Source: a phage. From it: a stretch of 64,000 nt of DNA. A program made the position numbers and the translations under genes. Each line of letters begins with the position of its first letter. Positions within the stretch are counted from its first letter, which is position 1. Below, piece by piece: positions 1-64,000 of this stretch. Location of the stretch: NCBI GenBank assembly GCA_014435945.1, contig GCA_014435945.1_4088.1, one strand, 5' to 3'. The notes beneath the pieces were generated by a model, which worked only from the letters and a program-made list of their open reading frames with translations, was not told where the DNA came from and searched no databases.

Positions 1-162
1 GCCACTGGCTTTAAACGCATCGATGCTGATGTAGTATACGCTAAGATGAATAAGCTGGTAGACAAGATTAACGCGAAAGGTACTATCGATTTACAGTACT
101 GGACCGAAACCGATCCAGAATATGGATCTCACCGCTACCTGAATCCAGGTATTAAAATGTAA
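1..162 (+). CDS. hypothetical protein, C-terminal fragment (gene starts upstream of window)
   Basis: Frame 1 open from window edge to TAA at 160-162; promoter follows. Confidence 0.4.
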   Translation, partial: ATGFKRIDADVVYAKMNKLVDKINAKGTIDLQYWTETDPEYGSHRYLNPGIKM

Positions 163-169
163 AAAGTAC

Positions 170-197
170 TTGCATAGTACTTAGATTCATGTATAAT
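170..197 (+). promoter_or_regulatory. sigma70-like promoter
   Basis: TTGCAT 170-175, 16-nt spacer, TG-extended TATAAT 192-197; AGTACT copies flank the -35. Confidence 0.5.
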
Positions 198-251
198 GTT
201 TTACATAGAGAGGGGGAAATGGTTCTCCCTCCTAAATTAAGGAGTTTTATC

Positions 252-653
252 ATGACCTTCTCAATCACTTCCTTCGCTGACGTTTTAGTACTGGCTCGGA
301 CTTTTGGTAAAGATGCACTGGAGTACGCTGTAAGTAATGGCACTATCCAACCGGAACAGTGCCGCATCATTGGAAACTGCAAACGTTGGGCGGTATCCAA
401 TACTATTGCACTGGAAAACTTCAACGATGGCAACAATGAATATTCTGTTGATGTAGTATTCGAAGCCGTAGACCTGGGCGGTATCTATAACACTAACCTG
501 AATGATGTGCGTATCGTTCGCACTGGCTTCGGTGCTTATGATGTATCTATCCGTGAAGCTATGGACAAGGGATACATTAGCAAGGACTTACTTGCTCACA
601 TCATGCAGCTATGGACGGAACGTAACGAAGCACGTACTATCTTAGGGCTGTAA
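252..653 (+). CDS. hypothetical protein (134 aa)
   Basis: ORF-track ORF 189..653 trimmed to ATG 252 preceded by AAGGAG RBS. Confidence 0.65.
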   Translation: MTFSITSFADVLVLARTFGKDALEYAVSNGTIQPEQCRIIGNCKRWAVSNTIALENFNDGNNEYSVDVVFEAVDLGGIYNTNLNDVRIVRTGFGAYDVSIREAMDKGYISKDLLAHIMQLWTERNEARTILGL

Positions 654-678
654 GCAATACACATCACCAAACATCATA

Positions 679-696
679 GGCCGCTCTCTAGCGGCC
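679..696 (+). terminator. GC-rich hairpin, possible terminator or RNA stability element
   Basis: GGCCGC-CTCTA-GCGGCC perfect stem after stop of 252..653; weak T-tract. Confidence 0.3.
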
Positions 697-721
697 TTAA
701 CTATATCAGGAGTACATACAC

Positions 722-931
722 ATGATCTATACAGTATACAACGTTCTAGGCACTATTGCAGGCGTACATGATAACGTCGATAGTGCTATGCGTACAGTAC
801 TGCAACAGGTTCCACTAAAGCCTAAGACCATTAAGCAGATGACAGCACGACTAACCAGGGCGACGGCTGGCGTGGAAGTATGGCAGGACTATGGGGATAC
901 ACAGATAATCGTAAGCGTAACGAAGGATTAA
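722..931 (+). CDS. hypothetical protein (69 aa)
   Basis: ORF with AGGAG RBS about 10 nt upstream. Confidence 0.6.
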   Translation: MIYTVYNVLGTIAGVHDNVDSAMRTVLQQVPLKPKTIKQMTARLTRATAGVEVWQDYGDTQIIVSVTKD

Positions 932-960
932 TGCGTAAAGGGATCTAGTACTGATTCAGA

Positions 961-1024
961 AAAAAGTCAAGGCGTTTTTAAAATTATGCGTTAAAAAAAT
1001 GCATAGGTAATCCCTTGACTTTTT
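961..1024. repeat. perfect 12-bp inverted repeat with 40-nt spacer
   Basis: AAAAAGTCAAGG 961-972 and its reverse complement CCTTGACTTTTT 1013-1024 in a 250-bp non-coding gap. Confidence 0.5.
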
Positions 1025-1122
1025 TGAAATAAAAGGGATTGGACTATGGCAAAATGCGTAGGGGGCTAAAGGGCGGGTAACCTTAGCGACTTCGATAAAG
1101 GGGTATTACTTATAAAATGTTA

Positions 1123-1150
1123 TTGACTTTTTATATGAATCGTATATTAT
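1123..1150 (+). promoter_or_regulatory. sigma70-like promoter for the small-gene array
   Basis: TTGACT 1123-1128, 16-nt spacer, TATTAT 1145-1150. Confidence 0.45.
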
Positions 1151-1180
1151 TGGATTGATATTATTTTTAATGGAGTCCCT

Positions 1181-1378
1181 ATGCGTATTTTAACTCAAGA
1201 AGAGCACAACCACACACTCATATCCAACATGGCATATATCCTACATATGTCACATATCCGTGGTATTGCATATAAGCGTGAATTGGTTATGAAACTTTTC
1301 ATAGGAACTAACTATCAAGAAAAGTATATCGAACTATACTTACAAGAATTACGAAGGGACATAAAAGGTAGACTATGA
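1181..1378 (+). CDS. small protein, tandem paralog family 1 (GTNYQE motif)
   Basis: motif FIGTNYQEKY; first gene of array; stop overlaps next start. Confidence 0.65.
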   Translation: MRILTQEEHNHTLISNMAYILHMSHIRGIAYKRELVMKLFIGTNYQEKYIELYLQELRRDIKGRL

Positions 1379-1575
1379 AAATGCGTATTTTAAATAAAGA
1401 AGATTATCAAGAACTGTTACGTAAAAACATGGTAAAGATTTATAACACAGACACAAACTTAGAACGAATTGAGTTATACCTTTTGATTACATTGGGAACA
1501 AGCTATCAGGGAAGATGGGTGATTCAATATATGGATGCATTGAAAAATGAAATATTATCCACGAGGAAACAATGA
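1375..1575 (+). CDS. small protein, tandem paralog family 1
   Basis: motif LGTSYQGRW; ATGA overlaps both sides. Confidence 0.65.
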   Translation: MKMRILNKEDYQELLRKNMVKIYNTDTNLERIELYLLITLGTSYQGRWVIQYMDALKNEILSTRKQ

Positions 1576-1781
1576 AAACTATAACACGAACCCAATCATA
1601 CGGTCTTATCTTGAGATACATGGACTTAATGTTGGATATCAGAAAAGACCTTCCTAAAACTGCAATTGAAGTTGCAAGAGCAGAGATCCGCATGTTGGCT
1701 GTACTGAACACAAACCATCAGGAAGAGTATGTTGACGATTGGATTCGATTTTTAATAGAAGATATTAAGAGGAAACTATGA
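1572..1781 (+). CDS. small protein, tandem paralog family 1
   Basis: motif LNTNHQEEY; ATGA overlaps. Confidence 0.65.
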   Translation: MKTITRTQSYGLILRYMDLMLDIRKDLPKTAIEVARAEIRMLAVLNTNHQEEYVDDWIRFLIEDIKRKL

Positions 1782-1990
1782 TTTTTTTAACACCAGAAGA
1801 ATATAAGATACGTTTTGTTTCTGTCCAGAATAAAATCTTAATTATATACAATTCAAATGCAGACCTTAACTTATCAAGGGTATTAGAAAAAGATTTACTT
1901 ATGGGTGCATTTTTGGATACAGACTTTCAGGTGTATTATGTAGGGGAATACTTAATTGCACTCCAGAATTACATTAAGAGTAAACTATGA
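1778..1990 (+). CDS. small protein, tandem paralog family 1
   Basis: motif FLDTDFQVYY; ATGA overlaps. Confidence 0.65.
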   Translation: MIFLTPEEYKIRFVSVQNKILIIYNSNADLNLSRVLEKDLLMGAFLDTDFQVYYVGEYLIALQNYIKSKL

Positions 1991-2199
1991 ATAGCATTAA
2001 CTCAAATCTATATACCGAACGCGTCGCTGCCAGACAACTTGAAATTCTCATAGTATATGAAGAGACTGATGATTTAAACTTAGCATTAGTATTGGAAAAT
2101 GATATACTATTGGGTGCATTCCTCGGCACAGACTATCAGGAGCACTTCTTGAATGAGTATATAATTGCACTCCAGAAATACATTAAGAGCAAACTATGA
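1987..2199 (+). CDS. small protein, tandem paralog family 1
   Basis: motif LGTDYQEHF; C-terminus near-identical to previous gene (IALQKYIKSKL). Confidence 0.65.
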   Translation: MNSINSNLYTERVAARQLEILIVYEETDDLNLALVLENDILLGAFLGTDYQEHFLNEYIIALQKYIKSKL

Positions 2200-2414
2200 A
2201 ACATTTAAGTAATTACGAGAAGAATAAAATTATCGTTGCTGCAATAAACAAATATTTTACACTTCCTCACACAGAAGGTTTATGTGTAAGGGAACACAGG
2301 ATAAACACCACCGATATACGCATGATGGCTGTACTGGGGACGAACTTTCAGGAAGAGTATGTTGTTGCACACATAGTTGCCCTCACTGATTTAATAAGGG
2401 ACAAATGCAAATGA
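2196..2414 (+). CDS. small protein, tandem paralog family 1
   Basis: motif LGTNFQEEY. Confidence 0.65.
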   Translation: MKHLSNYEKNKIIVAAINKYFTLPHTEGLCVREHRINTTDIRMMAVLGTNFQEEYVVAHIVALTDLIRDKCK

Positions 2415-2629
2415 AAGACATAAACACTCAAGAATATCTTAAACGATTAGAACAAGGGAAGAACTTTAGACTTCAAGTTTACGATGATGAATCACTAACA
2501 TCCAATGAAAAGTATGTTATACTAACAGACTCAACATTAATACCATTTGTAGGAACAAACTATCAGGAGGTTATGGTAGACAACCACATCACGGCCTTAA
2601 AATGTCATGTCAGGGATTTAGGTAAATGA
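2405..2629 (+). CDS. small protein, tandem paralog family 1
   Basis: motif VGTNYQEVM. Confidence 0.65.
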   Translation: MQMKDINTQEYLKRLEQGKNFRLQVYDDESLTSNEKYVILTDSTLIPFVGTNYQEVMVDNHITALKCHVRDLGK

Positions 2630-2883
2630 AACACTTAACTGATGATGAATTTGAAACTATAATTCGTAAACTAACCCCCATCACAAGGATAGTCTACGGT
2701 GACCCCAGCCTTACATGGAACCAAATGCGAGCTAAAGTTAATGAGCTATGGTTGCTGTACTTTATGGGGACTCAATATCAAGATAAGTTTTGCACAGAAT
2801 ATATCGAACAATTAACGAATGTTATACAGGATAAACTAGATGATTATTTGCTCACAAAACATGAAGACTTTATCAGGAGTTGA
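2626..2883 (+). CDS. small protein, tandem paralog family 1
   Basis: motif MGTQYQDKF. Confidence 0.65.
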   Translation: MKHLTDDEFETIIRKLTPITRIVYGDPSLTWNQMRAKVNELWLLYFMGTQYQDKFCTEYIEQLTNVIQDKLDDYLLTKHEDFIRS

Positions 2884-3112
2884 GTATCAAACTGCCCTAT
2901 TCTCTTTAATCCATACCCTTAGAAAAAACAATGCCTTACATGGTGCACCTGAAGTGGATGTTATCAACGGTGAACTTTATCTTATGAAATTCATTGGAAC
3001 AAACTATCAAGATCTGTTCATTCAACGATACTTATCAGCATTAAGAAACCAAATCCAATATAAAACCATCAAGGCCAAAAAAGAATGGAATAAACAATGC
3101 GACACAGACTAA
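2861..3112 (+). CDS. small protein, tandem paralog family 1
   Basis: motif IGTNYQDLF; start set to internal ATG (MKTLSGVEY) by family N-terminal pattern; ORF-track start 2840. Confidence 0.55.
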   Translation: MKTLSGVEYQTALFSLIHTLRKNNALHGAPEVDVINGELYLMKFIGTNYQDLFIQRYLSALRNQIQYKTIKAKKEWNKQCDTD

Positions 3113-3348
3113 ATCACAAAATGTATTGTAAACTATTACAGACACTGGCACAGAAACACTATGACACGGTATCTGAAATATTACCCTATGATATCATGCG
3201 TTTACTTCACTGTGAGGCCGAGATGCTTGTACTGATGACAGGCACAGATAAAAAAGCAATTGCCAAATCAATAGATATGTTCATCGAAGCACAATGTCAA
3301 CACATTAGAACCGAGATATGGAGGCGAGAGAATGATAACCCTAAATGA
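3097..3348 (+). CDS. small protein, tandem paralog family 1 (divergent)
   Basis: motif degenerated to MTGTDKKAI; same size and position in array. Confidence 0.55.
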   Translation: MRHRLNHKMYCKLLQTLAQKHYDTVSEILPYDIMRLLHCEAEMLVLMTGTDKKAIAKSIDMFIEAQCQHIRTEIWRRENDNPK

Positions 3349-3547
3349 GTATCAGTATCATTGGAGGTTACAAGCTATAAGAAGGAAAGTTGTTAGTATT
3401 TCTTTAGACAAGTCTATTGCACAAGAGGACAAATGTGTTATAATAGCTGAAATGAAGTTGGGTGCTTTCGTAGGAACAAACTATCAAAACATCTACACTG
3501 ACGTATTGTTAAGTGCCTTACGTAACAAGGTGATATCAAAAGAATGA
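3332..3547 (+). CDS. small protein, tandem paralog family 1
   Basis: motif VGTNYQNIY. Confidence 0.65.
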   Translation: MITLNEYQYHWRLQAIRRKVVSISLDKSIAQEDKCVIIAEMKLGAFVGTNYQNIYTDVLLSALRNKVISKE

Positions 3548-3762
3548 GAAAATTACAAGGCTTTGAATACATCAGACTCCTGAAAACATGTGCCAACAGA
3601 AGAGTAAAGATTCAATCTGATAAGAGCATCCCTGCCAACCTAAAACATGCAATGATAGCTGAACTCTATGCAGGGGCACTCATAGGGACAAACTATCAAC
3701 AAATGTATATAGACATGTGGGTTGATGCATTAGTCAAGGAGATCCAAAGTAAATGCAAATGA
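3544..3762 (+). CDS. small protein, tandem paralog family 1
   Basis: motif IGTNYQQMY. Confidence 0.65.
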   Translation: MRKLQGFEYIRLLKTCANRRVKIQSDKSIPANLKHAMIAELYAGALIGTNYQQMYIDMWVDALVKEIQSKCK

Positions 3763-3971
3763 TTAATTTAAGTAAAGATGAATATTATGATCGTCTTGCA
3801 AAAACTTATCCAGCACGTAACGCCGTTTATAATAGTAACATTATTGAACGCTCAAAGAAGTTGATTGTAGTGAATGAGATTAAGATGCTTTCAGTCTTAG
3901 GAACAAACTATCAAGAGAATGCTGTACTGTTGTTAATTGATGCCCTCCAGAGAGAGATACAAAGTAAATGA
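3753..3971 (+). CDS. small protein, tandem paralog family 1
   Basis: motif LGTNYQENA. Confidence 0.65.
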   Translation: MQMINLSKDEYYDRLAKTYPARNAVYNSNIIERSKKLIVVNEIKMLSVLGTNYQENAVLLLIDALQREIQSK

Positions 3972-4204
3972 TTAATTTATCTTTCCATGAATATCAAAAA
4001 CGTTTAAATGCATCAAGGGATATAAGGATTCAAATCTTCAATAACAAAAAATTGAAACCTGACACCAGAAGAATCAAAATAATAGAAGCAGAGTTATGCA
4101 ACTTCCTGGGGACGAACCATCAGGAAGGTAAGATAAAAAACTATCTTAGAGAACTAATGAATTGTATCGAAAATAAATGCGATGCTTTGGAGAATAAAAA
4201 ATGA
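3968..4204 (+). CDS. small protein, tandem paralog family 1
   Basis: motif LGTNHQEGK. Confidence 0.65.
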   Translation: MINLSFHEYQKRLNASRDIRIQIFNNKKLKPDTRRIKIIEAELCNFLGTNHQEGKIKNYLRELMNCIENKCDALENKK

Positions 4205-4458
4205 TCAATTTAAGTAAAGATGAATATACCGAGCGTATGACAAAAATCTCACCTAAACGTAATGCAATCTATTACAGCCAAGAAATTCCACACAGTAAGA
4301 AGATGATTATGTATCGTGAGTTAAAGATGGGTATGTTCTTAGGAACAAACTATCAAGAACCAGAAGTAAATCGCTTAATAAATGAATTACTCATGGAAAT
4401 CAGAGGTAAGCTGTACTTTCATCAAATGACCCAGCCACTGAGGTGTACTAAGAAATGA
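4201..4458 (+). CDS. small protein, tandem paralog family 1
   Basis: motif LGTNYQEPE. Confidence 0.65.
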   Translation: MINLSKDEYTERMTKISPKRNAIYYSQEIPHSKKMIMYRELKMGMFLGTNYQEPEVNRLINELLMEIRGKLYFHQMTQPLRCTKK

Positions 4459-4670
4459 TCAACATCACATTGCAAGAAAGATTCATCCGAATCAACTATG
4501 CAATTACCAAATTAGATGCTACTATAGACAACCAAAGTTTACCGTTCAAAACAAGAATGATATTAGAGTGCGAAGCCAAGTTAGGTGTACTGTTAGGGAC
4601 GCAACACCAACAACGATATGTGGAAATCTGGATTGATCTTTTAACCCAAAATGCACATGAGAGAATGTAA
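4455..4670 (+). CDS. small protein, tandem paralog family 1
   Basis: motif LGTQHQQRY. Confidence 0.65.
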   Translation: MINITLQERFIRINYAITKLDATIDNQSLPFKTRMILECEAKLGVLLGTQHQQRYVEIWIDLLTQNAHERM

Positions 4671-4901
4671 ATGCAAAAGGAAATGATATACTTAACACAT
4701 GATGAATTTCAAGAGAAGATGTTAAAAGCCAATAACATTACTCTTAAGTTCGTTCCAAATCAATCAATATATGAAATGTCTGCGAATGTATTGTTTCAGA
4801 AGCTACCATACGTTCTTGGAACTGATAAACAAGAATTTATGGTTCAAAATATGATTGAGCATCTTGCAATGAGTATTATGGAAAAAGTAAATGCAAAATG
4901 A
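4671..4901 (+). CDS. small protein, tandem paralog family 1
   Basis: motif LGTDKQEFM preceded by VLFQKLPY. Confidence 0.65.
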   Translation: MQKEMIYLTHDEFQEKMLKANNITLKFVPNQSIYEMSANVLFQKLPYVLGTDKQEFMVQNMIEHLAMSIMEKVNAK

Positions 4902-5133
4902 AATGAAATACTTAACATATAATGAATACGTCGAGAGATTAGTTAGTGCCAAGAGATATGCCAATCAACTTCCTAATGATCCAAACCAAACCCCAGAGGA
5001 AAAGAATGCGGAAGCTCTATTCCAAGCACTACCATACCTTCTTGGAACTGATAGGCAGGAGTATCACGTTGAACGTATAATTAAATCTCTTAAAATCACT
5101 ATTAAGGAAAAAGTAAATGCAAAAGCAAAATGA
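4891..5133 (+). CDS. small protein, tandem paralog family 1
   Basis: motif LGTDRQEYH preceded by ALFQALPY. Confidence 0.65.
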   Translation: MQNEMKYLTYNEYVERLVSAKRYANQLPNDPNQTPEEKNAEALFQALPYLLGTDRQEYHVERIIKSLKITIKEKVNAKAK

Positions 5134-5380
5134 AATGAAATACTTAACAGACGATGAGTTAAAAGAACGATTAATTAAATCCAGAAAACTTACAAATCAA
5201 CTTCCAATCGACACAAACAAGTCACATGCCGAAAGGAGTGCAGAAGTTTTATACATTCAACTCCTGTACTTTCTTGGAACTGACAGACAAGAGTATTACA
5301 TTGAAAGTATGCTTCGATATCTTAAATTCTCTATAAAGGAAAAGGTACATGCTCAAGAATTTAAAAATCCTAACAGTTAA
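5117..5380 (+). CDS. small protein, tandem paralog family 1
   Basis: motif LGTDRQEYY. Confidence 0.65.
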   Translation: MQKQNEMKYLTDDELKERLIKSRKLTNQLPIDTNKSHAERSAEVLYIQLLYFLGTDRQEYYIESMLRYLKFSIKEKVHAQEFKNPNS

Positions 5381-5591
5381 TGAATATCATAAGATTGTAA
5401 TGAAAACTAATAGTGAAATTTCTAAAAAATCAAACCCAAAGTACATACTGGAACACACATTCGAAGAACGTCAATTAGCTCTAGTTGAAGCAAAACTTCT
5501 TGCACTCCTAGGAACAAACTATCAGGAAGAATACATCAGAAAACTAATATACCTTTTAACTAAACACATCAGGAAAAGAAAAAAAGCATGA
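5349..5591 (+). CDS. small protein, tandem paralog family 1
   Basis: motif LGTNYQEEY. Confidence 0.65.
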   Translation: MLKNLKILTVNEYHKIVMKTNSEISKKSNPKYILEHTFEERQLALVEAKLLALLGTNYQEEYIRKLIYLLTKHIRKRKKA

Positions 5592-5818
5592 AACACTTGA
5601 CAGATGATGAACATGGGCTTATAGTAATGGATGTAATCAACATCGAATACAAAAAGTTGATACGCTACCGTTGTTATGAAGATAAGCAACTCGTTCTAGC
5701 AGAACAGAAGTTGTTTCGACTCTTAAACACAAACTTCCAAGCACAATACGAAGAATCGTATTTGTACCTACTGTCGAGGAAAGCAAAAAGAGATTATGAA
5801 AATTTTAAACCACAGTGA
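5588..5818 (+). CDS. small protein, tandem paralog family 1
   Basis: motif LNTNFQAQY. Confidence 0.6.
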   Translation: MKHLTDDEHGLIVMDVINIEYKKLIRYRCYEDKQLVLAEQKLFRLLNTNFQAQYEESYLYLLSRKAKRDYENFKPQ

Positions 5819-6011
5819 ACAAACAGAATTGTTAATCTTTAATACAAGTAAATTCTTAAACATAACATTGTCTGATATAGATGAGGATGAAAAAGAGTTA
5901 CTTAGAGCAGATTTAAGAGTTCTTTTATATGTTGGAACTAACTTCCAAGAGCAATTCGTTGAGGACTACATCGATGAACTTAAAGAATCTGTACTGAGAA
6001 CATGCAAATGA
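5796..6011 (+). CDS. small protein, tandem paralog family 1
   Basis: motif VGTNFQEQF. Confidence 0.65.
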   Translation: MKILNHSEQTELLIFNTSKFLNITLSDIDEDEKELLRADLRVLLYVGTNFQEQFVEDYIDELKESVLRTCK

Positions 6012-6235
6012 AAATCCTTTCACCAAGTGAATACCACGAACTATTAAGTAGTTTAATTCTAAAATTGTATATAGCAAAGACCACAGATTTACCTGATGAA
6101 GAAAAAAATATTCTAATGAGTGAAATCTATGTTAATTCTACCCTAGGGACTAACTATCAAGAATGTAATATTAATGATTACATCAATGAACTAAAAAGGT
6201 TTATCCAATGCAAATGCGAATCATTACCGAAGTAG
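6002..6235 (+). CDS. small protein, tandem paralog family 1
   Basis: motif LGTNYQECN. Confidence 0.65.
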   Translation: MQMKILSPSEYHELLSSLILKLYIAKTTDLPDEEKNILMSEIYVNSTLGTNYQECNINDYINELKRFIQCKCESLPK

Positions 6236-6450
6236 AATACCTAACAATCATAAATGGACTGTTTTCGAAGTTATTTGCCATTAACACATCAAAACTTCCA
6301 GATACTGATAAAATTATTAAGTTAAATGAAATCTACGTTCAAGCTACTCTAGGAACAAACTATCAAGAAGCCAATGTGTATAATTACATTAATACACTCA
6401 AAAGGGTAATACAATTAAAATGCACAGACAGCACACACACAAACCCCTAG
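6208..6450 (+). CDS. small protein, tandem paralog family 1
   Basis: motif LGTNYQEAN; close paralog of previous gene. Confidence 0.65.
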   Translation: MQMRIITEVEYLTIINGLFSKLFAINTSKLPDTDKIIKLNEIYVQATLGTNYQEANVYNYINTLKRVIQLKCTDSTHTNP

Positions 6451-6650
6451 GAACAGCAGAATACATTGAACTAATGGCTGCAAACTTCTCATCCTTTAAG
6501 AAACTGATGCAAGAATCAAATAATGATTTAGAATATCATATCAAAAGTTCAGATTTAAGATTACTACTCACTCTAGGAACAGACAGTCAGTACAAATTCG
6601 TACAGGAGCATATTAGAGCACTTTTAAATGGCATCAGGGATAAACTATGA
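6420..6650 (+). CDS. small protein, tandem paralog family 1
   Basis: motif LGTDSQYKF; start overlaps previous gene by about 30 nt. Confidence 0.55.
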   Translation: MHRQHTHKPLGTAEYIELMAANFSSFKKLMQESNNDLEYHIKSSDLRLLLTLGTDSQYKFVQEHIRALLNGIRDKL

Positions 6651-6862
6651 AGGAAATATCAAATCAAGAGTACTTGGCACTGTTCAGAAAAAATAGTCAA
6701 GAATTTCTGAATATTGATACAAGGACTGATATAAGTGAACTTCAGAAAAATCTTTTGCGTTCAGAGATGATAGTACTGACACTCTTAGGAACACAGCATC
6801 AAGAGAGAACTGTTAATTCACACATAGGTATTCTTATACAGATTGTACAGGAAAAGATATGA
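6647..6862 (+). CDS. small protein, tandem paralog family 1
   Basis: motif LGTQHQERT. Confidence 0.65.
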   Translation: MKEISNQEYLALFRKNSQEFLNIDTRTDISELQKNLLRSEMIVLTLLGTQHQERTVNSHIGILIQIVQEKI

Positions 6863-7080
6863 GAATCATAACACAACAAGATATTCTTAAGTTCACAAGG
6901 GTTCATGCATCTGAATTTGATGCTATATTATCAAAAAGTTACAATGACCCTTATACAGAAGATGTACTCTACAATGAATTATGGGTGTATATACTTTTAG
7001 GTACAGATCATCAAGAGCAAGCCGTACAGAAGTATTTGACAGCTTTACGTGATGCTACAGCTAATGGAGTACATGTTTAA
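6859..7080 (+). CDS. small protein, tandem paralog family 1
   Basis: motif LGTDHQEQA. Confidence 0.65.
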   Translation: MRIITQQDILKFTRVHASEFDAILSKSYNDPYTEDVLYNELWVYILLGTDHQEQAVQKYLTALRDATANGVHV

Positions 7081-7081
7081 T

Positions 7082-7333
7082 ATGAAAGTACTGACAGAAT
7101 TAGAAATGTATCATAGATTTAACAAGTACTATCATTTACTTAAACCTATACAGAGGATTAAGTGTCCCTTTGTAGTGAAACAGGTATTAATTTATGAGCA
7201 TAAGTTATTTGTATCATTAGGTACGAATGAACAAGAGTATTATTTGAAGTTGTACTTAATTACATTAATAGATTTAATTCACTATAAAACCACACAATCC
7301 AAACAAGCTAATAAAGAGAAATATGAAAACTAA
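7082..7333 (+). CDS. small protein, tandem paralog family 1
   Basis: motif LGTNEQEYY; start moved to ATG just after upstream stop (ORF-track start 7049). Confidence 0.6.
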   Translation: MKVLTELEMYHRFNKYYHLLKPIQRIKCPFVVKQVLIYEHKLFVSLGTNEQEYYLKLYLITLIDLIHYKTTQSKQANKEKYEN

Positions 7334-7661
7334 TATACAACTCAAGGTTTATAAATCATTTGCAAGTACATACATCAAATGCTATACATGTAACTATGTA
7401 ATGGACTACAAAGGTAAGCCATTTACACTTACTTACGATAATACAAGAGGTTTTTATATATCTTTTGCTGATTACAAATATAACATATACGAACACATTG
7501 ACATTGAAGATTTAAGTACTTTATCACCAGAGGAATACTTTCAGGAATCGTTAGTATGGGATTTGGAGTTTCCTATGCCATTAGTACATAAAATGGTAGT
7601 CCAAATGAAAGAAGCTAAACCGGAGTTTAACGGTTATGAAGAATACACAATTGAGTATTAA
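7323..7661 (+). CDS. hypothetical protein, paralog family 2 (acidic-FQ-S motif)
   Basis: motif PEEYFQESLVWD. Confidence 0.65.
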   Translation: MKTNIQLKVYKSFASTYIKCYTCNYVMDYKGKPFTLTYDNTRGFYISFADYKYNIYEHIDIEDLSTLSPEEYFQESLVWDLEFPMPLVHKMVVQMKEAKPEFNGYEEYTIEY

Positions 7662-7877
7662 ATGAAAAGATTATCATACGAAGATTACACCAATCTTATC
7701 AGGACTTTACAACCAGAAATTAAAAGAATTAATTCTCTTCCTATATCTAATGAAGAATGTTCAGTACTGAAAGATGAGTTAATCTTAAAACACACAGTAG
7801 GAACAAACTATCAAGCAGATAGTGTTCGATATTTAATTTGGGGGTTGATGTGTCAAATAAAGTCCAGACAAGCTTGA
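7662..7877 (+). CDS. small protein, tandem paralog family 1
   Basis: motif VGTNYQADS; ATG directly follows upstream TAA. Confidence 0.65.
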   Translation: MKRLSYEDYTNLIRTLQPEIKRINSLPISNEECSVLKDELILKHTVGTNYQADSVRYLIWGLMCQIKSRQA

Positions 7878-7932
7878 CAGTACTCTTCATTACTGCTATA
7901 GTACACTAACGTTAATCATTAGGGTAAAAATT

Positions 7933-8178
7933 ATGTTAAATTTTTTAAATTTCCTTATCGTCTTGTGTATTGTTCTTGGGATTGCACCATTTGTATTGTA
8001 TTTCATGGATTCAGATGAAATGCAGAAGATGAATTGCACAAGGACAGGACAGAGTAGAGAAGAGACGATTCTTATGCCTGTTACGGTTATTGTTAACAAC
8101 ATGCCCATTACAAACATGGTCCCTACCCTAACGACAACGTACCAGTACTCTTGTACAGACGGAGAGAGGTGGAGATAA
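7933..8178 (+). CDS. small membrane protein (one N-terminal TM helix)
   Basis: hydrophobic N-terminus LNFLIVLCIVLGIAPFVLYF. Confidence 0.55.
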   Translation: MLNFLNFLIVLCIVLGIAPFVLYFMDSDEMQKMNCTRTGQSREETILMPVTVIVNNMPITNMVPTLTTTYQYSCTDGERWR

Positions 8179-8501
8179 TGTGTAAGTTCAATTGTATTGT
8201 ACGTAAGAATTCATGTTACATTGTAGTAGCTGATTTTAATACAGGTTCTGGGTTGAAGATATTTGAGTACAGAAAATGCAATAATTCTTTTCATTGGAAA
8301 TTGGGTGCAAGAAAAACAAAAACAATTTCAGTACCGAATTTATGTTCTATCTCTGAAGAAGAAGAGTTTCAGTACTTGTTAGTACATGATGATTCTTTAG
8401 GATTTACATTCGAAGACATGAAGGAAGTACAAAAGCAGATGATTGCACATTGTCATCTTCCAAAGAATTTTGTTCAACGCGTATGTGAATTCTACATATA
8501 A
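8178..8501 (+). CDS. hypothetical protein, paralog family 2
   Basis: motif EEEEFQYLLVHDD; start at ATG overlapping upstream TAA with GGAG RBS (ORF-track start 8151). Confidence 0.6.
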   Translation: MCKFNCIVRKNSCYIVVADFNTGSGLKIFEYRKCNNSFHWKLGARKTKTISVPNLCSISEEEEFQYLLVHDDSLGFTFEDMKEVQKQMIAHCHLPKNFVQRVCEFYI

Positions 8502-8510
8502 GAGAAGAAT

Positions 8511-8822
8511 ATGAAATTTAATATAGCAAAAACATCGAGTATATGTATTTTTGGTTATGCAGAAGAGTTAGGTGATATTGACATTCTTTTGTACAAAAAG
8601 GATGGTGTTATGCATTTCAAGTACCAGGATGAAGAGGCAGACAATTATCTTTTACCTAATTTAGTACAAATGCAGGAAGAGGAATTATTCCAGTACAGCT
8701 TAATATACGACATTGATATTTGCACGATGCCAGTATTAATTAGTATTCAAAAAGTGATGCTCGATATGTATGATAAGCTAATACAAGGTATGTCAGGGAG
8801 GATCATTGAAATTGACATATAA
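8511..8822 (+). CDS. hypothetical protein, paralog family 2
   Basis: motif QEEELFQYSLIYD. Confidence 0.65.
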   Translation: MKFNIAKTSSICIFGYAEELGDIDILLYKKDGVMHFKYQDEEADNYLLPNLVQMQEEELFQYSLIYDIDICTMPVLISIQKVMLDMYDKLIQGMSGRIIEIDI

Positions 8823-8850
8823 GAATATACCTAAAGGAGATGCAATATAA

Positions 8851-9102
8851 ATGTACAAAAAAATAAACCGTTATTTGTATGCATCAAAGTACAGGGATTT
8901 TTGTTTACGAGGGGGAGAGGAAGATTTTGCTCTGAGGTTATCGGAATTTAATATGTTATTTTATCTTGGGTCAAAAGAACAAGAAGATACAGTACAGAAA
9001 TTTCTCAATCATCTTGTACAAAAAATTAATATGCAAATTTTGATGCTTAAGTTACAGGATGAGATAAATGAATATGAATCCAGAAATAGTTCAGGATCTT
9101 AA
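8851..9102 (+). CDS. small protein, family-1-like
   Basis: degenerate motif YLGSKEQEDT; AGGAG RBS. Confidence 0.55.
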   Translation: MYKKINRYLYASKYRDFCLRGGEEDFALRLSEFNMLFYLGSKEQEDTVQKFLNHLVQKINMQILMLKLQDEINEYESRNSSGS

Positions 9103-9457
9103 AAAAGTAATATTTCTTTTGAATACAAGAAGCTCTTTATATAAGGAATTCAAAGATAATGATGGTTCTTTTAAACCATTATGTATAGAATTCAATGATT
9201 TAATTACAGATGCATTGTTTGAATTTTCAGAGAAATATCAAGATACCGTGTTTGGTGTTAAGAATGTTATTAGTCCAAGTTCAAGGAAGATAACGTTATC
9301 TCATTTTACATTTGACAATAAAGATTTATTCAGTTATAATCCTAGTACATCTTTATATTTTATTCCTAAAGGAGAAAAGAATAGTCCTATTCATTACGGA
9401 TGGATTATATCTTATACAATAAATGGAACGGAGTATCCTATCAAATGGCACGATTAG
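9068..9457 (+). CDS. hypothetical protein (129 aa)
   Basis: ORF in tight series; overlaps upstream gene by about 35 nt. Confidence 0.55.
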   Translation: MNMNPEIVQDLKKVIFLLNTRSSLYKEFKDNDGSFKPLCIEFNDLITDALFEFSEKYQDTVFGVKNVISPSSRKITLSHFTFDNKDLFSYNPSTSLYFIPKGEKNSPIHYGWIISYTINGTEYPIKWHD

Positions 9458-9597
9458 GGAGTGGAGATTATAATATGAATATATTATTAAGAAATATTAA
9501 TGCAGATTATTGTGTATGGGTTAAGAATCGAGATATGATGTATTATGATTTTTATTTAGATTGTGCCATTAAGCGTTTTTTAAGAGAAGAACATTAA
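9445..9597 (+). CDS. hypothetical small protein
   Basis: ORF-track ORF 9400..9597 trimmed to internal ATG; start uncertain. Confidence 0.4.
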   Translation: MARLGSGDYNMNILLRNINADYCVWVKNRDMMYYDFYLDCAIKRFLREEH

Positions 9598-9779
9598 TGA
9601 AAGACGTTAATACAAAAGCAATAAATGATTTAAATGATTCTTTATTAGTAAGTATCAAGATGTATTACAATATACATTTAAAGGGTGGTATTGATGATTA
9701 CAATTATTATCTTTCATTAGTTACAATAGAACATTTAAATTATATAGATCATTTATTACATCCAAATCCACCAATTTAA
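9597..9779 (+). CDS. hypothetical small protein (60 aa)
   Basis: ATG overlaps upstream TAA. Confidence 0.5.
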   Translation: MKDVNTKAINDLNDSLLVSIKMYYNIHLKGGIDDYNYYLSLVTIEHLNYIDHLLHPNPPI

Positions 9780-9790
9780 GGAATACCAAT

Positions 9791-10120
9791 ATGAATAAAA
9801 TTATTTTAGCTCTAACATTTATTTTATCAATGTTCTCTAATACAGTACAGGCCGCTGATTATGAAGTATATCAATTTGATTGCAGATTACAAAACAATGA
9901 TAAAATTGATATATTTTTACATAGCACAGAAATTCCGTATTTGCAAATTGAGTCCACAAAGTACATTTATTTTGGTGAGAATTCAGTACAGGAATTTTTA
10001 TTCAAGCACACATCAGAAGATGTAATTGTATCATTACAATACGTTGATGCATCATTATCGTTAATGCATTTCAAGAACGCAAAAGGTTTAGTTACAGTGC
10101 TTAAATGCACAAGGGTATAA
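9791..10120 (+). CDS. predicted secreted protein with signal peptide
   Basis: N-terminus MNKIILALTFILSMFSNTVQA then AD: typical Sec signal with AxA cleavage site. Confidence 0.6.
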   Translation: MNKIILALTFILSMFSNTVQAADYEVYQFDCRLQNNDKIDIFLHSTEIPYLQIESTKYIYFGENSVQEFLFKHTSEDVIVSLQYVDASLSLMHFKNAKGLVTVLKCTRV

Positions 10121-10121
10121 T

Positions 10122-10682
10122 ATGAATGATATTGAGTTATTGGTACATAAGATTTGCACAATATCGTTAGTGCTGAACAATGCGAATACAGTACAGAGTT
10201 CCCTTTTAAGAATTAATAAAGTTGGGAGTAGTTTATATTTGGAAGTAAAAGCTGGTTTTGCAGGTCAGTACAATGATAAAATCAAAGAAGAAGTTAAGGG
10301 AAGTGAAGATGCTTTCATTGAGGTTTGTGCAACAGTTGGTTCAAATCCAATTTCAGTATCACCGTTAATGCGAAATGAAAATTCAGAATTTAATTCCATT
10401 TTTGAAGGTTATTTGTGGTATAATGCTGGAGATGATTATTTTATATATCAGAATTCCAAAACGGATTACAGTGAAGAAGGTATAAAATTCATTGATCCTT
10501 ACAATGAAGCAGAAGTATTTCAGACATCCCTAATATACAATGCAAATCAAATGAAGTATCTTATGTTGTTTAGTACAATGCATTTGAATCCATTGAAAGA
10601 TAATTTAAAATTTTTCATTCGTTTAGAATTAGTTGATATTGCTTATGATCTTTTAATGCAAGGATACAGTTATGAAGTATAA
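10122..10682 (+). CDS. hypothetical protein, paralog family 2
   Basis: motif EAEVFQTSLIYNA; C-terminus LLMQGYSYEV shared with 10759..11265. Confidence 0.65.
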   Translation: MNDIELLVHKICTISLVLNNANTVQSSLLRINKVGSSLYLEVKAGFAGQYNDKIKEEVKGSEDAFIEVCATVGSNPISVSPLMRNENSEFNSIFEGYLWYNAGDDYFIYQNSKTDYSEEGIKFIDPYNEAEVFQTSLIYNANQMKYLMLFSTMHLNPLKDNLKFFIRLELVDIAYDLLMQGYSYEV

Positions 10683-10752
10683 AATGCTTTATACAAAAGA
10701 TATGATTTATGTTGAATTAGAAGGCAATGACGATGTATCCATCAATAGGTAA
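10672..10752 (+). pseudogene. truncated N-terminal remnant of a family-2 paralog (26 codons)
   Basis: encodes MKYKMLYTKDMIYVELEGNDDVSINR, matching the N-terminus of 11255..11566 (MKYKMLYTLTLIYVELESDSDAW); junction sequence duplicated at 11235-11285. Confidence 0.6.
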
Positions 10753-10758
10753 TAATAT

Positions 10759-11265
10759 ATGAATGAGATAGAATTATTAGCACACAAGATTAGTACAGTA
10801 ATGCTTATGCTCAAGAATAATCATTCTATGCATAAGTACATTTTTATAGGTGATTTACGCATAGAAGATAGATATGATAAATTATCGTTTATGTTTAAAG
10901 ATGAAAGTAATGCAAAAGTTTGTTTTGCAGCATTTGCCCAAGGCAATCCAGAACAAGCATCTCCTGTTATATACGAAAATAGTGAAGGGTATTTGTGGGT
11001 CAACACAAACGATTATTTCTTTTATGTTTTGAAACAAGATGATGAAGTAGAAGCACGAATTGATTTAATTGATATTAGTACAGATTGTAGTGCTGAATTA
11101 TTTCAGAAATCGTTATTATACAGTCCTCGTCAAATACATTATCTAAAGTTATTCAGTTCATTGTACGCGAATCCTTTAATTAAGGGTTTTAAATTTTATA
11201 TCAAAATTCCGCACCTTTCAAACGTTTATGATTTATTAATGCAAGGATATAGTTATGAAGTATAA
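10759..11265 (+). CDS. hypothetical protein, paralog family 2
   Basis: motif SAELFQKSLLYSP; ends LLMQGYSYEV. Confidence 0.65.
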   Translation: MNEIELLAHKISTVMLMLKNNHSMHKYIFIGDLRIEDRYDKLSFMFKDESNAKVCFAAFAQGNPEQASPVIYENSEGYLWVNTNDYFFYVLKQDDEVEARIDLIDISTDCSAELFQKSLLYSPRQIHYLKLFSSLYANPLIKGFKFYIKIPHLSNVYDLLMQGYSYEV

Positions 11266-11566
11266 AATGCTTTATACATTAACATTAATATATGTAGAAT
11301 TAGAATCCGATTCAGATGCATGGAATTTGGTTAAAGAGGTCGATACCAATCAATGGTACATGGCAAATTTAGACGCACAGGTTGTTACGGATTATTTTAT
11401 AGATTTTAATACATTATCTGAAGAAGAATTTTTCCAAATGCAATTGGTGGTTGACATGTACGGGCATGACATGGTAACATTACGAAATATACAGAAAGCC
11501 GTTAATGAAATCCAAAGCAAGAAAGATTATGAGGTAGGAGAGTATTATGAGATCGACGTACAGTGA
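11255..11566 (+). CDS. hypothetical protein, paralog family 2
   Basis: motif SEEEFFQMQLVVD. Confidence 0.65.
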   Translation: MKYKMLYTLTLIYVELESDSDAWNLVKEVDTNQWYMANLDAQVVTDYFIDFNTLSEEEFFQMQLVVDMYGHDMVTLRNIQKAVNEIQSKKDYEVGEYYEIDVQ

Positions 11567-11904
11567 AAGCAATGAGTACAATAGTTATGATATATAAAAT
11601 GCTTTATACAGTATCGGGGATATATGTAGAATTAGAACCCGATTATCCAGATGGATGGAATTTTATTAAACGCTCCGATAGAAATACATGGCAAATGGAA
11701 CATTTGGATAATGACGTAATATTAGACAATTTTGTGGATTTTAATACATTATCAGAAGAAGAATTCTTCCAAATGCAATGTGTGCTTGACACAAAAGGAT
11801 TTGATGTGCTATTATTAAAGAATATACAGAAAGCTGTTAACGAATTAATATCCAATGACGAGTTAGGCAAAGTGAGGCTGTTCCATGATCTCGAAGTACA
11901 ATGA
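11563..11904 (+). CDS. hypothetical protein, paralog family 2
   Basis: motif SEEEFFQMQCVLD; close paralog of previous gene. Confidence 0.65.
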   Translation: MKAMSTIVMIYKMLYTVSGIYVELEPDYPDGWNFIKRSDRNTWQMEHLDNDVILDNFVDFNTLSEEEFFQMQCVLDTKGFDVLLLKNIQKAVNELISNDELGKVRLFHDLEVQ

Positions 11905-12460
11905 AAGCAATGAGTACAATGAAATTCAGTACACCTACGCTAATGCAATCCTTATGGGACAAAAGTTAGCTTGTATTGTTGCAGCCTTATATAATGCACA
12001 GAAAGATTACAAGCGTCACATCCACAAATGTATTGGTATTATTCCATCGAAGTACAATACATATATTGCGTGCACGAGTCATTTTGATAAACGATTCAAT
12101 ACACCTGATACCCCAAATGCCCATAGTGTTATTGGTCTTTTGGATTTTGCCCCTGGTGCTGTTATTGGAAAGAATGATTTAGAGTACGCATGGTATAATA
12201 AAAATGCCCCGTTAGTAATGGTAAAATATGATACAGAAACGAACAAAGCAATAGAGTACAATACATATAAATCAGAGGAAGAATTTTTCCAAGGTTCATT
12301 GCTTGTACCAGTGCGATTGTTATTTTATAATGTCATAATGAGTACAGTACACGATAGTCCATTACACAAGAATCACAAAATTAATTTCAATTTTTGTGCT
12401 TATGCGATTGATGGTGTTTATGAGTGCTTAATGGAGGTATTGAGTTATGAAGCTGAATAA
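11885..12460 (+). CDS. hypothetical protein, paralog family 2
   Basis: motif SEEEFFQGSLLVP. Confidence 0.65.
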   Translation: MISKYNESNEYNEIQYTYANAILMGQKLACIVAALYNAQKDYKRHIHKCIGIIPSKYNTYIACTSHFDKRFNTPDTPNAHSVIGLLDFAPGAVIGKNDLEYAWYNKNAPLVMVKYDTETNKAIEYNTYKSEEEFFQGSLLVPVRLLFYNVIMSTVHDSPLHKNHKINFNFCAYAIDGVYECLMEVLSYEAE

Positions 12461-12788
12461 TACATTTGATATTAAGAAGTTAAGAGAATGGTTTTATAGT
12501 ATTGAAATTGAAGCCATTCCTTATCATAGATATGAACAAAGTGATTTACAAAGTATTGATATCAGAGAGTTGTACAAATATTATCAGAGTGCATTAGAGA
12601 TGCATAAGTTATTTTTGAGTACAAATTTCATCCTAAATTACAATTTTGAGGAATTTAATAATTATAATTTAGTACAGAAATATGTAGTAGCAAAGTACAT
12701 GTACAATCAAGGTATCAAAGGTTGCCTCGAATTCAATACCGTTCTTATTTTAGTTGAGGTAATTTTATGCACCGCATGTCTGATTTAG
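12447..12788 (+). CDS. hypothetical protein
   Basis: ORF in series; only a degenerate motif (NFEEFNNYNLV). Confidence 0.5.
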   Translation: MKLNNTFDIKKLREWFYSIEIEAIPYHRYEQSDLQSIDIRELYKYYQSALEMHKLFLSTNFILNYNFEEFNNYNLVQKYVVAKYMYNQGIKGCLEFNTVLILVEVILCTACLI

Positions 12789-13264
12789 AGTTCAGTTTAG
12801 ATGCAGCCTTTAAATTTGTTCACAAAATAGAAACAATATATCGTACATTATGTGCAATAACATCAGTATCAAAAGAGTTTGATGTTGGTGAAAGGTATCA
12901 GGTGTGGAATAATTCATTTTATAATAAAGAACATTCTGCGACGGCATTTTATATTTTAGCATTTAATCCCAGCAATTGTTACCCAGAGAAGCATGAACGT
13001 TATCCAAATGACGACATGTGGTTTGAGTACAAAGAAGATGCTGATATGTCGTCAATTGTAGTTCCTGATGATTTTAATGCACAAGATTTAACAGAAGAGT
13101 GGTGGTTCCAGCAGAATTTAGTACATGATGATATTGATTTATTTTTCTATATAGTGTTTAAAATGCTTTATCACAACAATATAGTTAAAGAAAGTTTATC
13201 GTTTTCATGTCTATATATTGATGATTTGTACAATGAAATTCAAATAAACATGCCTGTATCGTAA
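12767..13264 (+). CDS. hypothetical protein, paralog family 2
   Basis: motif TEEWWFQQNLVHDD. Confidence 0.65.
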   Translation: MHRMSDLEFSLDAAFKFVHKIETIYRTLCAITSVSKEFDVGERYQVWNNSFYNKEHSATAFYILAFNPSNCYPEKHERYPNDDMWFEYKEDADMSSIVVPDDFNAQDLTEEWWFQQNLVHDDIDLFFYIVFKMLYHNNIVKESLSFSCLYIDDLYNEIQINMPVS

Positions 13265-13280
13265 GATATGGGCTTTTTTT
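13253..13280 (+). terminator. possible rho-independent terminator
   Basis: 8-bp stem with two G-U pairs and GTAA loop around stop codon, followed by CTTTTTTTGTTT. Confidence 0.4.
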
Positions 13281-13282
13281 GT

Positions 13283-13311
13283 TTGACACGAGTACAAATG
13301 CATGGTACAAT
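13283..13311 (+). promoter_or_regulatory. sigma70-like promoter
   Basis: TTGACA 13283-13288, 17-nt spacer, TACAAT 13306-13311. Confidence 0.5.
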
Positions 13312-13337
13312 GTGTAATCATTTTTAAGGAGATACCT

Positions 13338-13886
13338 ATGGAAAATTTTAAAATACCAGATGATTTCAATTCAGTACAAGAGATGGTACACAAGGTTCAT
13401 TACATTTTTAATGAATTAATTATTGCCAATTCATCCAGTATGCAAATTGAGTTAAAGGATATTGATAGAGAAGAAGTTTTTTTGGGTTCCCCAAATTCAA
13501 TCATTCCTTTTTATGGTCAGGACCGTTTATGGTTCATGAGAGATACCCCAATTGACAAATACAAAATACAAAACAAATCAGAGAATGATTTTTCTTATTA
13601 TTATCTTAAAATTTCATTACAAGTACAAGATATTAGTGCAATGGGTGAAATAAGTGCAGAGGATTATTTTCAGTACAGTACATTGCATAGTCCAGAAGAA
13701 ATCTTTGTTGCTATGCTCGTTGCAAAATTGAGCACAGTTGATTTTGGGACATACCCACATAAATCATTCAAGATTATTATTCCTGCATTCGTCGATCTTT
13801 ATGATTTCATTGTGCACAAGAAAGAAAGTACAGTGTACGATATGTATCGTTCAAATTTCAGTATGATTACAGGGGCATTAAAATGA
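13338..13886 (+). CDS. hypothetical protein, paralog family 2
   Basis: motif AEDYFQYSTLHSP; start at ATG with AAGGAG RBS (ORF-track start 13302 lies in promoter). Confidence 0.65.
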   Translation: MENFKIPDDFNSVQEMVHKVHYIFNELIIANSSSMQIELKDIDREEVFLGSPNSIIPFYGQDRLWFMRDTPIDKYKIQNKSENDFSYYYLKISLQVQDISAMGEISAEDYFQYSTLHSPEEIFVAMLVAKLSTVDFGTYPHKSFKIIIPAFVDLYDFIVHKKESTVYDMYRSNFSMITGALK

Positions 13887-14491
13887 ACATAGATCAATTA
13901 ATGAAGTACAGTACAAATGCAATTCCAGTGCTAAGTAAAGCATTAGATGCATTCAATGCTAAGTACCCTGAAGGTTCAGAGTTAAATATTCCTTTTACCA
14001 CAGAGGGGATTGTTGATACGTACATTGTAAACATCAGTAGTACAGGTATTGTTTTGAAGCAGAAGTACGGCGAAGGTGAATATTATGGATTGAAGCTGGA
14101 TAATATTTCAGGAGAGAAAACACCTTATGAGTTTTGGGTTCCGAATAACATTGAGTCATGGAAAACAAATATTAATAAGAGAGACGAAAGAAATTTACCT
14201 CTTGTACAAAATAATGAAAAAAGAATTGACGTATTTTATTATTACAGTACAGACCAGTTTCCAGAAGAGATTTATTTAAATTCAGAGGTGCATGAAGATA
14301 TTGAATCATTTTTCTTTCAGTTATCATTGGTACAGGATATCATGCCTGTGCAAATGTTCAGGGATGAAATAAATTTAGCGAAAGAGATTTCGGATATGTT
14401 ACCTGAATTTAGTGTTCTTTATGGTAGTAGAGCTTTACCTGAAAATGTATACAAAGAATTTATTTCCATTGTTAAAGGGTTGAATATATAA
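13883..14491 (+). CDS. hypothetical protein, paralog family 2
   Basis: motif IESFFFQLSLVQD. Confidence 0.65.
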   Translation: MNIDQLMKYSTNAIPVLSKALDAFNAKYPEGSELNIPFTTEGIVDTYIVNISSTGIVLKQKYGEGEYYGLKLDNISGEKTPYEFWVPNNIESWKTNINKRDERNLPLVQNNEKRIDVFYYYSTDQFPEEIYLNSEVHEDIESFFFQLSLVQDIMPVQMFRDEINLAKEISDMLPEFSVLYGSRALPENVYKEFISIVKGLNI

Positions 14492-14492
14492 T

Positions 14493-14687
14493 ATGACCGC
14501 CTATGATATCAAACAAAGGCATACGAAGTTTGATTTGTTCACATACCAATTCCACAATGATATAGTGAATTTTAACATCAATGCGTCATTGCATCCTACA
14601 TCACAAGATGATTTTGACAACAGAGTGCTTAACATAGTGGTGCTTTTGTGTTATAATCATTTCAGTGAATATTTTAACACAAGATAA
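14493..14687 (+). CDS. hypothetical small protein
   Basis: ORF in series; no family motif. Confidence 0.45.
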   Translation: MTAYDIKQRHTKFDLFTYQFHNDIVNFNINASLHPTSQDDFDNRVLNIVVLLCYNHFSEYFNTR

Positions 14688-14700
14688 GGTTGAGGCACAC

Positions 14701-15219
14701 ATGTATCAGGCCAAGTACAATACATCATATGTATTTGCACACAACATTTTGAAGATCATCAAAGCGTTAGAGGGTGGATTGCTTAGTCATAAGTACACCA
14801 AAGTAGGTGACAATTGGTTCAGAAATGATGATGAGTTCAGAAGTCATAAGATTGTTTACAGCAATAATTACAGTGCCAATTACCTTCAGGATGTTGCTAT
14901 GTGCTTCGAATACGTGTTACAGTTCAGGGGTTCCATCAGTCCAGAGCTAAGAGAACACATGTACATTCGATACCTACCAATGCTTAAGGATGAGAAATCA
15001 ATATTCAATTCAGTACACCACAGAGTACGAGAGAGAACATTCAGGGATATTTTAGAAGATGAAGCTGCCTATTTTCAGCAATCATTGATTGATGCTCCTG
15101 ATGTGTTACAGATGCAGAATTTGTATAATGTATTAGATGCGAACATCGATACGGATATCTTTTTTTCCTTAAGTGATTATGAAACATTTTTGGAAGATTT
15201 AAAGGAAATAGGATTATGA
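14701..15219 (+). CDS. hypothetical protein, paralog family 2
   Basis: motif DEAAYFQQSLIDAPD; start at internal ATG with GAGG RBS (ORF-track start 14665). Confidence 0.6.
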   Translation: MYQAKYNTSYVFAHNILKIIKALEGGLLSHKYTKVGDNWFRNDDEFRSHKIVYSNNYSANYLQDVAMCFEYVLQFRGSISPELREHMYIRYLPMLKDEKSIFNSVHHRVRERTFRDILEDEAAYFQQSLIDAPDVLQMQNLYNVLDANIDTDIFFSLSDYETFLEDLKEIGL

Positions 15220-15560
15220 GTAGATTTTCAGTGTATATAGTGAACGTCAGTAAAGATGGTAGTTTAATTGAATTTGATGTAGTTGATAACAATGATAATT
15301 CATATGGTATTAAGGTACAGGACAATGATGTACAGTTCAGTACAAGGACAAATTTTGAGAATCCAGTCCAAGTTCCGAATTTCATAGAAGATGAAGCTGC
15401 ACGATTCCAATACGAAACGGCCTTTGATAATGTAGCGATGCATATTATTATGCAACAAAGTTTAGTTCAATTGCTTCAGGTATTCAGACAAAATATATAT
15501 ATACATGAAGTGTCGATTAATGGCATTCAAAGTTCCGTTTTGTTCGGTACAAATATGTAA
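15216..15560 (+). CDS. hypothetical protein, paralog family 2
   Basis: motif DEAARFQYETAFDN. Confidence 0.6.
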   Translation: MSRFSVYIVNVSKDGSLIEFDVVDNNDNSYGIKVQDNDVQFSTRTNFENPVQVPNFIEDEAARFQYETAFDNVAMHIIMQQSLVQLLQVFRQNIYIHEVSINGIQSSVLFGTNM

Positions 15561-15570
15561 GGAAAGTACA

Positions 15571-16125
15571 ATGAGTTCAATGAGTTTATTAGATACATTA
15601 GAAAAAGACAGAAGTGCCATTAAGAGATTAAAAAATCTTGTCCAGAGCATTGCGAACAACGCTGAGAAGTTCAGTGACAATCTTAGTATAGGTGATATAA
15701 CCAGTACAGGAATAAAATCCCTGAAGTCAGATTTATTAATTCATAAGGAAGATAAATTATTATTTGTATTGAGTTCAGATTTAATGGTTGCAAGTAATGG
15801 TTTCAATTCGATATCAACACAAGATGGTAGCACAGGATTATATCTATCACAGGGTGTCCAGACGAACGAACAAAAGTGTTTTAGTTCAGGAGTACAGAAT
15901 CCCTTTAAGTTCAGTACAGAACAAGCTACAGAGCTTTTAGATGCATCAGAAGAGATGTTATTTCAGTACAAAACGGTTCATACAGATTTTGAATTACGAT
16001 GCATGTACGCTGTTAAGCATTATGTTCAGGAGTTCGAGGATTTAAGTTATCTTTTAGTTCGAACGAATACAAAGAACATTGGTGCATTAGAAGATTACAT
16101 TTCAAAAGTTGTTAAAGGGTGCTAA
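15571..16125 (+). CDS. hypothetical protein, paralog family 2
   Basis: motif SEEMLFQYKTVHTD; start MSSMSLLD with AAGGAAAG RBS (ORF-track start 15505). Confidence 0.6.
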   Translation: MSSMSLLDTLEKDRSAIKRLKNLVQSIANNAEKFSDNLSIGDITSTGIKSLKSDLLIHKEDKLLFVLSSDLMVASNGFNSISTQDGSTGLYLSQGVQTNEQKCFSSGVQNPFKFSTEQATELLDASEEMLFQYKTVHTDFELRCMYAVKHYVQEFEDLSYLLVRTNTKNIGALEDYISKVVKGC

Positions 16126-16134
16126 AGGGTGCTG

Positions 16135-16296
16135 ATGAAAGAGTTATTTGAAGAACAGTTCGATACATATGTGGATAATATTCTTTATTCTAGCCGTGCT
16201 AGTCAACGAGGAAATCGTGCTTACAACATAGATTACCTATTAACGGTGCTGAGTTCACAGTACACCTACGCTGTACAGAGGACATATTATGAATAA
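16135..16296 (+). CDS. hypothetical small protein (53 aa), below the ORF-track length cutoff
   Basis: ATG 16135 to TAA 16294-16296 overlapping the next start (ATGAATAA); fills an otherwise empty 160-bp gap. Confidence 0.45.
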   Translation: MKELFEEQFDTYVDNILYSSRASQRGNRAYNIDYLLTVLSSQYTYAVQRTYYE

Positions 16297-16492
16297 TTTT
16301 AGAGATGTTGCAAAGGAGAAGTTCAAGTGCAGTTTAGATTACGGTTTAAATGATTTTCTTACATGCACAATGTACAGGAATGATGATTATGAGCAATCCG
16401 TAATTTCGTTGCACAGATATTTCGAAATAATTTATGCAAGATATCTTAGAAGGTTAGATGGGATAGGGGATTGGAATTATGATTACGTTTGA
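16289..16492 (+). CDS. hypothetical small protein
   Basis: ORF; degenerate motif NDDYEQSVISL. Confidence 0.5.
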   Translation: MNNFRDVAKEKFKCSLDYGLNDFLTCTMYRNDDYEQSVISLHRYFEIIYARYLRRLDGIGDWNYDYV

Positions 16493-16703
16493 AGAGCCGG
16501 AAGTGGTATATTGCTTTAGTGTGAAAGGTTTTGAATACATGATGGATTCGATTTTGAAGGATACATATTTGGTTCAGATTGAAGTTACAGATAATACAGA
16601 TAATGCATTACAACGAGTATTGAATATATACGAGAGGACGAGTCGAAGGCTTTGTGCAATGAAAAGGATTGAAGAAATCAAGCTTTCTAGGCTGAATAAA
16701 TAG
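16479..16703 (+). CDS. hypothetical small protein
   Basis: ORF overlapping upstream gene; followed by 160-bp gap. Confidence 0.5.
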   Translation: MITFEEPEVVYCFSVKGFEYMMDSILKDTYLVQIEVTDNTDNALQRVLNIYERTSRRLCAMKRIEEIKLSRLNK

Positions 16704-16900
16704 AGACGTTTCGTTTTCACAGGCCGCAGGAGGGGGGTCAAAAAAATTTTCGCTGAAAAACATGTTAAGGTATATGTTTAATATAAAGTTTTAAAATGTG
16801 TTCACAGAGTACAGTTCATGTTTCCTGAAACAAAAAATACCCCGCCGCGAACGTTCTCCTTATATTGGAGTTTACCTTATTAATTACAGTTGAGATTAAG

Positions 16901-17278
16901 ATGGAAATAAAATATAAAGAATTTTGTATAGGGACATGGATGTACACGGGTGAGTTGATTACGTGTTGTAATTTGTACAAAGGTGATTTAAACTACACAA
17001 GGGGCAAGGTTATAAAGTTCTGGAATTCACAATTTTATTTAATGGATCTTGGTACTGGATTTAGTTGTAAAGCAACCGATATGCTGGACTATACCTTAAT
17101 GGATGATGCTGCACTATTTCAGGAGTCATTAGTATTTGACAAGAAGTACATCTGTACATTAGAAGAGATTGTTGAAATCCAGCGTAGAATTAAATGTATT
17201 CACAGGGAATGTATAGATAAATGGTGTAAAACTGGTGAAACTAATTTTAGTAATCATTTCAATCTAGGGGAAGAGTGA
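16901..17278 (+). CDS. hypothetical protein, paralog family 2 (LFQESLVFDKKY subgroup)
   Basis: motif DAALFQESLVFDKKY; first ATG used (ORF-track start 16865 is TTG). Confidence 0.6.
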   Translation: MEIKYKEFCIGTWMYTGELITCCNLYKGDLNYTRGKVIKFWNSQFYLMDLGTGFSCKATDMLDYTLMDDAALFQESLVFDKKYICTLEEIVEIQRRIKCIHRECIDKWCKTGETNFSNHFNLGEE

Positions 17279-17634
17279 TGGAATTTGATTTTGTAATATC
17301 AGTACATTCTTTTAAGAACAGTTTTCAGTACTTTTGTAATTTAAACAAAGGTGATTTAATGCACAGTGCAAATGAGTATATTCATTACACTCAGGGTAAA
17401 TTTACATTCATTGATTACAGTTCATTACAGTATCCGCATCAGGATATGCCGGATTATACAGTACTTGATGAGGCTGAACTATTTCAGGAGTCATTAGTAT
17501 TTGATAAGAAGTACTTGTGTACATTTGAAGAAGTAATTGCAATACAAAATGAAATGAAAGAGTATGACTCTTTGAATAAAGGCAATGTCAGTATTAATCA
17601 AGAATACAAATTCAATATAGGAATTCCAGAATGA
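17275..17634 (+). CDS. hypothetical protein, paralog family 2 (LFQESLVFDKKY subgroup)
   Basis: motif EAELFQESLVFDKKYLCTFEEV. Confidence 0.65.
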   Translation: MMEFDFVISVHSFKNSFQYFCNLNKGDLMHSANEYIHYTQGKFTFIDYSSLQYPHQDMPDYTVLDEAELFQESLVFDKKYLCTFEEVIAIQNEMKEYDSLNKGNVSINQEYKFNIGIPE

Positions 17635-17975
17635 CATTTGATTTTTCTATGTTTATACCTAAGATTAGTACTTCACTGGAAGTGTATTGCAATCTTAACA
17701 AAGGTGATTATGAACACAAAATGGATCAGTACATTAAATTTAATGGTTCTTACTTTAGCTTCATTGATTATCAGACCAAAGGAACAGTTGTAGAAAATAT
17801 GAAAGACTATACAACAGTACAGGGTGAGGCTGAAATATTTCAAGAGTCATTAATATTTGACAAGAAGTACTTGTGTACACTAGAGGAAGTAATTGAACTC
17901 CAACAGAAGATGAAAGAATATAGAAGAATCTGTATAGAGACTGATTCCAAAGATAGGTATTGTTTTAAGCTATGA
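17631..17975 (+). CDS. hypothetical protein, paralog family 2 (LFQESLVFDKKY subgroup)
   Basis: motif EAEIFQESLIFDKKYLCTLEEV. Confidence 0.65.
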   Translation: MTFDFSMFIPKISTSLEVYCNLNKGDYEHKMDQYIKFNGSYFSFIDYQTKGTVVENMKDYTTVQGEAEIFQESLIFDKKYLCTLEEVIELQQKMKEYRRICIETDSKDRYCFKL

Positions 17976-18157
17976 ATAAAAAAGAACAAATGGAATCATT
18001 CATGAATACAATGCTTCGACGATTCGTAATTGATATTAGACATAACAACAGCATTAGGAATGACATGTACTTCGGTACATATGATATTAGTGAATTGTAT
18101 ATAGCTAATATTCACATGGTGTACCGAGATTATATCAAGACACAACACAGGAGTTGA
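17972..18157 (+). CDS. hypothetical small protein
   Basis: ORF in series; no family motif. Confidence 0.45.
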   Translation: MNKKEQMESFMNTMLRRFVIDIRHNNSIRNDMYFGTYDISELYIANIHMVYRDYIKTQHRS

Positions 18158-18158
18158 T

Positions 18159-18629
18159 ATGAGTTTTGCAAGAGCATTAGAAATTGCTAAGTTAATTGAT
18201 TTATGTAAAAAGGAAATAGTACTCAATCGACTCAATGGGTATCTATTCAAGGAAGGTAAAGCTTATTGTCGAATGATATACGATGACAGTAGTGAGTACA
18301 TTCACATGTACGAAGAAAACTTAGATTCTTCTGAAACAACACTCACTGGGTGTGATGTTAATCTGGAAGATAATTACATGTACTTCTGTCGTGATGCTGA
18401 TATTTTAATACAATATACTGACATTATAACTGGTGCAGCAGAAAAACATCTTCCGTATTCAGTACTGGATAATGACTGGGGAAGTGAAGAGTTCTACTTC
18501 CAGCAGAATACTATCTACGAGGAATATGTGCTTGACAAGCTTGTCATTCTGTGGTACTTTAATAATACCGATTGTCCTAGCTTCTATCTGGACTTGGATC
18601 TACTACGAGTTATTAAAGAGGATATATGA
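18159..18629 (+). CDS. hypothetical protein, paralog family 2 (WGSEEYYFQ subgroup)
   Basis: N-terminus MSFARALEIAK; motif WGSEEFYFQQNTIYEE; LVILWYF. Confidence 0.65.
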   Translation: MSFARALEIAKLIDLCKKEIVLNRLNGYLFKEGKAYCRMIYDDSSEYIHMYEENLDSSETTLTGCDVNLEDNYMYFCRDADILIQYTDIITGAAEKHLPYSVLDNDWGSEEFYFQQNTIYEEYVLDKLVILWYFNNTDCPSFYLDLDLLRVIKEDI

Positions 18630-19066
18630 GTTTAGCAAGTGCACTTAAACTGGCACACAAAATACATCACTTCCACGATAACATAAAAAGTGGTTTCTAT
18701 GGTGATAAAGTAAGTGCATTTGGTAATGAGTATTATCTATCAGGTATAAAGACATACTCTGATGATATTTTACTTATGGGCCATGATAAAGACAATACTA
18801 TACAGTACTCTTCATGTAGTCAATATACTAGTTTTTTTGTATATATTCCAGGTACTAAGATTACTTTTGACACATCAAATACACCTGTTGACTTCGGGGT
18901 ACTTGATGGGCCGTGGGGTACTGAAGAGTATTACTTCCAACAGAGTCTTATTTTTAACCAAGAAATGCTTGATTCCTTGGTTGTTTTGTGGTACTTTAAG
19001 GAATTGAATTTTGAACCCTTCTTCCTTGACTGGGGAGCATGTGAATATTTAAGTACAGGGGATTAG
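18626..19066 (+). CDS. hypothetical protein, paralog family 2 (WGSEEYYFQ subgroup)
   Basis: motif WGTEEYYFQQSLIFNQ; VVLWYFK. Confidence 0.65.
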   Translation: MSLASALKLAHKIHHFHDNIKSGFYGDKVSAFGNEYYLSGIKTYSDDILLMGHDKDNTIQYSSCSQYTSFFVYIPGTKITFDTSNTPVDFGVLDGPWGTEEYYFQQSLIFNQEMLDSLVVLWYFKELNFEPFFLDWGACEYLSTGD

Positions 19067-19068
19067 TA

Positions 19069-19557
19069 ATGTCATTACAAAGTGCATTGAAAGAAGCAAA
19101 GAAGATTCATGAGTACATGATTATGGTACAAGAAGGTTCAGTGCCTGGTGTGTATAAAACATCTGATACTGAATTTTTTGTAAAAGACCGCGACGATTAT
19201 GATGAGTCAGAGATACATGCAGAAACGTTAGTACTACACACTGATACGGGTGATACTGATGACTGTGAATATCATATGTACAATCAGTACATTAGTTATT
19301 GTAGAGATGAAGATATTATAATTTACAGCCCTGATTACGATGATTATGACACAATCATTCCGTATTCAGTACTGGAAGGTCCGTGGGATAGTGAAGAATA
19401 TTACTTCCAGAACAGTACTGTGTACAATGAAGAAGAATTAGATGTTATTGTAATTATGTGGTACTTTAAAAGTATTGGTTCTGGTAGTTTCTATTTCGAT
19501 TATGAATACGTAGAGAATACTGTAGGGGAAGATAATGTCATTACGAAGTGCTCTTGA
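19069..19557 (+). CDS. hypothetical protein, paralog family 2 (WGSEEYYFQ subgroup)
   Basis: motif WDSEEYYFQNSTVYNEE; VIMWYFK. Confidence 0.65.
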   Translation: MSLQSALKEAKKIHEYMIMVQEGSVPGVYKTSDTEFFVKDRDDYDESEIHAETLVLHTDTGDTDDCEYHMYNQYISYCRDEDIIIYSPDYDDYDTIIPYSVLEGPWDSEEYYFQNSTVYNEEELDVIVIMWYFKSIGSGSFYFDYEYVENTVGEDNVITKCS

Positions 19558-19978
19558 TAAAGCAAAAGAACTACAGGCATATATTGAAGATATTAAGGCT
19601 GGGAAGTTCGAAGAAGTATACAAAGCCGAGAATGGTAACTACTACAAGGATATTGATTTTGCTACAACTACAGTTATTCTTGGGTTGAATTCCAAAAGTC
19701 CCGCAGATTTTTCACAATACAATCCAGATGCAGAATTTATCAGTTATGCTTATGGTGGTGAAATCCGTTTTTATAATCGCAGTAGACCGTTAAAATTGAA
19801 CTTTGAAGTACTGAAAGGTCCGTGGGATAGTGAAGAATACTACTTTCAGAATAGTACTTTGTATGATGATGAAGTAATAGATACTTTAGTTATTATGTGG
19901 TACTTTAAAAGTATTGATAGTACAAGATTTTATTTGGATTATGAATATGTACGTGAAGTATATAAGGGTAAACGATGA
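19535..19978 (+). CDS. hypothetical protein, paralog family 2 (WGSEEYYFQ subgroup)
   Basis: motif WDSEEYYFQNSTLYDDE; VIMWYFK. Confidence 0.65.
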   Translation: MSLRSALDKAKELQAYIEDIKAGKFEEVYKAENGNYYKDIDFATTTVILGLNSKSPADFSQYNPDAEFISYAYGGEIRFYNRSRPLKLNFEVLKGPWDSEEYYFQNSTLYDDEVIDTLVIMWYFKSIDSTRFYLDYEYVREVYKGKR

Positions 19979-20289
19979 AATTCTTATACAGTATTCAGTA
20001 CATTCCAGGTACAATTAGTTTAATGTATTTCTTCGATCATGATAATTTCCAGCACCTTGCCGTTAGAAGATGTAATGAATCTTTAATGATTGAATATCTT
20101 CACGATTGTGATTATATTCCTGACTTCCTTGAATGTGATTACAGAGATGATCATGAAACATTTCTTTTTCAGGAATCACTTATATGGGATAAGAGAATTA
20201 ATTTTCATGCCTTAATTGAGATACAAAAACAAGTGAAGTACTACTGGGATTACTTAATTACCCAAGAATATATAGAGATTGAAATATAA
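19975..20289 (+). CDS. hypothetical protein, paralog family 2
   Basis: motif HETFLFQESLIWDKR. Confidence 0.65.
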   Translation: MKFLYSIQYIPGTISLMYFFDHDNFQHLAVRRCNESLMIEYLHDCDYIPDFLECDYRDDHETFLFQESLIWDKRINFHALIEIQKQVKYYWDYLITQEYIEIEI

Positions 20290-20732
20290 TGTACGAAAGT
20301 GATCTTAAGCACGCTGAGGAATTAGTTAATATAGTAAAGTTCTTTCAAAATAATGTAAAGTACTTAGACGACAAAGGGGCATATATTAGTACTATAAGTG
20401 TTGGTACAGATATTCTAGGATTAGGTAATGAATATAAGTACGAGTCCCATGATTATGATTTGGAATTCAAGTACTTCGAATGGAATTCTGGAACTTTCTA
20501 TTCAATCGATGAAAGTGGGGGATACATTGAATTCACAGAAGAAGAAGTACTATTCTTAAATTCAGAATATGCTTACTTCCAGTACAGTACTATATACCCA
20601 AATAGTGCATTAAGAGCTTTAGTAGTTTTTAATGCATTTCTGAAAGAGAACTTTAATAATTCTATATTCATTGATTTAAATTATGTATATGAACTAAATC
20701 AGGTGATATATATGGAGTCCAGAAAAAAATGA
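20289..20732 (+). CDS. hypothetical protein, paralog family 2
   Basis: motif SEYAYFQYSTIYPN. Confidence 0.65.
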   Translation: MYESDLKHAEELVNIVKFFQNNVKYLDDKGAYISTISVGTDILGLGNEYKYESHDYDLEFKYFEWNSGTFYSIDESGGYIEFTEEEVLFLNSEYAYFQYSTIYPNSALRALVVFNAFLKENFNNSIFIDLNYVYELNQVIYMESRKK

Positions 20733-21175
20733 GTTACGAAAGTGCAATCAAGAAAGCAAATGATATTCTAAAAGTTGTTAAGTTCTTCAAAGAAAATCCT
20801 GAATACGTAGATGATGAACGAAGAGAAGTTTCTAATGGCACGAAGATTACAATTGATTCTTTATTTGACACTAGCAACAACAACTGTAGTACTATTGAAT
20901 TAGCATACGATTATATTTCATTGAACAGAAAATATGATGAAGTTACGATAGAGCGTCATGAGAATGAAGAATCTTTTAAAATTTCTGATATTTTATCTCT
21001 GAGTACAGAAGAAGGGTACTTCCAGGGAAGTACTGTTTATAATGAAGGAACACTAGACAATCTATGTACATTTAGTGTACTATATCAGAAGTCAGTACTG
21101 GATATATTTTATCTAGACACTGAAAAACTTGATAGGTTAGTTGATTTCGTTACTATAGAAGAGGCATCCGTTTGA
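20729..21175 (+). CDS. hypothetical protein, paralog family 2
   Basis: motif TEEGYFQGSTVYNEG. Confidence 0.65.
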   Translation: MSYESAIKKANDILKVVKFFKENPEYVDDERREVSNGTKITIDSLFDTSNNNCSTIELAYDYISLNRKYDEVTIERHENEESFKISDILSLSTEEGYFQGSTVYNEGTLDNLCTFSVLYQKSVLDIFYLDTEKLDRLVDFVTIEEASV

Positions 21176-21705
21176 GAAAAATTAACATTAATGATTATGA
21201 TGCATTACAAGATTTATCAAAAAAGATTCGCACTATCGTACCAGTACTGAAAAAATGCAGTACTGGATTAATTGATCCTAGTACAGTTATTAGTGAGAAG
21301 TACGATTTCCATAAACTGTTACAAGGGAATGGTGCATTCCAGAAGTGTGAGATACGTGAGAAACACGTCATTGATACATCATTGCTTTCAATTGGTTCAG
21401 CCGTTCATAAGAATGTTGTATACCTTGAATCCAGATCTGAAACTATTCGACAGATGACTTTTAAGAAAAAGTGTACTGAAATTGACGTGTACACTATGAT
21501 ATGGGGTTATCCAGAGTTATATCGTACTATTAATATTCCTAAGTACAATTACAATTCATTTGAAGAACAGTGCTTTCAACTATCTTGTACTGATCCTGAC
21601 TATGCTATTATTCAGTTCTATATGGAATTACAGATGGCATTTAACAGTAATTTAAATATCAATTTATTAAAGGTTGATTTCGATGAAGTATTCAAAAACA
21701 TTTAA
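21172..21705 (+). CDS. hypothetical protein, paralog family 2
   Basis: motif FEEQCFQLSCTDPD; no in-frame ATG near 5' end, so probable TTG start at 21172. Confidence 0.5.
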   Translation: MRKININDYDALQDLSKKIRTIVPVLKKCSTGLIDPSTVISEKYDFHKLLQGNGAFQKCEIREKHVIDTSLLSIGSAVHKNVVYLESRSETIRQMTFKKKCTEIDVYTMIWGYPELYRTINIPKYNYNSFEEQCFQLSCTDPDYAIIQFYMELQMAFNSNLNINLLKVDFDEVFKNI

Positions 21706-21901
21706 TCGAATTGAATACATGAGAACTGTGAGTGCAGTGTGGGACATATGGTTCACTACTAAACCAAAAATGGATTACCATGACTTTAAGCTATTGTTTT
21801 TCGTTGGCTCTAACAAACAGGATGTTGCAATGAAGGGTTATATTCAGCACTTACAGGAACTAATACAGAAGAGGGTTTATGAAAATAATAAACCAAGATG
21901 A
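21674..21901 (+). CDS. small protein, family-1-like
   Basis: motif FVGSNKQDVAMKGYIQHLQELI; start ambiguous (21674 or 21719). Confidence 0.5.
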   Translation: MISMKYSKTFNRIEYMRTVSAVWDIWFTTKPKMDYHDFKLLFFVGSNKQDVAMKGYIQHLQELIQKRVYENNKPR

Positions 21902-22070
21902 TATTGCTAAACTATTCAATATATATTCTTCTAAAATGATGCAAACCGACTCATATAGTACTGAATTCAAAGAATTAAAAGTACTGATGTATTTGGGCAC
22001 ACAGTATCAGGAACAAGTTGTTAAAGAATATATTGATTCTTTACAGAAGGATATCCGTTATGTACAATGA
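21879..22070 (+). CDS. small protein, family 1
   Basis: motif YLGTQYQEQVVKEYIDSL. Confidence 0.6.
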   Translation: MKIINQDDIAKLFNIYSSKMMQTDSYSTEFKELKVLMYLGTQYQEQVVKEYIDSLQKDIRYVQ

Positions 22071-22614
22071 ACTTGACTTGGCATTTGAGCGTGTAAAAAT
22101 CTTCATTGAAACTTATCTTATGCATGAAACTATACTGAAAACAAAAGGAATATGGTTCACTGATAAATTTCTTACTCTAGCTATGAGAGGTGGAATGAAA
22201 CATCTGTACTGCACAGATAATGCAAGAATTTCAGTACTGAATTATGATGAAAGTGTAGCATCCAGTACCAGTTTAATTTCTACATACAATGATAATGTTA
22301 TTAGTATTATGTGCAATATGAATGTCCCATCTATTTCTGTATATAAAAACTGTGATAGTTCATTGGAGTACAAGATTGAGCAGTACTTATATCCTAACAC
22401 AGAAGAAAACATCTTTCAAAATAGTCTTATGTGGGATGATACATCTACTAAGTGCATATATCTTTATAATAAATTAAAAGAGTACATTGTTGATAGTTCA
22501 ATTAGTACTGCTGTATTCAGTGTTACTGTTTTTAATGATAATCGTGAAGATATGAGTTATTACAGAGACATTGTAAGAATACATGCAATGTATAAGGATC
22601 TACTATGTTATTAA
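22060..22614 (+). CDS. hypothetical protein, paralog family 2
   Basis: motif TEENIFQNSLMWDD; start at ATG overlapping upstream stop (ORF-track start 22018). Confidence 0.6.
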   Translation: MYNELDLAFERVKIFIETYLMHETILKTKGIWFTDKFLTLAMRGGMKHLYCTDNARISVLNYDESVASSTSLISTYNDNVISIMCNMNVPSISVYKNCDSSLEYKIEQYLYPNTEENIFQNSLMWDDTSTKCIYLYNKLKEYIVDSSISTAVFSVTVFNDNREDMSYYRDIVRIHAMYKDLLCY

Positions 22615-23207
22615 ATGTAAATAAATGTTGTAGTACTGAGGTTCATTTGTATTTTAAGAAATTAGTAAATGATATTATCTATATGCAAGAAATCATTTAT
22701 CACAAAAGAATGGACTTAGAAAAAGCATTAGTTCAGTTCTCTTTTAATCTCGATGGTGATATATCGTTAGATGGTGATGGATTGCGTATAGCATTTGACG
22801 GTAATACAAATAGGGTTTTCTTTTGGATAGATAATAAATTATGTTCATCAATATGTCGTACTTTTTATAACCCTATTTCGGACTTATATCAATTGGTGTA
22901 TTCTAAAGGTGCAGTTGAAGCATCATACGGTGATAGCTTTGCACTAGGGAAGAGTATCCCATATATGCAATCATTTGATATTGAATTAGTCAGTACTGAT
23001 GAAGATGCGATGTTCACAAATGATATAACAATGCAGCGTGAATCTGCAATGAGATATATTACAAATTCTATGCATACATTCTTCGAAAGAACAGAATTTG
23101 ATAATGTGTATATAGCAAATGTAAATATTTTTACTGACCTTTGTCAGTTCTTGAGAAGTATTTTTGATTTCGATGAAAGCTATTGTAAGCTTTATACTGA
23201 GGTTTAA
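22605..23207 (+). CDS. hypothetical protein (family-2-like, motif degenerate)
   Basis: DEDAMFTNDITMQ at the equivalent position. Confidence 0.5.
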   Translation: MLLNVNKCCSTEVHLYFKKLVNDIIYMQEIIYHKRMDLEKALVQFSFNLDGDISLDGDGLRIAFDGNTNRVFFWIDNKLCSSICRTFYNPISDLYQLVYSKGAVEASYGDSFALGKSIPYMQSFDIELVSTDEDAMFTNDITMQRESAMRYITNSMHTFFERTEFDNVYIANVNIFTDLCQFLRSIFDFDESYCKLYTEV

Positions 23208-23212
23208 ATGCC

Positions 23213-23572
23213 ATGAATACCATTAGTATTACGTACTACACAACGAAAAAATACGTTTGTTGTTTACTTTCGTTAAAGACAAATGATGATATGTTTGAAA
23301 TGGCGGCATATACATTAGAATTGTCAGAAGATGGATTTCAATGTCATGAAGCGTACTCAAATACACGTGAAGATACAATTGATACTACGCTAATGCAAGA
23401 AGATGAGTTATTTCAAGAAAGTTTAGTATGGGATAAAAAATACTATTGTGATTTTGATTTTCTTTGTTTAATCCAGAAAGAAATGAAAAGGATCTTCGAC
23501 AATTATCCGGTGAAGAGATTGAGTACTAAGCCGGAGCAGTACAGGAGAATTTTATTCCGTTATGAAGACTGA
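23213..23572 (+). CDS. hypothetical protein, paralog family 2
   Basis: motif QEDELFQESLVWDKKYYC. Confidence 0.65.
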   Translation: MNTISITYYTTKKYVCCLLSLKTNDDMFEMAAYTLELSEDGFQCHEAYSNTREDTIDTTLMQEDELFQESLVWDKKYYCDFDFLCLIQKEMKRIFDNYPVKRLSTKPEQYRRILFRYED

Positions 23573-23900
23573 ATTAGTAAAAATAATGTACGCAACTCAC
23601 ACCAAGTTATTATTGGTTAAAATGGATTACAACAGAAAACATAATGAATTCTGTACATTAATCCGAAATGAGGAATCATTTACATTGCGTACAAATGATA
23701 AGCCAATGCTAACTATAAATGATTTTTCATGTTTAGATACAGGTGAATTGTTCCAGGAGTCATTAGTACTGGATAGTAGTATACATTTGGAAATTGAAGT
23801 ACTACAACAGTACCAGATACTTTTGAATCGTATTATGGAAAATTATCCATGTGAAGTTGGTGGACCAATGCAATTCAAATCAAAGATGTATGAACTATGA
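23562..23900 (+). CDS. hypothetical protein, paralog family 2
   Basis: motif DTGELFQESLVLDSS. Confidence 0.65.
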   Translation: MKTELVKIMYATHTKLLLVKMDYNRKHNEFCTLIRNEESFTLRTNDKPMLTINDFSCLDTGELFQESLVLDSSIHLEIEVLQQYQILLNRIMENYPCEVGGPMQFKSKMYEL

Positions 23901-23907
23901 GGTTAGT

Positions 23908-24441
23908 ATGTTAGATAAAATAAAGAACGAGGGAACTCTATACAATCATCTTAAGTTGGATACGTTCGAGGCAGCAATCAGTACTGCACAAGATATAATT
24001 GATATTATCAAGTACATTAAAGAAAATAAGTTAAAATGTGTGAAAACGCCAGAACGTACAATGTACAAAGATGACGACCTTCACGTATCAGTTGTTAAGC
24101 CAAAAGATAAGGATGGTAATAGAGATTTCTATAATAACAGTGGACAGTATGAATGTGAATATGATCCCGAATTTAGAGGTGGATTCATGTGCTTCAGTAA
24201 AACAGATACTTCACATGTTGAGATACGTACATTAAAAGGTCTAGGTAGATTTGAGTTCATGGATATAGAACTAAATGAAGAAAACTACTTCCAACAATCA
24301 TTACTTAATACTGAATACAATTTAGGTGTACTATTCATGTACAAGTACTTATATGAGCACTTAAATGAAGACTTCTATCTGGACTTAGAAGATTACCATT
24401 TAGTATGGAAAGAAATGGTAGAACTTCGTGAGAACTCTTGA
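23908..24441 (+). CDS. hypothetical protein, paralog family 2
   Basis: motif NEENYFQQSLLNTEY; start at ATG with GAGG RBS (ORF-track start 23851). Confidence 0.6.
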   Translation: MLDKIKNEGTLYNHLKLDTFEAAISTAQDIIDIIKYIKENKLKCVKTPERTMYKDDDLHVSVVKPKDKDGNRDFYNNSGQYECEYDPEFRGGFMCFSKTDTSHVEIRTLKGLGRFEFMDIELNEENYFQQSLLNTEYNLGVLFMYKYLYEHLNEDFYLDLEDYHLVWKEMVELRENS

Positions 24442-24467
24442 CACCCTCCAAATCTTTGTGATATAAT
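24438..24467 (+). promoter_or_regulatory. sigma70-like promoter
   Basis: TTGACA 24438-24443, 18-nt spacer, TG-extended TATAAT 24462-24467. Confidence 0.55.
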
Positions 24468-24500
24468 CTCTTTATATTAATTGTAAAGGGTTATATCACA

Positions 24501-24983
24501 ATGTCCAAAGACCTATCATTTAGCAATGCACAAAAAATCGCACAAAATATCATTAAACTTCATAAGTTCCTTTTAACAGTTAAAGAGAATATAATTCTCC
24601 CACGATGCACACTTTATGCGTACAAAAATTATTTGTCAATGAATAGCAATTTGTTGTATACTACAGATGAGAATTTCTGTGGTATTCGTGTACTTGACGA
24701 TGCACCAACAGGGGATTTTATCTCATATTGTTTCCATACATCTGATAGTTTTAAGTACTATCATCCTAGATTTAATGATGATGAATATGAATATGACACA
24801 TTTAATGTTAGATCAGAAGAAGAATTCTTCCAGTACAGTACTTTGTACAATGAGAGAATCGTGTTTAGTTCTACAATTTTTACAGTACTTAAAGATGAAC
24901 TCAATGACGCAGATGATAGATTCTATATGGATTTAAACTTCGTAGATGAAATCATTGAGTACATGGAGAAAAATGGTCTATGA
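24501..24983 (+). CDS. hypothetical protein, paralog family 2
   Basis: motif SEEEFFQYSTLYNE. Confidence 0.65.
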   Translation: MSKDLSFSNAQKIAQNIIKLHKFLLTVKENIILPRCTLYAYKNYLSMNSNLLYTTDENFCGIRVLDDAPTGDFISYCFHTSDSFKYYHPRFNDDEYEYDTFNVRSEEEFFQYSTLYNERIVFSSTIFTVLKDELNDADDRFYMDLNFVDEIIEYMEKNGL

Positions 24984-25462
24984 TTACAACAGAATATGAT
25001 TACGATGGTGTTTTAGAATTTGCATCTAACATTCATCGCATTGCAAAGGAGTTCAGAAGTCCCCAACCTTTCGGTGGAATGCCTTTTGGTGGAATGTTCC
25101 AATATGACCAATTCAGTTCAACCAAAGGAAGACTTGCCTTTAAAAATAATAGGGACAATCAAGTATATGCTGAGTACTTTGACGATAATGACTTTCATTA
25201 CAGAGGTGAATATATTTCATATTGCCAAGGGTCCGATTTGAAGATTAACATTGATACATTTAGAGATTCAGTGCTTATCCCTTACAATGAGTTAGTTTTC
25301 ATGACTGAAGAAATGTACTTCCAAGGGTCTTGTATTCATGATGCAAAAGTACTTAATGCTATATTACTTTATGGTGCACTACTTCATCATTACAAATACA
25401 AACAACGATTCTTTTTAGATTTAGATGTATACCATAAATGCGTGGATTATTTGAATGCATAA
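24980..25462 (+). CDS. hypothetical protein, paralog family 2
   Basis: motif TEEMYFQGSCIHDA; in-frame 9-nt tandem duplication encoding FGGMPFGGM. Confidence 0.65.
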   Translation: MITTEYDYDGVLEFASNIHRIAKEFRSPQPFGGMPFGGMFQYDQFSSTKGRLAFKNNRDNQVYAEYFDDNDFHYRGEYISYCQGSDLKINIDTFRDSVLIPYNELVFMTEEMYFQGSCIHDAKVLNAILLYGALLHHYKYKQRFFLDLDVYHKCVDYLNA

Positions 25463-25817
25463 TACAACAACAATTCAGTACATGACGGATGGCAATGATT
25501 GCTTTGCTTCAAGATATGAATTCACCAAGAACCATTTCGTAACCTATATCCCTGAATATAATCAGTTTTATCTACAGATTTACCAAAATGATTCATATAT
25601 GAATGAGATATATTCTGAAATAAAAATCCCTGATTATAGTACTTTATCAGAAGAGGAATTGTTTCAGGAGAGCACTGTCAATACTGAAGATGTGTACGAA
25701 CTAATGGAATACCAGAAGGTACTTAAATATTTCCATGAAGTTCAGGATATACAAATGGATAGTGTTAAAACGTGGAATTATAACACATACGAGGTAAATT
25801 ATGTTCGAAATGATTAA
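25455..25817 (+). CDS. hypothetical protein, paralog family 2
   Basis: motif SEEELFQESTVNTED. Confidence 0.65.
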   Translation: MHNTTTIQYMTDGNDCFASRYEFTKNHFVTYIPEYNQFYLQIYQNDSYMNEIYSEIKIPDYSTLSEEELFQESTVNTEDVYELMEYQKVLKYFHEVQDIQMDSVKTWNYNTYEVNYVRND

Positions 25818-26214
25818 AATTATGCAACGATGCATTGTTGACCAACATGGAATATATGGATATAGTTTAAGTGCAGCTATTGACAAAAACAAAACAACCT
25901 ATGTAAGCTATAATTCAGTACTTGGATTTGATATATTCATTGATGCCAACAATAAAATCAAACAAGCCAAGGATGTATCTATAATGACCCCTGATGAGCT
26001 ATTTCAGTACAGCTTAGTTCTGCCCACCTGTATTGATTTACAACGCCTAGGAGCTATACAGAAGGTTTTACGCGAACATAAAGTACAACCAAATAAAATT
26101 ACACACATTCCAGAAACATTCTACAAACCCATAGAAGTAGAAACACCTGATTATATGTTAAGTGATGATGAGTTCTACAAGAAACACTTCCCTGGTAAAG
26201 TTTGGAGAGACTAA
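25801..26214 (+). CDS. hypothetical protein, paralog family 2
   Basis: motif TPDELFQYSLVLPT. Confidence 0.65.
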   Translation: MFEMIKIMQRCIVDQHGIYGYSLSAAIDKNKTTYVSYNSVLGFDIFIDANNKIKQAKDVSIMTPDELFQYSLVLPTCIDLQRLGAIQKVLREHKVQPNKITHIPETFYKPIEVETPDYMLSDDEFYKKHFPGKVWRD

Positions 26215-26696
26215 TGAACCGAAAGTACAGAGAAACTATGAAGTTCGCTAAGGAGTGTTTAGAGACAGTTGATTTCATTTTCGATAACAAAGACTCATTG
26301 GGTCGCCACTTCGTAATTACAAAGAAAGAAGATAAGAGATACAAATGTCAACGATTAGGATACAGTATTGAGTTCTCCTTAATGATTGATGGCATGATAA
26401 ACTCCTTATATGAATGTGGTAAGACTGATTACATTTCATTTAGATCTTGGAGTGAACGTGTCATGTTCTTGACTCCAAATGGAGTTGTATATCCTTTTCT
26501 TGATGATTTATCAGAAGAAAGTTACTTTCAAAATAGTTTAATTTACACAGAAAAAGAACTCAAAATGCTATTCATTATGTCGTACTTTAAAAAGTACTGC
26601 AATTTTAAATCATTATCTTTTGAGATCTCTGCAATGAAAGTATTCATTAAAAATGTAAAAGAATTAAAGAGGATTTACGATGTACATAGAAAATGA
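26202..26696 (+). CDS. hypothetical protein, paralog family 2
   Basis: motif SEESYFQNSLIYTEKE; MSYFKK resembles the WYFK subgroup. Confidence 0.65.
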   Translation: MERLMNRKYRETMKFAKECLETVDFIFDNKDSLGRHFVITKKEDKRYKCQRLGYSIEFSLMIDGMINSLYECGKTDYISFRSWSERVMFLTPNGVVYPFLDDLSEESYFQNSLIYTEKELKMLFIMSYFKKYCNFKSLSFEISAMKVFIKNVKELKRIYDVHRK

Positions 26697-27222
26697 TAAT
26701 GTAAAATGCATTGCCGACATTTGTATAAAATTAATGAAAATTTTCATTAACCCAAAATACAAGACTCGTTCTTTACGTCATAATATTGATGATCATTGTG
26801 TAATTACTATTCTAGGTAGTATGCTTGATGTAAAGTACGATGGTAAATTGTTATTCGGTGTCCGAGAAGAGAAGATAGATGATGTCTTCTTTTCTCCTAA
26901 AGATAAGTTTGAACCTTCTGATTATAAAGTAATTATTCGTGATGATAGTATCTACATTAGTAGTGACTATTCAAATTACGTCGAACAGATATACACTGAA
27001 AATGTTGACTACAACCATGAACTACTAGATTTACCAACATCAGACATAGATATGGAGAGAATCAAATTTTCATTATCAAATAATGAGTACTTAGGTATAC
27101 AAACATATTATGCACTTCAGGGAAAGATTCCACCTGCGATGTATATAAGAATTGAGATTGGTAATGTATTCAGTGATACGGTTATATCAATTGCTGATAA
27201 AATATTGAAGGTACAATTATGA
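26680..27222 (+). CDS. hypothetical protein (family-2-like, motif degenerate)
   Basis: ORF with AGAGGA RBS; no clear FQ motif. Confidence 0.5.
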   Translation: MYIENDNVKCIADICIKLMKIFINPKYKTRSLRHNIDDHCVITILGSMLDVKYDGKLLFGVREEKIDDVFFSPKDKFEPSDYKVIIRDDSIYISSDYSNYVEQIYTENVDYNHELLDLPTSDIDMERIKFSLSNNEYLGIQTYYALQGKIPPAMYIRIEIGNVFSDTVISIADKILKVQL

Positions 27223-27776
27223 ATTTTACTAATTATAATTTACATAGACTTGAATTACGTCATTGTATTGCATTTGCAAAAACATTAATGTGCATCATTG
27301 ATACACTATCATCTAAAACTTTTCGAAAGGATAATGATTTATGCCTTAAAAAAGGTAAAGTACAAAAATACGATTATACAGATGAAACGTATTTTGATAT
27401 CTTTTTGGGAACAAATGATAGTACAAGAGTAGGATGTTTGGGAACAGTTGGGACACATTGCTTTACATGGAATCCAAATTCAAGTACAGTACGAATTGAC
27501 ACCAACGATACATGTTATGCTGACCTTAGTACTGAATCTGATTTAGAATCAGTTATGTTCCAACACATGTTAATCCATAAACCAAATGAAATTCTTTATC
27601 TTGTTGCTTTTAGTTATCTCTTACAAAATTATAAATCAGGTTTTACTATTGAAACTGATATCGATGAGATTATGGATGAGATTCCTAGTTTAAAAGATAT
27701 TCTTGAAGAAAAAGATTTCTATCAGGACTTTAGAGATTTATACAACATGCACAGGGAGTTATCTGATAATGAATAA
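27219..27776 (+). CDS. hypothetical protein, paralog family 2
   Basis: motif DLESVMFQHMLIHKPNE. Confidence 0.6.
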   Translation: MNFTNYNLHRLELRHCIAFAKTLMCIIDTLSSKTFRKDNDLCLKKGKVQKYDYTDETYFDIFLGTNDSTRVGCLGTVGTHCFTWNPNSSTVRIDTNDTCYADLSTESDLESVMFQHMLIHKPNEILYLVAFSYLLQNYKSGFTIETDIDEIMDEIPSLKDILEEKDFYQDFRDLYNMHRELSDNE

Positions 27777-28287
27777 AGATGATATTCTAATCAGACTAAT
27801 CAACAGTCTGTTAAATTTCGTGAATAGTGGCAGTGATACACACAATGTAGGTGACATTGAATTCAAATCATTTGGAATGTACGGTGAGGAAAAAACATAT
27901 TATGCATCAATGAAATTCCAAGATTATTATGAAATGTTAATTGCGTTAACATACGAAGATGTGGACCCAAGATGGAGTTCCAGTATTTCTCTGTCGAGAA
28001 TGGTAATTCGTAGTAAACATCGTTACATTTCGTCAAAGAATACTCCTAATTTGTTTGATATTGTTTTGAATGAAAATACCAACCCCCCATCTAAACATGA
28101 TATCGTACCTTTAACTGATGAAGTACAGTTTCAATTGAGTACCATTTGTGATGAAGATGTGATATCATGTATGAAAATTTACGAGAAGATTGGTAGTGAT
28201 ATCCCTAAGAACTATTACATAACAATAGATGGAACGTACCTCCGAGATGAGGCTCTAGCGTACATTGACAGCGTTTTACCAAAATAA
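27769..28287 (+). CDS. hypothetical protein, paralog family 2
   Basis: motif TDEVQFQLSTICDED; start at ATGA overlap (ORF-track start 27703). Confidence 0.6.
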   Translation: MNKDDILIRLINSLLNFVNSGSDTHNVGDIEFKSFGMYGEEKTYYASMKFQDYYEMLIALTYEDVDPRWSSSISLSRMVIRSKHRYISSKNTPNLFDIVLNENTNPPSKHDIVPLTDEVQFQLSTICDEDVISCMKIYEKIGSDIPKNYYITIDGTYLRDEALAYIDSVLPK

Positions 28288-28310
28288 AGACCCTTATGGG
28301 TCTTTTTGTG
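28288..28310 (+). terminator. rho-independent terminator
   Basis: AGACCC-TTAT-GGGTCT hairpin then TTTTTGTGTTT, right after the stop. Confidence 0.65.
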
Positions 28311-28318
28311 TTTAGTGC

Positions 28319-28347
28319 TTTACATGAGCATTCAGGTGTGTTATAAT
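28319..28347 (+). promoter_or_regulatory. sigma70-like promoter
   Basis: TTTACA 28319-28324, 17-nt spacer, TG-extended TATAAT 28342-28347. Confidence 0.5.
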
Positions 28348-28374
28348 CGCTTTTAACAGAGTACAGGAGAAGAT

Positions 28375-28938
28375 ATGAGTACTGAATTAATTAAAGAAAT
28401 CACATTGTTGGTAAAGCATTGTTTTAAGTTCATTGATGATAATGGTTCACGCCAGTACATTAAAGTTAATGAGAAATATAACATTAACGTCCTAAAGAAT
28501 GAAACCGTTAACAGTTATGCAAACATTGAGTTAGATGTTGAGGACAAATACACAGCATTACACATCATTTCGTCCGGCGATAGAAAACAAGATTATCGTT
28601 CTACATTTTATGATGATAGTGTTACTGTTGGTTATAAATTTCATAAAAATAAAATTGCTTATAAGAATACATACACACATGAAGTAATTGAAGAGTACAA
28701 TTATAAAATTAAAAAAGACGAGTACGATGTACTTTTATTCAATGCGAACCTCATACACAACGCTGGTACTGTTCGCAATCTTATGTTAGCATATGAAATT
28801 CCAAAGATTATAGAAAGAAATGAATTGATAATCTTTAAAACTATATTAAAATTCAGTACAGAAGAATTAGAAGATCTAGTACTGGCTCTTAAGACGTTCA
28901 TCAATGAACATGTACCTGTTAAATTAGAGGACTTATAA
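28375..28938 (+). CDS. hypothetical protein (family-2-like, motif degenerate)
   Basis: AGGAG RBS; EYDVLLFNANLIHNAGT at the equivalent position. Confidence 0.55.
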   Translation: MSTELIKEITLLVKHCFKFIDDNGSRQYIKVNEKYNINVLKNETVNSYANIELDVEDKYTALHIISSGDRKQDYRSTFYDDSVTVGYKFHKNKIAYKNTYTHEVIEEYNYKIKKDEYDVLLFNANLIHNAGTVRNLMLAYEIPKIIERNELIIFKTILKFSTEELEDLVLALKTFINEHVPVKLEDL

Positions 28939-29522
28939 TGCAAGCTGAACACATTCAAATTATGAAATTGATGCATGACATTGCAGAACTATCTGAAAAG
29001 CACAACATTACTGAACATGAGCCTATTGGAAATTATCGTCTTAAAGTTGAATGCAAATCACCATATCGTTTTGGTTCAGTAGTACTGGAGTCTTATAAAG
29101 TTTACGATTATGGAACGACGAAAAAAGGTTCATGGGATACTATGGCAATGTATATCCGCACATCAAGGCATAGTGAGCAAATCGGTTCCATTACTCCAAA
29201 CATGATATTTGTCAATGCTTTACACGAAGATATTAATCGAATTGTTGAATCTAATTTTGATGACGTAGAGAATGATACATATTTGGAAATTCCACCAGAA
29301 CTAGATCAATGTGAAGACATTCGCGAAGGATACATTTTTCAGAGATCAGTACTTGACAACTTCAAGGAATTTGAGTACATGATGCTTTGCTATGAAACTG
29401 CAAAAGCTATTGACACTGGTGAATTGGTAATGTATAGTAAGTTCATTAACTGTGAATCCGATACATTAAAAGAGCTACACACGGCAATCAAAAACATCAA
29501 GGATACATATGAACGCTTATAG
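28938..29522 (+). CDS. hypothetical protein, paralog family 2
   Basis: motif REGYIFQRSVLDNF. Confidence 0.6.
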   Translation: MQAEHIQIMKLMHDIAELSEKHNITEHEPIGNYRLKVECKSPYRFGSVVLESYKVYDYGTTKKGSWDTMAMYIRTSRHSEQIGSITPNMIFVNALHEDINRIVESNFDDVENDTYLEIPPELDQCEDIREGYIFQRSVLDNFKEFEYMMLCYETAKAIDTGELVMYSKFINCESDTLKELHTAIKNIKDTYERL

Positions 29523-30087
29523 TTATATGACAGCCCGACACCAACAGCTATATGATATCAGTACAAAGATGCTACACATTGTTGGTAGTGCCAAAGAAAT
29601 TAACAAACATTACCTCATTCGTGATGTGTCATTTTCATCTAAATGTTTGTCCAAAGAATATTACGATCACGGTATTCTTACTATTTCTGGTGCCAGGAAT
29701 ATTTGTATTGTAAAAAATAATAGTAAAAGTAATGAAGAGTGCGAGATTAGATCCGATATCCAAATTAATGATGATGGAAGTTTTTCACACCATCCATTTC
29801 ATATTAGTACTGTTGGTGTTTTATATAATATTAAAGTAATATTCGGTGATGAAGAGTATAAGTTAAAAGCTATCAATCCAGAATCAAGTACAGTTGATGA
29901 AGAACTGTTTCAGATGAGCACCGTTATACCTGAAGAGGTTCTTAGTACTGTTGTTTTTTGTAGTTTAATTTATCACACATACAAAAAGAACCAGTTCGAT
30001 TTCCACATTTTAGGAACGTACATCTTCAATACTTTGAATGTTGATCGTTTAAAAGCATTAAATGCAGCAATGGATAAGGTGCTATAA
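29509..30087 (+). CDS. hypothetical protein, paralog family 2
   Basis: motif DEELFQMSTVIPEE. Confidence 0.6.
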   Translation: MNAYSYMTARHQQLYDISTKMLHIVGSAKEINKHYLIRDVSFSSKCLSKEYYDHGILTISGARNICIVKNNSKSNEECEIRSDIQINDDGSFSHHPFHISTVGVLYNIKVIFGDEEYKLKAINPESSTVDEELFQMSTVIPEEVLSTVVFCSLIYHTYKKNQFDFHILGTYIFNTLNVDRLKALNAAMDKVL

Positions 30088-30515
30088 TGACAAGAGATGA
30101 TTGTTTGTACATATGGGATATAATTGAAACTACACTTTCAAATCCAGAAAATTATAAAACAAAAAAAAGACAACGACACAAAATATGGATAGATTTGTTC
30201 GTTGAGGGCATACACGCAGTGACTATTTGGGATTCACCGAGGGCATCATCATCTACTCTGTTGGACAATGAATGCATTGATTGCATTAATTCCAATTTTC
30301 ATCTCCACGGTACTACATATTTCGGCACATTTCTGGATATTGAAAGTAAAGATGATATTGATTCACTTGCTTTACAATACGGAGTACTGTATGATACTAA
30401 ATTAATTTACGATTTAGTACTAGCTTCTTATGTGTATAAATTAATGATGAAATACAATCACATTTCTGTATCAGTTTATACTAAGGATATTCTTTCATTA
30501 AGAGACAAAACATGA
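30087..30515 (+). CDS. hypothetical protein (family-2-like, motif degenerate)
   Basis: DSLALQYGVLYDTK at the equivalent position. Confidence 0.5.
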   Translation: MTRDDCLYIWDIIETTLSNPENYKTKKRQRHKIWIDLFVEGIHAVTIWDSPRASSSTLLDNECIDCINSNFHLHGTTYFGTFLDIESKDDIDSLALQYGVLYDTKLIYDLVLASYVYKLMMKYNHISVSVYTKDILSLRDKT

Positions 30516-31018
30516 GTTTATTAAATGCACGAGAATTAGTTGAGATGTATGAGATCTTATCTTCATATAAAAATTCCCCAAAAGATGTAATTCTAAACAA
30601 AAAGTTCCATGTCAATGTTGATCATATGAAAAATATAGATATGATTTCTTTAGTGGAAAGTCGCAAATCGGGTATTGAGCGTGATATCATGCGTTTGATT
30701 TATATTACCAAACCATCATATACTAATGATAGTTCAATTAGTAATGAGACGTTTTTGTACACTCCTTATACTGATTGTACTTTAGTTTCAATGTCTAATC
30801 AGAAACAAGATACTATCCAATTCATCAATACCAGTACTGATAACATTGAAGAAAATGAATTCCAAAACAATACATTAAGTTCATGTAGTAGTGTTATAAC
30901 CTTTATGTCATATCTGTGGTCAATCAAATCAAATGCAATTGTATATAGTTCTAATTACACACAAGATAGTATTGTTGAATCATTTAAAGTTCTAAAGGAA
31001 TACTATGAAAATAACTAA
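30512..31018 (+). CDS. hypothetical protein, paralog family 2
   Basis: motif EENEFQNNTLSSCS. Confidence 0.6.
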   Translation: MSLLNARELVEMYEILSSYKNSPKDVILNKKFHVNVDHMKNIDMISLVESRKSGIERDIMRLIYITKPSYTNDSSISNETFLYTPYTDCTLVSMSNQKQDTIQFINTSTDNIEENEFQNNTLSSCSSVITFMSYLWSIKSNAIVYSSNYTQDSIVESFKVLKEYYENN

Positions 31019-31586
31019 TGATTTTATTAGAAGCTTAGTGCACCCTATGCTTGGTGTTATGAAAAAATTACAAACTCTACCTGAAGACAACGATTACAAG
31101 TTTAATCGTTTTGATTCAGATGTGTTTTGTATTGAAATGGAAATTAATAACAATCGTTATTTTCATTTAAAATTCAAAGAATCGTCGAGTTCGCACTACA
31201 ACTTTGACATGAATTTTAAAATAAGCAATGATATTGAAGAAAACGCAATATCAAATCATATTAGCAGAAATGGTTTCATGCATAGAACTAATATGTTCAA
31301 TAATAAAAACAGTATTATATCTAAATGGAATCATCAATTCACTAAAATTTGTGATATTGATTGCAGTACATTTGGTGAAGAACAATACTTTCAGTTAAGT
31401 ACAATACATGAACTTCCACCATATGATTGTGTAAAAACATGGTTTGATATTCATAATATAATTGATGATGCAATCGTACTTCCATTTGGGTTGTCAATAT
31501 CATATACTGCACCTAAAACGTTTGTTTTTACTGAAGATATGATTATGAAAAAGATATGGGCGATGATCCCACTTATGCTTGATTAA
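31005..31586 (+). CDS. hypothetical protein, paralog family 2 (FQLSTIH subgroup)
   Basis: motif GEEQYFQLSTIHELP. Confidence 0.65.
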   Translation: MKITNDFIRSLVHPMLGVMKKLQTLPEDNDYKFNRFDSDVFCIEMEINNNRYFHLKFKESSSSHYNFDMNFKISNDIEENAISNHISRNGFMHRTNMFNNKNSIISKWNHQFTKICDIDCSTFGEEQYFQLSTIHELPPYDCVKTWFDIHNIIDDAIVLPFGLSISYTAPKTFVFTEDMIMKKIWAMIPLMLD

Positions 31587-31597
31587 CGGAGAACTAC

Positions 31598-32149
31598 ATG
31601 AATCAAAGTCATGATCTTTTTAAATTATGTGCATCCAAAGATGTGGAAGGATGGGCAGATAAAATCAATACAATTATTAACCGTTATCTTGGCTTCTGTG
31701 CACGTTCACGAAGTGAAGGTTCAATGCGTTTCCAAATAACCATGACAATCGATGGTGTTACGATTTATGTCAACGAAGAACGTCTTGGTATTAATCTCTA
31801 TGATAGTTGTGTCTTTGCTATTCACCAGAAAATGGGGGCAGGTTGGGGTTGTAATAATATGAACACCAATGCTTTTTTCTGGGTAGGTCATAGCAACACA
31901 GTACTTGATCCTTCAAAGAAATCAAACCTTTTAGATGATAATTTGGTATATGATTTAGCTTACTCTGAAGAACAACATTTCCAGTTAAGTACAATACATA
32001 GCTTAGTTCAATATGAAGATTGTATCAAAGCATTAGAATTATGCCATTCACTTGAACTTAAAGAAAAATTGATACAAATTTACCCATTGTTCTTCCATGA
32101 AGAAGTACAATGCACACTAGATCATATTTTATATGGGTACGACAAATGA
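31598..32149 (+). CDS. hypothetical protein, paralog family 2 (FQLSTIH subgroup)
   Basis: motif SEEQHFQLSTIHSL. Confidence 0.65.
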   Translation: MNQSHDLFKLCASKDVEGWADKINTIINRYLGFCARSRSEGSMRFQITMTIDGVTIYVNEERLGINLYDSCVFAIHQKMGAGWGCNNMNTNAFFWVGHSNTVLDPSKKSNLLDDNLVYDLAYSEEQHFQLSTIHSLVQYEDCIKALELCHSLELKEKLIQIYPLFFHEEVQCTLDHILYGYDK

Positions 32150-32748
32150 GAAAAAGTTATCAAGAAGCTATTGACCTAATTCGAGAAGTTATTAAGGTGG
32201 CTCCTGGTGCGATAGCATTCAAGAAGTCCCTATATAAAAAGTATGGCTCTATGTCAAGTATGTGCTGTCAAAAGAAACGTAGTAAATTCACTACGCAGTA
32301 CTGGCACGATTCTATTATCCTGAGTAATGAACATCAGCGTATTTTAACAATCGAATCAGTAGATAATCAATATGGTGAAGGAATGATTTGTGTTCCTGAC
32401 TATGATGAAATTAATTTCAATTGTGGAGATTATGAGACAACATTATTATTACACGAGGGTTACCCTGAAGGTGATGTAATGGCAGAGTATAATCCAAAAA
32501 CCAAAATACTGAAACATGGTATGCAGTTCAAAATCAATAATAAAGATGATGTGGAAGCAGCACTAATGCAACTTAGTACTAGTGAACCTATCACTATTGA
32601 TGTAGAAGAGTTATGGGGCATCATTTCAGTACTTAATGAGTGTTATAAAATTAAATCATTACATAAGTACTCTATCATTTTACATACTAATTGTGCAATG
32701 ATAAAATGCAAGAACATACAAGAGATGGTGGTTCCAGATGAACTTTAA
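32146..32748 (+). CDS. hypothetical protein (family-2-like, motif degenerate)
   Basis: DVEAALMQLSTSEP; start at ATGA overlap (ORF-track start 32110). Confidence 0.5.
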   Translation: MRKSYQEAIDLIREVIKVAPGAIAFKKSLYKKYGSMSSMCCQKKRSKFTTQYWHDSIILSNEHQRILTIESVDNQYGEGMICVPDYDEINFNCGDYETTLLLHEGYPEGDVMAEYNPKTKILKHGMQFKINNKDDVEAALMQLSTSEPITIDVEELWGIISVLNECYKIKSLHKYSIILHTNCAMIKCKNIQEMVVPDEL

Positions 32749-33322
32749 AGAAATAGAAAGTAAAATTAAGTACTTCAAAGATATTAAAAAACTTTGGGAA
32801 AAGTATAAAATTGATTATCAGTTCCAAGATGATGATACGGTTCAAAGCATTGATATTAATATTCGTGTGAAGTTCAAGAATGGCAATTATGGCGAAGTTA
32901 AATTGAATGCTATTGGTGTATTCCTTAAGGATTATGATGGTTCTTCACTCGCTCAATTCGATTTCACACCTGATCCTGATGATATGTTATTGAGTGAAGT
33001 CAATGCATATGACCTTGAGATGTTTAATGGTAAACCTTTACTATTCCGCTTATCAGATGAATGGGATGAGATTTACTACACATACAAAGATGGTGTGATT
33101 CGAGACGTAAATGATGAAGTAGTAAATGATATGGAAGAACGTCTATTTCAAGAATCATGTGTGTCATCGGAGTCATATACATATCAATATCTACTTGACA
33201 TGTTCGATTTGTATAGTAAAATAGATTCAGAAATGAGTACATTGGGTATTCATTATCTTACAATCAACGACTTTGCACAACTTGAAACAGCGGTTAAAGC
33301 CCTGGTCAAAGTACTGAAATAG
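32738..33322 (+). CDS. hypothetical protein, paralog family 2
   Basis: motif MEERLFQESCVSSES. Confidence 0.6.
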   Translation: MNFKEIESKIKYFKDIKKLWEKYKIDYQFQDDDTVQSIDINIRVKFKNGNYGEVKLNAIGVFLKDYDGSSLAQFDFTPDPDDMLLSEVNAYDLEMFNGKPLLFRLSDEWDEIYYTYKDGVIRDVNDEVVNDMEERLFQESCVSSESYTYQYLLDMFDLYSKIDSEMSTLGIHYLTINDFAQLETAVKALVKVLK

Positions 33323-33331
33323 GAATGAATA

Positions 33332-33745
33332 ATGAAACTGTATCATGCGAGTACTGTAAAAATTGATAACTTTTATATCCCGTATGGTGGCCTTCATATG
33401 GGAGGTAAACACAGTGCTTTAGAAGCTGCATTACGCAAACTGAGAAGCCCACTAAACGTCGTTGACGCTGATACAGTATACTTGCATACATTAGAAGTTG
33501 ATGTTGATAACGTGCTTCTATGGACGGATATGGGCAGTGATGATGAATGGCGTGGAGTGATTGAGTACTGCGAAATTAACGGCTATGATGCAGTTCAGTA
33601 CCAAAACGATTACGAACCAGATACAGTTCCTAGCTATATGATTTGGGATACGTCTAAGGTTCGCATTATTGAAGTTGATGCGATGCATATGGATGAAGCT
33701 GAAATGATCATCGAAGATTTCCTTGATGAATATGAAGGTGTATAA
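33332..33745 (+). CDS. hypothetical protein (137 aa), not a family-2 member
   Basis: AGGAATGAATA RBS region; visibly GC-richer than neighbours; no FQ motif. Confidence 0.6.
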   Translation: MKLYHASTVKIDNFYIPYGGLHMGGKHSALEAALRKLRSPLNVVDADTVYLHTLEVDVDNVLLWTDMGSDDEWRGVIEYCEINGYDAVQYQNDYEPDTVPSYMIWDTSKVRIIEVDAMHMDEAEMIIEDFLDEYEGV

Positions 33746-34263
33746 TGATTGAACCTATGACAGTACTAGCACGTACTAAATTATTATTGAAGATTGGTGA
33801 GATATTCACTGATATTTTGTACAGTGGGATTGATATACATGAATTAGGCATTAAGCAACCGTGGGAAATAACCAAGTTCTCTGCGTTCTATCGTTTATCA
33901 TATAAAGGGGAAACGGTTCTGGACTGGAACCCCAAAGCCAAATTCATGGAATATGCGGCGTTATATGGAAGCAATGGTGGTATAACAAATAATTTTAAAG
34001 AAATTAAAGTCCTAATTGGGTCAAAGGAATTTAATGATCTACTATATCCAGAATTTAAGTTAACAGAAGAATTAATATTTCAGTACTCATTGATTTTAAA
34101 AGATCTTAATGATTTAAAGTACTACAAAGAGTTAGTAGATATTTTTATTAATACTCGACTTTCAAAAGATATTGTGATATTCTGGTATGTTGAGTATGTT
34201 ACAGAGGAATTGCTTGAAGAATTTCTTCTAAATATGACAGCAATCAAGGAGAAGTTATGTTAG
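33745..34263 (+). CDS. hypothetical protein, paralog family 2
   Basis: motif TEELIFQYSLILKD. Confidence 0.65.
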   Translation: MIEPMTVLARTKLLLKIGEIFTDILYSGIDIHELGIKQPWEITKFSAFYRLSYKGETVLDWNPKAKFMEYAALYGSNGGITNNFKEIKVLIGSKEFNDLLYPEFKLTEELIFQYSLILKDLNDLKYYKELVDIFINTRLSKDIVIFWYVEYVTEELLEEFLLNMTAIKEKLC

Positions 34264-34730
34264 ATATTTTAGGAAACATCGATACAGCAAATTATTTTAT
34301 TCAAGATGCACTGTTCAATACAGTACAGAAAGGGTTGGATGTACGATGTAATATCCATCAGGGAGATGGGTATTTTGTTGATATCACTGAAACACGCAAG
34401 AACGTGTTCAATTTAAACATTACAACATTAGCACGTCAGAACATTGCACGTATTTTGGTCAATAAAGATGAAGTAGTTCTTCGTTATAATTCCAAATTCT
34501 TGTTCACATACAAGAAGAAGACTGACATGTTCAGTACTAATTTGTTTGATGAACCCTTCAATCTGGAAGACTTAGAAGCAACTTTCTTTACACAGAACAC
34601 TATGCTGAAATTCAATGATGTTGAATTTTCATCAGAAGTAATGTCTGAAACACTACAAATGGTTAAGGTAGTATTCTATGCTTTTCAACAGTTTAACGAA
34701 GAACGAAACAAGGTTAACAACAACAGATGA
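34257..34730 (+). CDS. hypothetical protein (family-2-like, motif degenerate)
   Basis: LEATFFTQNTMLKF at the equivalent position. Confidence 0.5.
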   Translation: MLDILGNIDTANYFIQDALFNTVQKGLDVRCNIHQGDGYFVDITETRKNVFNLNITTLARQNIARILVNKDEVVLRYNSKFLFTYKKKTDMFSTNLFDEPFNLEDLEATFFTQNTMLKFNDVEFSSEVMSETLQMVKVVFYAFQQFNEERNKVNNNR

Positions 34731-34743
34731 ACTAATCGCGGCG

Positions 34744-35091
34744 ATGGGAGCCAATGAGAAATACTTCAATGGGATTCATTTTTTTAAAACGGATCTTAGT
34801 GAAAGTAAAGTACTATATGTGTATGGTTCCCAGTACTGCATTGTTACAAAGCACCCCGACGCGATTTCACTAAAATTTAATACTTATTCAAAAAACTTCT
34901 TGACGATTAATAAAAGCAATGTTACTATGTCTGGTATAGGGAATCAGGTTGTTGAGATTCCTTTGGACTCAATTGATTCTATTGAGTTCTTTCAATACGA
35001 GTGCTTAGGTGTTGATTTTGGTACGGTCAGTACTGAATCTATGCGAACATTAATTAATCTACTTAAAGGTAAAGTTCATGCTTTTAACTAA
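34744..35091 (+). CDS. hypothetical protein, paralog family 2
   Basis: motif SIEFFQYECLGVD; start at first ATG after upstream stop (ORF-track start 34678); weak RBS. Confidence 0.5.
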   Translation: MGANEKYFNGIHFFKTDLSESKVLYVYGSQYCIVTKHPDAISLKFNTYSKNFLTINKSNVTMSGIGNQVVEIPLDSIDSIEFFQYECLGVDFGTVSTESMRTLINLLKGKVHAFN

Positions 35092-35578
35092 TTCGATGAA
35101 GAATTCATTTAAAATTATCAAAGAAATACTAAATGGTTCTAAAAATCATAGTGGGTCTTCCTTTACTAGTGACCAGATCCAACACAGTACAAAGGATTGT
35201 ACTGTAATCTTTGGGTTACATAGTCTGCGTTTGACAATAGTAAATAATATTGATAACACAGCAATTGTAATCACCCCATGTCATATTCAGAATGAAACTG
35301 GTGTATACTTACACCACATGGGGACTGTATTCTACATCTTCAATACTGAAGAAAATATTGTTAAAGAATACAACACACTCAATGTTGATGCGGGTGAGTT
35401 ATTTCAATTGAGTACTGTCAATGATTGTAACTTCAGTGACAATGCAGAAGTACTTCCATTGTTTCTAAGTCTTCTCAATAACATGGAAAAACTAACCACT
35501 GCATACAACAAAAATGACGTACCGCAAGCAGTATTGAATATCACCGAAGCAATGGAGAAATACAAAGCTGTGACCTAA
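35078..35578 (+). CDS. hypothetical protein, paralog family 2
   Basis: motif DAGELFQLSTVNDC. Confidence 0.6.
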   Translation: MLLTNSMKNSFKIIKEILNGSKNHSGSSFTSDQIQHSTKDCTVIFGLHSLRLTIVNNIDNTAIVITPCHIQNETGVYLHHMGTVFYIFNTEENIVKEYNTLNVDAGELFQLSTVNDCNFSDNAEVLPLFLSLLNNMEKLTTAYNKNDVPQAVLNITEAMEKYKAVT

Positions 35579-35620
35579 TATATGTGCACATGGAGTGCCT
35601 TTGAAGATCAAGGATAGATC

Positions 35621-36094
35621 ATGGAGATTAAAACTGTTGAGAATGGAAAGATAGATGACATTTTAGAGTTGGACGCATTCAAAGTTCATGATATAATGTT
35701 CAATGTAAAGGACATAATTCAGTGCTTGTTTTTATGCAGTAAAACTATGCACGACTTCTTTCACAATCCAAATACTAATGTTTTTATACTAACAATCAGT
35801 ACTAGCAATTCGTTTATCATGGGTATGCCTATGAGTACAAATGACGAGTACATTGATTGTGTTATTCGTAACAATGATAATATTACCCCACAATCTGAAG
35901 TACGTAAGAAAAAGAATACATACACTATCAAAGATGATAAAATCATGATGTGTTGTAGTAAAGGGTTTATTTTGGATAATTTTAAAGTGAAAGATAGTTA
36001 TCATGATTTTAAAGTATCAGAGACACAAACTAATGTAGTTCTTTACGCAAGTGATATTGAAAGCCTAACAGTTAAAGATCCCGATTTGGAGTAA
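35621..36094 (+). CDS. hypothetical protein (157 aa)
   Basis: ORF; no family motif. Confidence 0.55.
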   Translation: MEIKTVENGKIDDILELDAFKVHDIMFNVKDIIQCLFLCSKTMHDFFHNPNTNVFILTISTSNSFIMGMPMSTNDEYIDCVIRNNDNITPQSEVRKKKNTYTIKDDKIMMCCSKGFILDNFKVKDSYHDFKVSETQTNVVLYASDIESLTVKDPDLE

Positions 36095-36096
36095 GT

Positions 36097-36228
36097 ATGG
36101 CTAAAAATGTAAACAACTTTGTACAAAAGCATATGAATGAGTTTAATAAACCTCAAACACATGTGGACCGTAAAAAAGCAATGAAGAATGGTAAAGTAAA
36201 ACACAAGTCGAGATTTATTCTCGACTAA
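36097..36228 (+). CDS. hypothetical small basic protein (43 aa), below the ORF-track cutoff
   Basis: ATG 2 nt after upstream TAA; encodes MAKNVNNFVQKHMNEFNKPQTHVDRKKAMKNGKVKHKSRFILD. Confidence 0.4.
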   Translation: MAKNVNNFVQKHMNEFNKPQTHVDRKKAMKNGKVKHKSRFILD

Positions 36229-36261
36229 TTTTTTGTCCGAAATTTAGGAGATTGTATTACT

Positions 36262-37110
36262 ATGGATACAACAGATTTTCGTAATTTCAAAAAGTATTCA
36301 GTACTTGAACATATCAACGAATTTCTGAATTCCCCAACACCATTTGGTATCAGTACATCAGATACATACGATGGATATAGAATCTTCCCATGCAATGACT
36401 TTCAAATTTCTGTCAAAAAAGGTACTTCAAAAGAAGTTGCAATTCGTGATGTAGTACTGTATAGCGATTCTTCTATTTCTTACTGTCATGATGTGAACAA
36501 TTTTGAATCTCTTTCAACACCTAATTGTTCATACTACAAATCGAATGACACTATGATGTACAAAGAAGAACACATCAATGGGGTTTCGTTTTATAAAACC
36601 GCCAGTGATAAATCTTATACATCTAGAGATGATTTTGGAAAATATACATGCACTATGTATACGGATGATGAAAAATCAAATCGTATTCATTCATTCGAAT
36701 CCAAATTCAAAGAGAGTGAAGTTTCAAATATCACTATACAAGAACAGGTTACCGAAGATGGTGTTGTGTATCGTAGTACTGCATTCTTCCGAATGAAAGA
36801 TATTGCAACTGGTCGCCCAATGATGTATAATATTGACATATTCATGAAAGGTGAAACATCGGAAGTGGTGATTAGTACTGGTTATCGTGCCAACTACACA
36901 TTTACAATGCATTCACCTGATGCATCGTTGGTACATCTATTCAACAATTTATATACTTTTCAATTCGAACTTGGTTTCGAAACAAATGAATATCAAATAT
37001 TTGAGATATTAAAAAGTAATATTATTAAGAAATTGGAATATTACTTCCAGTTAGGCGGGAAGATGAACATAGTTAATACTATGTTGTGCAACATAAAAGA
37101 AACAATGTAA
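36262..37110 (+). CDS. hypothetical protein (282 aa) with family-2-like motif near C-terminus
   Basis: AGGAG RBS; KLEYYFQLGGK close to the C-terminus. Confidence 0.6.
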   Translation: MDTTDFRNFKKYSVLEHINEFLNSPTPFGISTSDTYDGYRIFPCNDFQISVKKGTSKEVAIRDVVLYSDSSISYCHDVNNFESLSTPNCSYYKSNDTMMYKEEHINGVSFYKTASDKSYTSRDDFGKYTCTMYTDDEKSNRIHSFESKFKESEVSNITIQEQVTEDGVVYRSTAFFRMKDIATGRPMMYNIDIFMKGETSEVVISTGYRANYTFTMHSPDASLVHLFNNLYTFQFELGFETNEYQIFEILKSNIIKKLEYYFQLGGKMNIVNTMLCNIKETM

Positions 37111-37126
37111 TTATGGAGGATTTGGT

Positions 37127-37420
37127 ATGGATACTAAATTCAAACTTATTTTCAAAACAGAACCGTATATCCCTTATACTGGTGAACGTTTTATTCCACC
37201 TGGTGCTGTGGAGATTGAGCATCCTGATGGAACAAAATTGTATCTCAGCCCATGTTCATATGAACGTGCAGTTGAAATGCTAATTATGAATAGCAAACAC
37301 TGTAGTAATAAGTACATTAGCTACTTATACAATGAACACATTCTAGAATTTAATGATGAGAATATGTTTATGCTGGCTATTAACGATTTCAATAACTGGC
37401 ACGAAAGTTTGACTATTTGA
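37127..37420 (+). CDS. hypothetical protein (97 aa)
   Basis: ORF with GGAGGA RBS. Confidence 0.6.
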   Translation: MDTKFKLIFKTEPYIPYTGERFIPPGAVEIEHPDGTKLYLSPCSYERAVEMLIMNSKHCSNKYISYLYNEHILEFNDENMFMLAINDFNNWHESLTI

Positions 37421-37427
37421 TAAAATA

Positions 37428-37458
37428 TTGTGGACATAACAATTCCTTGTGATATAAT
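37428..37458 (+). promoter_or_regulatory. sigma70-like promoter
   Basis: TTGTGG 37428-37433, TG-extended TATAAT 37453-37458. Confidence 0.45.
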
Positions 37459-37491
37459 GTTCACATCTTTTTTTGATAAATGGAGATATAG

Positions 37492-37878
37492 ATGAATACA
37501 AGTTCTGTTCTAAAAGCGATTGGTGGTGTACTTCTGATTGAAGTCCAGGGTGAACCTAAGCTATGTTGCTTAGAAGACATGAAGAATACTAAACACTTCA
37601 GTACTGGACAGATTTTCAATGCTATTCGTGTTCTTAACGACAAATCAGTACAAGACTATGGAAAGGTATGGCCTTCGTATGTAAATCCTGAAGGTGAAAT
37701 TAGTGCTGATTGGAAAACAATTGAAGCAGTACGTGTGAGTTGTGAGAGCGATTGGGATTTCATCGTTGAAGTATGTGACCAACTGCAAGAAGATGTGCCA
37801 GAGATTGTCGAACGTAAAGAAGTTCTTGCACAACTTGATAAATTCCGTCACGGTACTCTACCGTATGACGTAATCTAA
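37492..37878 (+). CDS. hypothetical protein (128 aa)
   Basis: ORF with GGAGA RBS. Confidence 0.6.
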   Translation: MNTSSVLKAIGGVLLIEVQGEPKLCCLEDMKNTKHFSTGQIFNAIRVLNDKSVQDYGKVWPSYVNPEGEISADWKTIEAVRVSCESDWDFIVEVCDQLQEDVPEIVERKEVLAQLDKFRHGTLPYDVI

Positions 37879-37929
37879 TCTGATTTATTAAAAACTATCT
37901 AACTAACATTATATAAAAAGGAATTTAAA

Positions 37930-38235
37930 ATGGAAGACAACGGAATGAAATTTGATATGTTTGAAGGTGTACCAGAGTTCGATTTCAATAAACTTGAAAA
38001 TGGTGAAGAATCAGAACTAGTAAGTGTTACACTAAAATCAGATACCAAAAAGAAATATTCCCCATCAGTTCGTTCACGTTCTCAAGAAGAATATGAAACC
38101 TTCATTGATAGTATTCATTACGAAACGTTCCATCATGCAGATGGTACTCCGTATGAAGTTCGTGTTACAGTACTGAAGCCTGAAGTAAACCCAATGGAAA
38201 ATCTACGTCCTGTTTACTGCTGGGCAAGCCACTAA
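37930..38235 (+). CDS. hypothetical protein (101 aa)
   Basis: ORF with AAAGGAA RBS. Confidence 0.6.
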   Translation: MEDNGMKFDMFEGVPEFDFNKLENGEESELVSVTLKSDTKKKYSPSVRSRSQEEYETFIDSIHYETFHHADGTPYEVRVTVLKPEVNPMENLRPVYCWASH

Positions 38236-38241
38236 TAAACC

Positions 38242-38276
38242 AAAGGACGGGATATAATATCTCGTCCTTTTTTTGT
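38242..38276 (+). terminator. rho-independent terminator
   Basis: long hairpin AAAGGACGGGAT...ATCTCGTCCTTT followed by a T7 run. Confidence 0.65.
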
Positions 38277-38286
38277 CTGGAGATAT

Positions 38287-39144
38287 ATGAAACTTTATCT
38301 AATCGTTGACTACAGTAAGGGTTATTATGACTACGCAGAAGAATCTGAAGGGTATTGCTCGTCTACTAATGTCAATGTACGCACCAGTAATACACATGAG
38401 CATGAATCTATTACAAACCTAAAAGATTTCATCGCATATCGAGCATTTGAAAAGAATTTCTGTCGTAGTAGATATTCGAAGTTTGAGTACCCGTTGATTG
38501 ATGTTCCTGATGAATTGATGTTCCAGTTAATGCTCACTGGAGTACAAGATTATGATTACATCGCGTACAATCACATTACTAAGAAAATTTATATCGGTAC
38601 GTCAACACATGACATTTCTATGTATGCATCATGCCCGGATGATCGAATGAAGGATAGAAATTCACGAAATTCATACAGTAGTGGTTCAGTTGGTTTAAAT
38701 GATGCATTAAATAAAAATTTATTCTTTGAGTACGAGTTTGATAATCATCGAAGGAAAAAAGACCGAGAAGATTATTGTACTGAAATTGATAGTACCAATG
38801 GATATGAAGAAGTGAAAGAAGCGTTAATGCCATATATCCTTGACAAGTACTACAAAGATTTTCAGTACTGTAGTAATTTTCTAATCCGAAATTCTATCAT
38901 AATCGGTCGTCAAAGTACTGCATTCTCTAAGTACTACAATGATTCCCCTGTTGCTGAAAATGAAAACTGTAATGTTCTCTCAATCCCACGTGAAGATATG
39001 GTATTCATGTTCACATCTTTCATTGAAGATGATGAGTTGTATGTAAAAAACAAGCACAGGTTCATGCCAAGTAAGATTGAGGTTATGAGAAGCTTAAGTG
39101 CAGATATCTTAACGAATTTCACTGAAAAAACAGAATACAACTGA
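38287..39144 (+). CDS. hypothetical protein (285 aa) with family-2 motif
   Basis: motif PDELMFQLMLTGVQD. Confidence 0.6.
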   Translation: MKLYLIVDYSKGYYDYAEESEGYCSSTNVNVRTSNTHEHESITNLKDFIAYRAFEKNFCRSRYSKFEYPLIDVPDELMFQLMLTGVQDYDYIAYNHITKKIYIGTSTHDISMYASCPDDRMKDRNSRNSYSSGSVGLNDALNKNLFFEYEFDNHRRKKDREDYCTEIDSTNGYEEVKEALMPYILDKYYKDFQYCSNFLIRNSIIIGRQSTAFSKYYNDSPVAENENCNVLSIPREDMVFMFTSFIEDDELYVKNKHRFMPSKIEVMRSLSADILTNFTEKTEYN

Positions 39145-39170
39145 GACATACCATAAGTTTATGATATAAT
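39142..39170 (+). promoter_or_regulatory. sigma70-like promoter (TGAGACATA type)
   Basis: TGAGAC 39142-39147, 17-nt spacer, TG-extended TATAAT 39165-39170; same architecture as 52730-52758. Confidence 0.4.
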
Positions 39171-39174
39171 GTAA

Positions 39175-39205
39175 GGTGACAGCAGAATATGTTGTCACCT
39201 TTTTT
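39175..39205 (+). terminator. rho-independent terminator or attenuator hairpin
   Basis: GGTGACAGC-loop-GTTGTCACC stem then TTTTTT; lies just downstream of the preceding -10 box. Confidence 0.6.
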
Positions 39206-39735
39206 AATCCTGAAAGGTTCCATATGGAAATGATTGAAGCCTAATCCACTCGAAAAGTAGAGGGTAGATGAGTAGTCCTTTCAGTACGAACAGCAAATGA
39301 AACCCGTTAGATGATGGCATAGTTTGAACCACTCACGGCAATGCGGCTGTATAAAGAACTCCAATAGGATAAAGAGAGTTCCTCGATAGACATATAAGGA
39401 TCGCACCTTACCAATTATCTAAGGGAGATTTCATGAGAAATTTGCGGTCGTAATTTATACAATATAGTTGCGTCCAAAATTCGTGAAATCAAATACAAGT
39501 ACTGGTCATATGGTATTTGTATTATGTGTCGGGATGTTTAAGACCGACGACCGTTGCTACAAGAACCGCGATAGAGAGAAACAGAGCAACCCGCTTTCGC
39601 CTCGTAAGAGAATTCGTGATATGAACTATGTGAAGGCCACCAGCGTCAAACTTTTTTTGTTCTTTCCCCTGCGGGGGGATGAAATATGCTCAAGCAAACC
39701 CCGTCAATATTAATTAAAACAAATCATAGTACTTT
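39205..39735 (+). other. non-coding region, candidate structured RNA or decayed gene remnant
   Basis: about 530 bp with stops in all frames, visibly higher GC than flanks, bounded by terminator and promoter; the only listed ORF (39468..39713) has atypical composition. Confidence 0.3.
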
Positions 39736-39737
39736 CG

Positions 39738-39766
39738 TTGAATTAGACATGCGAAGCGTGTATAAT
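39738..39766 (+). promoter_or_regulatory. sigma70-like promoter
   Basis: TTGAAT 39738-39743, 17-nt spacer, TATAAT 39761-39766. Confidence 0.5.
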
Positions 39767-39779
39767 TCGACTGGTGTTG

Positions 39780-40370
39780 ATGAAGTCAACGCCATGTACA
39801 GTCATTGATGTTTCCATAGGAATAATGATGTCATTTATTAAAAAATCTAAAAGCGTCACTTATAAAACACTAGAATTTGTTGATTCAGACAATCAGAACC
39901 AAGACCAAGAGAATTTTACTGGTTTTGTTGTGATTAAAGAAAAGGGATGTATTTCGTACATCAAAGAGTTGCAGTGCGGTTTTGAATTAACTTCCATTAA
40001 GTTATTCCCAACCAAGAAGCCTACAATTCTTAAAGCTCGTTATGGGAACTACTACGAAGAGCGTTATAGTAATAATCTAATCAGTGCGAAAGCACATATC
40101 GTCAATGGAGAACTAGAAGGAGAATATAGAAAATTCAACCCACAAGGAAAATGTGTTTGGGTTAAATACTTCAATTCAGGAAATGATGTAACATCAGAAA
40201 TTATTGAGTTTTTAGGTTTAACATGTACCCTTGAAACTCTTCATGATTACAAATTTAATACTGAAGAAGAGTTTAATCTGATGATGCGTTATGGATCACA
40301 TTTTAAATTTTTATATGAATACAACATTGACAGTAGTACTTTTGATGACATAGTACTTAACTGTCTATAA
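39780..40370 (+). CDS. hypothetical protein
   Basis: ORF-track ORF 39774 begins with GTG; first ATG is 39780, alternative ATG 39825. Confidence 0.55.
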   Translation: MKSTPCTVIDVSIGIMMSFIKKSKSVTYKTLEFVDSDNQNQDQENFTGFVVIKEKGCISYIKELQCGFELTSIKLFPTKKPTILKARYGNYYEERYSNNLISAKAHIVNGELEGEYRKFNPQGKCVWVKYFNSGNDVTSEIIEFLGLTCTLETLHDYKFNTEEEFNLMMRYGSHFKFLYEYNIDSSTFDDIVLNCL

Positions 40371-40386
40371 TCAAAGGAAATTATGT

Positions 40387-40911
40387 ATGTCGAAGAAGGA
40401 TGCTTCGAAGAAAAAACAATCAGTACATTTCAGTACTGGAAAAGATAACTGGACTACTCCAAAGGATTTCTTTGAAGATTTGGATGAACTCTGGGAATTT
40501 ACACTAGATGCAGCGTGTGTCAAAGAAACTGCATTGTGTGATAAGTTCTTTACACCAGAAGACAATTCACTTGAACAGGACTGGGGAAACAATATCGTGT
40601 GGCTCAACCCACCGTACAGTGATTTGAAAACGTGGTTATCTAAGGCAGTTGATGCATATAACAAAGGTGCTACAGTACTGATTCTCGTACCATCAAGAAC
40701 TGATACTATAGCCTTTCAGGATTATGCTGCGAAAGTTTGTGATTGTATTTGTTTTATAAAAGGTCGCTTAAAGTTCGGTATCCCTGAAGAACCAGATAAA
40801 AAGACGGACAGTGCTCCATTCCCTAGTTGTTTAATAGTACTGGATAAGTATTTGACTCCAGCTAAAATCAACTATCTTAAATCTATTGGTCAGGTGATGA
40901 AGAACATATGA
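40387..40911 (+). CDS. DNA N6-adenine methyltransferase (phage Dam family)
   Basis: AAGGA RBS; motif region WTTPKDFFEDL...FTLDAA...VWLNPPYSDL...ILVPSRTDT matches the phage N6A-methylase family with its NPPY catalytic motif. Confidence 0.8.
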   Translation: MSKKDASKKKQSVHFSTGKDNWTTPKDFFEDLDELWEFTLDAACVKETALCDKFFTPEDNSLEQDWGNNIVWLNPPYSDLKTWLSKAVDAYNKGATVLILVPSRTDTIAFQDYAAKVCDCICFIKGRLKFGIPEEPDKKTDSAPFPSCLIVLDKYLTPAKINYLKSIGQVMKNI

Positions 40912-41441
40912 AAGAAACATGCGTAGTGACATTCGGAAGAATTAACCCTGTACATCGAGGTCATGGTTTAGTGTTTGAAAAAGCTCAAGCACTACAAGAA
41001 CAGTACAATGCTGATTTGAAAATATTCCTTAGTACCAGTACTGATGCCGTCAAAAACCCATTACCTCCTGAACTGAAAATGTACTATACAGAAGGATTTT
41101 ACCCATCTGTACAAGAAAATATCTATACAGAAGATAATCTGTTTGATATAATGAGAGAACTGGATGGAAAGTACTTAGATGTTCTTTTCATATGTGGTTC
41201 AGACAGACTTGAACCATTCCAAAAAACGCTTGACACGTACAATGGGAAGTTATATAATTTTTGTTCAATCAAGGCAGTTCAAGCTGGAATTGATCGAAAT
41301 GTAAGTCGCTACAGTTCCACACAGATGCGTGAGTTTGCCAAGAATGAAGATTTTAATAGCTTCAGTACTTTTCTACCTGGTAATGATGATGCACTGAAAA
41401 CTAAACTATTTGAAGATGTAATAAAATACATGAGGAAATAA
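40908..41441 (+). CDS. nucleotidyltransferase (HxGH cytidylyltransferase superfamily; NMN adenylyltransferase-like?)
   Basis: N-terminal TFGRINPVHRGH is the (T/H)xGH signature; ATGA overlap with methyltransferase gene. Confidence 0.6.
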   Translation: MKETCVVTFGRINPVHRGHGLVFEKAQALQEQYNADLKIFLSTSTDAVKNPLPPELKMYYTEGFYPSVQENIYTEDNLFDIMRELDGKYLDVLFICGSDRLEPFQKTLDTYNGKLYNFCSIKAVQAGIDRNVSRYSSTQMREFAKNEDFNSFSTFLPGNDDALKTKLFEDVIKYMRK

Positions 41442-41443
41442 CT

Positions 41444-41737
41444 ATGTCAGTACTGTTTAAAACTAACCCAGTACTTTGGGATCAGAATGAGGATTCGGGT
41501 TTCCGTTCAATCCATGTTGAATTCAAAGGTAATACGGTGGTTGCAATCATTGCAAACAAAACTTTAGGAAACTGGACTGCACAAGTTGTTCCTATGGGAT
41601 ATTCTTATACATCTGATGAAGTTGCGTTTCTGGCTGAATTATATAGTCAAACACCATTCATCATCAATGTTTTAGAGCGTAGTGATAAGTTAACACATGA
41701 CGAAGTAATTGACTTCCTGGCGAACTTACATGTCTGA
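41444..41737 (+). CDS. hypothetical protein (97 aa)
   Basis: ORF 2 nt after upstream stop. Confidence 0.55.
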   Translation: MSVLFKTNPVLWDQNEDSGFRSIHVEFKGNTVVAIIANKTLGNWTAQVVPMGYSYTSDEVAFLAELYSQTPFIINVLERSDKLTHDEVIDFLANLHV

Positions 41738-42017
41738 TGATTCGAATCTAACAGGTTATTTTTTACAAGAATCAATGATCAAATTCAGTGAACATTTTCC
41801 AGTACTAGATGGTGTGGAGATGTGGCATGTAAAACCACTCTTCCACACTTTCAGTAAAGAGCACAAAATGTTATTGACTGAGGCTTGTAAATCGAATAAA
41901 ATATGCCAAATCAAGATTGGTGTAAATGTCTACAAAGGATTAGTCATCTTTTTTGACAACAACAGCAACTACTTTTATATTGTTAAGGAGCATTACGTTG
42001 ACAAATACAAATACTAA
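41730..42017 (+). CDS. hypothetical protein
   Basis: ORF-track ORF 41709..42017 trimmed to ATG overlapping upstream stop; stop codon lies inside a hexamer repeat. Confidence 0.5.
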   Translation: MSDDSNLTGYFLQESMIKFSEHFPVLDGVEMWHVKPLFHTFSKEHKMLLTEACKSNKICQIKIGVNVYKGLVIFFDNNSNYFYIVKEHYVDKYKY

Positions 42018-42615
42018 TACATACTTTCGTTATCTTCGCCTAGGGCTTTCCCTACGCCCAATCCGTGGTAAGTGTGATTCACTTGCTGATTTGGATTATG
42101 CATATGCATTACATTGTGATGGTGTTCAATATGTATTAGGTGACTATGGCACATTCGAAGAATCCAATGACAGTTCAGAAATTATTGCTGGTGTTGCTAA
42201 CCTTAACAACATTGCCAATAGTTCTCGTCATGAAATCGTTCTTGAAATTCAGAACTTCATTGAGAAAAATACTGGCAAGCGTACATGGTCATATGTCGGT
42301 ACTGATGCACAAATGTCAATCGCATTTGGTAACGAAGATGGTTATGTAGCACAACTTATTATGGATTTCGAATCAGAAGAGAAGTTCCTAGAATACAAGG
42401 AAAAAATCATCCAATCCTTGTTGCAAATGGGTATTCCTGAAGATCGTATGCCTGAAATTCAAAGCATTGATGAGTTTGTTCTTATCCCATCTGATGAAAA
42501 ATATGATGCGATGTTTACAGCACTGAACATTCCTGGTGTAGTTGTTGAGTACTTCGATGATGGTGATGCTGACATTTACCTAGATCTCGACGACGATGAT
42601 GACGATGATGAATAA
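41953..42615 (+). CDS. hypothetical acidic protein with poly-Asp C-terminal tail; start unresolved
   Basis: ORF opens with TTG, no in-frame ATG for about 100 codons; ends DLDDDDDDDE; terminator follows. Confidence 0.5.
   Translation: MTTTATTFILLRSITLTNTNTNTYFRYLRLGLSLRPIRGKCDSLADLDYAYALHCDGVQYVLGDYGTFEESNDSSEIIAGVANLNNIANSSRHEIVLEIQNFIEKNTGKRTWSYVGTDAQMSIAFGNEDGYVAQLIMDFESEEKFLEYKEKIIQSLLQMGIPEDRMPEIQSIDEFVLIPSDEKYDAMFTALNIPGVVVEYFDDGDADIYLDLDDDDDDDE
42001..42024 (+). repeat. tandem hexanucleotide repeat at gene junction
   Basis: ACAAAT ACAAAT ACTAAT ACATAC; contains the stop codon of 41730..42017. Confidence 0.5.
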
Positions 42616-42621
42616 TACATA

Positions 42622-42649
42622 TAGCCCGACATAAGTTCGGGCTATTTTT
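42622..42649 (+). terminator. rho-independent terminator
   Basis: TAGCCCGA-loop-TCGGGCTA then TTTTTG. Confidence 0.7.
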
Positions 42650-42661
42650 GTAAGGGGAAAT

Positions 42662-42931
42662 ATGAATTACAAACATATACAATTCACTTATATGGAATTA
42701 TTTAAATTACACCATAATCACAGAAGTACTAACACAATTAATAAAAATGCGTTTACTCATAAATTATGGTCAAATTACCTAGAAGAATTACGTGAGTATT
42801 TTATTGATACTGAAATTTTCATTAATGGAAAAAAACGAAAGATACTTAGAGTCGATAGTTTTGGTGGTAGATTAGTACTTTCATATAAATTTGATAACGA
42901 CTTATTCTCTGTTGATTTGGTGAATATATGA
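42662..42931 (+). CDS. hypothetical protein, tandem paralog family 3 (QFTYK motif)
   Basis: N-terminus MNYKHIQFTYMELFKL. Confidence 0.6.
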   Translation: MNYKHIQFTYMELFKLHHNHRSTNTINKNAFTHKLWSNYLEELREYFIDTEIFINGKKRKILRVDSFGGRLVLSYKFDNDLFSVDLVNI

Positions 42932-43188
42932 ATTATAAAGATTTCCAATTAACATTCAAGTGCATTCGTGACCTAGCAAATAAAAATAATAGTATATTTT
43001 TAGAAGATACATGTATTGAAATGATTAATATTGTGCGTGAGAGGATTAAAGAAAAATTCAGTACTGTAATTATCAACAACGATCATGCAGAATTTTCAGA
43101 TATAATCATTAAGCTCGATGGTAAAGTAGAGGTACAGTTCTACACTGATTTTGGATTTACGAGTGTTCCTCTGGAGATATTCCCTTGA
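42928..43188 (+). CDS. hypothetical protein, tandem paralog family 3
   Basis: N-terminus MNYKDFQLTFKCIRDL. Confidence 0.6.
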   Translation: MNYKDFQLTFKCIRDLANKNNSIFLEDTCIEMINIVRERIKEKFSTVIINNDHAEFSDIIIKLDGKVEVQFYTDFGFTSVPLEIFP

Positions 43189-43496
43189 AATTAAATTTGA
43201 ATGATGTTCAATTCACGTATAAAAATATATATGGTTTGTATGACATGTATCTTTTTAGTGGGAAGATTGGTGAACATGTCGAATCAAAAGAATCACCATT
43301 TATTAATAATTACTATGATTACTTAGATTCTATTGCTGAATATATAAAAAAGAATTACAGTACTTACACTGATGGAGATGATATATTCGAATATTCAGGT
43401 GTAAAATCTTATCAAGGTATTATCCATGTAGAATTTCTTGAAAAAACTGATAGGGAATTTATGGAGATTAAAGTTTTGAAGTTAACGGACCTATAA
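43185..43496 (+). CDS. hypothetical protein, tandem paralog family 3
   Basis: N-terminus MKLNLNDVQFTYKNIYGLY. Confidence 0.6.
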   Translation: MKLNLNDVQFTYKNIYGLYDMYLFSGKIGEHVESKESPFINNYYDYLDSIAEYIKKNYSTYTDGDDIFEYSGVKSYQGIIHVEFLEKTDREFMEIKVLKLTDL

Positions 43497-43506
43497 GAGT
43501 TGACAT

Positions 43507-43818
43507 ATGAATATTAATGATATACAATTCACATACAAATTTTTGTATATCCAATACGCTACGGTTGATGCTGGAGAATATCTCTACGGTGAAATCTATC
43601 GTTCGGTATGGATAAAGTTTTTGGATGAATTACATGAATATTACCATGATTTGTGTATAGTTCGTGATAATAAAATATACAAATTCCGCGATATTGTTAG
43701 TCATAGCGGTAAGCTACGATTGGAATTAAGTACTGATAGTGATGTTGATTGGATTGGTGTAAATTTACTGGAGTTGGAGAATGAAAAACAACTTAAAGGA
43801 AATACAAGTATTTTATAA
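43507..43818 (+). CDS. hypothetical protein, tandem paralog family 3
   Basis: N-terminus MNINDIQFTYKFLYIQY. Confidence 0.6.
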   Translation: MNINDIQFTYKFLYIQYATVDAGEYLYGEIYRSVWIKFLDELHEYYHDLCIVRDNKIYKFRDIVSHSGKLRLELSTDSDVDWIGVNLLELENEKQLKGNTSIL

Positions 43819-44065
43819 ATTCTTATACTTGTCATATGTAAAAGATGAGTACTATGAAAGTGTGTATTATTTTTTATGGCAACATTACCGTACTATAGTA
43901 AGAGATTTATATATAGGAAAATCTATCATATCCAATGGTGAAAAATGTATATGTACGGATGTCGTGAGTTATAATGGTTCTTTAACACTGTGTTTCAGAT
44001 GCGTTAATAATAGTGGGTCATTTTCATTAAACATATATCAGTTAGAAGGAATAAATTTTGAATAA
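43781..44065 (+). CDS. hypothetical protein, tandem paralog family 3
   Basis: N-terminus MKNNLKEIQVFYKFLYLSY. Confidence 0.55.
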   Translation: MKNNLKEIQVFYKFLYLSYVKDEYYESVYYFLWQHYRTIVRDLYIGKSIISNGEKCICTDVVSYNGSLTLCFRCVNNSGSFSLNIYQLEGINFE

Positions 44066-44258
44066 ATGTCCATATTGCAACAGTACTCAATTAGCTCGTT
44101 TCCGTTTAGATTCAGACTGGGCCTCTGGTGCTGGGGATTTCTTTCCTATCAATGATGATGCGGAATACACTGAAGAACAGCACAAAGATTTCGATAAATC
44201 ATGGCGACCTGACATTGAGTGCATTTATTGTCTGGCATGTGAGCGTATTCATGACTAA
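44058..44258 (+). CDS. small zinc-ribbon protein
   Basis: CPYC ... CIYCLAC double CxxC pair; no in-frame ATG so probable TTG start with GAAGGA RBS. Confidence 0.5.
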   Translation: MNKCPYCNSTQLARFRLDSDWASGAGDFFPINDDAEYTEEQHKDFDKSWRPDIECIYCLACERIHD

Positions 44259-44514
44259 AGCTGAACTGATCGTGCAAACACTGCGTTTATTGAGGGATTT
44301 AGATATACCACGCATGGATGTGAAACTTGAAGATATCTACATTGAATCTCTTAGTGAAGATTACACCGATACCGTAATGATGCTGAATGACGTGCTTTAT
44401 CGTATAGATAGCATTAGTCGTATTGGAAGAACTTTAAAAGTTAATATGGAACGAGTTGATAAACTTTATGTACATATATATAGTCTTCCCATTTCAATAT
44501 TAAACTATAGATGA
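44251..44514 (+). CDS. hypothetical protein (87 aa)
   Basis: ORF-track ORF 44128..44514 trimmed to ATGACTAA overlap with upstream stop. Confidence 0.55.
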   Translation: MTKAELIVQTLRLLRDLDIPRMDVKLEDIYIESLSEDYTDTVMMLNDVLYRIDSISRIGRTLKVNMERVDKLYVHIYSLPISILNYR

Positions 44515-44801
44515 ATATCATATTAATACAAAAAACATATGCTCTACTGATGAAAGAATATACTAATACTTATGATGAAAAGTGTAGTGCAAATCATCAT
44601 ATGTATAAATTCATTACTCAAGAGTACAGGGATTATATATATGCTGCGTTAGTGGGTAGATATTTCAGTACTAAAAAACGAAAAGAACTAAAAGTTGTGG
44701 ATGTTACATTTTTCTACAACGGGCATATAACAATTCATGGTGTGGAACATAATTCACAAATATATCGTAACTACTCATCTAACGAGGTAACATTTTTATG
44801 A
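44511..44801 (+). CDS. hypothetical protein (96 aa)
   Basis: ATGA overlap; faint similarity to family 3 (IQKTYALL). Confidence 0.55.
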   Translation: MNIILIQKTYALLMKEYTNTYDEKCSANHHMYKFITQEYRDYIYAALVGRYFSTKKRKELKVVDVTFFYNGHITIHGVEHNSQIYRNYSSNEVTFL

Positions 44802-44971
44802 GAGCATTATTTTTTATCTGGAGTCTTTTCTCACTAGCAGTACTGACAGTAAGTGGGATTTGTTTCCTTTCAACAATGAATGTCTGGTACATTAATTTAC
44901 TATTCCCATTCGTAGGTGTAGGTTTAGGATTTACTTTACATAGTGTTTGTAAGGATTTTAATGGCAAATAA
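44798..44971 (+). CDS. small membrane protein (57 aa, two predicted TM helices), below the ORF-track cutoff
   Basis: ATGA overlap with upstream stop; encodes MRALFFIWSLFSLAVLTVSGICFLSTMNVWYINLLFPFVGVGLGFTLHSVCKDFNGK. Confidence 0.5.
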   Translation: MRALFFIWSLFSLAVLTVSGICFLSTMNVWYINLLFPFVGVGLGFTLHSVCKDFNGK

Positions 44972-45245
44972 ATCGAATGAAGTACTTGTTGCTGAAACAA
45001 TGAAGATGGTTTATGCCATAACAACTAGTAATGATATGTCTTACCCAATTAAGTCCAAGTTGAGGGATATAACTCTTCAGGTTATACAGCAGTACTACAA
45101 ATCTAAACACAAAAGTATTATTAATGTTTATCGTGACTATGAAAGGATTCGCATTTTGTTCTGGAACAAGAATCGAGTTCGTTCGGAATGTGATATAGAA
45201 AACTTTAAATTTGAGAATCTTTATTGTTACAGAGCGGGACAATAG
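44961..45245 (+). CDS. hypothetical protein
   Basis: ORF-track ORF 44943 trimmed to ATG overlapping upstream stop. Confidence 0.55.
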   Translation: MANKSNEVLVAETMKMVYAITTSNDMSYPIKSKLRDITLQVIQQYYKSKHKSIINVYRDYERIRILFWNKNRVRSECDIENFKFENLYCYRAGQ

Positions 45246-45263
45246 CTCAAGTAGTGATATAAT
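45236..45263 (+). promoter_or_regulatory. possible promoter (extended -10 only)
   Basis: TG-extended TATAAT 45258-45263; weak -35 GGGACA. Confidence 0.35.
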
Positions 45264-45303
45264 ATTGGATGAGGAACAATAACTAACACAAGGAGTGTGT
45301 AAA

Positions 45304-46032
45304 GTGCTTGACCGTATCCGTTTCGCTACAGAGATGGCGAATGAATTAAACATGGCAAATTTTCAAATGTTAACATCAGTGATGGCTGAACATGCATGTG
45401 CTTATTCTGTAAGTGGTGTGCAGTGCGGTCAGGAGAATATGTTAGCAGATGTATATAGCGAAGTTCAAAGTAAACAATACAGTGTAAAGACGTACAAGGA
45501 TAAGTTCGTTAGTCTTTATATGAATGAAGACATTGCAGAAGACCGCAAATATACTGATTTTATTATTGAACGAAGAGTATCAGGTGTATCCAACCCAAAT
45601 GCTGACAGTACTACAGTATTTGAAGAAGTACTTCAAGATATATATGAAAATGAATTGAAAAGTAAGAATCATTACAATGTACGTGAAACTAACACAGTGC
45701 TCTTGGGATATGATGAAGACGATCAATATTATTATTTCCGTATGACTGAAGTTCCTTTTGAATATAAATCACCAAGTACTACTGCTGTAAAAGAATTTAC
45801 CGAGAAAAGCAAGAACTACAAGAAACATGAAGGTAACCGTTGTAGTATAAATGGTTATAATGAAGATGGTGTTCATATATATGAATGGGTTCATCCTAAT
45901 TGCCAGACATATACCCGTTGCTTGAAGAAACGTTATAATTTAGAAGACAATGAATCCTTCTACTTTAAAGTTAAGAAACAAGGCTATACTCGCCCTGAAG
46001 ATTCAGAATTGATGGGTATGGTATATTTCTAA
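45304..46032 (+). CDS. hypothetical protein (about 243 aa)
   Basis: AAGGAG RBS at 45289-45294; GTG 45304 chosen for spacing (ORF-track start 45295; alternative ATG 45334). Confidence 0.55.
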   Translation: MLDRIRFATEMANELNMANFQMLTSVMAEHACAYSVSGVQCGQENMLADVYSEVQSKQYSVKTYKDKFVSLYMNEDIAEDRKYTDFIIERRVSGVSNPNADSTTVFEEVLQDIYENELKSKNHYNVRETNTVLLGYDEDDQYYYFRMTEVPFEYKSPSTTAVKEFTEKSKNYKKHEGNRCSINGYNEDGVHIYEWVHPNCQTYTRCLKKRYNLEDNESFYFKVKKQGYTRPEDSELMGMVYF

Positions 46033-46041
46033 GGAACTGTT

Positions 46042-46323
46042 ATGGATTTTTACCTACACACATGGTCATACGAACAATACATTACATTATATCTTGAGAT
46101 TATTAATACTGATCCCAGATATGGTTGTGATTTTGCTGATATTATAAAAGAGTATGCAGATGAGTTTGAGTTTGTATATCTTGGCTCTGACCTATTCGTG
46201 AAGAGTGTAGGTAAAACCGGACGCATCACTGAGATTGATTATGATACTGTTAGTGTGAATTTCTATGTTGATTTTCCTTGTGATGGCGTTGATGGTGTAT
46301 ATTGTCTATATGAAATAATTTAA
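46042..46323 (+). CDS. hypothetical protein (93 aa)
   Basis: ORF with AAGGAA RBS. Confidence 0.6.
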   Translation: MDFYLHTWSYEQYITLYLEIINTDPRYGCDFADIIKEYADEFEFVYLGSDLFVKSVGKTGRITEIDYDTVSVNFYVDFPCDGVDGVYCLYEII

Positions 46324-46328
46324 ATTTT

Positions 46329-46356
46329 GAGGCCAGCGTTTGCTGGTCTTTTTTCG
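46329..46356 (+). terminator. rho-independent terminator
   Basis: GGCCAGC-GTTT-GCTGGTC hairpin then TTTTTT. Confidence 0.6.
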
Positions 46357-46367
46357 CAGGTACAAAG

Positions 46368-46670
46368 ATGATTAGTATAGATTTAATTAACAGTACTATA
46401 AAGTTGTTGGCTGATGTAGTAAGAGAATCCAATGGAACTTTATACCCATCAATGTATAAAATCTTTGAACGATACATCAAGGATTGTAACATATCCTTAT
46501 ATGGACTGGCGGTTGATATAGACGACCACTATGAAATTAATACTTCATATAAAACTGGAATGTTAATTGGTATTAATATAAAGATGGGATATTTTCCTTA
46601 TTACTGTATAGGATTACCAGATAGTACTATGGTAGATTATCCAGCCAGTATTATTAAACTAAGAGGATAA
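46368..46670 (+). CDS. hypothetical protein (100 aa)
   Basis: ORF after terminator. Confidence 0.55.
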   Translation: MISIDLINSTIKLLADVVRESNGTLYPSMYKIFERYIKDCNISLYGLAVDIDDHYEINTSYKTGMLIGINIKMGYFPYYCIGLPDSTMVDYPASIIKLRG

Positions 46671-46677
46671 AACTAAA

Positions 46678-47256
46678 ATGAATGTATTAGAATTATGTAC
46701 TAAGCTGATTACTATGCGTAATGAGTGGTACGATTGGTTTTATAATGGTACTGATATGGATTTTTCAAAATATCCATTTATGGAATCAGGATGTGATGCA
46801 AGATACCGCTGGTTGAGCAAAGATTGTTCTGGTTTACATATTCTAGTTGACGATAGTGGTCAGGGAATTATAAAAGATTTACTTCAAGTTCAACAACTCG
46901 TCCATGATAATTTGTGTGATAACGATCCATACCTTGGAAATATGATTTATGTAAGTGAAGATGATTGCATATTCGTTATCCAGCGTCATGGTAATTCTAT
47001 GTTTTATATAGCAGACAGCAGTACTCCAGAAGGTGCAGCAGCAGATGGACTTATGCCTAAGATTGATATATTGGAATTTGGATTACCTGAGCACTTCCAG
47101 ATTGGTACTTTATACGATATTCCCCCACTTGAGTTCTTTGAAGAATTTAAATTGTACTACAATGATCTTCAAAAATTGAGTACTGATCGTCGCATTGAAA
47201 TAACTGTTAAGTACATGGACGGAACGAAATTAACCGATACGAGGATAGAATTTTGA
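46678..47256 (+). CDS. hypothetical protein with family-2 motif
   Basis: motif LPEHFQIGTLYDIPP. Confidence 0.6.
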   Translation: MNVLELCTKLITMRNEWYDWFYNGTDMDFSKYPFMESGCDARYRWLSKDCSGLHILVDDSGQGIIKDLLQVQQLVHDNLCDNDPYLGNMIYVSEDDCIFVIQRHGNSMFYIADSSTPEGAAADGLMPKIDILEFGLPEHFQIGTLYDIPPLEFFEEFKLYYNDLQKLSTDRRIEITVKYMDGTKLTDTRIEF

Positions 47257-47942
47257 TTAAAGATTTAGATAGAATTTTATATGTACTGAGGGGTGTAATT
47301 ACATTACAACCACAGGTTAATCGTATGGAGAGAGCCTTTGAATTAAAATCAAGAGAAACTCCATATTCACATATATCAAATGTAGTTGGTTCATTCAGTA
47401 CTGAAGACTCGCCTTATGATATTTGTGTATGTGAAGTACAGCCAAGTTCGGATCTTGGATTTGCTATTTTTGATAAAAATCAAAATCTCATTAGTATGTT
47501 TCAGTGCAATAATCCTTTTTGGAAAACATGCCTGTATCCAGAGTGGGCTATGCTTGATCCAACAAAGAGTTCCATTAAAGTATATGACTCTAAAAATGAT
47601 GAAGTCGTTATTGATTTGGATGAGTCAATGTCAGAGGAAGAACACTTTCAGCTAATGATGATGCGTGCTATGCCTGAGTACAATGCAATGATTAACACGG
47701 TGCAATACATTAAGGATACCATGCCATCATTGCGTACACATGAGTTTTGCCATCCTGTATTGTATGAACATTTGGATTTAGATTTCAGTACTATTAAATT
47801 TAAAGATAATGTTATTAATTACATTCAAGAGAATGTTAAATTTGATTTTATTAGTACAATGACAAATAATCCAAATACTAATTTCAGGCATCAGTACAAT
47901 GAATCTTTGTCTGGTGGTCGTGATACAACTTGGTGGAAATAA
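47253..47942 (+). CDS. hypothetical protein with family-2 motif
   Basis: motif SEEEHFQLMMMRAMPE. Confidence 0.6.
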   Translation: MIKDLDRILYVLRGVITLQPQVNRMERAFELKSRETPYSHISNVVGSFSTEDSPYDICVCEVQPSSDLGFAIFDKNQNLISMFQCNNPFWKTCLYPEWAMLDPTKSSIKVYDSKNDEVVIDLDESMSEEEHFQLMMMRAMPEYNAMINTVQYIKDTMPSLRTHEFCHPVLYEHLDLDFSTIKFKDNVINYIQENVKFDFISTMTNNPNTNFRHQYNESLSGGRDTTWWK

Positions 47943-47943
47943 T

Positions 47944-48207
47944 ATGAATATCCAAGATAGATTGCAATTATTGCACACACTTGAAGAAGCTGCTTTTGAA
48001 CTTGTTAATAAAATTGCACAAGAACTCCCAAAAGGAACCAAAGTTCGTGTTCGTGAAATGGATTATTTAACGGGAAAAATTGATGAAAAAGTTCTAACAG
48101 TGATCAAAGTAACATACTATGAATCAGAGTTATCAATTCAATGTAATTCAGATAATGGTTACGTTTCCTACTATGGTACAGATGTAGATATAGAGGTAAT
48201 AAAATGA
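47944..48207 (+). CDS. hypothetical small protein (loose family 4)
   Basis: ORF-track ORF 47899 trimmed to ATG after upstream stop with GGTGG RBS. Confidence 0.55.
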   Translation: MNIQDRLQLLHTLEEAAFELVNKIAQELPKGTKVRVREMDYLTGKIDEKVLTVIKVTYYESELSIQCNSDNGYVSYYGTDVDIEVIK

Positions 48208-49346
48208 CCCTTTTACAAATATATGAAGATTTAATGCACTTATGTAATACCCGTGAGGCTTTCTTTTATGTGGATCATAAAAGTCCTGCTGGTGGAACAT
48301 ATCGTGTATTCAGTTATCGTCTAGCATCATATACCGATTTCATGCAACCCAATGCATTAGAAACCCGTGGTTCTATGTGGGAAATTGATGAAGACGGTGA
48401 TATGATTCGTTGTGCTGCTCGTACTATGAAAAAGTTCTTCAATGCTTACGAAAATCCTGCTACAATGTTCCCTGCTGATACCTCATTCGATGACATTGCA
48501 GTAGTGATGCCTAAGTTGGATGGTTCAGTAATCAGTACTTACCGTGATAATGATGGTGTAATTCGTTGTAAATCACATACTGCATTGTATTCAGATCATG
48601 CGATTAACAGTACTCGTCTTCTCAATGAGAACCAAAATTTGTATCAATACATTGACGAAGCAGACCGTTTGGGCTATACTGTTAATCTGGAGTATACAAG
48701 TCCAGAGTACCGTATTGTATTACCATACCAGGTTGAACAATTATTTGTACTAAACGTTCGCCATCGCAAGAGTGGTGAACTATTATGTGGTTCTGCATTA
48801 CGTAATAAGTTCCCATGCCTTGCACAGTACAGTACTAACATGACAGGTAAAGATATTCATTACACTTTCCCTGCTCGTGCTACATTCAAAGAAAGTGTTG
48901 AAGAAGTTAAGAAAATGCTTGACATTGAAGGTTTTGTGTGCATCCTAAATAATGGTACAATGTGCAAAATCAAAACCGACTGGTATTGTTCTTTGCATTT
49001 AACGAAAGACAGTATTATAATCGATTCCCATTTATATGAAGCTGTATTAAATGGTTCGAGTGATGATTTAAAACAGTTGTTCAGTACTGACGAATATGCT
49101 ACCCAAAAGATATTAAGAATGGAACAACTAGTCTTTTCGTGCTATAATGCTTTACAAGATGAAGTTGAAAGCTTCGTCAAGGAACACAAGCACTTGGAGC
49201 GAAAGGAATTCGCTAAGAAGGTTCAGGAGTGTTTAACTAATGAACTGAATCGTCAGGGCTTGGCCTTTGCAATGTACAACAATAAGAAAGTCGATTACAA
49301 AGAGACTCTTATTAAGTACATGAAAATTGTACTAAAGGATTTTTAG
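48204..49346 (+). CDS. rnlA: RNA ligase 1 (T4 RnlA-like)
   Basis: N-terminal region ...CNTREAFFYVDHKSPAGGTYRVFSYRLASYTDFMQPNALETRGSMWEID closely parallels T4 RnlA; nucleotidyltransferase motif I KLDGS. Confidence 0.85.
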   Translation: MTLLQIYEDLMHLCNTREAFFYVDHKSPAGGTYRVFSYRLASYTDFMQPNALETRGSMWEIDEDGDMIRCAARTMKKFFNAYENPATMFPADTSFDDIAVVMPKLDGSVISTYRDNDGVIRCKSHTALYSDHAINSTRLLNENQNLYQYIDEADRLGYTVNLEYTSPEYRIVLPYQVEQLFVLNVRHRKSGELLCGSALRNKFPCLAQYSTNMTGKDIHYTFPARATFKESVEEVKKMLDIEGFVCILNNGTMCKIKTDWYCSLHLTKDSIIIDSHLYEAVLNGSSDDLKQLFSTDEYATQKILRMEQLVFSCYNALQDEVESFVKEHKHLERKEFAKKVQECLTNELNRQGLAFAMYNNKKVDYKETLIKYMKIVLKDF

Positions 49347-49375
49347 TACTATCTAGCCTAGCACAAGGAGAAGTG

Positions 49376-49630
49376 ATGGCTAAACCTAAGTATAAAAATG
49401 ACGGTTCCCTTTCTCCGACAGAATTCAGGAAAATACAAGAAGAAATCGATGAATTACAGCACAAACGCTCTAAGAAAGGTGTGAAGATTAGTAAGAAACG
49501 AATCGAGAATACTTTCGGGTGTAGTAGTACTGAATACAAGAAGAAAAGGAAACCAAAAGGTGTTAAGCCGAGAATACATGATGTAACTCGCTATACATCG
49601 AAACGTGAAAATAAATTCGACCCACTATAA
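49376..49630 (+). CDS. small lysine-rich basic protein, possible nucleic-acid-binding
   Basis: AAGGAG RBS 7 nt upstream of ATG 49376 (ORF-track start 49373 is GTG); K/R-rich. Confidence 0.55.
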   Translation: MAKPKYKNDGSLSPTEFRKIQEEIDELQHKRSKKGVKISKKRIENTFGCSSTEYKKKRKPKGVKPRIHDVTRYTSKRENKFDPL

Positions 49631-49639
49631 GGAGTTCAT

Positions 49640-49876
49640 ATGAAAGTTGAAGTTCAGCATAGTATTGTTCAGGATATGTCAGTAGTTAAATTTCTTTCCT
49701 TGAAAGATTATTTCAGATGTATCAAGTTCCTAGAAGAATCTCAATTACAGTGGACCCCATTAAAGTACAGTTCATCCAATGATACTGCTAGTATTCGTTG
49801 TGATGAATCTGTACTTGTGAAAATCTCCAAGCGATTTGGGATTGGGAAATACAATGATAAACAATGCACAAAGTAA
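49640..49876 (+). CDS. hypothetical protein (78 aa)
   Basis: ORF with AGGAG RBS. Confidence 0.55.
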   Translation: MKVEVQHSIVQDMSVVKFLSLKDYFRCIKFLEESQLQWTPLKYSSSNDTASIRCDESVLVKISKRFGIGKYNDKQCTK

Positions 49877-50165
49877 TTTACTATATATAAAGTCAGTAGA
49901 AGCTGAAATTAAAAATTCAGTACAAACTATCGTCGATGAAATGATTGACAAATACAAGAGCAATCTTATTGGAAAGAAAGTCAGATGTTGGGATTACACA
50001 TTCAAACACTGGTACGATTCCGAGATTGTGAAAGTTGATGTGAATACTGATAGTAATGGTCTAATTAATGGTATTGCGTATATTGGTGTTTTAATACGCA
50101 AGGGAACACCACAGGAATGGCTCACATATCATAATATAGAGCATGTTAAATTTTTAGAGGATTAA
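49854..50165 (+). CDS. hypothetical small protein (loose family 4)
   Basis: start ambiguous (49836 or 49854). Confidence 0.45.
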   Translation: MINNAQSNLLYIKSVEAEIKNSVQTIVDEMIDKYKSNLIGKKVRCWDYTFKHWYDSEIVKVDVNTDSNGLINGIAYIGVLIRKGTPQEWLTYHNIEHVKFLED

Positions 50166-50168
50166 AGG

Positions 50169-51101
50169 ATGCCAACTATCACACTAACAGTTGGATTGCC
50201 AGGGTGTGGTAAAACTACATGGGCAGTGCAAGAGATTAAAAAAGCCAAATCCAAGACTATCAACATCAACCGTGATGATATTCGTGAATCTATGGCTGGG
50301 TCACATGATGCTTACAAATTCAACGATGCTAATGAGCAGTACGTAACTAATTTACAGTTCAGTGCAGCAAATTCAGCCGCAGAGAATGGTTGGAACATCA
50401 TCATATCCGATACGAACCTTAAACAACATTTCCGTAATCTATGGAAAGTATGGGCTACAGATAATGGTTATGATTACAAAGAAAAGAATTTCTATGATGA
50501 TTTTGTACCTAATGAAGACCGTGGTGCAGATGTTCATGAATTCTTTAAGATTAAAGAGTTCGTAAAACTTTGTAAGAAATATAACCTCCAGCGTGAGCGT
50601 TCAGTACAAGATAATATCATTGACACTATGGCAGATACGTACTATTATAGTAAGGCATTACACATTGGTTACTATGGTAATTCACGCGAAGCTGCTATTA
50701 TCGTTGATATCGACGGTACTCTTGCTCATAAATGGGGACGTAACCCGTTCGATGAAAGTACTGTTCTCCAGGACACACCAGACGAAGAAGTTATTTTGTC
50801 TATTATCGCAGAAGCAGTTTTTCATAAACGCAAGATTATCGTCATGAGTGGGCGTACTGAAGGGTGTCGTGCTGATACCGAACAGTGGCTTAAGAATTGG
50901 GGTATTCCTTACGATGCATTGTTTATGCGAGACATTGATGATAAACGTCCTGATGATGTTGTCAAATTCGACCTGTACATGAAAAATGTGGTTGATCATT
51001 ACGATGTTAAAAAGGTATATGATGACCGCAATCAAGTTGTGTTCATGTGGCGTAAGTTACTTGGGTTGAAAGTTTTTCAAGTGGCTGAAGGAAATTTCTA
51101 A
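50169..51101 (+). CDS. pseT: polynucleotide 5'-kinase/3'-phosphatase (T4 PseT-like)
   Basis: P-loop GLPGCGKTT in N-terminal kinase domain; HAD phosphatase motif DIDGTLA; C-terminus VFQVAEGNF parallels T4 Pnk. Confidence 0.85.
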   Translation: MPTITLTVGLPGCGKTTWAVQEIKKAKSKTININRDDIRESMAGSHDAYKFNDANEQYVTNLQFSAANSAAENGWNIIISDTNLKQHFRNLWKVWATDNGYDYKEKNFYDDFVPNEDRGADVHEFFKIKEFVKLCKKYNLQRERSVQDNIIDTMADTYYYSKALHIGYYGNSREAAIIVDIDGTLAHKWGRNPFDESTVLQDTPDEEVILSIIAEAVFHKRKIIVMSGRTEGCRADTEQWLKNWGIPYDALFMRDIDDKRPDDVVKFDLYMKNVVDHYDVKKVYDDRNQVVFMWRKLLGLKVFQVAEGNF

Positions 51102-51104
51102 TAC

Positions 51105-51137
51105 AAAAGGGATCATATATTGGTCCCTTTTTCTTTT
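51105..51137 (+). terminator. rho-independent terminator
   Basis: AAAGGGATC-loop-GGTCCCTTT hairpin then T-rich run. Confidence 0.55.
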
Positions 51138-51168
51138 AAGGTACATTATAGTGAATGTAACAACACAG

Positions 51169-51327
51169 ATGTTATTACGAAAAGACTACTTAGAAAATAT
51201 AGAACGATACTATAGATTGTCTTTGTATGAAAATAAGCATAAAAATTATAGTTTTGATAAACTACTAAATTCTAGTACTGAAGATTATCTATTTTCATCA
51301 ATGTTTTATGTGAGAGGATTATTGTAA
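51169..51327 (+). CDS. hypothetical small protein (52 aa), below the ORF-track cutoff
   Basis: open frame from ATG 51169 (or GTG 51151) to TAA overlapping next ATG; no clear RBS. Confidence 0.3.
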   Translation: MLLRKDYLENIERYYRLSLYENKHKNYSFDKLLNSSTEDYLFSSMFYVRGLL

Positions 51328-51587
51328 TGGATAAATTTCACACAGATATATCACAGATAGGTAATCTTATCAATAGTCTAATTACTGATTTAGAAGAAAA
51401 GTACTTAGGACGAAATGTATACTTAGAAATGTATGAAACATATGGTGTTATTGATATGATTTATTACAGTGCATTGAAGTATGAAATACGTTTAACTGTA
51501 TGTTTATATGAAAAAGGTACATTTAAAAGAAGTACTGCAATTCGCCAAGTTGGAGTTGATGACATGGAATTATACGAGGAACACTGA
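51327..51587 (+). CDS. hypothetical small protein (loose family 4)
   Basis: ORF; EEKYLGRNVY pattern. Confidence 0.55.
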   Translation: MDKFHTDISQIGNLINSLITDLEEKYLGRNVYLEMYETYGVIDMIYYSALKYEIRLTVCLYEKGTFKRSTAIRQVGVDDMELYEEH

Positions 51588-51838
51588 TGTTTGAGCAGGA
51601 CTTAGAGCTATTCAAAAGTTATGTCGAGTACTTAGTTACATTAGAAAAAGAGCTAACGACAAAGTACAAAGGTATTCGTGTTCTGTGCTGGTATGATGAT
51701 TCGGATTATAAACGTGAACTCACCATTGACCGAATCTATTTCATCGACGGTGTATTGAATGTGCATGGTGTAAATGATTTTGGACATTCATATACTTATT
51801 CGAATAATGCTAAATTCAAGAGGATTGACAATGAATGA
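51587..51838 (+). CDS. hypothetical small protein (loose family 4)
   Basis: ORF; TTKYKGIRVLCW pattern. Confidence 0.55.
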   Translation: MFEQDLELFKSYVEYLVTLEKELTTKYKGIRVLCWYDDSDYKRELTIDRIYFIDGVLNVHGVNDFGHSYTYSNNAKFKRIDNE

Positions 51839-52133
51839 GTACTATCAAAATTTATTCAATTACATAAAACTAATAGATGATCTTGCTTTCGATTTTCTTA
51901 GTACTGATAAAGTTGGTGAGCCTTTATATTATGATTGTATTGGAACACTTTGTTCAGATGAAAAGAATATATTAGAAAATAAATTACCGTCATCACAGTG
52001 CTTAATCAATGGTTCCAAAGCAGTAATAACTGATGTTAATTTTTATAAATCTCTTAATACTATTTGTTATGTATTCAATAACACTGTGTTTAAACATGTA
52101 ACAAGTAATATTAAATCTGTGAGGTTCTTATGA
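51831..52133 (+). CDS. hypothetical protein
   Basis: ORF-track ORF 51774 trimmed to ATG overlapping upstream stop. Confidence 0.5.
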   Translation: MNEYYQNLFNYIKLIDDLAFDFLSTDKVGEPLYYDCIGTLCSDEKNILENKLPSSQCLINGSKAVITDVNFYKSLNTICYVFNNTVFKHVTSNIKSVRFL

Positions 52134-52426
52134 ATTTAAAACTTTTGTTAGAACAGGTACATTTATTGTATAGCTGTGCTGATGGTTCTGATAAGGAGTA
52201 TAGTGAAGTTTATTTAGAACTGTTTAGAACGGAAATACACATAATTAGAAGATACTTAATTGATAATAAAACTGAAGTAAAAGTTAGATACCATAATGGT
52301 ACTTTAAAGAATGGTATAATTATTGGATTGATAGTTACACGAATGTCTAGTAATATTAAAGTTGCAGTTAGATTAATGACTGATGATGGTGTCTACACCA
52401 TAGAAGTAAGTGAGATTATATATTAA
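52130..52426 (+). CDS. hypothetical small protein
   Basis: ATGA overlap. Confidence 0.55.
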   Translation: MNLKLLLEQVHLLYSCADGSDKEYSEVYLELFRTEIHIIRRYLIDNKTEVKVRYHNGTLKNGIIIGLIVTRMSSNIKVAVRLMTDDGVYTIEVSEIIY

Positions 52427-52732
52427 ATGGATATACAAACATTCAATAAACTAAAGTACTATGACAATGGTTTTGCTATTATCATTGATGAACTAGATGG
52501 AATACCATATGAGTATCATAATGATGTAATGAAGATAGTAAAAAGTATTTGTAATGATTTAAAAACTATTTTCGAAAATGAATATGTATACGACTTAGGT
52601 ACAAACAATAAGAAACTATACATAAAGAAATTCTGTGGAACGCATTGTGGTCTGATGGTTGATTTAGGTTTAAGTGCTGACAACAATTTCGAAGCATGTA
52701 GTTTATATCTGGATGAAATGCGAATCTCATGA
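52427..52732 (+). CDS. hypothetical small protein
   Basis: ATG directly follows upstream TAA. Confidence 0.55.
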   Translation: MDIQTFNKLKYYDNGFAIIIDELDGIPYEYHNDVMKIVKSICNDLKTIFENEYVYDLGTNNKKLYIKKFCGTHCGLMVDLGLSADNNFEACSLYLDEMRIS

Positions 52733-52758
52733 GACATATCTTGATTCGGTGATATAAT
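52730..52758 (+). promoter_or_regulatory. sigma70-like promoter (TGAGACATA type)
   Basis: TGAGAC at about 52730, TG-extended TATAAT 52753-52758. Confidence 0.4.
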
Positions 52759-52789
52759 TTCATTACAACACTGACATGGAGTAGTTGTT

Positions 52790-53119
52790 GTGAATAACGA
52801 TTTTTTAAAAATGTGGGAAAAAACAATAGTAATTCTATCTAGTTCATTAATGCACATTATCAGTACTGATAATTCTTATAGTTCACATACATTTGATTTA
52901 ATATGTAATAACTATGTAAATGGTATATCAGATGAAATATGTCCATTCATTGCGTATTCACCGGATGGTATTGAAGAATTTAATATATGCAACATCAGTT
53001 GTGGTTTTGGTGATTGGCTTGTGTTAAATGATCGAGGTGGAATATGTTTATACATCGAAGATATTGGTAAATTTATATACAAAGGAGTAGAATATGTTAA
53101 CAATCGCAGCAGTTATTAG
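52790..53119 (+). CDS. hypothetical protein
   Basis: probable GTG start with GGAG RBS 8 nt upstream. Confidence 0.5.
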   Translation: MNNDFLKMWEKTIVILSSSLMHIISTDNSYSSHTFDLICNNYVNGISDEICPFIAYSPDGIEEFNICNISCGFGDWLVLNDRGGICLYIEDIGKFIYKGVEYVNNRSSY

Positions 53120-53690
53120 TGTACTTGGTGTAGTTATTGCAGGTATGCTTGCATACAATTACAATCGTAGTGTTATCGGCTATGTACTACTTAGTCTAGT
53201 ACTAACCCCAGTACTCACCATCGTTACTTTATTAGTTCTAGGTGAACGTAATATCAACTTCATGATTAATGATAAACGTGATCAGGTTACACCAGAACCT
53301 GAAAAAGTTATTCCTGAAGAACAAGAAGAACTTAAAGTTGAAGTTCAAATGCAAGTGAATGTTCACAATGCACTTGATGAAACTGATCCAAAAGTTAATG
53401 TTACTGTTGTTCCTGTCGTCAATGAAGTAAAGCCTAAAGCAGCACCGAAAAGTACTAAAGCACCAAAGAGCACCAAGACTACAAAGAAAGCTCGCTATAC
53501 TAAAGGGAAGAATAAAAACAAAGTCCAAGATGAACCACAACAAGGTACACACGACCATACTTCCCATATTATTACAGCAGCCACCACCGCAGCAATCGTA
53601 ACGCCATATATCTCTTCTGCTGATACTGGTTCATATGATAGCTCTAGCTGTGATTCAAGCTCTAGTTCAAGTTCCGGTAGCTGTGATTAA
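53094..53690 (+). CDS. membrane protein with two TM helices, K/P-rich repeat region and Ser-rich C-terminus
   Basis: hydrophobic N-terminal segments; APKSTKAPKSTKTTKK repeats; tail SSSCDSSSSSSSGSCD. Confidence 0.6.
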   Translation: MLTIAAVISVLGVVIAGMLAYNYNRSVIGYVLLSLVLTPVLTIVTLLVLGERNINFMINDKRDQVTPEPEKVIPEEQEELKVEVQMQVNVHNALDETDPKVNVTVVPVVNEVKPKAAPKSTKAPKSTKTTKKARYTKGKNKNKVQDEPQQGTHDHTSHIITAATTAAIVTPYISSADTGSYDSSSCDSSSSSSSGSCD

Positions 53691-53692
53691 CA

Positions 53693-54025
53693 ATGAAACA
53701 TCTTGCACAATATAATCAGTACTTGATTGCGTTGCATCAAATGAAAGATGATTTCTATAAAAGTGCAGAAACAGAACTCGTCGGTAAGATAGTAAAATTT
53801 ACTGACGAGTACATCAACCGATATGCGGAAATGGACGATGATCCAGAGTATGAATCATACTACCAGTACATAAATTCCAATACAAGAATGAGAATTATTG
53901 AAATTATGAAATACGGTATACGTTTAATTGCACAAGTAGAATACATCAATCACGATGCAATTGATGCCGCTGCCTTTGGTGATGAAATAAGTTTAGAATA
54001 TCTTATTCAAGTTGATGAGGAATAA
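53693..54025 (+). CDS. hypothetical small protein (loose family 4)
   Basis: ORF 2 nt after upstream stop. Confidence 0.55.
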   Translation: MKHLAQYNQYLIALHQMKDDFYKSAETELVGKIVKFTDEYINRYAEMDDDPEYESYYQYINSNTRMRIIEIMKYGIRLIAQVEYINHDAIDAAAFGDEISLEYLIQVDEE

Positions 54026-54027
54026 TA

Positions 54028-54243
54028 ATGACTACCTTTTTTGCAATATATGGATTTGTTGCGTTTTGCTCATTTATATGTAACTTTCTAGTACTGAATT
54101 GGAAATGTTTCAAAGATGAAATCATAACTGCAATGAGTCTACAATCAGCAGCACTAATGGCTATAATTTGGCCTGTAACTATGGTGTATCTTTTTATCTC
54201 AATAACAAAAGATATCATATCCCACTTCAAGAGAAAGAAATAA
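54028..54243 (+). CDS. small membrane protein with two TM helices and basic C-terminus (holin-like topology)
   Basis: two hydrophobic segments; C-terminal HFKRKK. Confidence 0.5.
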   Translation: MTTFFAIYGFVAFCSFICNFLVLNWKCFKDEIITAMSLQSAALMAIIWPVTMVYLFISITKDIISHFKRKK

Positions 54244-54494
54244 TGTTCAACACCGACTATTCACATTTGCGATATCTTATGTCTTTGGCTGATGATTTTA
54301 TTAATGATTTGAAGCCGAAGTATATTGGACAAGAAGTATCTTTGATAAACTCAAGGGGTTATGGGAAGTACATTATCGCTGATATGTATATTAGCGGTGG
54401 TGAATGGCGTTTCAAAGTTAATACGTATCTTAAAGATGGTTCTTTTGCAGGTACACAAGTTACAAAACACACTAACATTATATGGTTGAAATAA
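54243..54494 (+). CDS. hypothetical small protein (loose family 4)
   Basis: ORF-track ORF 54168 trimmed to TAATG overlap; LKPKYIGQEVSL pattern. Confidence 0.5.
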   Translation: MFNTDYSHLRYLMSLADDFINDLKPKYIGQEVSLINSRGYGKYIIADMYISGGEWRFKVNTYLKDGSFAGTQVTKHTNIIWLK

Positions 54495-54496
54495 TA

Positions 54497-55240
54497 ATGA
54501 AACATTTTTTGGAAATTACAGTACCGGATGATAAAGATTTATATATCGTTGGTGATTTACACGGCAATGGAAAACTGTGGGATGCTACCAAGAAAGAATT
54601 TGGTATCACCAATAATGACTATGTTTTTTGTGTAGGTGATGTTATTGACCGTGGTGACCAGAATTCCAAACTACTATTTGAATTCCTTTTCGGTGAAAAC
54701 CGTTTTATGATTGCTGGGAACCACGAGATCATGTGTGTTGATTCTGAAACTCACCGTGACTGGCATCACTGTTGGGTACAAAATGGTGGAGATAAGTTCA
54801 TTGATGAAGTTGGTGAGACAGGTATACAGTTCTTCCGTCAGTACTTAAAGGATCTCCCTATGATTATCCAAATCAATCACCGAGGATTGAAGATTGGTCT
54901 AGTTCATGCTGGTGTTCCATTGGAATATACCACATGGGAACGTTTCGTTAGTGGGACAAAATCACTTAGTGCTGATATAATTGAGAAGTGCTTGTGGGAC
55001 CGTGATACATTCGACTACTGCAAGAAAAATAACACATATTACGTCCCTAGACTTGATGGCATCCATTGCGTCTTTAGTGGTCATACCGCAGTATCCGACC
55101 CACTCATCTACGGTAATCGTATCTGGATTGATAGTCAGTTTTTAACTGGTGATTTGACTCTTGCAACTCCCCAAAGTGGCGGGATGAGATACTTACGTAA
55201 AGAAAAAGATGAGTATTCATTTAACCGCTTCAAAAGGTAA
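54497..55240 (+). CDS. Ser/Thr protein phosphatase (PPP-family metallophosphoesterase, lambda-PPase-like)
   Basis: GDLHG, GDVIDRG and GNHE metallophosphatase motifs in canonical order; start at ATG just after upstream TAA. Confidence 0.75.
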   Translation: MKHFLEITVPDDKDLYIVGDLHGNGKLWDATKKEFGITNNDYVFCVGDVIDRGDQNSKLLFEFLFGENRFMIAGNHEIMCVDSETHRDWHHCWVQNGGDKFIDEVGETGIQFFRQYLKDLPMIIQINHRGLKIGLVHAGVPLEYTTWERFVSGTKSLSADIIEKCLWDRDTFDYCKKNNTYYVPRLDGIHCVFSGHTAVSDPLIYGNRIWIDSQFLTGDLTLATPQSGGMRYLRKEKDEYSFNRFKR

Positions 55241-55244
55241 TAAT

Positions 55245-55514
55245 ATGCATGATGATATTAAAAAATCATTGTATGATTTATATATTATGAAAAAAACCAT
55301 CAATTCTATACTTGCCGACCAGATCAAACAGGTACGTAACTTCCTATCAAAAAAACTTATTGGTGCAGAGGTTAAATTCCATTACAAAAAAAATGTCGTG
55401 GTTGATGGTGTTATTAGAAGAGTAGTTACAATTTCAGACCAAACAATATATGTTGAAGTTGAATATGATGGTAAATTATCACAATTAAGTACTGAAGATT
55501 TAACATTTTTATAA
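55245..55514 (+). CDS. hypothetical small protein (loose family 4)
   Basis: ORF-track ORF 55209 trimmed to ATG after upstream stop. Confidence 0.5.
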   Translation: MHDDIKKSLYDLYIMKKTINSILADQIKQVRNFLSKKLIGAEVKFHYKKNVVVDGVIRRVVTISDQTIYVEVEYDGKLSQLSTEDLTFL

Positions 55515-55524
55515 GGAAATAGAA

Positions 55525-55752
55525 ATGAAAGTAATTCAAGTTATGGTAGAAAAATACCAAACTGAAGATGGCCGTATTTTTGATTCAGCTAAACAAGCTG
55601 AACATCATGAACGTATTATTTCTGGTGCACGTAAAGTATGCCCTACATGTAATGGAACACAACAAGTACCATCTGAAGACTATCGCAGTTATTATGCTTG
55701 TCCACATTGTGATGGTAAAGGGTTTGTAGAAAAACAAGAGGTATGGAAATGA
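55525..55752 (+). CDS. small zinc-finger protein (DnaJ-type CxxCxGxG-like)
   Basis: CPTCNGTQ and CPHCDGKG motifs. Confidence 0.6.
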   Translation: MKVIQVMVEKYQTEDGRIFDSAKQAEHHERIISGARKVCPTCNGTQQVPSEDYRSYYACPHCDGKGFVEKQEVWK

Positions 55753-56162
55753 AATTATATTGCTTAACAAACATGTACTGCCAAGGTGTACAAGCTGGAA
55801 TTCAAGCATTTCATGCTGGCGTAAAACTAATTAAAGAATATGAAGGTACTGCTTTCAGTACTATTATTGATGAATGGTATTATGACCACGAAACTATTGT
55901 AGTACTAAATGCTGGCGGTCATGATAAGTTAAATTCTTATTATGATGACCTTTGTAAGCAGGGAAAAGTGCCATTCGCTAAATTCAATGAAGCCGGATTA
56001 AATGATGCAACTACATGTGTAGCAGTACTGTGTACATCTGAAATGGTTGAAGACATGTCTGTTATGCGTATGAATCTTCCTGCTGGGGATCAACTAATGC
56101 AAGTAAAATATGGTGCATTGTTTAACACATTAAAAGCAATTAGTACAATGAGGACTGTTTGA
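55743..56162 (+). CDS. hypothetical protein (about 139 aa)
   Basis: ORF overlapping upstream stop; start 55743 or 55749. Confidence 0.55.
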   Translation: MEMKLYCLTNMYCQGVQAGIQAFHAGVKLIKEYEGTAFSTIIDEWYYDHETIVVLNAGGHDKLNSYYDDLCKQGKVPFAKFNEAGLNDATTCVAVLCTSEMVEDMSVMRMNLPAGDQLMQVKYGALFNTLKAISTMRTV

Positions 56163-57361
56163 TGGATTTTCCAGAGAAGTTATTTGTTGCTCGTTCGTAT
56201 GTAAATCATAACCAAGTTACTGGTTACATTATAGATGCCACAAAATCGCACACAAAAGCGTTTGAGACTAAAAAAGAAAAGGCCGAGTACTGGGCTAAGA
56301 AAAACAATCTACCTTCACTATGGATTGATAATGTGCCTACAATTGGGTTTTCTGTGGTACATAAGCTCACTGTTCATGCTCGTGAAACATACTTCACCAT
56401 ACGTCACCCTGAAGGTTTCGAGTTCTTGGTGAGTGCTAAAAACATGAACGACCTTATCATCAACAATGATATTGTTAAGGGTGTATTTGTTGAACCTATG
56501 TTCTTCAATAATAGTTTAGAACTAATTAACGGTAAAACTAAAACCTTTGCTAAATTGGTTGAGAAGGAAAATAAGAAAGAACAACAAAAAGAAGTTGTTT
56601 CTAAATTGAAAGTGGGTGATGGTTTTAGACACAATAAAGAAGATTACTATTATTGTGGTAAAGTAAATGCTATTTGTATCAAGAAAACTAAAGAGTTTTC
56701 ATTTTCTGATAAGAGTTCCAAGTATCACTTAGTATATAATACTACTCGTGGGACATATGCTCTTAATGCTCGTCTTGAAACTTATGCATTAGAACCAAGT
56801 GCTGCACTGAATGTGAAAACTACAGTTCAAGATGAAATTGTTAAAGCTAATGCATTTTGGCAAAATATCCAACGAAATCGCCATAACCCATTATGTGAAA
56901 GCAATGTACCAGTACTGATAAGTGATAAGTCGTTTAAAGCACAAGATTTGAAAGTAAAGTACGAAGAAATCAATCCTGATGATATAATGAGTAATGGACG
57001 ATTCAACGAGAACGTACCGTTCATGTGTAAAGTTGATGAACAGGCATATCGTGTTTTCTTTGGTGTAAAGAACAATACAACCAGAAGTTATTATGGTCGT
57101 AATGGTGATTATATTCTTCAATACACTGATGTATTTGAACGATACAGTGCGTATCCAGTTGAAATTGATGCTAATGGCATTATGACAATGGATGTGGATT
57201 TAAACGAACATGTATCATTTGGTACATGGAATGGATACCGTTCTCCTTTCTTCCCACCAACAGAAAATAAAACATCATCAACTCGTTACTACCAAGAAAA
57301 ACCTTGTCACGTCCAGCTATCACTAAGTAATACACTTTACATTGGAAAGTATTATCTATAA
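56162..57361 (+). CDS. hypothetical protein (about 400 aa)
   Basis: long ORF; ATG overlaps upstream TGA (ORF-track start 56159 is TTG). Confidence 0.65.
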   Translation: MDFPEKLFVARSYVNHNQVTGYIIDATKSHTKAFETKKEKAEYWAKKNNLPSLWIDNVPTIGFSVVHKLTVHARETYFTIRHPEGFEFLVSAKNMNDLIINNDIVKGVFVEPMFFNNSLELINGKTKTFAKLVEKENKKEQQKEVVSKLKVGDGFRHNKEDYYYCGKVNAICIKKTKEFSFSDKSSKYHLVYNTTRGTYALNARLETYALEPSAALNVKTTVQDEIVKANAFWQNIQRNRHNPLCESNVPVLISDKSFKAQDLKVKYEEINPDDIMSNGRFNENVPFMCKVDEQAYRVFFGVKNNTTRSYYGRNGDYILQYTDVFERYSAYPVEIDANGIMTMDVDLNEHVSFGTWNGYRSPFFPPTENKTSSTRYYQEKPCHVQLSLSNTLYIGKYYL

Positions 57362-57372
57362 GGGAATATATA

Positions 57373-58791
57373 ATGAGCATTTTAGCAATTCTTGAAAGCA
57401 TTAAAAATACTAGCAGTACTCTGGGTAAAAAAGCTATCCTTGAACAAAACAAAGATAACCAAACATTACAAAAAGTACTGAAATATACACTAGACCCTTC
57501 AATTGTAAGTGGGTATAAAAAGCTACCACAAGCTGATGATGTATATCAACATATGACATTAGACGAAGCTATTGATAAGCTAGAATGCATTTACAAACGT
57601 GGTGTGACCGGAAATGCTGGACGTGACTTCATTGCTTCAGTACTGGGTTCAGTATCAGAAGATGACCAAGAAGTTCTTCGTAAAATGCTCACGAAGAACC
57701 TTGATTGTGGTATCCAAGAAAAGAACTGCAATGATGTGTTCGGGAAAGGTTTCATCAAAGACGAACCATACATGCGTTGTTCGTTGATTGACAAAAAGAC
57801 TGCAAAGAACATTAACTTCAAAGATTATGGTTATGCTATATCAGAAGTGAAAATGGATGGTCAGTACTTGAACCACGTTGTCATTAATGGTTCATTAACT
57901 TCTACATCCCGTAATGGTAAACTATACGACTTCCTGGGTTGTCGTGATGGTGAGATGGCAGGTCTTGCTCACATCATCCAAAGTAAAGATGAACGTTTTA
58001 GTAGTGGTGTAGTCTTTATGGGTGAAGGTGTAGTACTGGACAATGATGGAGAAACCATTCTCCCACGCACTACTGGTAACGGTATTATCCAGAAAGCTGG
58101 TAAAGATAGCATCAGTCAGAATGAAGCAATGCGTACTGTATTCGTTCTATGGGATGTTGTTCCATATGATGCATTTTGTGAAGGTGTATGGGATGTAAAA
58201 CGTAAAGAACGCCGTGAGATCTTAGTAGATGCAATTAACGAACTCGGTAGTGATTTTGTTCGTATGGTTGGATTCCGTAAAGTTCTAAACATCAAAGAAG
58301 CATTTGAGTACAATAGTGAACTAATGAACGAAGGTGAAGAGGGTTCAGTACTGAAATGTGAAGATGGTATCTGGAAATCTCACACTTCTCCTAAGCAGTT
58401 GAAAATGAAACTTAAAATGCAATTGGACTTGCGTATTGTTGGTTTCAATGAAGGTGAAGGTAAGCGTAAAGGTAGCCTTGGTTCTTTACAACTGGAAAGT
58501 GCTTGTGGTACATTGAAAGTTAATGTAGGTACTGGAATTAAAGAGAAAGACGCAGAATGGACGTTTAAAACCATTTGGGAAAGAATGCAAGAACTCATTG
58601 GTCAAGTAGTGACAGTAGAGTGCAATGATATTGTATTCGATAAGCGTACTGGTGAGCCATCACTATTTTTACCAGTGTTTATTGAATTTAGATTTGACAA
58701 AAACACCTGTGACGACTATACTCGTATCTTAGAAATTCGTGATAGTGCTGTTGAGGTGTTCTCTAATAGTATTCTTGAATCACTCGGTTAA
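57373..58791 (+). CDS. ATP-dependent DNA ligase (T4 gp30-like)
   Basis: N-terminus MSILAILESIKNTSSTLGKKAILEQNKDNQ parallels T4 DNA ligase; adenylation motif KMDGQ; 472 aa. Confidence 0.85.
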   Translation: MSILAILESIKNTSSTLGKKAILEQNKDNQTLQKVLKYTLDPSIVSGYKKLPQADDVYQHMTLDEAIDKLECIYKRGVTGNAGRDFIASVLGSVSEDDQEVLRKMLTKNLDCGIQEKNCNDVFGKGFIKDEPYMRCSLIDKKTAKNINFKDYGYAISEVKMDGQYLNHVVINGSLTSTSRNGKLYDFLGCRDGEMAGLAHIIQSKDERFSSGVVFMGEGVVLDNDGETILPRTTGNGIIQKAGKDSISQNEAMRTVFVLWDVVPYDAFCEGVWDVKRKERREILVDAINELGSDFVRMVGFRKVLNIKEAFEYNSELMNEGEEGSVLKCEDGIWKSHTSPKQLKMKLKMQLDLRIVGFNEGEGKRKGSLGSLQLESACGTLKVNVGTGIKEKDAEWTFKTIWERMQELIGQVVTVECNDIVFDKRTGEPSLFLPVFIEFRFDKNTCDDYTRILEIRDSAVEVFSNSILESLG

Positions 58792-58810
58792 TCATTTATA
58801 GGAGGTAATT

Positions 58811-59602
58811 ATGAAATTTGTTGTAACGTCAGACGTACACGGTGGCACTGATTACCTCCATAGTGGTGATTACAGTGATACAGTACTGATTATTGCAGGG
58901 GACTTTGATGAAGCTAAACGCAGTCGTTATCGTACTGGTATCGAATCCCTGTGCAAGCAGTTCAAGAATGTAGTACTGGTTCCTGGTAATCATGAGTACT
59001 ACGGTTCAAACATTCACAAGACTAATAAAGTACTGTCCGATATGCAAGATGAGATTCCAAATTTCATCTTTTTGCAAAACAAATTTGTATGGCTGGATGG
59101 TGTACTGCTGGTTGGTAGTACACTGTGGACTGACTTTGATAAAGGCAATGCACTGGTTAAGTTTGATGCTCATCAAAAGATGAATGATTATAAACACATT
59201 CGTCATGGAACAACATCAGAACCGTGGAAACGTAAGCTCAAACCTGATGATGTTGAGTTCATGCATTATCAGGATAAACAATTTATCAAAAATTCAGTTG
59301 ACACAGTTCGTCTAATGAATGATAATGATTTCAAGGTTGTGGTGGTAACACATCATGCACCAAGTTATCAGAGTGTATCTCCGAGATACAAGAATGACTC
59401 ACTGAATGGATGTTATTGTTCTGATATGGACCAGTACATCGAAGATTTGGGTGCTGATGTTTGGATTCATGGTCACGTTCATAGTAGCTTTGACTACAAT
59501 ATTGGGAAAACTCGTATCATTTGTAACCCAAGAGGTTATGAATCTTACAGTGGTGCATGTGAGAACTTCGATTACGATCCTAAATTTGTATTTGAAATCT
59601 AA
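58811..59602 (+). CDS. calcineurin-like metallophosphoesterase
   Basis: motifs SDVHGG, GDFDE, GNHEYY, VTHHAP, GHVHSS; AGGAGG RBS. Confidence 0.75.
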   Translation: MKFVVTSDVHGGTDYLHSGDYSDTVLIIAGDFDEAKRSRYRTGIESLCKQFKNVVLVPGNHEYYGSNIHKTNKVLSDMQDEIPNFIFLQNKFVWLDGVLLVGSTLWTDFDKGNALVKFDAHQKMNDYKHIRHGTTSEPWKRKLKPDDVEFMHYQDKQFIKNSVDTVRLMNDNDFKVVVVTHHAPSYQSVSPRYKNDSLNGCYCSDMDQYIEDLGADVWIHGHVHSSFDYNIGKTRIICNPRGYESYSGACENFDYDPKFVFEI

Positions 59603-59611
59603 GGTAATGTT

Positions 59612-60007
59612 ATGATACATACACTTCACATTGATGATAAAATGCTTGTTATATTGGGTAGTTGTCATATGTTTCGACAATTGGGTATGCGTATGCTATA
59701 CTCTTGTGACAAAACCCAATACTACAATCCTGATGGTACTGGTACTGTGATGAAAGATAGGCATCACTTCACCAGTGATGTAAAACAAGCAGACGATTTA
59801 GATTCATTTGTGGGAAAGGTGTATGTTCTAATTAATGATGATAGACGTGGTGGTGTGTTACCATTCAGTACTTTATCAATTAATATGTTCTTTAGATACG
59901 AACAATTTTCAAATTCACTAAGAATGATTGAGATTGATTTTGATGACATCCCAGTTGGTATACGATATGAATTTCTTCATGCTCTTGCGTCAATAGGGGT
60001 GTACTGA
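59612..60007 (+). CDS. hypothetical protein (131 aa)
   Basis: ORF with AAGG RBS. Confidence 0.55.
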   Translation: MIHTLHIDDKMLVILGSCHMFRQLGMRMLYSCDKTQYYNPDGTGTVMKDRHHFTSDVKQADDLDSFVGKVYVLINDDRRGGVLPFSTLSINMFFRYEQFSNSLRMIEIDFDDIPVGIRYEFLHALASIGVY

Positions 60008-60390
60008 TGGAAAATGTTGTTGTATATATAATTGAGTACAATGATGAAATCAAGTACGTGATTAATGGTTATAAACATTACTCCAGTGCAGCCAGAAAGC
60101 TGGAAATATATTCAAAAGAAGCAAGAAACTACTGCTTAGATGATGATTCAGTTGAGGTTTGGATTGATGGAAATGCAGAGTACTTTGATGCTGACTTCTA
60201 TGAAGATCTTGACAAATCAAATGACTTATACATTTATGTAGAAAATGAACGTTATTACACAAATTCTTTGTTTGACATTACCGACTCTACGGTGTATGAT
60301 AATGCTATGGTTAAGTTGTTAAAGATTGACCACGATATGTTTAATAAACATACAATTTGCGGTTTACTAGATTTTTTAAGAAACTTGTAG
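60007..60390 (+). CDS. hypothetical protein (127 aa)
   Basis: ATG overlaps upstream TGA. Confidence 0.55.
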   Translation: MENVVVYIIEYNDEIKYVINGYKHYSSAARKLEIYSKEARNYCLDDDSVEVWIDGNAEYFDADFYEDLDKSNDLYIYVENERYYTNSLFDITDSTVYDNAMVKLLKIDHDMFNKHTICGLLDFLRNL

Positions 60391-60415
60391 ACAAATACGA
60401 ACACTGTGATATAAT
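60385..60415 (+). promoter_or_regulatory. sigma70-like promoter (TAGACA type)
   Basis: TAGACA 60388-60393, 16-nt spacer, TG-extended TATAAT 60410-60415. Confidence 0.5.
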
Positions 60416-60449
60416 ACTCACATCAATGAAACAATAGAGGAAAATAACA

Positions 60450-61145
60450 ATGGTTGAACAATTCAATTTTGGTGGTTATGCTGGTGGTGAAGTTCGCAAC
60501 ATTTCTATTCCTTATGTAGTTGAAAAAGTTAATGGTGCAGAACGTACTTATGACCTAGCATCTCGTATGATGCAAGACCGTATCATTTTCCTTGATACTG
60601 ACTTCAATGACCAAATGGCACATATCATCAAGCAACAATTGGTGTGGTTGGATTCTCAGGGTTCGGAACCAATTACCTTCTACATTAGTTCTCCTGGTGG
60701 TTCAGTACACGCAGGTTTGGGTATCGCTGACATTGCTAAGTCTTGTGTATCTCCTATCCGTACAGTAGTAATGGGTTATGCAGCATCAATGGGTTGTTAT
60801 ACTCAATCAGTAGTTGGTACTAAAGGTTTCCGTCTAGGCGGGAAGCGTTCTTACTTCATGTGTCACCAAGTAAGTTCTGGTACTCAGGGTTTGATTACTG
60901 ACCAGAAGATTTCTTTGAAACACTCTGACGCATTGAACACACTACTAACTAAAGAAATTGCTGAAGCAGTTGGTGTATCACACGAACAACTACTGAAAGA
61001 TGCGGACCGTGACCTGTGGTTGAACGCTGAAGAAGCACTCGAATACGGCGAACATGGTTTCATTGATGGTATCATCCTTGGACCACGCAACGAAGAAGGT
61101 AAGTATCTCGTCAAACGTCGCGGCGGCGTGGAAGAGTGGGTCTAA
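60450..61145 (+). CDS. ClpP-family serine protease homolog
   Basis: YISSPGGSV, GYAASMGCY (Ser) and MCHQVSSG (His) match the ClpP core; GAGGAAAA RBS. Confidence 0.8.
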   Translation: MVEQFNFGGYAGGEVRNISIPYVVEKVNGAERTYDLASRMMQDRIIFLDTDFNDQMAHIIKQQLVWLDSQGSEPITFYISSPGGSVHAGLGIADIAKSCVSPIRTVVMGYAASMGCYTQSVVGTKGFRLGGKRSYFMCHQVSSGTQGLITDQKISLKHSDALNTLLTKEIAEAVGVSHEQLLKDADRDLWLNAEEALEYGEHGFIDGIILGPRNEEGKYLVKRRGGVEEWV

Positions 61146-61196
61146 TTTGAATTTCATTTGATGCCTCATTTGGGGCATCTTATTTCTGGAGATTAT

Positions 61197-61487
61197 ATGA
61201 AAGTTCTTGTACGTAATAATACTGAAGTCAATGATGTGTTGGATGATTCAGAGTTTATTAATGTCGCATTAGATCAGATTAGTGCAGTAGCTCTTGAATT
61301 GAAAGGTGTTGACGAGGCAGAACGAGTACTCAATGGTTTTTCTATTGTTCTCGAACTAATGCAAGAAGTTCTTATTAAAAAGAACATTAATCCAATTAAC
61401 GCAGTTCAACACGCAGAAGCTATGCGTCAAGAACATGGCACATTCTCAGATAAAAAATTCATCAGTACTGACGAGGGGAAAGAATAA
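61197..61487 (+). CDS. hypothetical protein
   Basis: ORF-track ORF 61158 trimmed to ATG with GGAG RBS. Confidence 0.55.
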   Translation: MKVLVRNNTEVNDVLDDSEFINVALDQISAVALELKGVDEAERVLNGFSIVLELMQEVLIKKNINPINAVQHAEAMRQEHGTFSDKKFISTDEGKE

Positions 61488-61488
61488 T

Positions 61489-61935
61489 ATGTCTAATGCA
61501 CAATACAAAGAAGGTTCTGCCGCGTTTAAAAACAAAGTAGTTTTTAACAATGAACAGCTAAAATCACAGCACCCACTATTCCGTCAAGGTTATCGTGCTG
61601 CACAAGCTGAAGCTATGAAGAAAAACAACGTAACATTCCCAACAACTCTGTATGATATTCCTAAACGTCCATCAGTGTTTAAAGCAGAATGGACTGACAT
61701 TATGGCAGCAACTAAACGTCCTCGTTTTGCTAAACTTCACACTGATGAAGGTCGCTGGATGTTGATGGGTATTATGAAAGCAGTTGAGAAACAGGCACAT
61801 ACCATCGTTCGTTACAAAGACGTTGTAGCTATGGTTGATAAAGCATTTGATCTTATTCTCCAGTACGGTTATGATGAAGGTGTACTAACTGTATCTGATT
61901 GTGAGCAGTACCAGTACACTCCATTCCAGAAATAA
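61489..61935 (+). CDS. hypothetical protein
   Basis: ORF-track ORF 61435 trimmed to ATG after upstream TAA. Confidence 0.55.
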   Translation: MSNAQYKEGSAAFKNKVVFNNEQLKSQHPLFRQGYRAAQAEAMKKNNVTFPTTLYDIPKRPSVFKAEWTDIMAATKRPRFAKLHTDEGRWMLMGIMKAVEKQAHTIVRYKDVVAMVDKAFDLILQYGYDEGVLTVSDCEQYQYTPFQK

Positions 61936-61942
61936 TTACTTA

Positions 61943-61970
61943 GGGAATCTTTCATGATTCCCATTTTATT
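61943..61970 (+). terminator. rho-independent terminator
   Basis: GGGAATC-TTTCAT-GATTCCC then ATTTTATTT. Confidence 0.6.
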
Positions 61971-62048
61971 TGCTGTATATCAAAAATTATTGATCAAAAA
62001 TTGATCCATACAAGGTAAATACCCAAGGTGTAATTGTTAATAGGGTAG

Positions 62049-62576
62049 GTGGATATGCAGCAATATAAATTATCTGAAGATCAAAGTGATTTATTTTTCA
62101 ATCACATGTTTTTAATTGATGAATTTGCCGAAAGTTTAAATTCAGAGGCAATAGCTATAGTTAAAAAGTGGTATTCTTGCTATAACAAGAACAAAAAATG
62201 GTATTGGTTGAATAGAAATTTAAAATCATTTCTAGGAACAATAACCAGTACTGATAGTATTGAACTAATACATAGTTCCATTGGCTACAGTTACTTAACC
62301 AAGCATAATAATAATACGTCAATAGAGTCTGGCTTCAAAATCAAGCGTCTAATGAAATTGACGGGATTGAGTGCAGAAACTATACAAAACGATACAGAAA
62401 AGTTATGGAAGATTATAGAATTCATGAATAAAAATATGTCATTTATATATAGAAACTACGATATATTCACTGACGTAAGACAATTTTATAATAGTCCATA
62501 TTCACTTGATGAGAAATATTTCAGTCACATGGAATTATGCTCAACTGTGGTTGATGAATGGAATTTAGAGGATTAA
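62049..62576 (+). CDS. hypothetical protein (175 aa)
   Basis: ORF after terminator, GGTGG RBS. Confidence 0.6.
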   Translation: MDMQQYKLSEDQSDLFFNHMFLIDEFAESLNSEAIAIVKKWYSCYNKNKKWYWLNRNLKSFLGTITSTDSIELIHSSIGYSYLTKHNNNTSIESGFKIKRLMKLTGLSAETIQNDTEKLWKIIEFMNKNMSFIYRNYDIFTDVRQFYNSPYSLDEKYFSHMELCSTVVDEWNLED

Positions 62577-62577
62577 C

Positions 62578-63105
62578 ATGAAATACACTGCTCTTAGCCC
62601 AACTGATACTAAAGTATGGTTGAGCAATTTGAACAAAACTATCATTTTGACAAAAAAAGTGATATCAACAGCTAATTCATTAGATGTAAATATCAAGAAG
62701 AATGTTCTTAAATATCATCACCGAAGTAAACTTAGTACTTGGTACTCCAATATTTTTTACGGCTTATATGGGATAGATGATATTATAATTGGTACATCAT
62801 CTGGGTCATGTTTCAGTACTGGCGGGATGTGCTTTATGGATTTGGGTTTTTCATTATCAGATGAAGAAATCGAGTTTAAACAATTCCGTGACAAGTTACT
62901 GGGTTCGGGTGATATCAAGTTCTGTACAGAATTAATGGGAGCATGGGACGTTTATGCAGCGAAACCATTTGACATTGAAGAATCAGATGTGCTAAACTAC
63001 CTTCGTATTCTTAAAATACATTCGAACTGTAAAGCCAAATTACAATCCCTAGGAGTATATGATGAAACACTTGACGTGGTTGAAGATAGCCGAAGTCGTG
63101 GCTGA
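62578..63105 (+). CDS. hypothetical protein (175 aa)
   Basis: ATG 2 nt after upstream stop; 3' end overlaps the deaminase start by about 45 nt. Confidence 0.55.
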   Translation: MKYTALSPTDTKVWLSNLNKTIILTKKVISTANSLDVNIKKNVLKYHHRSKLSTWYSNIFYGLYGIDDIIIGTSSGSCFSTGGMCFMDLGFSLSDEEIEFKQFRDKLLGSGDIKFCTELMGAWDVYAAKPFDIEESDVLNYLRILKIHSNCKAKLQSLGVYDETLDVVEDSRSRG

Positions 63106-63541
63106 AGAGAGTAAATGCATTTCACAGAAAGTTGGTTGTGTTATTGTTAAAAATAACCGAGTATTGAGTACTGGTTATAATGGCACTCCATCTAAACAAC
63201 CTAACTGCTGTGACGCTAATGAGCACTTAGTTAATGGTGGACGTTTCCAAGACTGGGTTAGCGATGACGCAAAGCATGAACACCATGAATGGAGTAATAT
63301 CCATGAAATCCATGCTGAAATGAATGCATTGTTATACAGTTCACCTACCGAACGTCAGGGAGCAACACTTTACACAACGCTGCAACCATGCTATACTTGT
63401 TCTAAGTTGATCGCGGGAAGTGGTATTGCTCGCGTGATTTATCACAAAAGTTATCCTCGCACTCCACCAGAAGCTATTAAAGTACTGGAAGATGCTGGGA
63501 TTATTGTAAATTGCATTTATGATAAGGGGTTGGGACTTTGA
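63059..63541 (+). CDS. cd: dCMP deaminase (T4 Cd-like)
   Basis: zinc-binding HAE (HEIHAEMNAL) and PCxxC (PCYTCSKL) motifs; N-terminus LKIAEVVAEESKC parallels T4 Cd. Confidence 0.85.
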   Translation: MMKHLTWLKIAEVVAEESKCISQKVGCVIVKNNRVLSTGYNGTPSKQPNCCDANEHLVNGGRFQDWVSDDAKHEHHEWSNIHEIHAEMNALLYSSPTERQGATLYTTLQPCYTCSKLIAGSGIARVIYHKSYPRTPPEAIKVLEDAGIIVNCIYDKGLGL

Positions 63542-63798
63542 CTTTCTTGATTTTAGGTATCCCATTTGCAGTTGTGATTCTTGTACTTTTAGTGATGATG
63601 GTATTAAATGATAATACTACTCCACCAGTGATGCGTAATCATGAAGTACGATTTTCAGCACAAAACAACAAGTACTACATAGTAAATTGTTTAACTTGTA
63701 AAGAGTATAAAGTAACTGGTAAATTTGGTTTTACCATTTATTATAAAGACCGTGTTGAAGCTGACATGATTTGTCAGAAACTTAATACGGTAGAATAA
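63538..63798 (+). CDS. small membrane protein (N-terminal TM helix)
   Basis: ATGA overlap; N-terminus MTFLILGIPFAVVILVLLVMMVL. Confidence 0.55.
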   Translation: MTFLILGIPFAVVILVLLVMMVLNDNTTPPVMRNHEVRFSAQNNKYYIVNCLTCKEYKVTGKFGFTIYYKDRVEADMICQKLNTVE

Positions 63799-63830
63799 AA
63801 AAAGGAGCCATAAGGCTCCTTTTTCTTTTG
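63799..63830 (+). terminator. rho-independent terminator
   Basis: AAAAAGGAGCC-ATAA-GGCTCCTTTTT then CTTTTG. Confidence 0.75.
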
Positions 63831-63915
63831 TTAGTACACGATAATTTGAATTTCAGGAAAACTCTTAGAACCAACAACGAGTTCAGTACTACCACGTTAT
63901 TTGTTGACAAAAGCA

Positions 63916-63943
63916 TAGACATTATACATTAGTGTGATATAAT
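63916..63943 (+). promoter_or_regulatory. sigma70-like promoter (TAGACA type)
   Basis: TAGACA 63916-63921, 16-nt spacer, TG-extended TATAAT 63938-63943. Confidence 0.5.
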
Positions 63944-64000
63944 CATTCAAAAGAAGGTAAAAAGGCGGGGCGATTCTGCGAGGGAATGTGTGAAGTGATT

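What the first reader, a model, noticed from the sequence alone, without database searches (positions are those of the whole stretch)
7323..39144. About 30 kb of diversified paralogs sharing an acidic-aromatic-FQ-x-S/T motif
Roughly 50 consecutive + strand genes (100-210 aa) carry the same short motif at an equivalent position about 40-60 residues from the C-terminus, for example SEEYYFQNSTVY, EAELFQESLVFDKKY, SEEEFFQYSLIYD and GEEQYFQLSTIH, with little conservation elsewhere. Sub-clusters of near-identical neighbours (17275/17631; 18159/18626/19069/19535; 31005/31598) and a truncated remnant point to ongoing tandem duplication and divergence. I recognise no known domain; the scale suggests a diversifying effector or decoy set (host takeover or anti-defence), but that is inference. 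The motif resembles the potyvirus NIa (TEV) protease site ExxYxQ then S/G, including exact-pattern matches such as EEGYFQGS and EEMYFQGS; this is probably convergent, but a position-conserved recognition or processing site is testable, and the window also encodes a ClpP-family protease.
Basis: seen in the sequence. Interest (0 to 1): 0.85.

Follow-up and report, generated by a model that had tools for sequence, protein, structure and literature searches.

The report
Jumbo-phage early gene family, FQ motif
A giant E. coli phage spends about 28 kb on some 42 diverged copies of one small protein of unknown function and apparently new fold; the copies are probably made early in infection to act on the host, and their shared "FQ" motif is a core part of the fold rather than a protease cutting site.

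Summary
The window comes from an Asteriusvirus (PBECO4/121Q-like, "Rak2-like") jumbo coliphage and starts about 1 kb before the end of the left terminal repeat. The paralog family is real. 42 + strand ORFs (7323-35578, 103-206 aa) fit one profile, 39 of them in leave-one-out tests. F and Q are invariant, inside [ST]-E-E-x-[YLF]-F-Q-x-S-[LT]-[VIL]-[YHFW]-[DN], 32-71 residues from the C-terminus.

Several details in the finding are wrong. The genes are not consecutive. The most similar pair is 55% identical, not near-identical. The family ends at 35578, not 39144. I found no truncated remnant.

The family has no Pfam, NCBIfam or PDB match, and its PHROGs are all "unknown function". Confident AlphaFold models place the motif in a folded helix and match no solved fold. 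Arrays of 42-45 copies occur in other Asteriusvirus genomes, at least 27 in Klebsiella phage RaK2 and at least 24 on an uncultured contig. Orthologs are syntenic with dN/dS about 0.24. Near-consensus sigma-70 promoters are strongly + strand biased (21 versus 1).

Best reading: an early-expressed, non-virion multigene family of diversified binders for host takeover or anti-defence. That function is inferred, not shown. The TEV-like cleavage idea is not supported.

The parts
7323..7661 (+). FQ-family member, short form, 112 aa, motif SPEEYFQESLVWD (Q74)
   Evidence: leave-one-out E 7.9e-12; tandemly duplicated in vB_Ec-M-J and fEgEco12
8151..8501 (+). FQ member, short, 116 aa, SEEEEFQYLLVHD
   Evidence: LOO E 3.9e-08
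8511..8822 (+). FQ member, short, 103 aa, QEEELFQYSLIYD
   Evidence: LOO E 6.7e-10
10122..10682 (+). FQ member, 186 aa, NEAEVFQTSLIYN
   Evidence: LOO E 7.9e-12; 39% identical to neighbour 10759
10759..11265 (+). FQ member, 168 aa, CSAELFQKSLLYS
   Evidence: LOO E 2e-11
11255..11566 (+). FQ member, short, 103 aa, SEEEFFQMQLVVD
   Evidence: LOO E 7.6e-10; forms the closest pair in the array with 11563 (55% identity)
11563..11904 (+). FQ member, short, 113 aa, SEEEFFQMQCVLD
   Evidence: LOO E 6e-10
11885..12460 (+). FQ member, 191 aa, SEEEFFQGSLLVP
   Evidence: LOO E 2.6e-10; phrog_19795
12767..13264 (+). FQ member, 165 aa, TEEWWFQQNLVHD
   Evidence: LOO E 1.7e-06
13302..13886 (+). FQ member, 194 aa, SAEDYFQYSTLHS
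   Evidence: LOO E 1.1e-07
13883..14491 (+). FQ member (borderline), 202 aa, IESFFFQLSLVQD
   Evidence: in the iterated HMM set but not recovered in leave-one-out
14665..15219 (+). FQ member, 184 aa, DEAAYFQQSLIDA
   Evidence: LOO E 5.5e-13; phrog_28680
15505..16125 (+). FQ member, 206 aa, SEEMLFQYKTVHT
   Evidence: LOO E 6.2e-07
16865..17278 (+). FQ member, short, 137 aa, DDAALFQESLVFD
   Evidence: LOO E 1.7e-09
17275..17634 (+). FQ member, short, 119 aa, DEAELFQESLVFD; the short form that was modelled
   Evidence: LOO E 5.1e-17; AlphaFold pLDDT 72, motif in helix 66-75
17631..17975 (+). FQ member, short, 114 aa, GEAEIFQESLIFD
   Evidence: LOO E 2.7e-14; 50% identical to 17275
18159..18629 (+). 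FQ member, 156 aa, SEEFYFQQNTIYE
   Evidence: LOO E 1.1e-11
18626..19066 (+). FQ member, 146 aa, TEEYYFQQSLIFN
   Evidence: LOO E 3e-14
19069..19557 (+). FQ member, 162 aa, SEEYYFQNSTVYN; the long form that was modelled
   Evidence: AlphaFold pLDDT 88.5, pTM 0.84, motif in helix 109-115; no PDB fold match; phrog_9317
19535..19978 (+). FQ member, 147 aa, SEEYYFQNSTLYD
   Evidence: LOO E 3.8e-19
19975..20289 (+). FQ member, short, 104 aa, HETFLFQESLIWD
   Evidence: LOO E 5.7e-05
20289..20732 (+). FQ member, 147 aa, SEYAYFQYSTIYP
   Evidence: LOO E 6.7e-09
20729..21175 (+). FQ member, 148 aa, TEEGYFQGSTVYN (one of two window members fitting the TEV pattern)
   Evidence: LOO E 6.7e-15
21172..21705 (+). 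probable divergent FQ member, 177 aa, FEEQCFQLSCTDP
   Evidence: HMM E 8e-4 with --max; hhalign probability 70%
22018..22614 (+). FQ member, 198 aa, TEENIFQNSLMWD
   Evidence: LOO E 1.4e-07
23213..23572 (+). FQ member, short, 119 aa, QEDELFQESLVWD
   Evidence: LOO E 6e-10
23562..23900 (+). FQ member, short, 112 aa, DTGELFQESLVLD
   Evidence: LOO E 2.3e-05
23851..24441 (+). FQ member, 196 aa, NEENYFQQSLLNT
   Evidence: LOO E 6.3e-09
24501..24983 (+). FQ member, 160 aa, SEEEFFQYSTLYN
   Evidence: LOO E 1.5e-13
24980..25462 (+). FQ member, 160 aa, TEEMYFQGSCIHD (fits the TEV pattern)
   Evidence: LOO E 7.6e-16; tblastn finds it in 45 phage records, all Escherichia, Klebsiella or Salmonella jumbo phages
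25455..25817 (+). FQ member, short, 120 aa, SEEELFQESTVNT
   Evidence: LOO E 1.8e-12
25801..26214 (+). FQ member, short, 137 aa, TPDELFQYSLVLP
   Evidence: LOO E 6.1e-06
26202..26696 (+). FQ member, 164 aa, SEESYFQNSLIYT
   Evidence: LOO E 1.1e-15; phrog_34017
27219..27776 (+). FQ member, 185 aa, LESVMFQHMLIHK
   Evidence: LOO E 2.9e-05; reciprocal best hit in RaK2
27703..28287 (+). FQ member, 194 aa, TDEVQFQLSTICD
   Evidence: LOO E 2.1e-10
28938..29522 (+). FQ member (marginal), 194 aa, REGYIFQRSVLDN
   Evidence: LOO E 0.016; phrog_36945
29509..30087 (+). FQ member, 192 aa, VDEELFQMSTVIP
   Evidence: LOO E 1.9e-07; reciprocal best hit in RaK2
30087..30515 (+). possible divergent member that has lost the FQ motif, 142 aa
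   Evidence: HMM built from window plus RaK2 members, E 0.0046; hhalign probability 12%
30512..31018 (+). probable divergent member, 168 aa, IEENEFQNNTLSS
   Evidence: hhalign probability 56%
31005..31586 (+). FQ member, 193 aa, GEEQYFQLSTIHE
   Evidence: LOO E 7.7e-08; phrog_34636
31598..32149 (+). FQ member, 183 aa, SEEQHFQLSTIHS
   Evidence: LOO E 6.5e-04
32738..33322 (+). FQ member, 194 aa, MEERLFQESCVSS
   Evidence: LOO E 6.6e-07
33745..34263 (+). FQ member, 172 aa, TEELIFQYSLILK
   Evidence: LOO E 5.6e-05
34678..35091 (+). FQ member (borderline), 137 aa, DSIEFFQYECLGV
   Evidence: in the iterated set, not recovered in leave-one-out
35078..35578 (+). last FQ member, 166 aa, DAGELFQLSTVND
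   Evidence: LOO E 3.2e-05; reciprocal best hit with the last RaK2 array member
7874..7902 (+). near-consensus sigma-70 promoter (TTGACA-17-TATAGT); the other eight in the array start at 9312, 11786, 13283, 14629, 24438, 28319, 29410 and 33195
   Evidence: 21 sites with at least 11 of 12 matches on the + strand, 1 on the - strand, 2.8 expected per strand; the same bias in SP27, RaK2, fEgEco12 and L006
13252..13273 (+). terminator-like hairpin with a T run, directly followed by the promoter at 13283-13311 and the gene at 13302
1..1083 (.). end of the left direct terminal repeat; the two paralog arrays start just inside it
   Evidence: the DTR annotated in vB_Ec-M-J ends at record position 21525, which maps to about window 1083; the termini of sister phage fEgEco12 were verified experimentally (PMC13070987)

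Best explanation
The array is a clade-specific multigene family, here called the FQ family, found in Rak2-like jumbo phages. Its members are small (about 100-200 aa), soluble, mostly acidic, single-domain alpha+beta proteins.

Shown:
- They are real genes under purifying selection that arose by old tandem duplications.
- They lie immediately inside the left terminal repeat, all on one strand, tightly packed and often with overlapping stop and start codons.
- They are interspersed with strong, strand-biased sigma-70-type promoters.
- They share one predicted fold that matches no solved structure.
- The [ST]-E-E-x-aromatic-F-Q-x-S-hydrophobic motif forms the N-capped helix and following turn at the centre of that fold. 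It is not an exposed linker.

Inferred:
- Host RNA polymerase transcribes them early in infection.
- They are not virion components.
- Each paralog uses the common scaffold, with highly diverged sheet surfaces and N-terminal extensions, to bind a different host or competitor protein. The array would then serve as a repertoire for host takeover or anti-defence, comparable to the multigene families at the genome ends of large eukaryotic DNA viruses.
- The invariant F-Q is most simply a structural keystone. It may also act as a shared contact site.
For: Family and motif.

Coding and selection: 38 of 42 members have syntenic reciprocal-best orthologs in SP27. Median dN/dS is 0.24, against 0.225 for 55 other genes in the window. 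It is 0.17 in the motif segment and about 0.29-0.30 on either side.

Stable but not frozen repertoire: 42, 43, 42 and 45 copies in four Asteriusvirus genomes; at least 27 in RaK2 at the syntenic position upstream of dam, rnlA and pseT; at least 24 in 20 kb of an uncultured contig. 15 window-RaK2 reciprocal best hits are colinear in the 3' half of the array.

Fast protein divergence: FQ orthologs are 20-50% identical between the window and RaK2, where ClpP is 70%. The median is 82% against SP27, where ClpP is 96% against PBECO4, the type phage of SP27's species.

Early expression (indirect): 21 near-consensus sigma-70 promoters on the + strand versus 1 on the - strand, with 2.8 expected; 9 lie inside the array. 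The same bias appears in four related loci. The equivalent region of phage CBB was proposed to be the early, host-takeover region on the same grounds (PMC5259590). Terminal-repeat genes of the distant relative PA5oct are early by RNA-seq (PMC7318152).

Not in the virion: the 62-protein phAPEC6 virion proteome lists nothing between gp347 and gp549, and a family member is gp442c.

Physical properties: median pI 4.9, with no hydrophobic segments evident.
Against: - There is no experimental datum on any member: no expression, interaction or phenotype data.
- Gene-level and region-level dN/dS give no sign of positive selection, which an arms-race repertoire might be expected to show. Site-level tests were not done.
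- PA5oct, the only relative with RNA-seq data, shows no FQ member in the first 50 kb of its genome, the only part searched. Early timing is therefore extrapolated from promoters and position.
- Which genome end enters the cell first is unknown.
- Absolute invariance of a polar Gln in more than 200 sequences is stronger than a purely structural role usually requires.
- The 'new fold' claim rests on predicted models built from only 42 paralogs, and the AFDB library could not be searched.
Confidence: 0.5

Rival explanations
1. Adaptor model. The invariant EE-x-aromatic-F-Q-x-S helix is a docking element for one common partner, such as the phage's own ClpP, a host AAA+ protease or RNA polymerase. 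The variable remainder of each paralog recruits a different target to that hub, in the way F-box, BC-box or poxvirus PRANC families work.
For: F and Q are absolutely invariant in 69 of 69 aligned members and in a 132-sequence alignment, while mean column identity is 8-12%. The motif segment has the lowest dN/dS, 0.17. A ClpP homolog with intact Ser/His/Asp motifs lies in the same + strand, promoter-rich (presumed early) region and is conserved at 65-70% identity across phages that also carry the family.
Against: The motif has a helix N-cap signature followed by hydrophobic residues and sits in the best-predicted part of the domain, as a core element would. Co-occurrence with ClpP only reflects membership of the same clade. 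No partner has been identified. ClpP needs an unfoldase, and I did not look for one.
Confidence: 0.12
2. A phage-internal role rather than host interaction. For example, the paralogs could be chaperones or regulators of phage processes, or partners of the co-located ~70-aa basic family, forming acidic/basic pairs.
For: Two large families lie side by side and are partly interspersed in every genome examined: 31 small versus 42 FQ here, 12 versus 27 in the RaK2 locus, 6 versus 24 in L006. Their charges are opposite, with median pI 8.1 versus 4.9.
Against: Copy numbers are not matched one to one. The two families sit mostly in separate blocks. There is no sequence relationship between them. No interaction test was possible.
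Confidence: 0.1
3. Largely dispensable filler. Tandem duplication expanded the genome to fill an enlarged capsid (the ratchet model of Hua et al. 2017), and the copies are drifting.
For: [quoted passage not shown] Sequence divergence is very high. Closest paralogs tend to be neighbours.
Against: dN/dS is 0.24, like other genes. No pseudogenes or fragments were found. ORFs are intact and syntenic in four genomes. Orthologs are retained between two genera. Strong promoters are maintained.
Confidence: 0.08
4. Processing-site model. The E-x-x-Y-F-Q motif is a conserved cleavage or recognition site for a site-specific protease, as for potyvirus NIa/TEV.
For: The strings resemble ENLYFQ|G/S. E at P6 is present in 53 of 69 members and Q at P1 in 69 of 69. 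Four members fit the full pattern.
Against: The conserved Ser is at P2', and P1' is variable (Y, E, Q, L, N, G). Tyr at P3 occurs in only 20 of 69. The motif lies in a helix at pLDDT about 95-97 inside the domain, and cleavage there would split the fold. Pfam scans of the family members and of the ~30 other window ORFs that were scanned found no 3C/NIa-type protease. The one window protease found is a ClpP, which by established knowledge is not sequence-specific.
Confidence: 0.03

Closest known systems
Multigene families at the genome ends of large eukaryotic DNA viruses (ASFV MGF110/360/505; poxvirus Bcl-2-like and ankyrin/PRANC families). Comparison from general knowledge.
   Same: Dozens of tandem paralogs lie next to a terminal repeat. 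They share one fold, sequence identity has fallen to 10-20%, and copy number varies between strains. Each copy is retained by selection. The proposed role is binding different host defence or signalling proteins.
   Different: The fold is unrelated and the host is a bacterium. No target is known for any member. Early expression and host interaction are inferred here, not shown.
Early or host-takeover gene clusters in or next to the terminal repeats of large virulent phages (T5 pre-early genes, SPO1 host-takeover module, Kayvirus tre genes; the proposed early region of Rak2-like phage CBB, PMC5259590).
   Same: Position next to a long direct terminal repeat, a single orientation, many short ORFs of unknown function, and strong host-type sigma-70 promoters.
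   Different: Those clusters consist mostly of unrelated genes. Here about 70% of a 28 kb stretch is one family with 42-45 copies.
[quoted passage not shown]
   Same: The same phenomenon and, for 121Q, the same phage genus. The existence of paralog arrays in these genomes is already in the literature.
   Different: I found no paper that describes this family, its motif, its fold or its spread across Rak2-like genera. The 121Q remark probably fits the ~70-aa family better ('very similar', more than 30 copies), but which array was meant is not stated.
Bacterial polyimmunity loci: tandem arrays of diverged immunity proteins such as the SUKH superfamily (general knowledge: Zhang, Iyer, Aravind 2011-2012).
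   Same: Arrays of small, acidic, cytoplasmic, single-domain proteins with a common fold and very low identity. This is a plausible functional analogy: each copy neutralises a different toxin or effector.
Potyvirus NIa (TEV) protease recognition site E-x-x-Y-x-Q|S/G.
   Same: Acidic residue at P6, aromatic at P3 in a minority of members, F at P2 and Q at P1.
   Different: The register is wrong for the conserved Ser (P2' rather than P1'). The motif is buried in a folded helix. No cognate protease was found among the ORFs scanned. 65 of 69 members fail the pattern.

Membership tests
TEV/NIa-type cleavage site | Sequence pattern E-x-x-Y-x-Q followed by S or G at P1' | tested here: not met
   Only 2 of 42 window members and 2 of 27 RaK2 members fit. 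The conserved Ser is at +2, and +1 is variable.
TEV/NIa-type cleavage site | The site lies in an exposed, flexible linker between domains or at a terminus | tested here: not met
   The motif is helix 109-115 (pLDDT about 97) in the long form and helix 66-75 in the short form, between the sheet and the C-terminal helix. These are predicted models only.
TEV/NIa-type cleavage site | A cognate chymotrypsin-like (3C/NIa) cysteine protease is encoded | tested here: inconclusive
   None found in the Pfam scans run, which covered the 42 family members and ~30 other window ORFs. The only protease found in the window is ClpP, PF00574. The rest of the roughly 370 kb genome was not scanned. Related genomes are annotated with ClpP and a T4-type prohead protease only.
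TEV/NIa-type cleavage site | Cleavage products exist | not testable with these tools
   This needs proteomics of infected cells.
SUKH / polyimmunity immunity proteins | SUKH-type domain detectable by profile (SMI1_KNR4 and related Pfam models) | tested here: not met
   No such hit in any of the 42 members at E up to 1.
SUKH / polyimmunity immunity proteins | SUKH fold | tested here: not met
SUKH / polyimmunity immunity proteins | Tandem array of diverged small cytoplasmic paralogs | tested here: met
   42 members, mean column identity 12%, median pI 4.9. This shows resemblance in architecture only, not membership.
Viral terminal multigene family (as a kind of system) | Many tandem paralogs next to a genome terminus or terminal repeat | tested here: met
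   The array starts about 6 kb inside the end of the left DTR. The smaller family starts about 100 bp after the DTR end.
Viral terminal multigene family (as a kind of system) | Copy-number and content variation between related viruses, with retention under selection | tested here: met
   42 to 45 copies, mosaic ortholog identity of 42-100%, dN/dS 0.24.
Viral terminal multigene family (as a kind of system) | Members antagonise host defence or determine host range | not testable with these tools
   No functional data exist. This needs deletion mutants and interaction screens.
Early (host RNA polymerase-dependent) phage genes | Sigma-70 consensus promoters in the sense orientation | tested here: met
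   21 versus 1 sites with at least 11 of 12 matches, 2.8 expected; replicated in four related loci.
Early (host RNA polymerase-dependent) phage genes | Transcripts appear in the first minutes of infection | not testable with these tools
   No RNA-seq was found for any phage carrying the family. No FQ member was found in the first 50 kb of PA5oct, the part searched.
Virion or injected internal proteins | Detected in purified particles | tested here: not met
   The published phAPEC6 virion proteome lists no protein between gp347 and gp549, and family member P0016 is gp442c. This is literature evidence for one phage only.

The most novel reading that the evidence does not exclude
The FQ helix is a conserved docking module, and the family is a phage-encoded set of about 40 substrate adaptors. 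Each adaptor would deliver a different host protein, such as a defence factor, to a common machine, most attractively the phage's own early-region ClpP together with a host unfoldase. That would make it a bacterial-virus counterpart of F-box/PRANC-type targeted degradation.
Probability: 0.07. Interest if true: 0.9.

Novelty: new member of a known kind. Interest (0 to 1): 0.52.

Why it matters
Rak2-like jumbo phages devote about 7% of their genes (20 kb of coding sequence here) to this one family, and another ~30 genes to a second small family. Nothing is known about either. If the members are diversified binders of host proteins, the array is a ready-made library of about 40 natural inhibitors on a single, apparently new scaffold. 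Its targets would map which host functions or defence systems matter to these broad-host-range therapeutic phage candidates. It would also be a clear prokaryotic-virus parallel to the terminal multigene families of poxviruses and ASFV. The invariant F-Q pair gives a simple handle for mutagenesis. If instead the family proves dispensable, it becomes a test case for the idea that duplication fills enlarged capsids.

Tried and rejected
- TEV-like site: rejected on register, on structural context, and because no cognate protease was found among the ORFs scanned.
- AFDB fold search: the library was unavailable.
- Relationship to the neighbouring ~70-aa 'GTNYQE' family: hhalign probability 0.2%, so unrelated.
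They have syntenic counterparts of matching size in RaK2 (ORF441, ORF445).
- Truncated remnants or pseudogenes: none in a six-frame HMM scan.
- Positive selection: not seen at gene or region level.
- Direct expression evidence through PA5oct RNA-seq: no FQ member was found in the first 50 kb searched.
- The search for related loci with the family alignment failed because no stretch was conserved enough. A second word-indexed homolog search with 132 sequences added little.
- Beta-clamp-binding motif: from memory, Q-x-S-L-[VIL] resembles motifs such as MutS QMSLL or the consensus QL[SD]LF. I did not test this. I rate it unlikely (about 2%), because the segment is part of a folded core and 40 clamp binders make little sense.
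- Literature: four of the seven searches run returned nothing relevant. One of them, on 'BASEL', was uninformative because the term matches 'baseline'.

Full report
**Provenance.** The window is 96-99% identical to several Asteriusvirus genomes (PBECO4/121Q-like, "Rak2-like" jumbo myoviruses of E. coli). The best match is Escherichia phage vB_Ec-M-J, OQ718158. That record annotates a 21,525-bp direct terminal repeat (DTR), and its end maps to about window position 1083. [quoted passage not shown] Its gene order here is the same. The region in question is therefore the first roughly 6-35 kb of unique sequence inside the left DTR. Every gene in the related records over this stretch is annotated "hypothetical protein".

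- An HMM seeded on motif-bearing ORFs and iterated on all + strand ORFs of the window converges on 42 ORFs between 7323 and 35578. They are 103-206 aa (median 162) and cover 71% of that 28.3-kb span.
- To avoid circularity I ran leave-one-out profiles. 39 of 42 are recovered at E<1e-3, 28938 is marginal, and 13883 and 34678 are not recovered.
- As an independent test, the window-only profile finds 27 proteins in the syntenic region of Klebsiella phage RaK2, a different genus. A profile from window plus RaK2 members finds 24 in 20 kb of an uncultured contig. All 27 RaK2 proteins and 23 of the 24 on the contig carry FQ.
- An exhaustive search of 1.84 billion representative proteins finds at least 150 clusters at E<=1e-3. 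All are 65-215 aa single-domain proteins apart from one spurious repeat protein.
- F and Q are invariant in 69 of 69 aligned members and in a 132-sequence alignment.
- The motif is [ST]-E-E-x-[YLF]-F-Q-x-S-[LT]-[VIL]-[YHFW]-[DN]. Q lies 32-71 residues (median 50) from the C-terminus. Its distance from the N-terminus is bimodal: 60-73 in 12 short forms and 85-153 in the long forms.

- The count is 42 firm members plus a few probable divergent ones (21172, 30512, 30087, 32110, 15216), not about 50.
- The genes are not consecutive. About 24 other ORFs are interspersed, including 4 members of a different family.
- The family stops at 35578. ORFs 36262-39144 are unrelated.
- The "near-identical" neighbours are 32-50% identical, and the closest pair anywhere is 55%.
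- No truncated remnant was detectable in any frame.

**Evolution.**
- The closest paralog is the adjacent family member in 16 of 30 cases, so the family grew by tandem duplication. The duplications are old.
- 38 of 42 members have syntenic reciprocal-best orthologs in phage SP27 (species PBECO4). Copy number is 42, 43, 42 and 45 in four Asteriusvirus genomes.
- 15 members have reciprocal best hits in RaK2, colinear in the 3' half of the array.
- One recent event is visible. The first member (7323-7661) is present as a tandem pair in vB_Ec-M-J and fEgEco12.
- Ortholog divergence against SP27 is mosaic: 42-100% amino-acid identity and dS from 0 to more than 2. This suggests exchange among phages.
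- Selection is purifying. Median dN/dS is 0.24, against 0.225 for 55 other genes of the window. It is 0.17 in the motif segment and 0.29-0.30 on either side.
- The proteins nevertheless evolve fast. Window-RaK2 orthologs are 20-50% identical, where ClpP is 70%.

**What the proteins are.**
- No Pfam, NCBIfam, PADLOC or PDB-sequence match is consistent across members. PHROGs scatter them over at least nine families of unknown function.
- They are soluble and mostly acidic, with median pI 4.9.
- AlphaFold2 with the 42-paralog alignment gives a confident model of the 162-aa member 19069 (pLDDT 88.5, pTM 0.84). It has an N-terminal helix, a seven-strand meander and then helices. The motif EEYYFQN forms helix 109-115 in the best-predicted part of the chain.
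- The 119-aa short form 17275 gives a three-strand sheet, a helix at 66-75 containing the motif, a long helix and a final strand, after a disordered first 30 residues (pLDDT 72).
- The conserved core is therefore about 85 residues (beta3-alpha-alpha-beta). Long forms add an N-terminal helix and more strands.
- On present evidence this is a clade-restricted fold with no solved relative.

**The motif.** [ST]-E-E at the start of a helix is a typical N-capping arrangement. It is followed by two hydrophobic residues, Q, and a Ser-hydrophobic-hydrophobic-aromatic-Asp stretch. Its place in the centre of the domain and its low dN/dS fit a structural keystone. The absolute invariance of Gln leaves room for a shared contact function.

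As a TEV-type site it fails. The full pattern occurs in 4 of 69 members. The conserved Ser is at P2' and P1' is variable. The segment is folded rather than a linker. The window's protease (60450-61145) is a bona fide ClpP (PF00574, E 1.3e-41) with Ser/His/Asp motifs. It is conserved at 65-70% identity in RaK2, Serratia BF, Yersinia fHe-Yen9-04, Xanthomonas XbC2 and Salmonella PHA46. By established knowledge, ClpP is not a sequence-specific endoprotease.

**Expression and location.**
- Genes are tightly packed, often with 4-bp stop/start overlaps. 24 of 42 mechanical starts have a Shine-Dalgarno-like core, against a 14% background.
- Sites matching TTGACA-N16-18-TATAAT in at least 11 of 12 positions number 21 on the + strand and 1 on the - strand, with 2.8 expected per strand. 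Nine lie in the array, several in the few intergenic gaps, and one directly follows a terminator-like hairpin.
- The same bias holds in SP27 (15:1), RaK2 (14:1), fEgEco12 (14:0) and the uncultured contig (5:1).
- For the related phage CBB, RpoD-like promoters concentrated over short hypothetical ORFs next to the DTR led its authors to propose an early, host-takeover region (PMC5259590).
- In the distant relative PA5oct, DTR genes are early by RNA-seq (PMC7318152). No FQ member was found in the first 50 kb of PA5oct, the part searched, so this is only an analogy.
- The phAPEC6 virion proteome contains no protein from this part of the genome.
- Downstream of the array lie Dam methylase, Rnl1 RNA ligase, PNKP, DNA ligase, two metallophosphoesterases, ClpP and dCMP deaminase. 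RaK2 has the same order.

**Interpretation.** It is shown that this is a real, ancient, selectively maintained multigene family with a common predicted fold and a core motif, sitting in a promoter-rich region next to the terminal repeat. It is inferred that the genes are early, that the proteins are cytoplasmic and non-structural, and that each binds a different partner. The most likely role is host takeover or anti-defence, by analogy with terminal multigene families of large eukaryotic DNA viruses and with phage early regions. I put this at about 0.5.

Rivals:
- An adaptor family docking through the FQ helix to a common hub, such as the phage ClpP (0.12).
- A phage-internal role, possibly paired with the neighbouring basic ~70-aa family (0.10).
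- Near-neutral filler from duplication, as in the capsid ratchet of Hua et al. (0.08). This is disfavoured by dN/dS, synteny and intact ORFs.
- A protease site (0.03).

[quoted passage not shown] I found no description of this family, its motif, its fold, its size (42-45 copies) or its spread across Rak2-like genera, and no function. It is a new, uncharacterised member of a known kind of feature, the lineage-specific multigene family of a large virus.

**Limits.**
- All functional statements are inference.
- The models are predictions from a shallow alignment of paralogs.
- dN/dS used a simple Nei-Gojobori pairwise estimate against one genome.
- ORF starts are mechanical.
- The promoter scan is a consensus match.

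Noticed in passing
window 1181-7333, plus 7662-7877, 8851-9102, 21674-21901 and 21879-22070: A second, unrelated tandem family of about 31 very small genes (median 74 aa, probably helical, median pI 8.1), with the motif [FLV]-[LIV]-G-T-N-[YF]-Q-E about 20 residues from the C-terminus. It starts about 100 bp after the end of the terminal repeat. It falls in phrog_4148 (unknown function) and has no Pfam match. It is also present in RaK2 (12 in the locus) and in the uncultured contig (6). [quoted passage not shown]
   Followed up: partly
whole window, + strand (e.g. 5597, 9312, 24438, 41230, 41953, 43500, 50620, 53687, 58694, 59298, 60272, 60388, 63916): Near-consensus sigma-70 promoters (at least 11 of 12 matches) number 21 on the + strand and 1 on the - strand, with about 2.8 expected per strand. 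The bias extends beyond the array, through the RNA-repair, ligase and ClpP genes. The same bias appears in SP27, RaK2, fEgEco12 and an uncultured relative.
   Followed up: partly
window 60450-61145: A full-length ClpP homolog (PF00574, E 1.3e-41) with GYAASMG, CHQ and DRD motifs matching the Ser/His/Asp triad. It sits in this + strand, promoter-rich (presumed early) region, separate from the T4-type prohead protease annotated elsewhere in these phages. It is 65-70% identical in RaK2, Serratia BF, Yersinia fHe-Yen9-04, Xanthomonas XbC2 and Salmonella PHA46. Some records annotate it as 'head maturation protease', which looks doubtful.
   Followed up: partly
window 40387-40911, 48204-49346, 50169-51101, 54482-55240, 57373-58791, 58811-59602, 63059-63541: Downstream of the arrays lies a block of T4-like early-type functions: Dam methylase, Rnl1 RNA ligase, PNKP kinase-phosphatase, ATP-dependent DNA ligase, two calcineurin-like phosphoesterases and dCMP deaminase. 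The order dam ... rnlA ... pseT is conserved in RaK2.
   Followed up: partly
window 42662-42931, 43185-43496, 43507-43818, 43781-44065: A third small paralog group: four adjacent 86-103 aa ORFs that are 26-33% identical to each other. They fall in phrog_21004 (unknown function) and have no Pfam match.
   Followed up: no
window 7323-7661 versus L001 8023-8717 and L005 8271-8965: The first FQ gene is single in the window but present as a tandem pair in vB_Ec-M-J and fEgEco12. This is a recent duplication or deletion in an otherwise stable array.
   Followed up: partly
P0001 (242 aa; labelled 'Escherichia coli', on a 358,076-bp contig), corresponding to window 16865-17634: In one public assembly, two adjacent family members are read as a single fused 242-aa protein carrying two FQ motifs. 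Many database homologs are labelled E. coli but sit on contigs of about 350 kb, so they are phage genomes inside bacterial assemblies.
   Followed up: no
window 46678-47256 and 47253-47942: Two ORFs outside the array carry FQ-like strings (GLPEHFQIGTLYD, SEEEHFQLMMMRA). For 47253 (229 aa), hhalign gives 62% probability over 34 columns around the motif, so it may be a distant outlying relative.
   Followed up: partly
motif positions Q to +4 in the family (e.g. QESLV, QYSLI, QKSLL, QLSLV): From memory, Q-x-S-L-[VIL] resembles bacterial beta-clamp-binding pentapeptides (consensus QL[SD]LF; MutS QMSLL). This is untested and probably coincidental, because the segment is part of the folded core.
   Followed up: no
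window 36262-37110 and 38287-39144: Two ORFs of about 283 aa close the array region. They are not similar to each other and fall in phrog_27741 and phrog_15199 (unknown function). Counterparts of matching size lie at the same relative position in RaK2 (ORF441, ORF445).
   Followed up: no

Follow-up and report, generated by a model that had tools for sequence, protein, structure and literature searches.

The window analysed here, a 64,000-nt stretch of phage DNA, is 94-99% identical to Asteriusvirus phages by megablast, which places it among the 121Q/PBECO4-like jumbo phages of E. coli. Between 10122 and 12460 lies an array of genes belonging to two families, here called A and B, together with several short fragments of such genes (Table 1). 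PHROG profile matches are significant and full-length throughout, with A1, A2 and C falling into phrog_19795 (E from 5.5e-33 to 8.4e-85) and B1 and B2 into phrog_33987 (E from 2.8e-40 to 7.6e-51), both of them families of unknown function. A Pfam search of the array genes returned sub-threshold noise only and no domain, and published full texts on Asteriusvirus, 121Q and PBECO4, searched for paralogs and duplications, yielded no account of the A/B family or of this locus. A TEV-type protease site in the family motif E-E-x-[YF]-F-Q-x-S was also considered; it was rejected, as residues 129-136, which contain the motif, form a confident helix and the position after Q varies across the family.

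Table 1. Genes, junction copies and gene remnants of the A/B array, and the 10-bp repeat further downstream (positions in the window)
Feature	Positions	Strand	Description
A1	10122-10682	+	186 aa; first gene of the A pair (slot 1), class A1 allele; phrog_19795, E=3.8e-50
A2	10759-11265	+	168 aa; slot 2, allele class A2; phrog_19795, E=5.5e-33
B1	11255-11566	+	103 aa; phrog_33987, E=2.8e-40
B2	11563-11904	+	phrog_33987, E=7.6e-51; likely start 11572, 11587 or 11597
C	11885-12460	+	191 aa; A-family member, source of the C' remnant; phrog_19795, E=8.4e-85
Junction copy 1	10643-10695	+	last 12 codons of A1 (YDLLMQGYSYEV), AAGGA ribosome-binding site, 11-nt stop/start overlap, first 8 codons of B type
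Junction copy 2	11226-11278	+	boundary between A2 end and B1 start; 50/53 nt identical to copy 1
B'	10672-10735	+	64-nt 5' remnant of a B-type gene; bulk of the 26-codon ORF
U''	10733-10752	+	20-nt 3' remnant (ATGTATCCATCAATAGGTAA) of the gene preceding the A slot in PBECO4/UE-S1-type phages
A2 native leader	10747-10758	+	AGGTAATAATAT; identical 12 nt before A2 in phage A4 and contigs L031-L037
C'	11547-11582	+	36-nt remnant of the gene C 5' end, forming the left side of the second joint; 89% identical to 11885-11920
A''	11583-11597	+	15-nt remnant of an A-gene 3' end (AGTTATGATATATAA), forming the right side of the second joint
10-bp unit	16113-16132	+	TAAAGGGTGC, two tandem copies (16113-16122 and 16123-16132) at stop codon/ribosome-binding site

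The A alleles and their junction with B

The units 10120-10756 and 10757-11340 align head-to-tail and end to end, with a period of 637 nt at their starts and 583 nt at their ends. The two A genes they contain have only 42% amino acid identity, and ~45-70% nucleotide identity outside the junction. A third class, A1', typical of PBECO4 and 121Q, is 54-56% identical to A1 and 47% identical to A2 at the protein level. Each of the three also occurs as a single A gene: A1 in Ecwhy_1 and ph0011, A1' in PBECO4 and 121Q, and A2 in A4-like genomes (phage A4 and contigs L031-L037), where it is the only A gene and comes after gene X. Because the classes on both sides of the joint thus also exist alone in other phages, the A1/A2 pair is best read as two stacked alleles (pseudoparalogs) rather than as a duplicate diverging in situ. 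A1 is 97-99% identical in Turkey3, vB_Ec-M-J, WPEC3 and Ecwhy_1, and A2 matches slot 2 of slurp01, JP4 and TH47 at 95-96% of amino acids and 93-100% of nucleotides (60-nt windows), with far more diverged flanking genes. Look-ups of A2 variants retrieved only the A4-like order U-X-A2-B, and no genome came to light with the order predicted for the parent, a PBECO4-type upstream gene directly before A2, or with A2 in slot 1. In IMG/VR, an exact-pattern scan for the parental arrangement or further variants found nothing; protein-guided scans, which covered JGI metagenomes as well, likewise brought up no relatives.

The two A proteins share the C-terminus LLMQGYSYEV, and the end of A1 is repeated almost exactly downstream, as the initial annotation had observed (Table 1). 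The 28 nt at 10668-10695 recur without mismatch at 11251-11278 as a core, AGTTATGAAGTATAAAATGCTTTATACA, and a third copy with 2 mismatches is present at 11583-11610. In keeping with the extended identity that the annotation had expected from a dot-plot, the similarity continues more weakly beyond the core (10643-10738 against 11226-11321, 96 nt at 80%), and none of 100 dinucleotide shuffles reached the match level of the junctions.

This near-identity had been taken as a sign of recency, a reading which is not supported, since the same ~50 nt are kept at the A-end/B-start boundary of 22/22 A genes from 15 genomes, including those where A is single-copy. All 22 genes close with an invariant AGTTATGAAGTA and the stop TAA, and the AAGGA ribosome-binding site is invariant in them as well. 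The similarity is largely explained by several constraints acting together, namely the invariant C-terminal peptide, codon bias, the AAGGA site of the B gene and the 11-nt overlap of the two reading frames. Over the 12-residue tail, 33/36 nt are identical, compared with 28.3 expected for identical residues from the codon usage of this phage (P=0.023), and synonymous codon identity is 9/11 in the tail versus 34/61 in the gene body; occasional gene conversion involving the two copies could equally produce this synonymous excess (P=0.02). A more general caution follows, in that near-identity over a short gene boundary cannot date a duplication if the boundary is under coding and translational constraint.

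The joint between A1 and A2 and other repeats

The gap between A1 and A2 comprises 76 bases (10683-10758). The reading frame that begins within the first junction copy ends after 26 codons (10672-10752, MKYKMLYTKDMIYVELEGNDDVSINR), and past the second copy it runs into the complete B1 gene, both as initially annotated. Its description as a truncated paralog remnant also stands: the short ORF is largely the 5' fragment of a B-type gene, B', left by a tandem duplication/unequal crossover through which the array gained a gene. B' is identical to the intact B gene of phage A4 at 61/64 positions and to those of PBECO4 and UE-S1 at 56/64, compared with 49/64 for B1 and 45/64 for B2 of the window itself. 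The fragment that follows, U'', is dissimilar to the upstream genes U and X of the window and matches the sequence immediately 5' of A1' at 20/20 positions in UE-S1 and 18/20 in PBECO4 and G17. Its first 3 nt (ATG) also belong to B', leaving a microhomology at the joint. In single-A PBECO4, G17, SP27, UE-S1 and others, both halves of the joint are found unjoined, ~620 nt apart and in parental order, i.e., the end of the upstream gene and the A start, then the B start.

The stub frame is intact in 8/8 window-type sequences read, with its stop 6 nt before the A2 start codon. In JP4, slurp01 and TH47, B' has lost 6 nt and is frameshifted by a +1 insertion, which shortens the frame to 14 codons with a stop ~40 nt before A2. 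Genomes with 97-99% identity in this region have GGC, GTC or GAC as codon 18 of the stub, whose last 6 codons are an out-of-frame reading of another gene's end. These features suggest a decaying pseudogene, which probably still loads ribosomes and would free them 6 nt before the A2 start. No stable RNA fold (z=-0.04), Rfam match or nearby terminator-like site was found for the gap, and promoter-like sites are not enriched in the region (69 against 62 expected from shuffles). When every inter-ORF gap of 35 nt or more (34 in total) was scanned against all gene ends, a remnant was detected only in 10683-10758; the joint between B1 and B2 was found separately.

This second scar, C'/A'' (11547-11597), is of the same type as the joint in the gap and records the duplication that gave rise to B1 and B2. 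C' is present in 5/5 two-B genomes read, and A'', together with the next 13 nt, constitutes the third copy of the junction core; in Turkey3, vB_Ec-M-J and Ecwhy_1 it is preserved unmutated as AGTTATGAAGTATAA. B2 is 55-58% identical to B1 and 79% identical to the single B of 121Q. Contigs L021 and L024 are without B2, with 347 bp missing (11564-11910).

A tandem doubling of TAAAGGGTGC at 16113-16132 is confirmed as well, but its interpretation as a footprint of array expansion is not. The repeat sits on the stop codon of the ORF ending at 16125. Block-shuffled sequence contains ~0.29 perfect 10-mer tandems per window, and 14.5% of shuffles have one or more, so the doubling alone is not beyond chance; its variable copy number among relatives nevertheless shows it to be real. 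One copy is present in Turkey3 and TH47, two were read in Ecwhy_1, three are found in CMSTMSU and four in EC.P1, and an equal match length of 351 bp points to two copies in vB_Ec-M-J, WPEC3, WPEC5 and fEgEco12. The proteins on either side are unchanged by copy number. Short variable tandem repeats arise by replication slippage, and the doubling is an independent repeat of that type, unrelated to the duplication scars.

Distribution, origin and age of the joint

The joint was read in 7 related genomes of two sub-lineages, including Turkey3, vB_Ec-M-J, WPEC3, JP4, slurp01 and TH47, and is indicated by the match pattern in 6-7 further records. A single continuous match spans it in 12 phage records and, in addition, in TH47 and the similar ECO103 4-12-1, and it was also read in 5/10 extra assembly contigs that carry the same A2 protein. 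The A1 alleles of the two joint-bearing sub-lineages are 54-55% identical, and the joint of the slurp01 group is 6 nt shorter, with one substitution at the breakpoint; we think it unlikely that the latter represents a second independent event at nearly the same position.

The comparison with related phages that had been proposed shows presence/absence variation of exactly the A2 unit. Ecwhy_1 lacks 10687-11269, which at 583 bp is exactly one repeat period, and 578 bp are absent from G17 and SP27 relative to slurp01. Such unit-free genomes could be either ancestral or deletion derivatives. Along the alignment of the window with slurp01, identity is ~42-83% in A1, rises to 93-100% from ~10730 to ~11240, and 3' of A2 is 50-85% in B and 90-100% in C, with abrupt shifts at the gene boundaries at ~10730, ~11250 and ~11900-11920. 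In this respect the locus is a case of ordinary phage mosaicism, of a well documented kind.

On balance we consider it likely that the gap at 10683-10758 is a novel joint of tandem duplication/unequal crossover, old in age and located in a tightly packed early-gene operon. Read base by base, the sequence on either side shows a single illegitimate exchange at the level of microhomology (ATG, ≤3 nt). This exchange joined nucleotide +64 of a B-type gene to a point ~20 nt short of the stop codon of the gene located 5' of the A slot, so that the duplicated unit consists of the tail of that upstream gene, an entire A gene and the head of B, with the B' stub and the U'' fragment as leftovers of its incomplete ends. 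Duplication may have come first and allelic replacement later, or one unequal crossover between co-infecting phages with different alleles may have achieved both. Once formed, the junction and the B' stub would provide the [U''-A2] unit with direct-repeat flanks of 53-96 nt, and homologous recombination over these flanks, as the natural variants suggest, could remove the unit or restore it precisely in register. Such recombination would account for near-identical phages differing by exactly 583 or 578 bp, and for an A2 block that is 93-100% identical (60-nt windows) between phages in which the adjoining genes share only ~42-85% identity.

The initial annotation had instead proposed a recent segmental duplication within this genome, in which the junction and the stub are fresh copies of the local A-B boundary. 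Two junctions identical at 50/53 nt, and a stub which starts exactly like the downstream gene, are what this would produce, yet we find it very improbable given that A1 and A2 are only 42% identical in amino acids and ~45-70% in nucleotides, that two sub-lineages carry the joint, that the stub resembles the B gene of phage A4 (61/64) more than the window's own B1 (49/64), and that the junction is equally conserved in single-A genomes. The duplication scar itself is therefore real, while its supposed recency is not upheld; to judge from the sequences compared, the duplication is neither recent nor private to the window genome. Nor does a mis-join induced by repeats offer a way out. Assemblers can be misled by short repeats, but 13-14 phage genomes deposited independently of one another share this arrangement, as do 10 metagenome or isolate contigs of separate projects (with the joint read in 5), and the chance of an assembly artefact is practically negligible.

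The remaining alternatives assign a role of their own to the stub or to A2. If the 26-codon ORF were a functional small gene or a leader peptide coupling translation of A2 to that of A1, its retention of the AAGGA site and ATG of a B gene, the window-type stop 6 nt before the A2 start and a frame intact in 8 window-type sequences would all make sense. It is nevertheless improbable that it serves as such: the frame is cut to 14 codons in JP4, slurp01 and TH47, with the stop ~40 nt 5' of A2, codon 18 varies between GGC, GTC and GAC among near-identical genomes, and the last 6 codons come out of frame from the end of another gene. The presence or absence of A2 in close relatives, and its appearance as a 93-100% identical block inside otherwise diverged genomes, could likewise be attributed to an autonomous mobile insertion (homing-endonuclease-type, transposon-like or a 'moron') targeting the A/B junction. 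This seems to us extremely improbable, as A2 is an ordinary member of phrog_19795 like its neighbours and has no nuclease or transposase domain, its flanks are fully accounted for by fragments of neighbouring genes, and terminal inverted repeats are missing, the only inverted repeats being AT-rich chance ones. The gap holds only a weak 9/12 promoter-like match (10727-10756), one of many at chance level in the region, and no terminator-like site.

Returning to the old unequal-crossover joint, a broader extension of it can be imagined, in which the conserved junction and the B'/C' stubs act as portable homology patches for stacking, swapping and shedding alleles, a cassette system without a recombinase, and in which arrays grow mainly by allele capture and less by divergence of copies on site. 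We regard this as speculative and rather unlikely; if true, it would mean that co-infecting Asteriusvirus phages diversify in this way a 36-member early-gene family of presumed host-takeover or anti-defence genes.

Comparison with known systems

The locus reveals no new mechanism and no gene function, and the type of scar is well known. A close counterpart is gene 68 of mycobacteriophage Island3, an extra gene on whose two sides ~50 bp from the end of the upstream gene are repeated, which its authors attributed to recombination between ~50-bp gene-boundary sequences (Pope et al. 2011, PMC3029335). The two cases are alike in having an extra gene between two others with ~50 bp of the upstream gene's 3' end on either side. 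However, the inserted gene in Island3 is an orphan, and here A2 is a family member and an allele of its neighbour; unlike in Island3, the joint also keeps a fragment of a third gene (U''), by which one illegitimate breakpoint is pinned.

Conserved 'linker' sequences at gene boundaries, as envisaged by the modular theory, have been set against illegitimate recombination followed by selection for gene boundaries (refs 21-24 of PMC3029335). The sharp identity changes at gene boundaries and the short sequence conserved across diverged alleles resemble what the linker model describes, but junction conservation has coding and translational reasons here, so that a dedicated recombination role is unneeded. 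Both mechanisms may in fact have operated at this locus, an illegitimate event at the joint and, as the natural variants suggest, homologous exchange at the junction. The linker or modular view is reportedly that of Susskind and Botstein, and the illegitimate-recombination view that of Hendrix and Hatfull.

Poxvirus 'genomic accordions', said to have been described by Elde et al. in 2012, involve tandem gene amplification and collapse under selection. As at this locus, the genes stand in a tandem array of a large dsDNA virus and are gained and lost by recombination between units. An accordion builds up within a few passages and from identical copies, whereas the units here are 42% identical, represent distinct alleles and are known from natural sequences. 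The 10-bp repeat, on the other hand, behaves like other slippage repeats, with 1-4 head-to-tail copies among near-identical genomes; particular to it is its location between two phage genes, where it overlaps a stop codon and a ribosome-binding site and leaves both proteins unaltered.

Members of a gene family that look like paralogs within one genome, of which at least one comes from another lineage, are known as pseudoparalogs and arise by xenologous acquisition. A1 and A2 would fit this description as apparent paralogs of which at least one was acquired from another lineage, with the difference that donor and recipient are here close relatives and that acquisition would have taken place in tandem at the orthologous locus. 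'Paralogs' in other phage arrays may likewise be stacked alleles from different lineages. With an illegitimate joint resolved to single bases, its two parental halves surviving in relatives, and an A2 unit that is still gained or lost in the wild, the locus provides an unusually legible case of how paralog arrays are built in giant phages.

Layout of the locus and the junction repeat

Across 9500-13500 the window is 94-99% identical to GenBank phages (megablast; Escherichia phages vB_Ec-M-J, Turkey3, WPEC3, fEgEco12 and others), and 34/34 matching records are 121Q/PBECO4-like jumbo phages, placed in Asteriusvirus wherever a taxonomy line is given. A Logan contig (L022, SRR1984092), 100% identical across 10659-12500, lies closer to the window than do the deposited phage genomes, among which vB_Ec-M-J ranks first at 98.6%. 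The genes of the locus, including three A-type (A1, A2, C) and two B-type (B1, B2), are tightly packed and most overlap. Given the consensus promoter upstream and the only strong terminator-like hairpin after E, genes U to E probably form a single transcription unit, and the layout of promoters and terminator suggests host-polymerase (early) transcription units.

Features of the locus and of the two duplication scars
Feature	Coordinates	Strand	Remarks
sigma-70 promoter	9312-9340		12/12 consensus (TTGACA-17-TATAAT), within ORF upstream of locus
U	9597-9779	+	
X	9791-10120	+	109 aa; N-terminus resembles signal peptide
A1	10122-10682	+	
stub	10672-10752		26-codon ORF
B'	10672-10735		first 64 nt of B-type gene
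gap	10683-10758		
U''	10733-10752		ATGTATCCATCAATAGGTAA
A2 leader	10747-10758		AGGTAATAATAT; same leader before A2 in phage A4 and A4-like contigs
A2	10759-11265	+	
B1	11255-11566	+	103-codon ORF
C'	11547-11582		36 nt of C head, directly after B1; 89% identical to 11885-11920
A''	11583-11597		final 15 nt of an A gene, between C' and B2
B2	~11587-11904	+	
C	11885-12460	+	
D, then E	E end at 13264	+	
terminator-like hairpin	13252-13273		strong; after E
extended -10 promoter	13283-13311		11/12; directly past hairpin

As the initial annotation had stated, the junction, a boundary of ~50 nt where an A gene ends and a B gene starts, is repeated almost exactly: 50/53 positions are the same in copy 1 (10643-10695) and copy 2 (11226-11278), with a core of 28 nt exact in both and a third copy of this core, with two mismatches, at 11583-11610. 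Matches of this type never arose in shuffled sequence. The short ORF after copy 1 (the stub) and the 103-codon ORF after copy 2 were likewise found as described. Identity between the copies extends to 96 nt at 80%, and the A1 and A2 units align over their full length, but at only about 45-70% identity outside the junction.

Genes X and C also vary among relatives. Gene X is a 331-bp presence/absence unit (9788-10127) with a 9-nt direct repeat on either side, AATATGAAT (9788-9796 and 10119-10127), in which the X and A1 start codons are included; vB_Ec-M-J, WPEC3 and Ecwhy_1 lack the unit, and A4-like phages carry an X homologue before A2 instead. Alleles of gene C differ sharply among close relatives (vB_Ec-M-J 99%, WPEC3 88%, Turkey3 and Ecwhy_1 65%), with indels at 11908-11916, 12005 and 12205-12215.

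Composition of the gap and a second scar

Base-by-base comparison of 14 related phage loci resolved the gap between A1 and A2 into three pieces: a B-gene 5' remnant (B'), a remnant of an upstream gene's 3' end (U'') and the A2 leader. B' is 61/64 identical to the intact B of phage A4 and 56/64 to those of PBECO4 and UE-S1, as against only 49/64 to B1 of its own genome. U'' is 20/20 identical to the final bases of the gene that directly precedes the A slot in UE-S1 (18/20 in PBECO4 and G17), and neither U nor X of the window resembles it. Because the two fragments share an ATG, microhomology at the breakpoint amounts to at most 3 nt. Judged from these alignments, the gap has the form of a tandem-duplication joint, in which the start of a downstream gene has been joined to the end of an upstream one; in PBECO4-type single-A genomes the two halves lie ~620 nt apart, unjoined and in parental order.

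Both a start codon and a ribosome-binding site survive in the stub, whose end lies 6 nt short of A2 in window-type genomes, so that it may still hand ribosomes on to A2. Several features speak against a protein function: codon 18 varies (GGC, GTC or GAC) between genomes that are nearly identical, the final six codons come from the tail of another gene in a different frame, and the slurp01 group has a frameshift in the stub. No stable RNA fold, Rfam match or flanking inverted repeats were found in the gap.

The fragments C' and A'' between B1 and B2 form the joint of a B duplication whose unit consists of the tail of an A gene, B and the head of C. This joint, which the initial annotation had not described, is present in 5/5 two-B genomes read. 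Like A1 and A2, B1 and B2 have diverged (55-58% identical), and B2 resembles the one B gene of 121Q (79%). Two metagenome contigs (L021 and L024), elsewhere 96% identical to the window, lack the B2 unit (347 bp, 11564-11910), indicating that the second duplication is also polymorphic in nature. No further remnants turned up when the 34 inter-ORF gaps measuring 35 nt or more were all scanned, so legible scars are rare in this array.

Age of the duplication and proposed exchange of slot contents

The junction is kept at the end of 22/22 A genes read, including those of single-A genomes (121Q, PBECO4, ph0011, A4, Ecwhy_1). In a constraint test based on the same 12 C-terminal residues and the phage's own codon usage, 33/36 nt of the junction tail were identical, compared to 28.3/36 expected (P=0.023), and codons at identical residues agreed in 9/11 cases in the tail versus 34/61 in the gene body. 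Since the invariant bases double as an AAGGA ribosome-binding site and an 11-nt overlap with the B start, we conclude that junction identity results from constraint and not from youth, gene conversion contributing at most a little.

The repeat and the stub had been taken as footprints of a recent duplication. That they record the recombination by which the array grows stands, but 'recent' does not hold: the A1 and A2 proteins share only 42% identity, the joint is common to two groups of phages, and the junction is kept in single-A genomes. The three allele classes of the A slot (A1, A1' and A2) share 41-56% pairwise identity. This joint could be read in Turkey3, vB_Ec-M-J, WPEC3, JP4, slurp01 and TH47 and in 5/10 further assembly contigs encoding the same A2 protein; 12 phage records match it without a break, as do TH47 and its look-alike ECO103 4-12-1. 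Between the two groups the slot-1 genes (A1 and A1') share just 54-55% identity. The stub of the second (slurp01) group shows a frameshift of +1, the loss of 6 nt from a GATGATGACGATG run and one substitution. These changes represent decay of a scar common to both groups, a separate origin of the joint in that group being unlikely.

Each allele class also occurs as the sole A gene, which suggests that A1 and A2 in the window are alleles stacked side by side: A2 occurs alone in phage A4 and seven A4-like contigs (order U-X-A2-B-D), A1 in Ecwhy_1 and ph0011, and A1' in PBECO4, 121Q, SP27, G17 and UE-S1. An identity profile of the window against slurp01 (60-nt windows) gave about 42-83% over A1, 93-100% from ~10730 to ~11240, which is exactly U'' plus A2, 50-85% over B and 90-100% over C. 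Gain or loss of the unit keeps to the repeat period: Ecwhy_1, otherwise window-type, is without exactly 10687-11269 (583 bp, one period), and G17 and SP27 lack exactly 578 bp at this locus compared with slurp01. We suggest that a single illegitimate event created a spare slot flanked by direct repeats (junction plus B' stub, 53-96 nt), after which homologous recombination between co-infecting relatives swapped slot contents and deleted or re-inserted the unit in register. The first product may have carried a pair of identical genes that were replaced afterwards, or distinct alleles right from the start; each genome lacking the unit may likewise be ancestral or a deletion derivative.

The 10-bp unit TAAAGGGTGC is indeed present twice in tandem (16113-16132), as previously annotated, but its doubling reflects replication slippage at a short repeat, not the gene-adding recombination proposed for it. 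Turkey3 and TH47 have one copy, and two were read in Ecwhy_1; CMSTMSU has three and EC.P1 four, and in vB_Ec-M-J, WPEC3, WPEC5 and fEgEco12 a match length of 351 bp, equal to the window's, implies two. A single copy lets the upstream stop TGA overlap the following ATG, and additional copies leave the C-terminus KVVKGC unchanged.

The gene family and known parallels

An iterated HMM search placed the A and B genes among at least 36 + strand paralogs of one superfamily (7323-35578), with an invariant F-Q inside E-E-x-[YF]-F-Q-x-S. The A and C genes belong to phrog_19795 and the B genes to phrog_33987, both of unknown function in PHROG. A confident AlphaFold model of one member had no relative among solved structures; its only matches were uncharacterised proteins from RaK2-like jumbo phages. 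The locus sits at ~30 kb in vB_Ec-M-J and fEgEco12, a short way past their ~21 kb terminal repeat, and this position, together with the host-type promoters of the region, suggests that its genes are early.

A second, separate repeated-gene family occupies 1279-6366, with more copies to ~7838; ten copies share a conserved 40-nt stretch ending in GGAACAAACTATCAA (peptide LGTNYQ), 200-1200 nt apart (families D1, D7 and D11). More tandem paralog runs, with neighbours 66-83% identical in nucleotide sequence, lie at 17078-17915, 18461-19951 and 4754-5346 (periods of about 360, 440-900 and 230 nt), and no scar remnants were found at their boundaries.

Papers on these phages describe neither the gene family nor the locus. 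The closest published parallel to the A2 locus is the gene 68 insertion of mycobacteriophage Island3, where a ~50-bp repeat of a gene 3' end flanks the extra gene (PMC3029335). A junction-based cassette system diversifying an early-gene family would be a more ambitious and less probable reading, which the data allow but do not require. Both classical accounts of phage mosaicism, exchange at conserved boundaries and illegitimate recombination near gene boundaries (PMC3029335), are visible at this single locus, which is a well-resolved example of a process already known.
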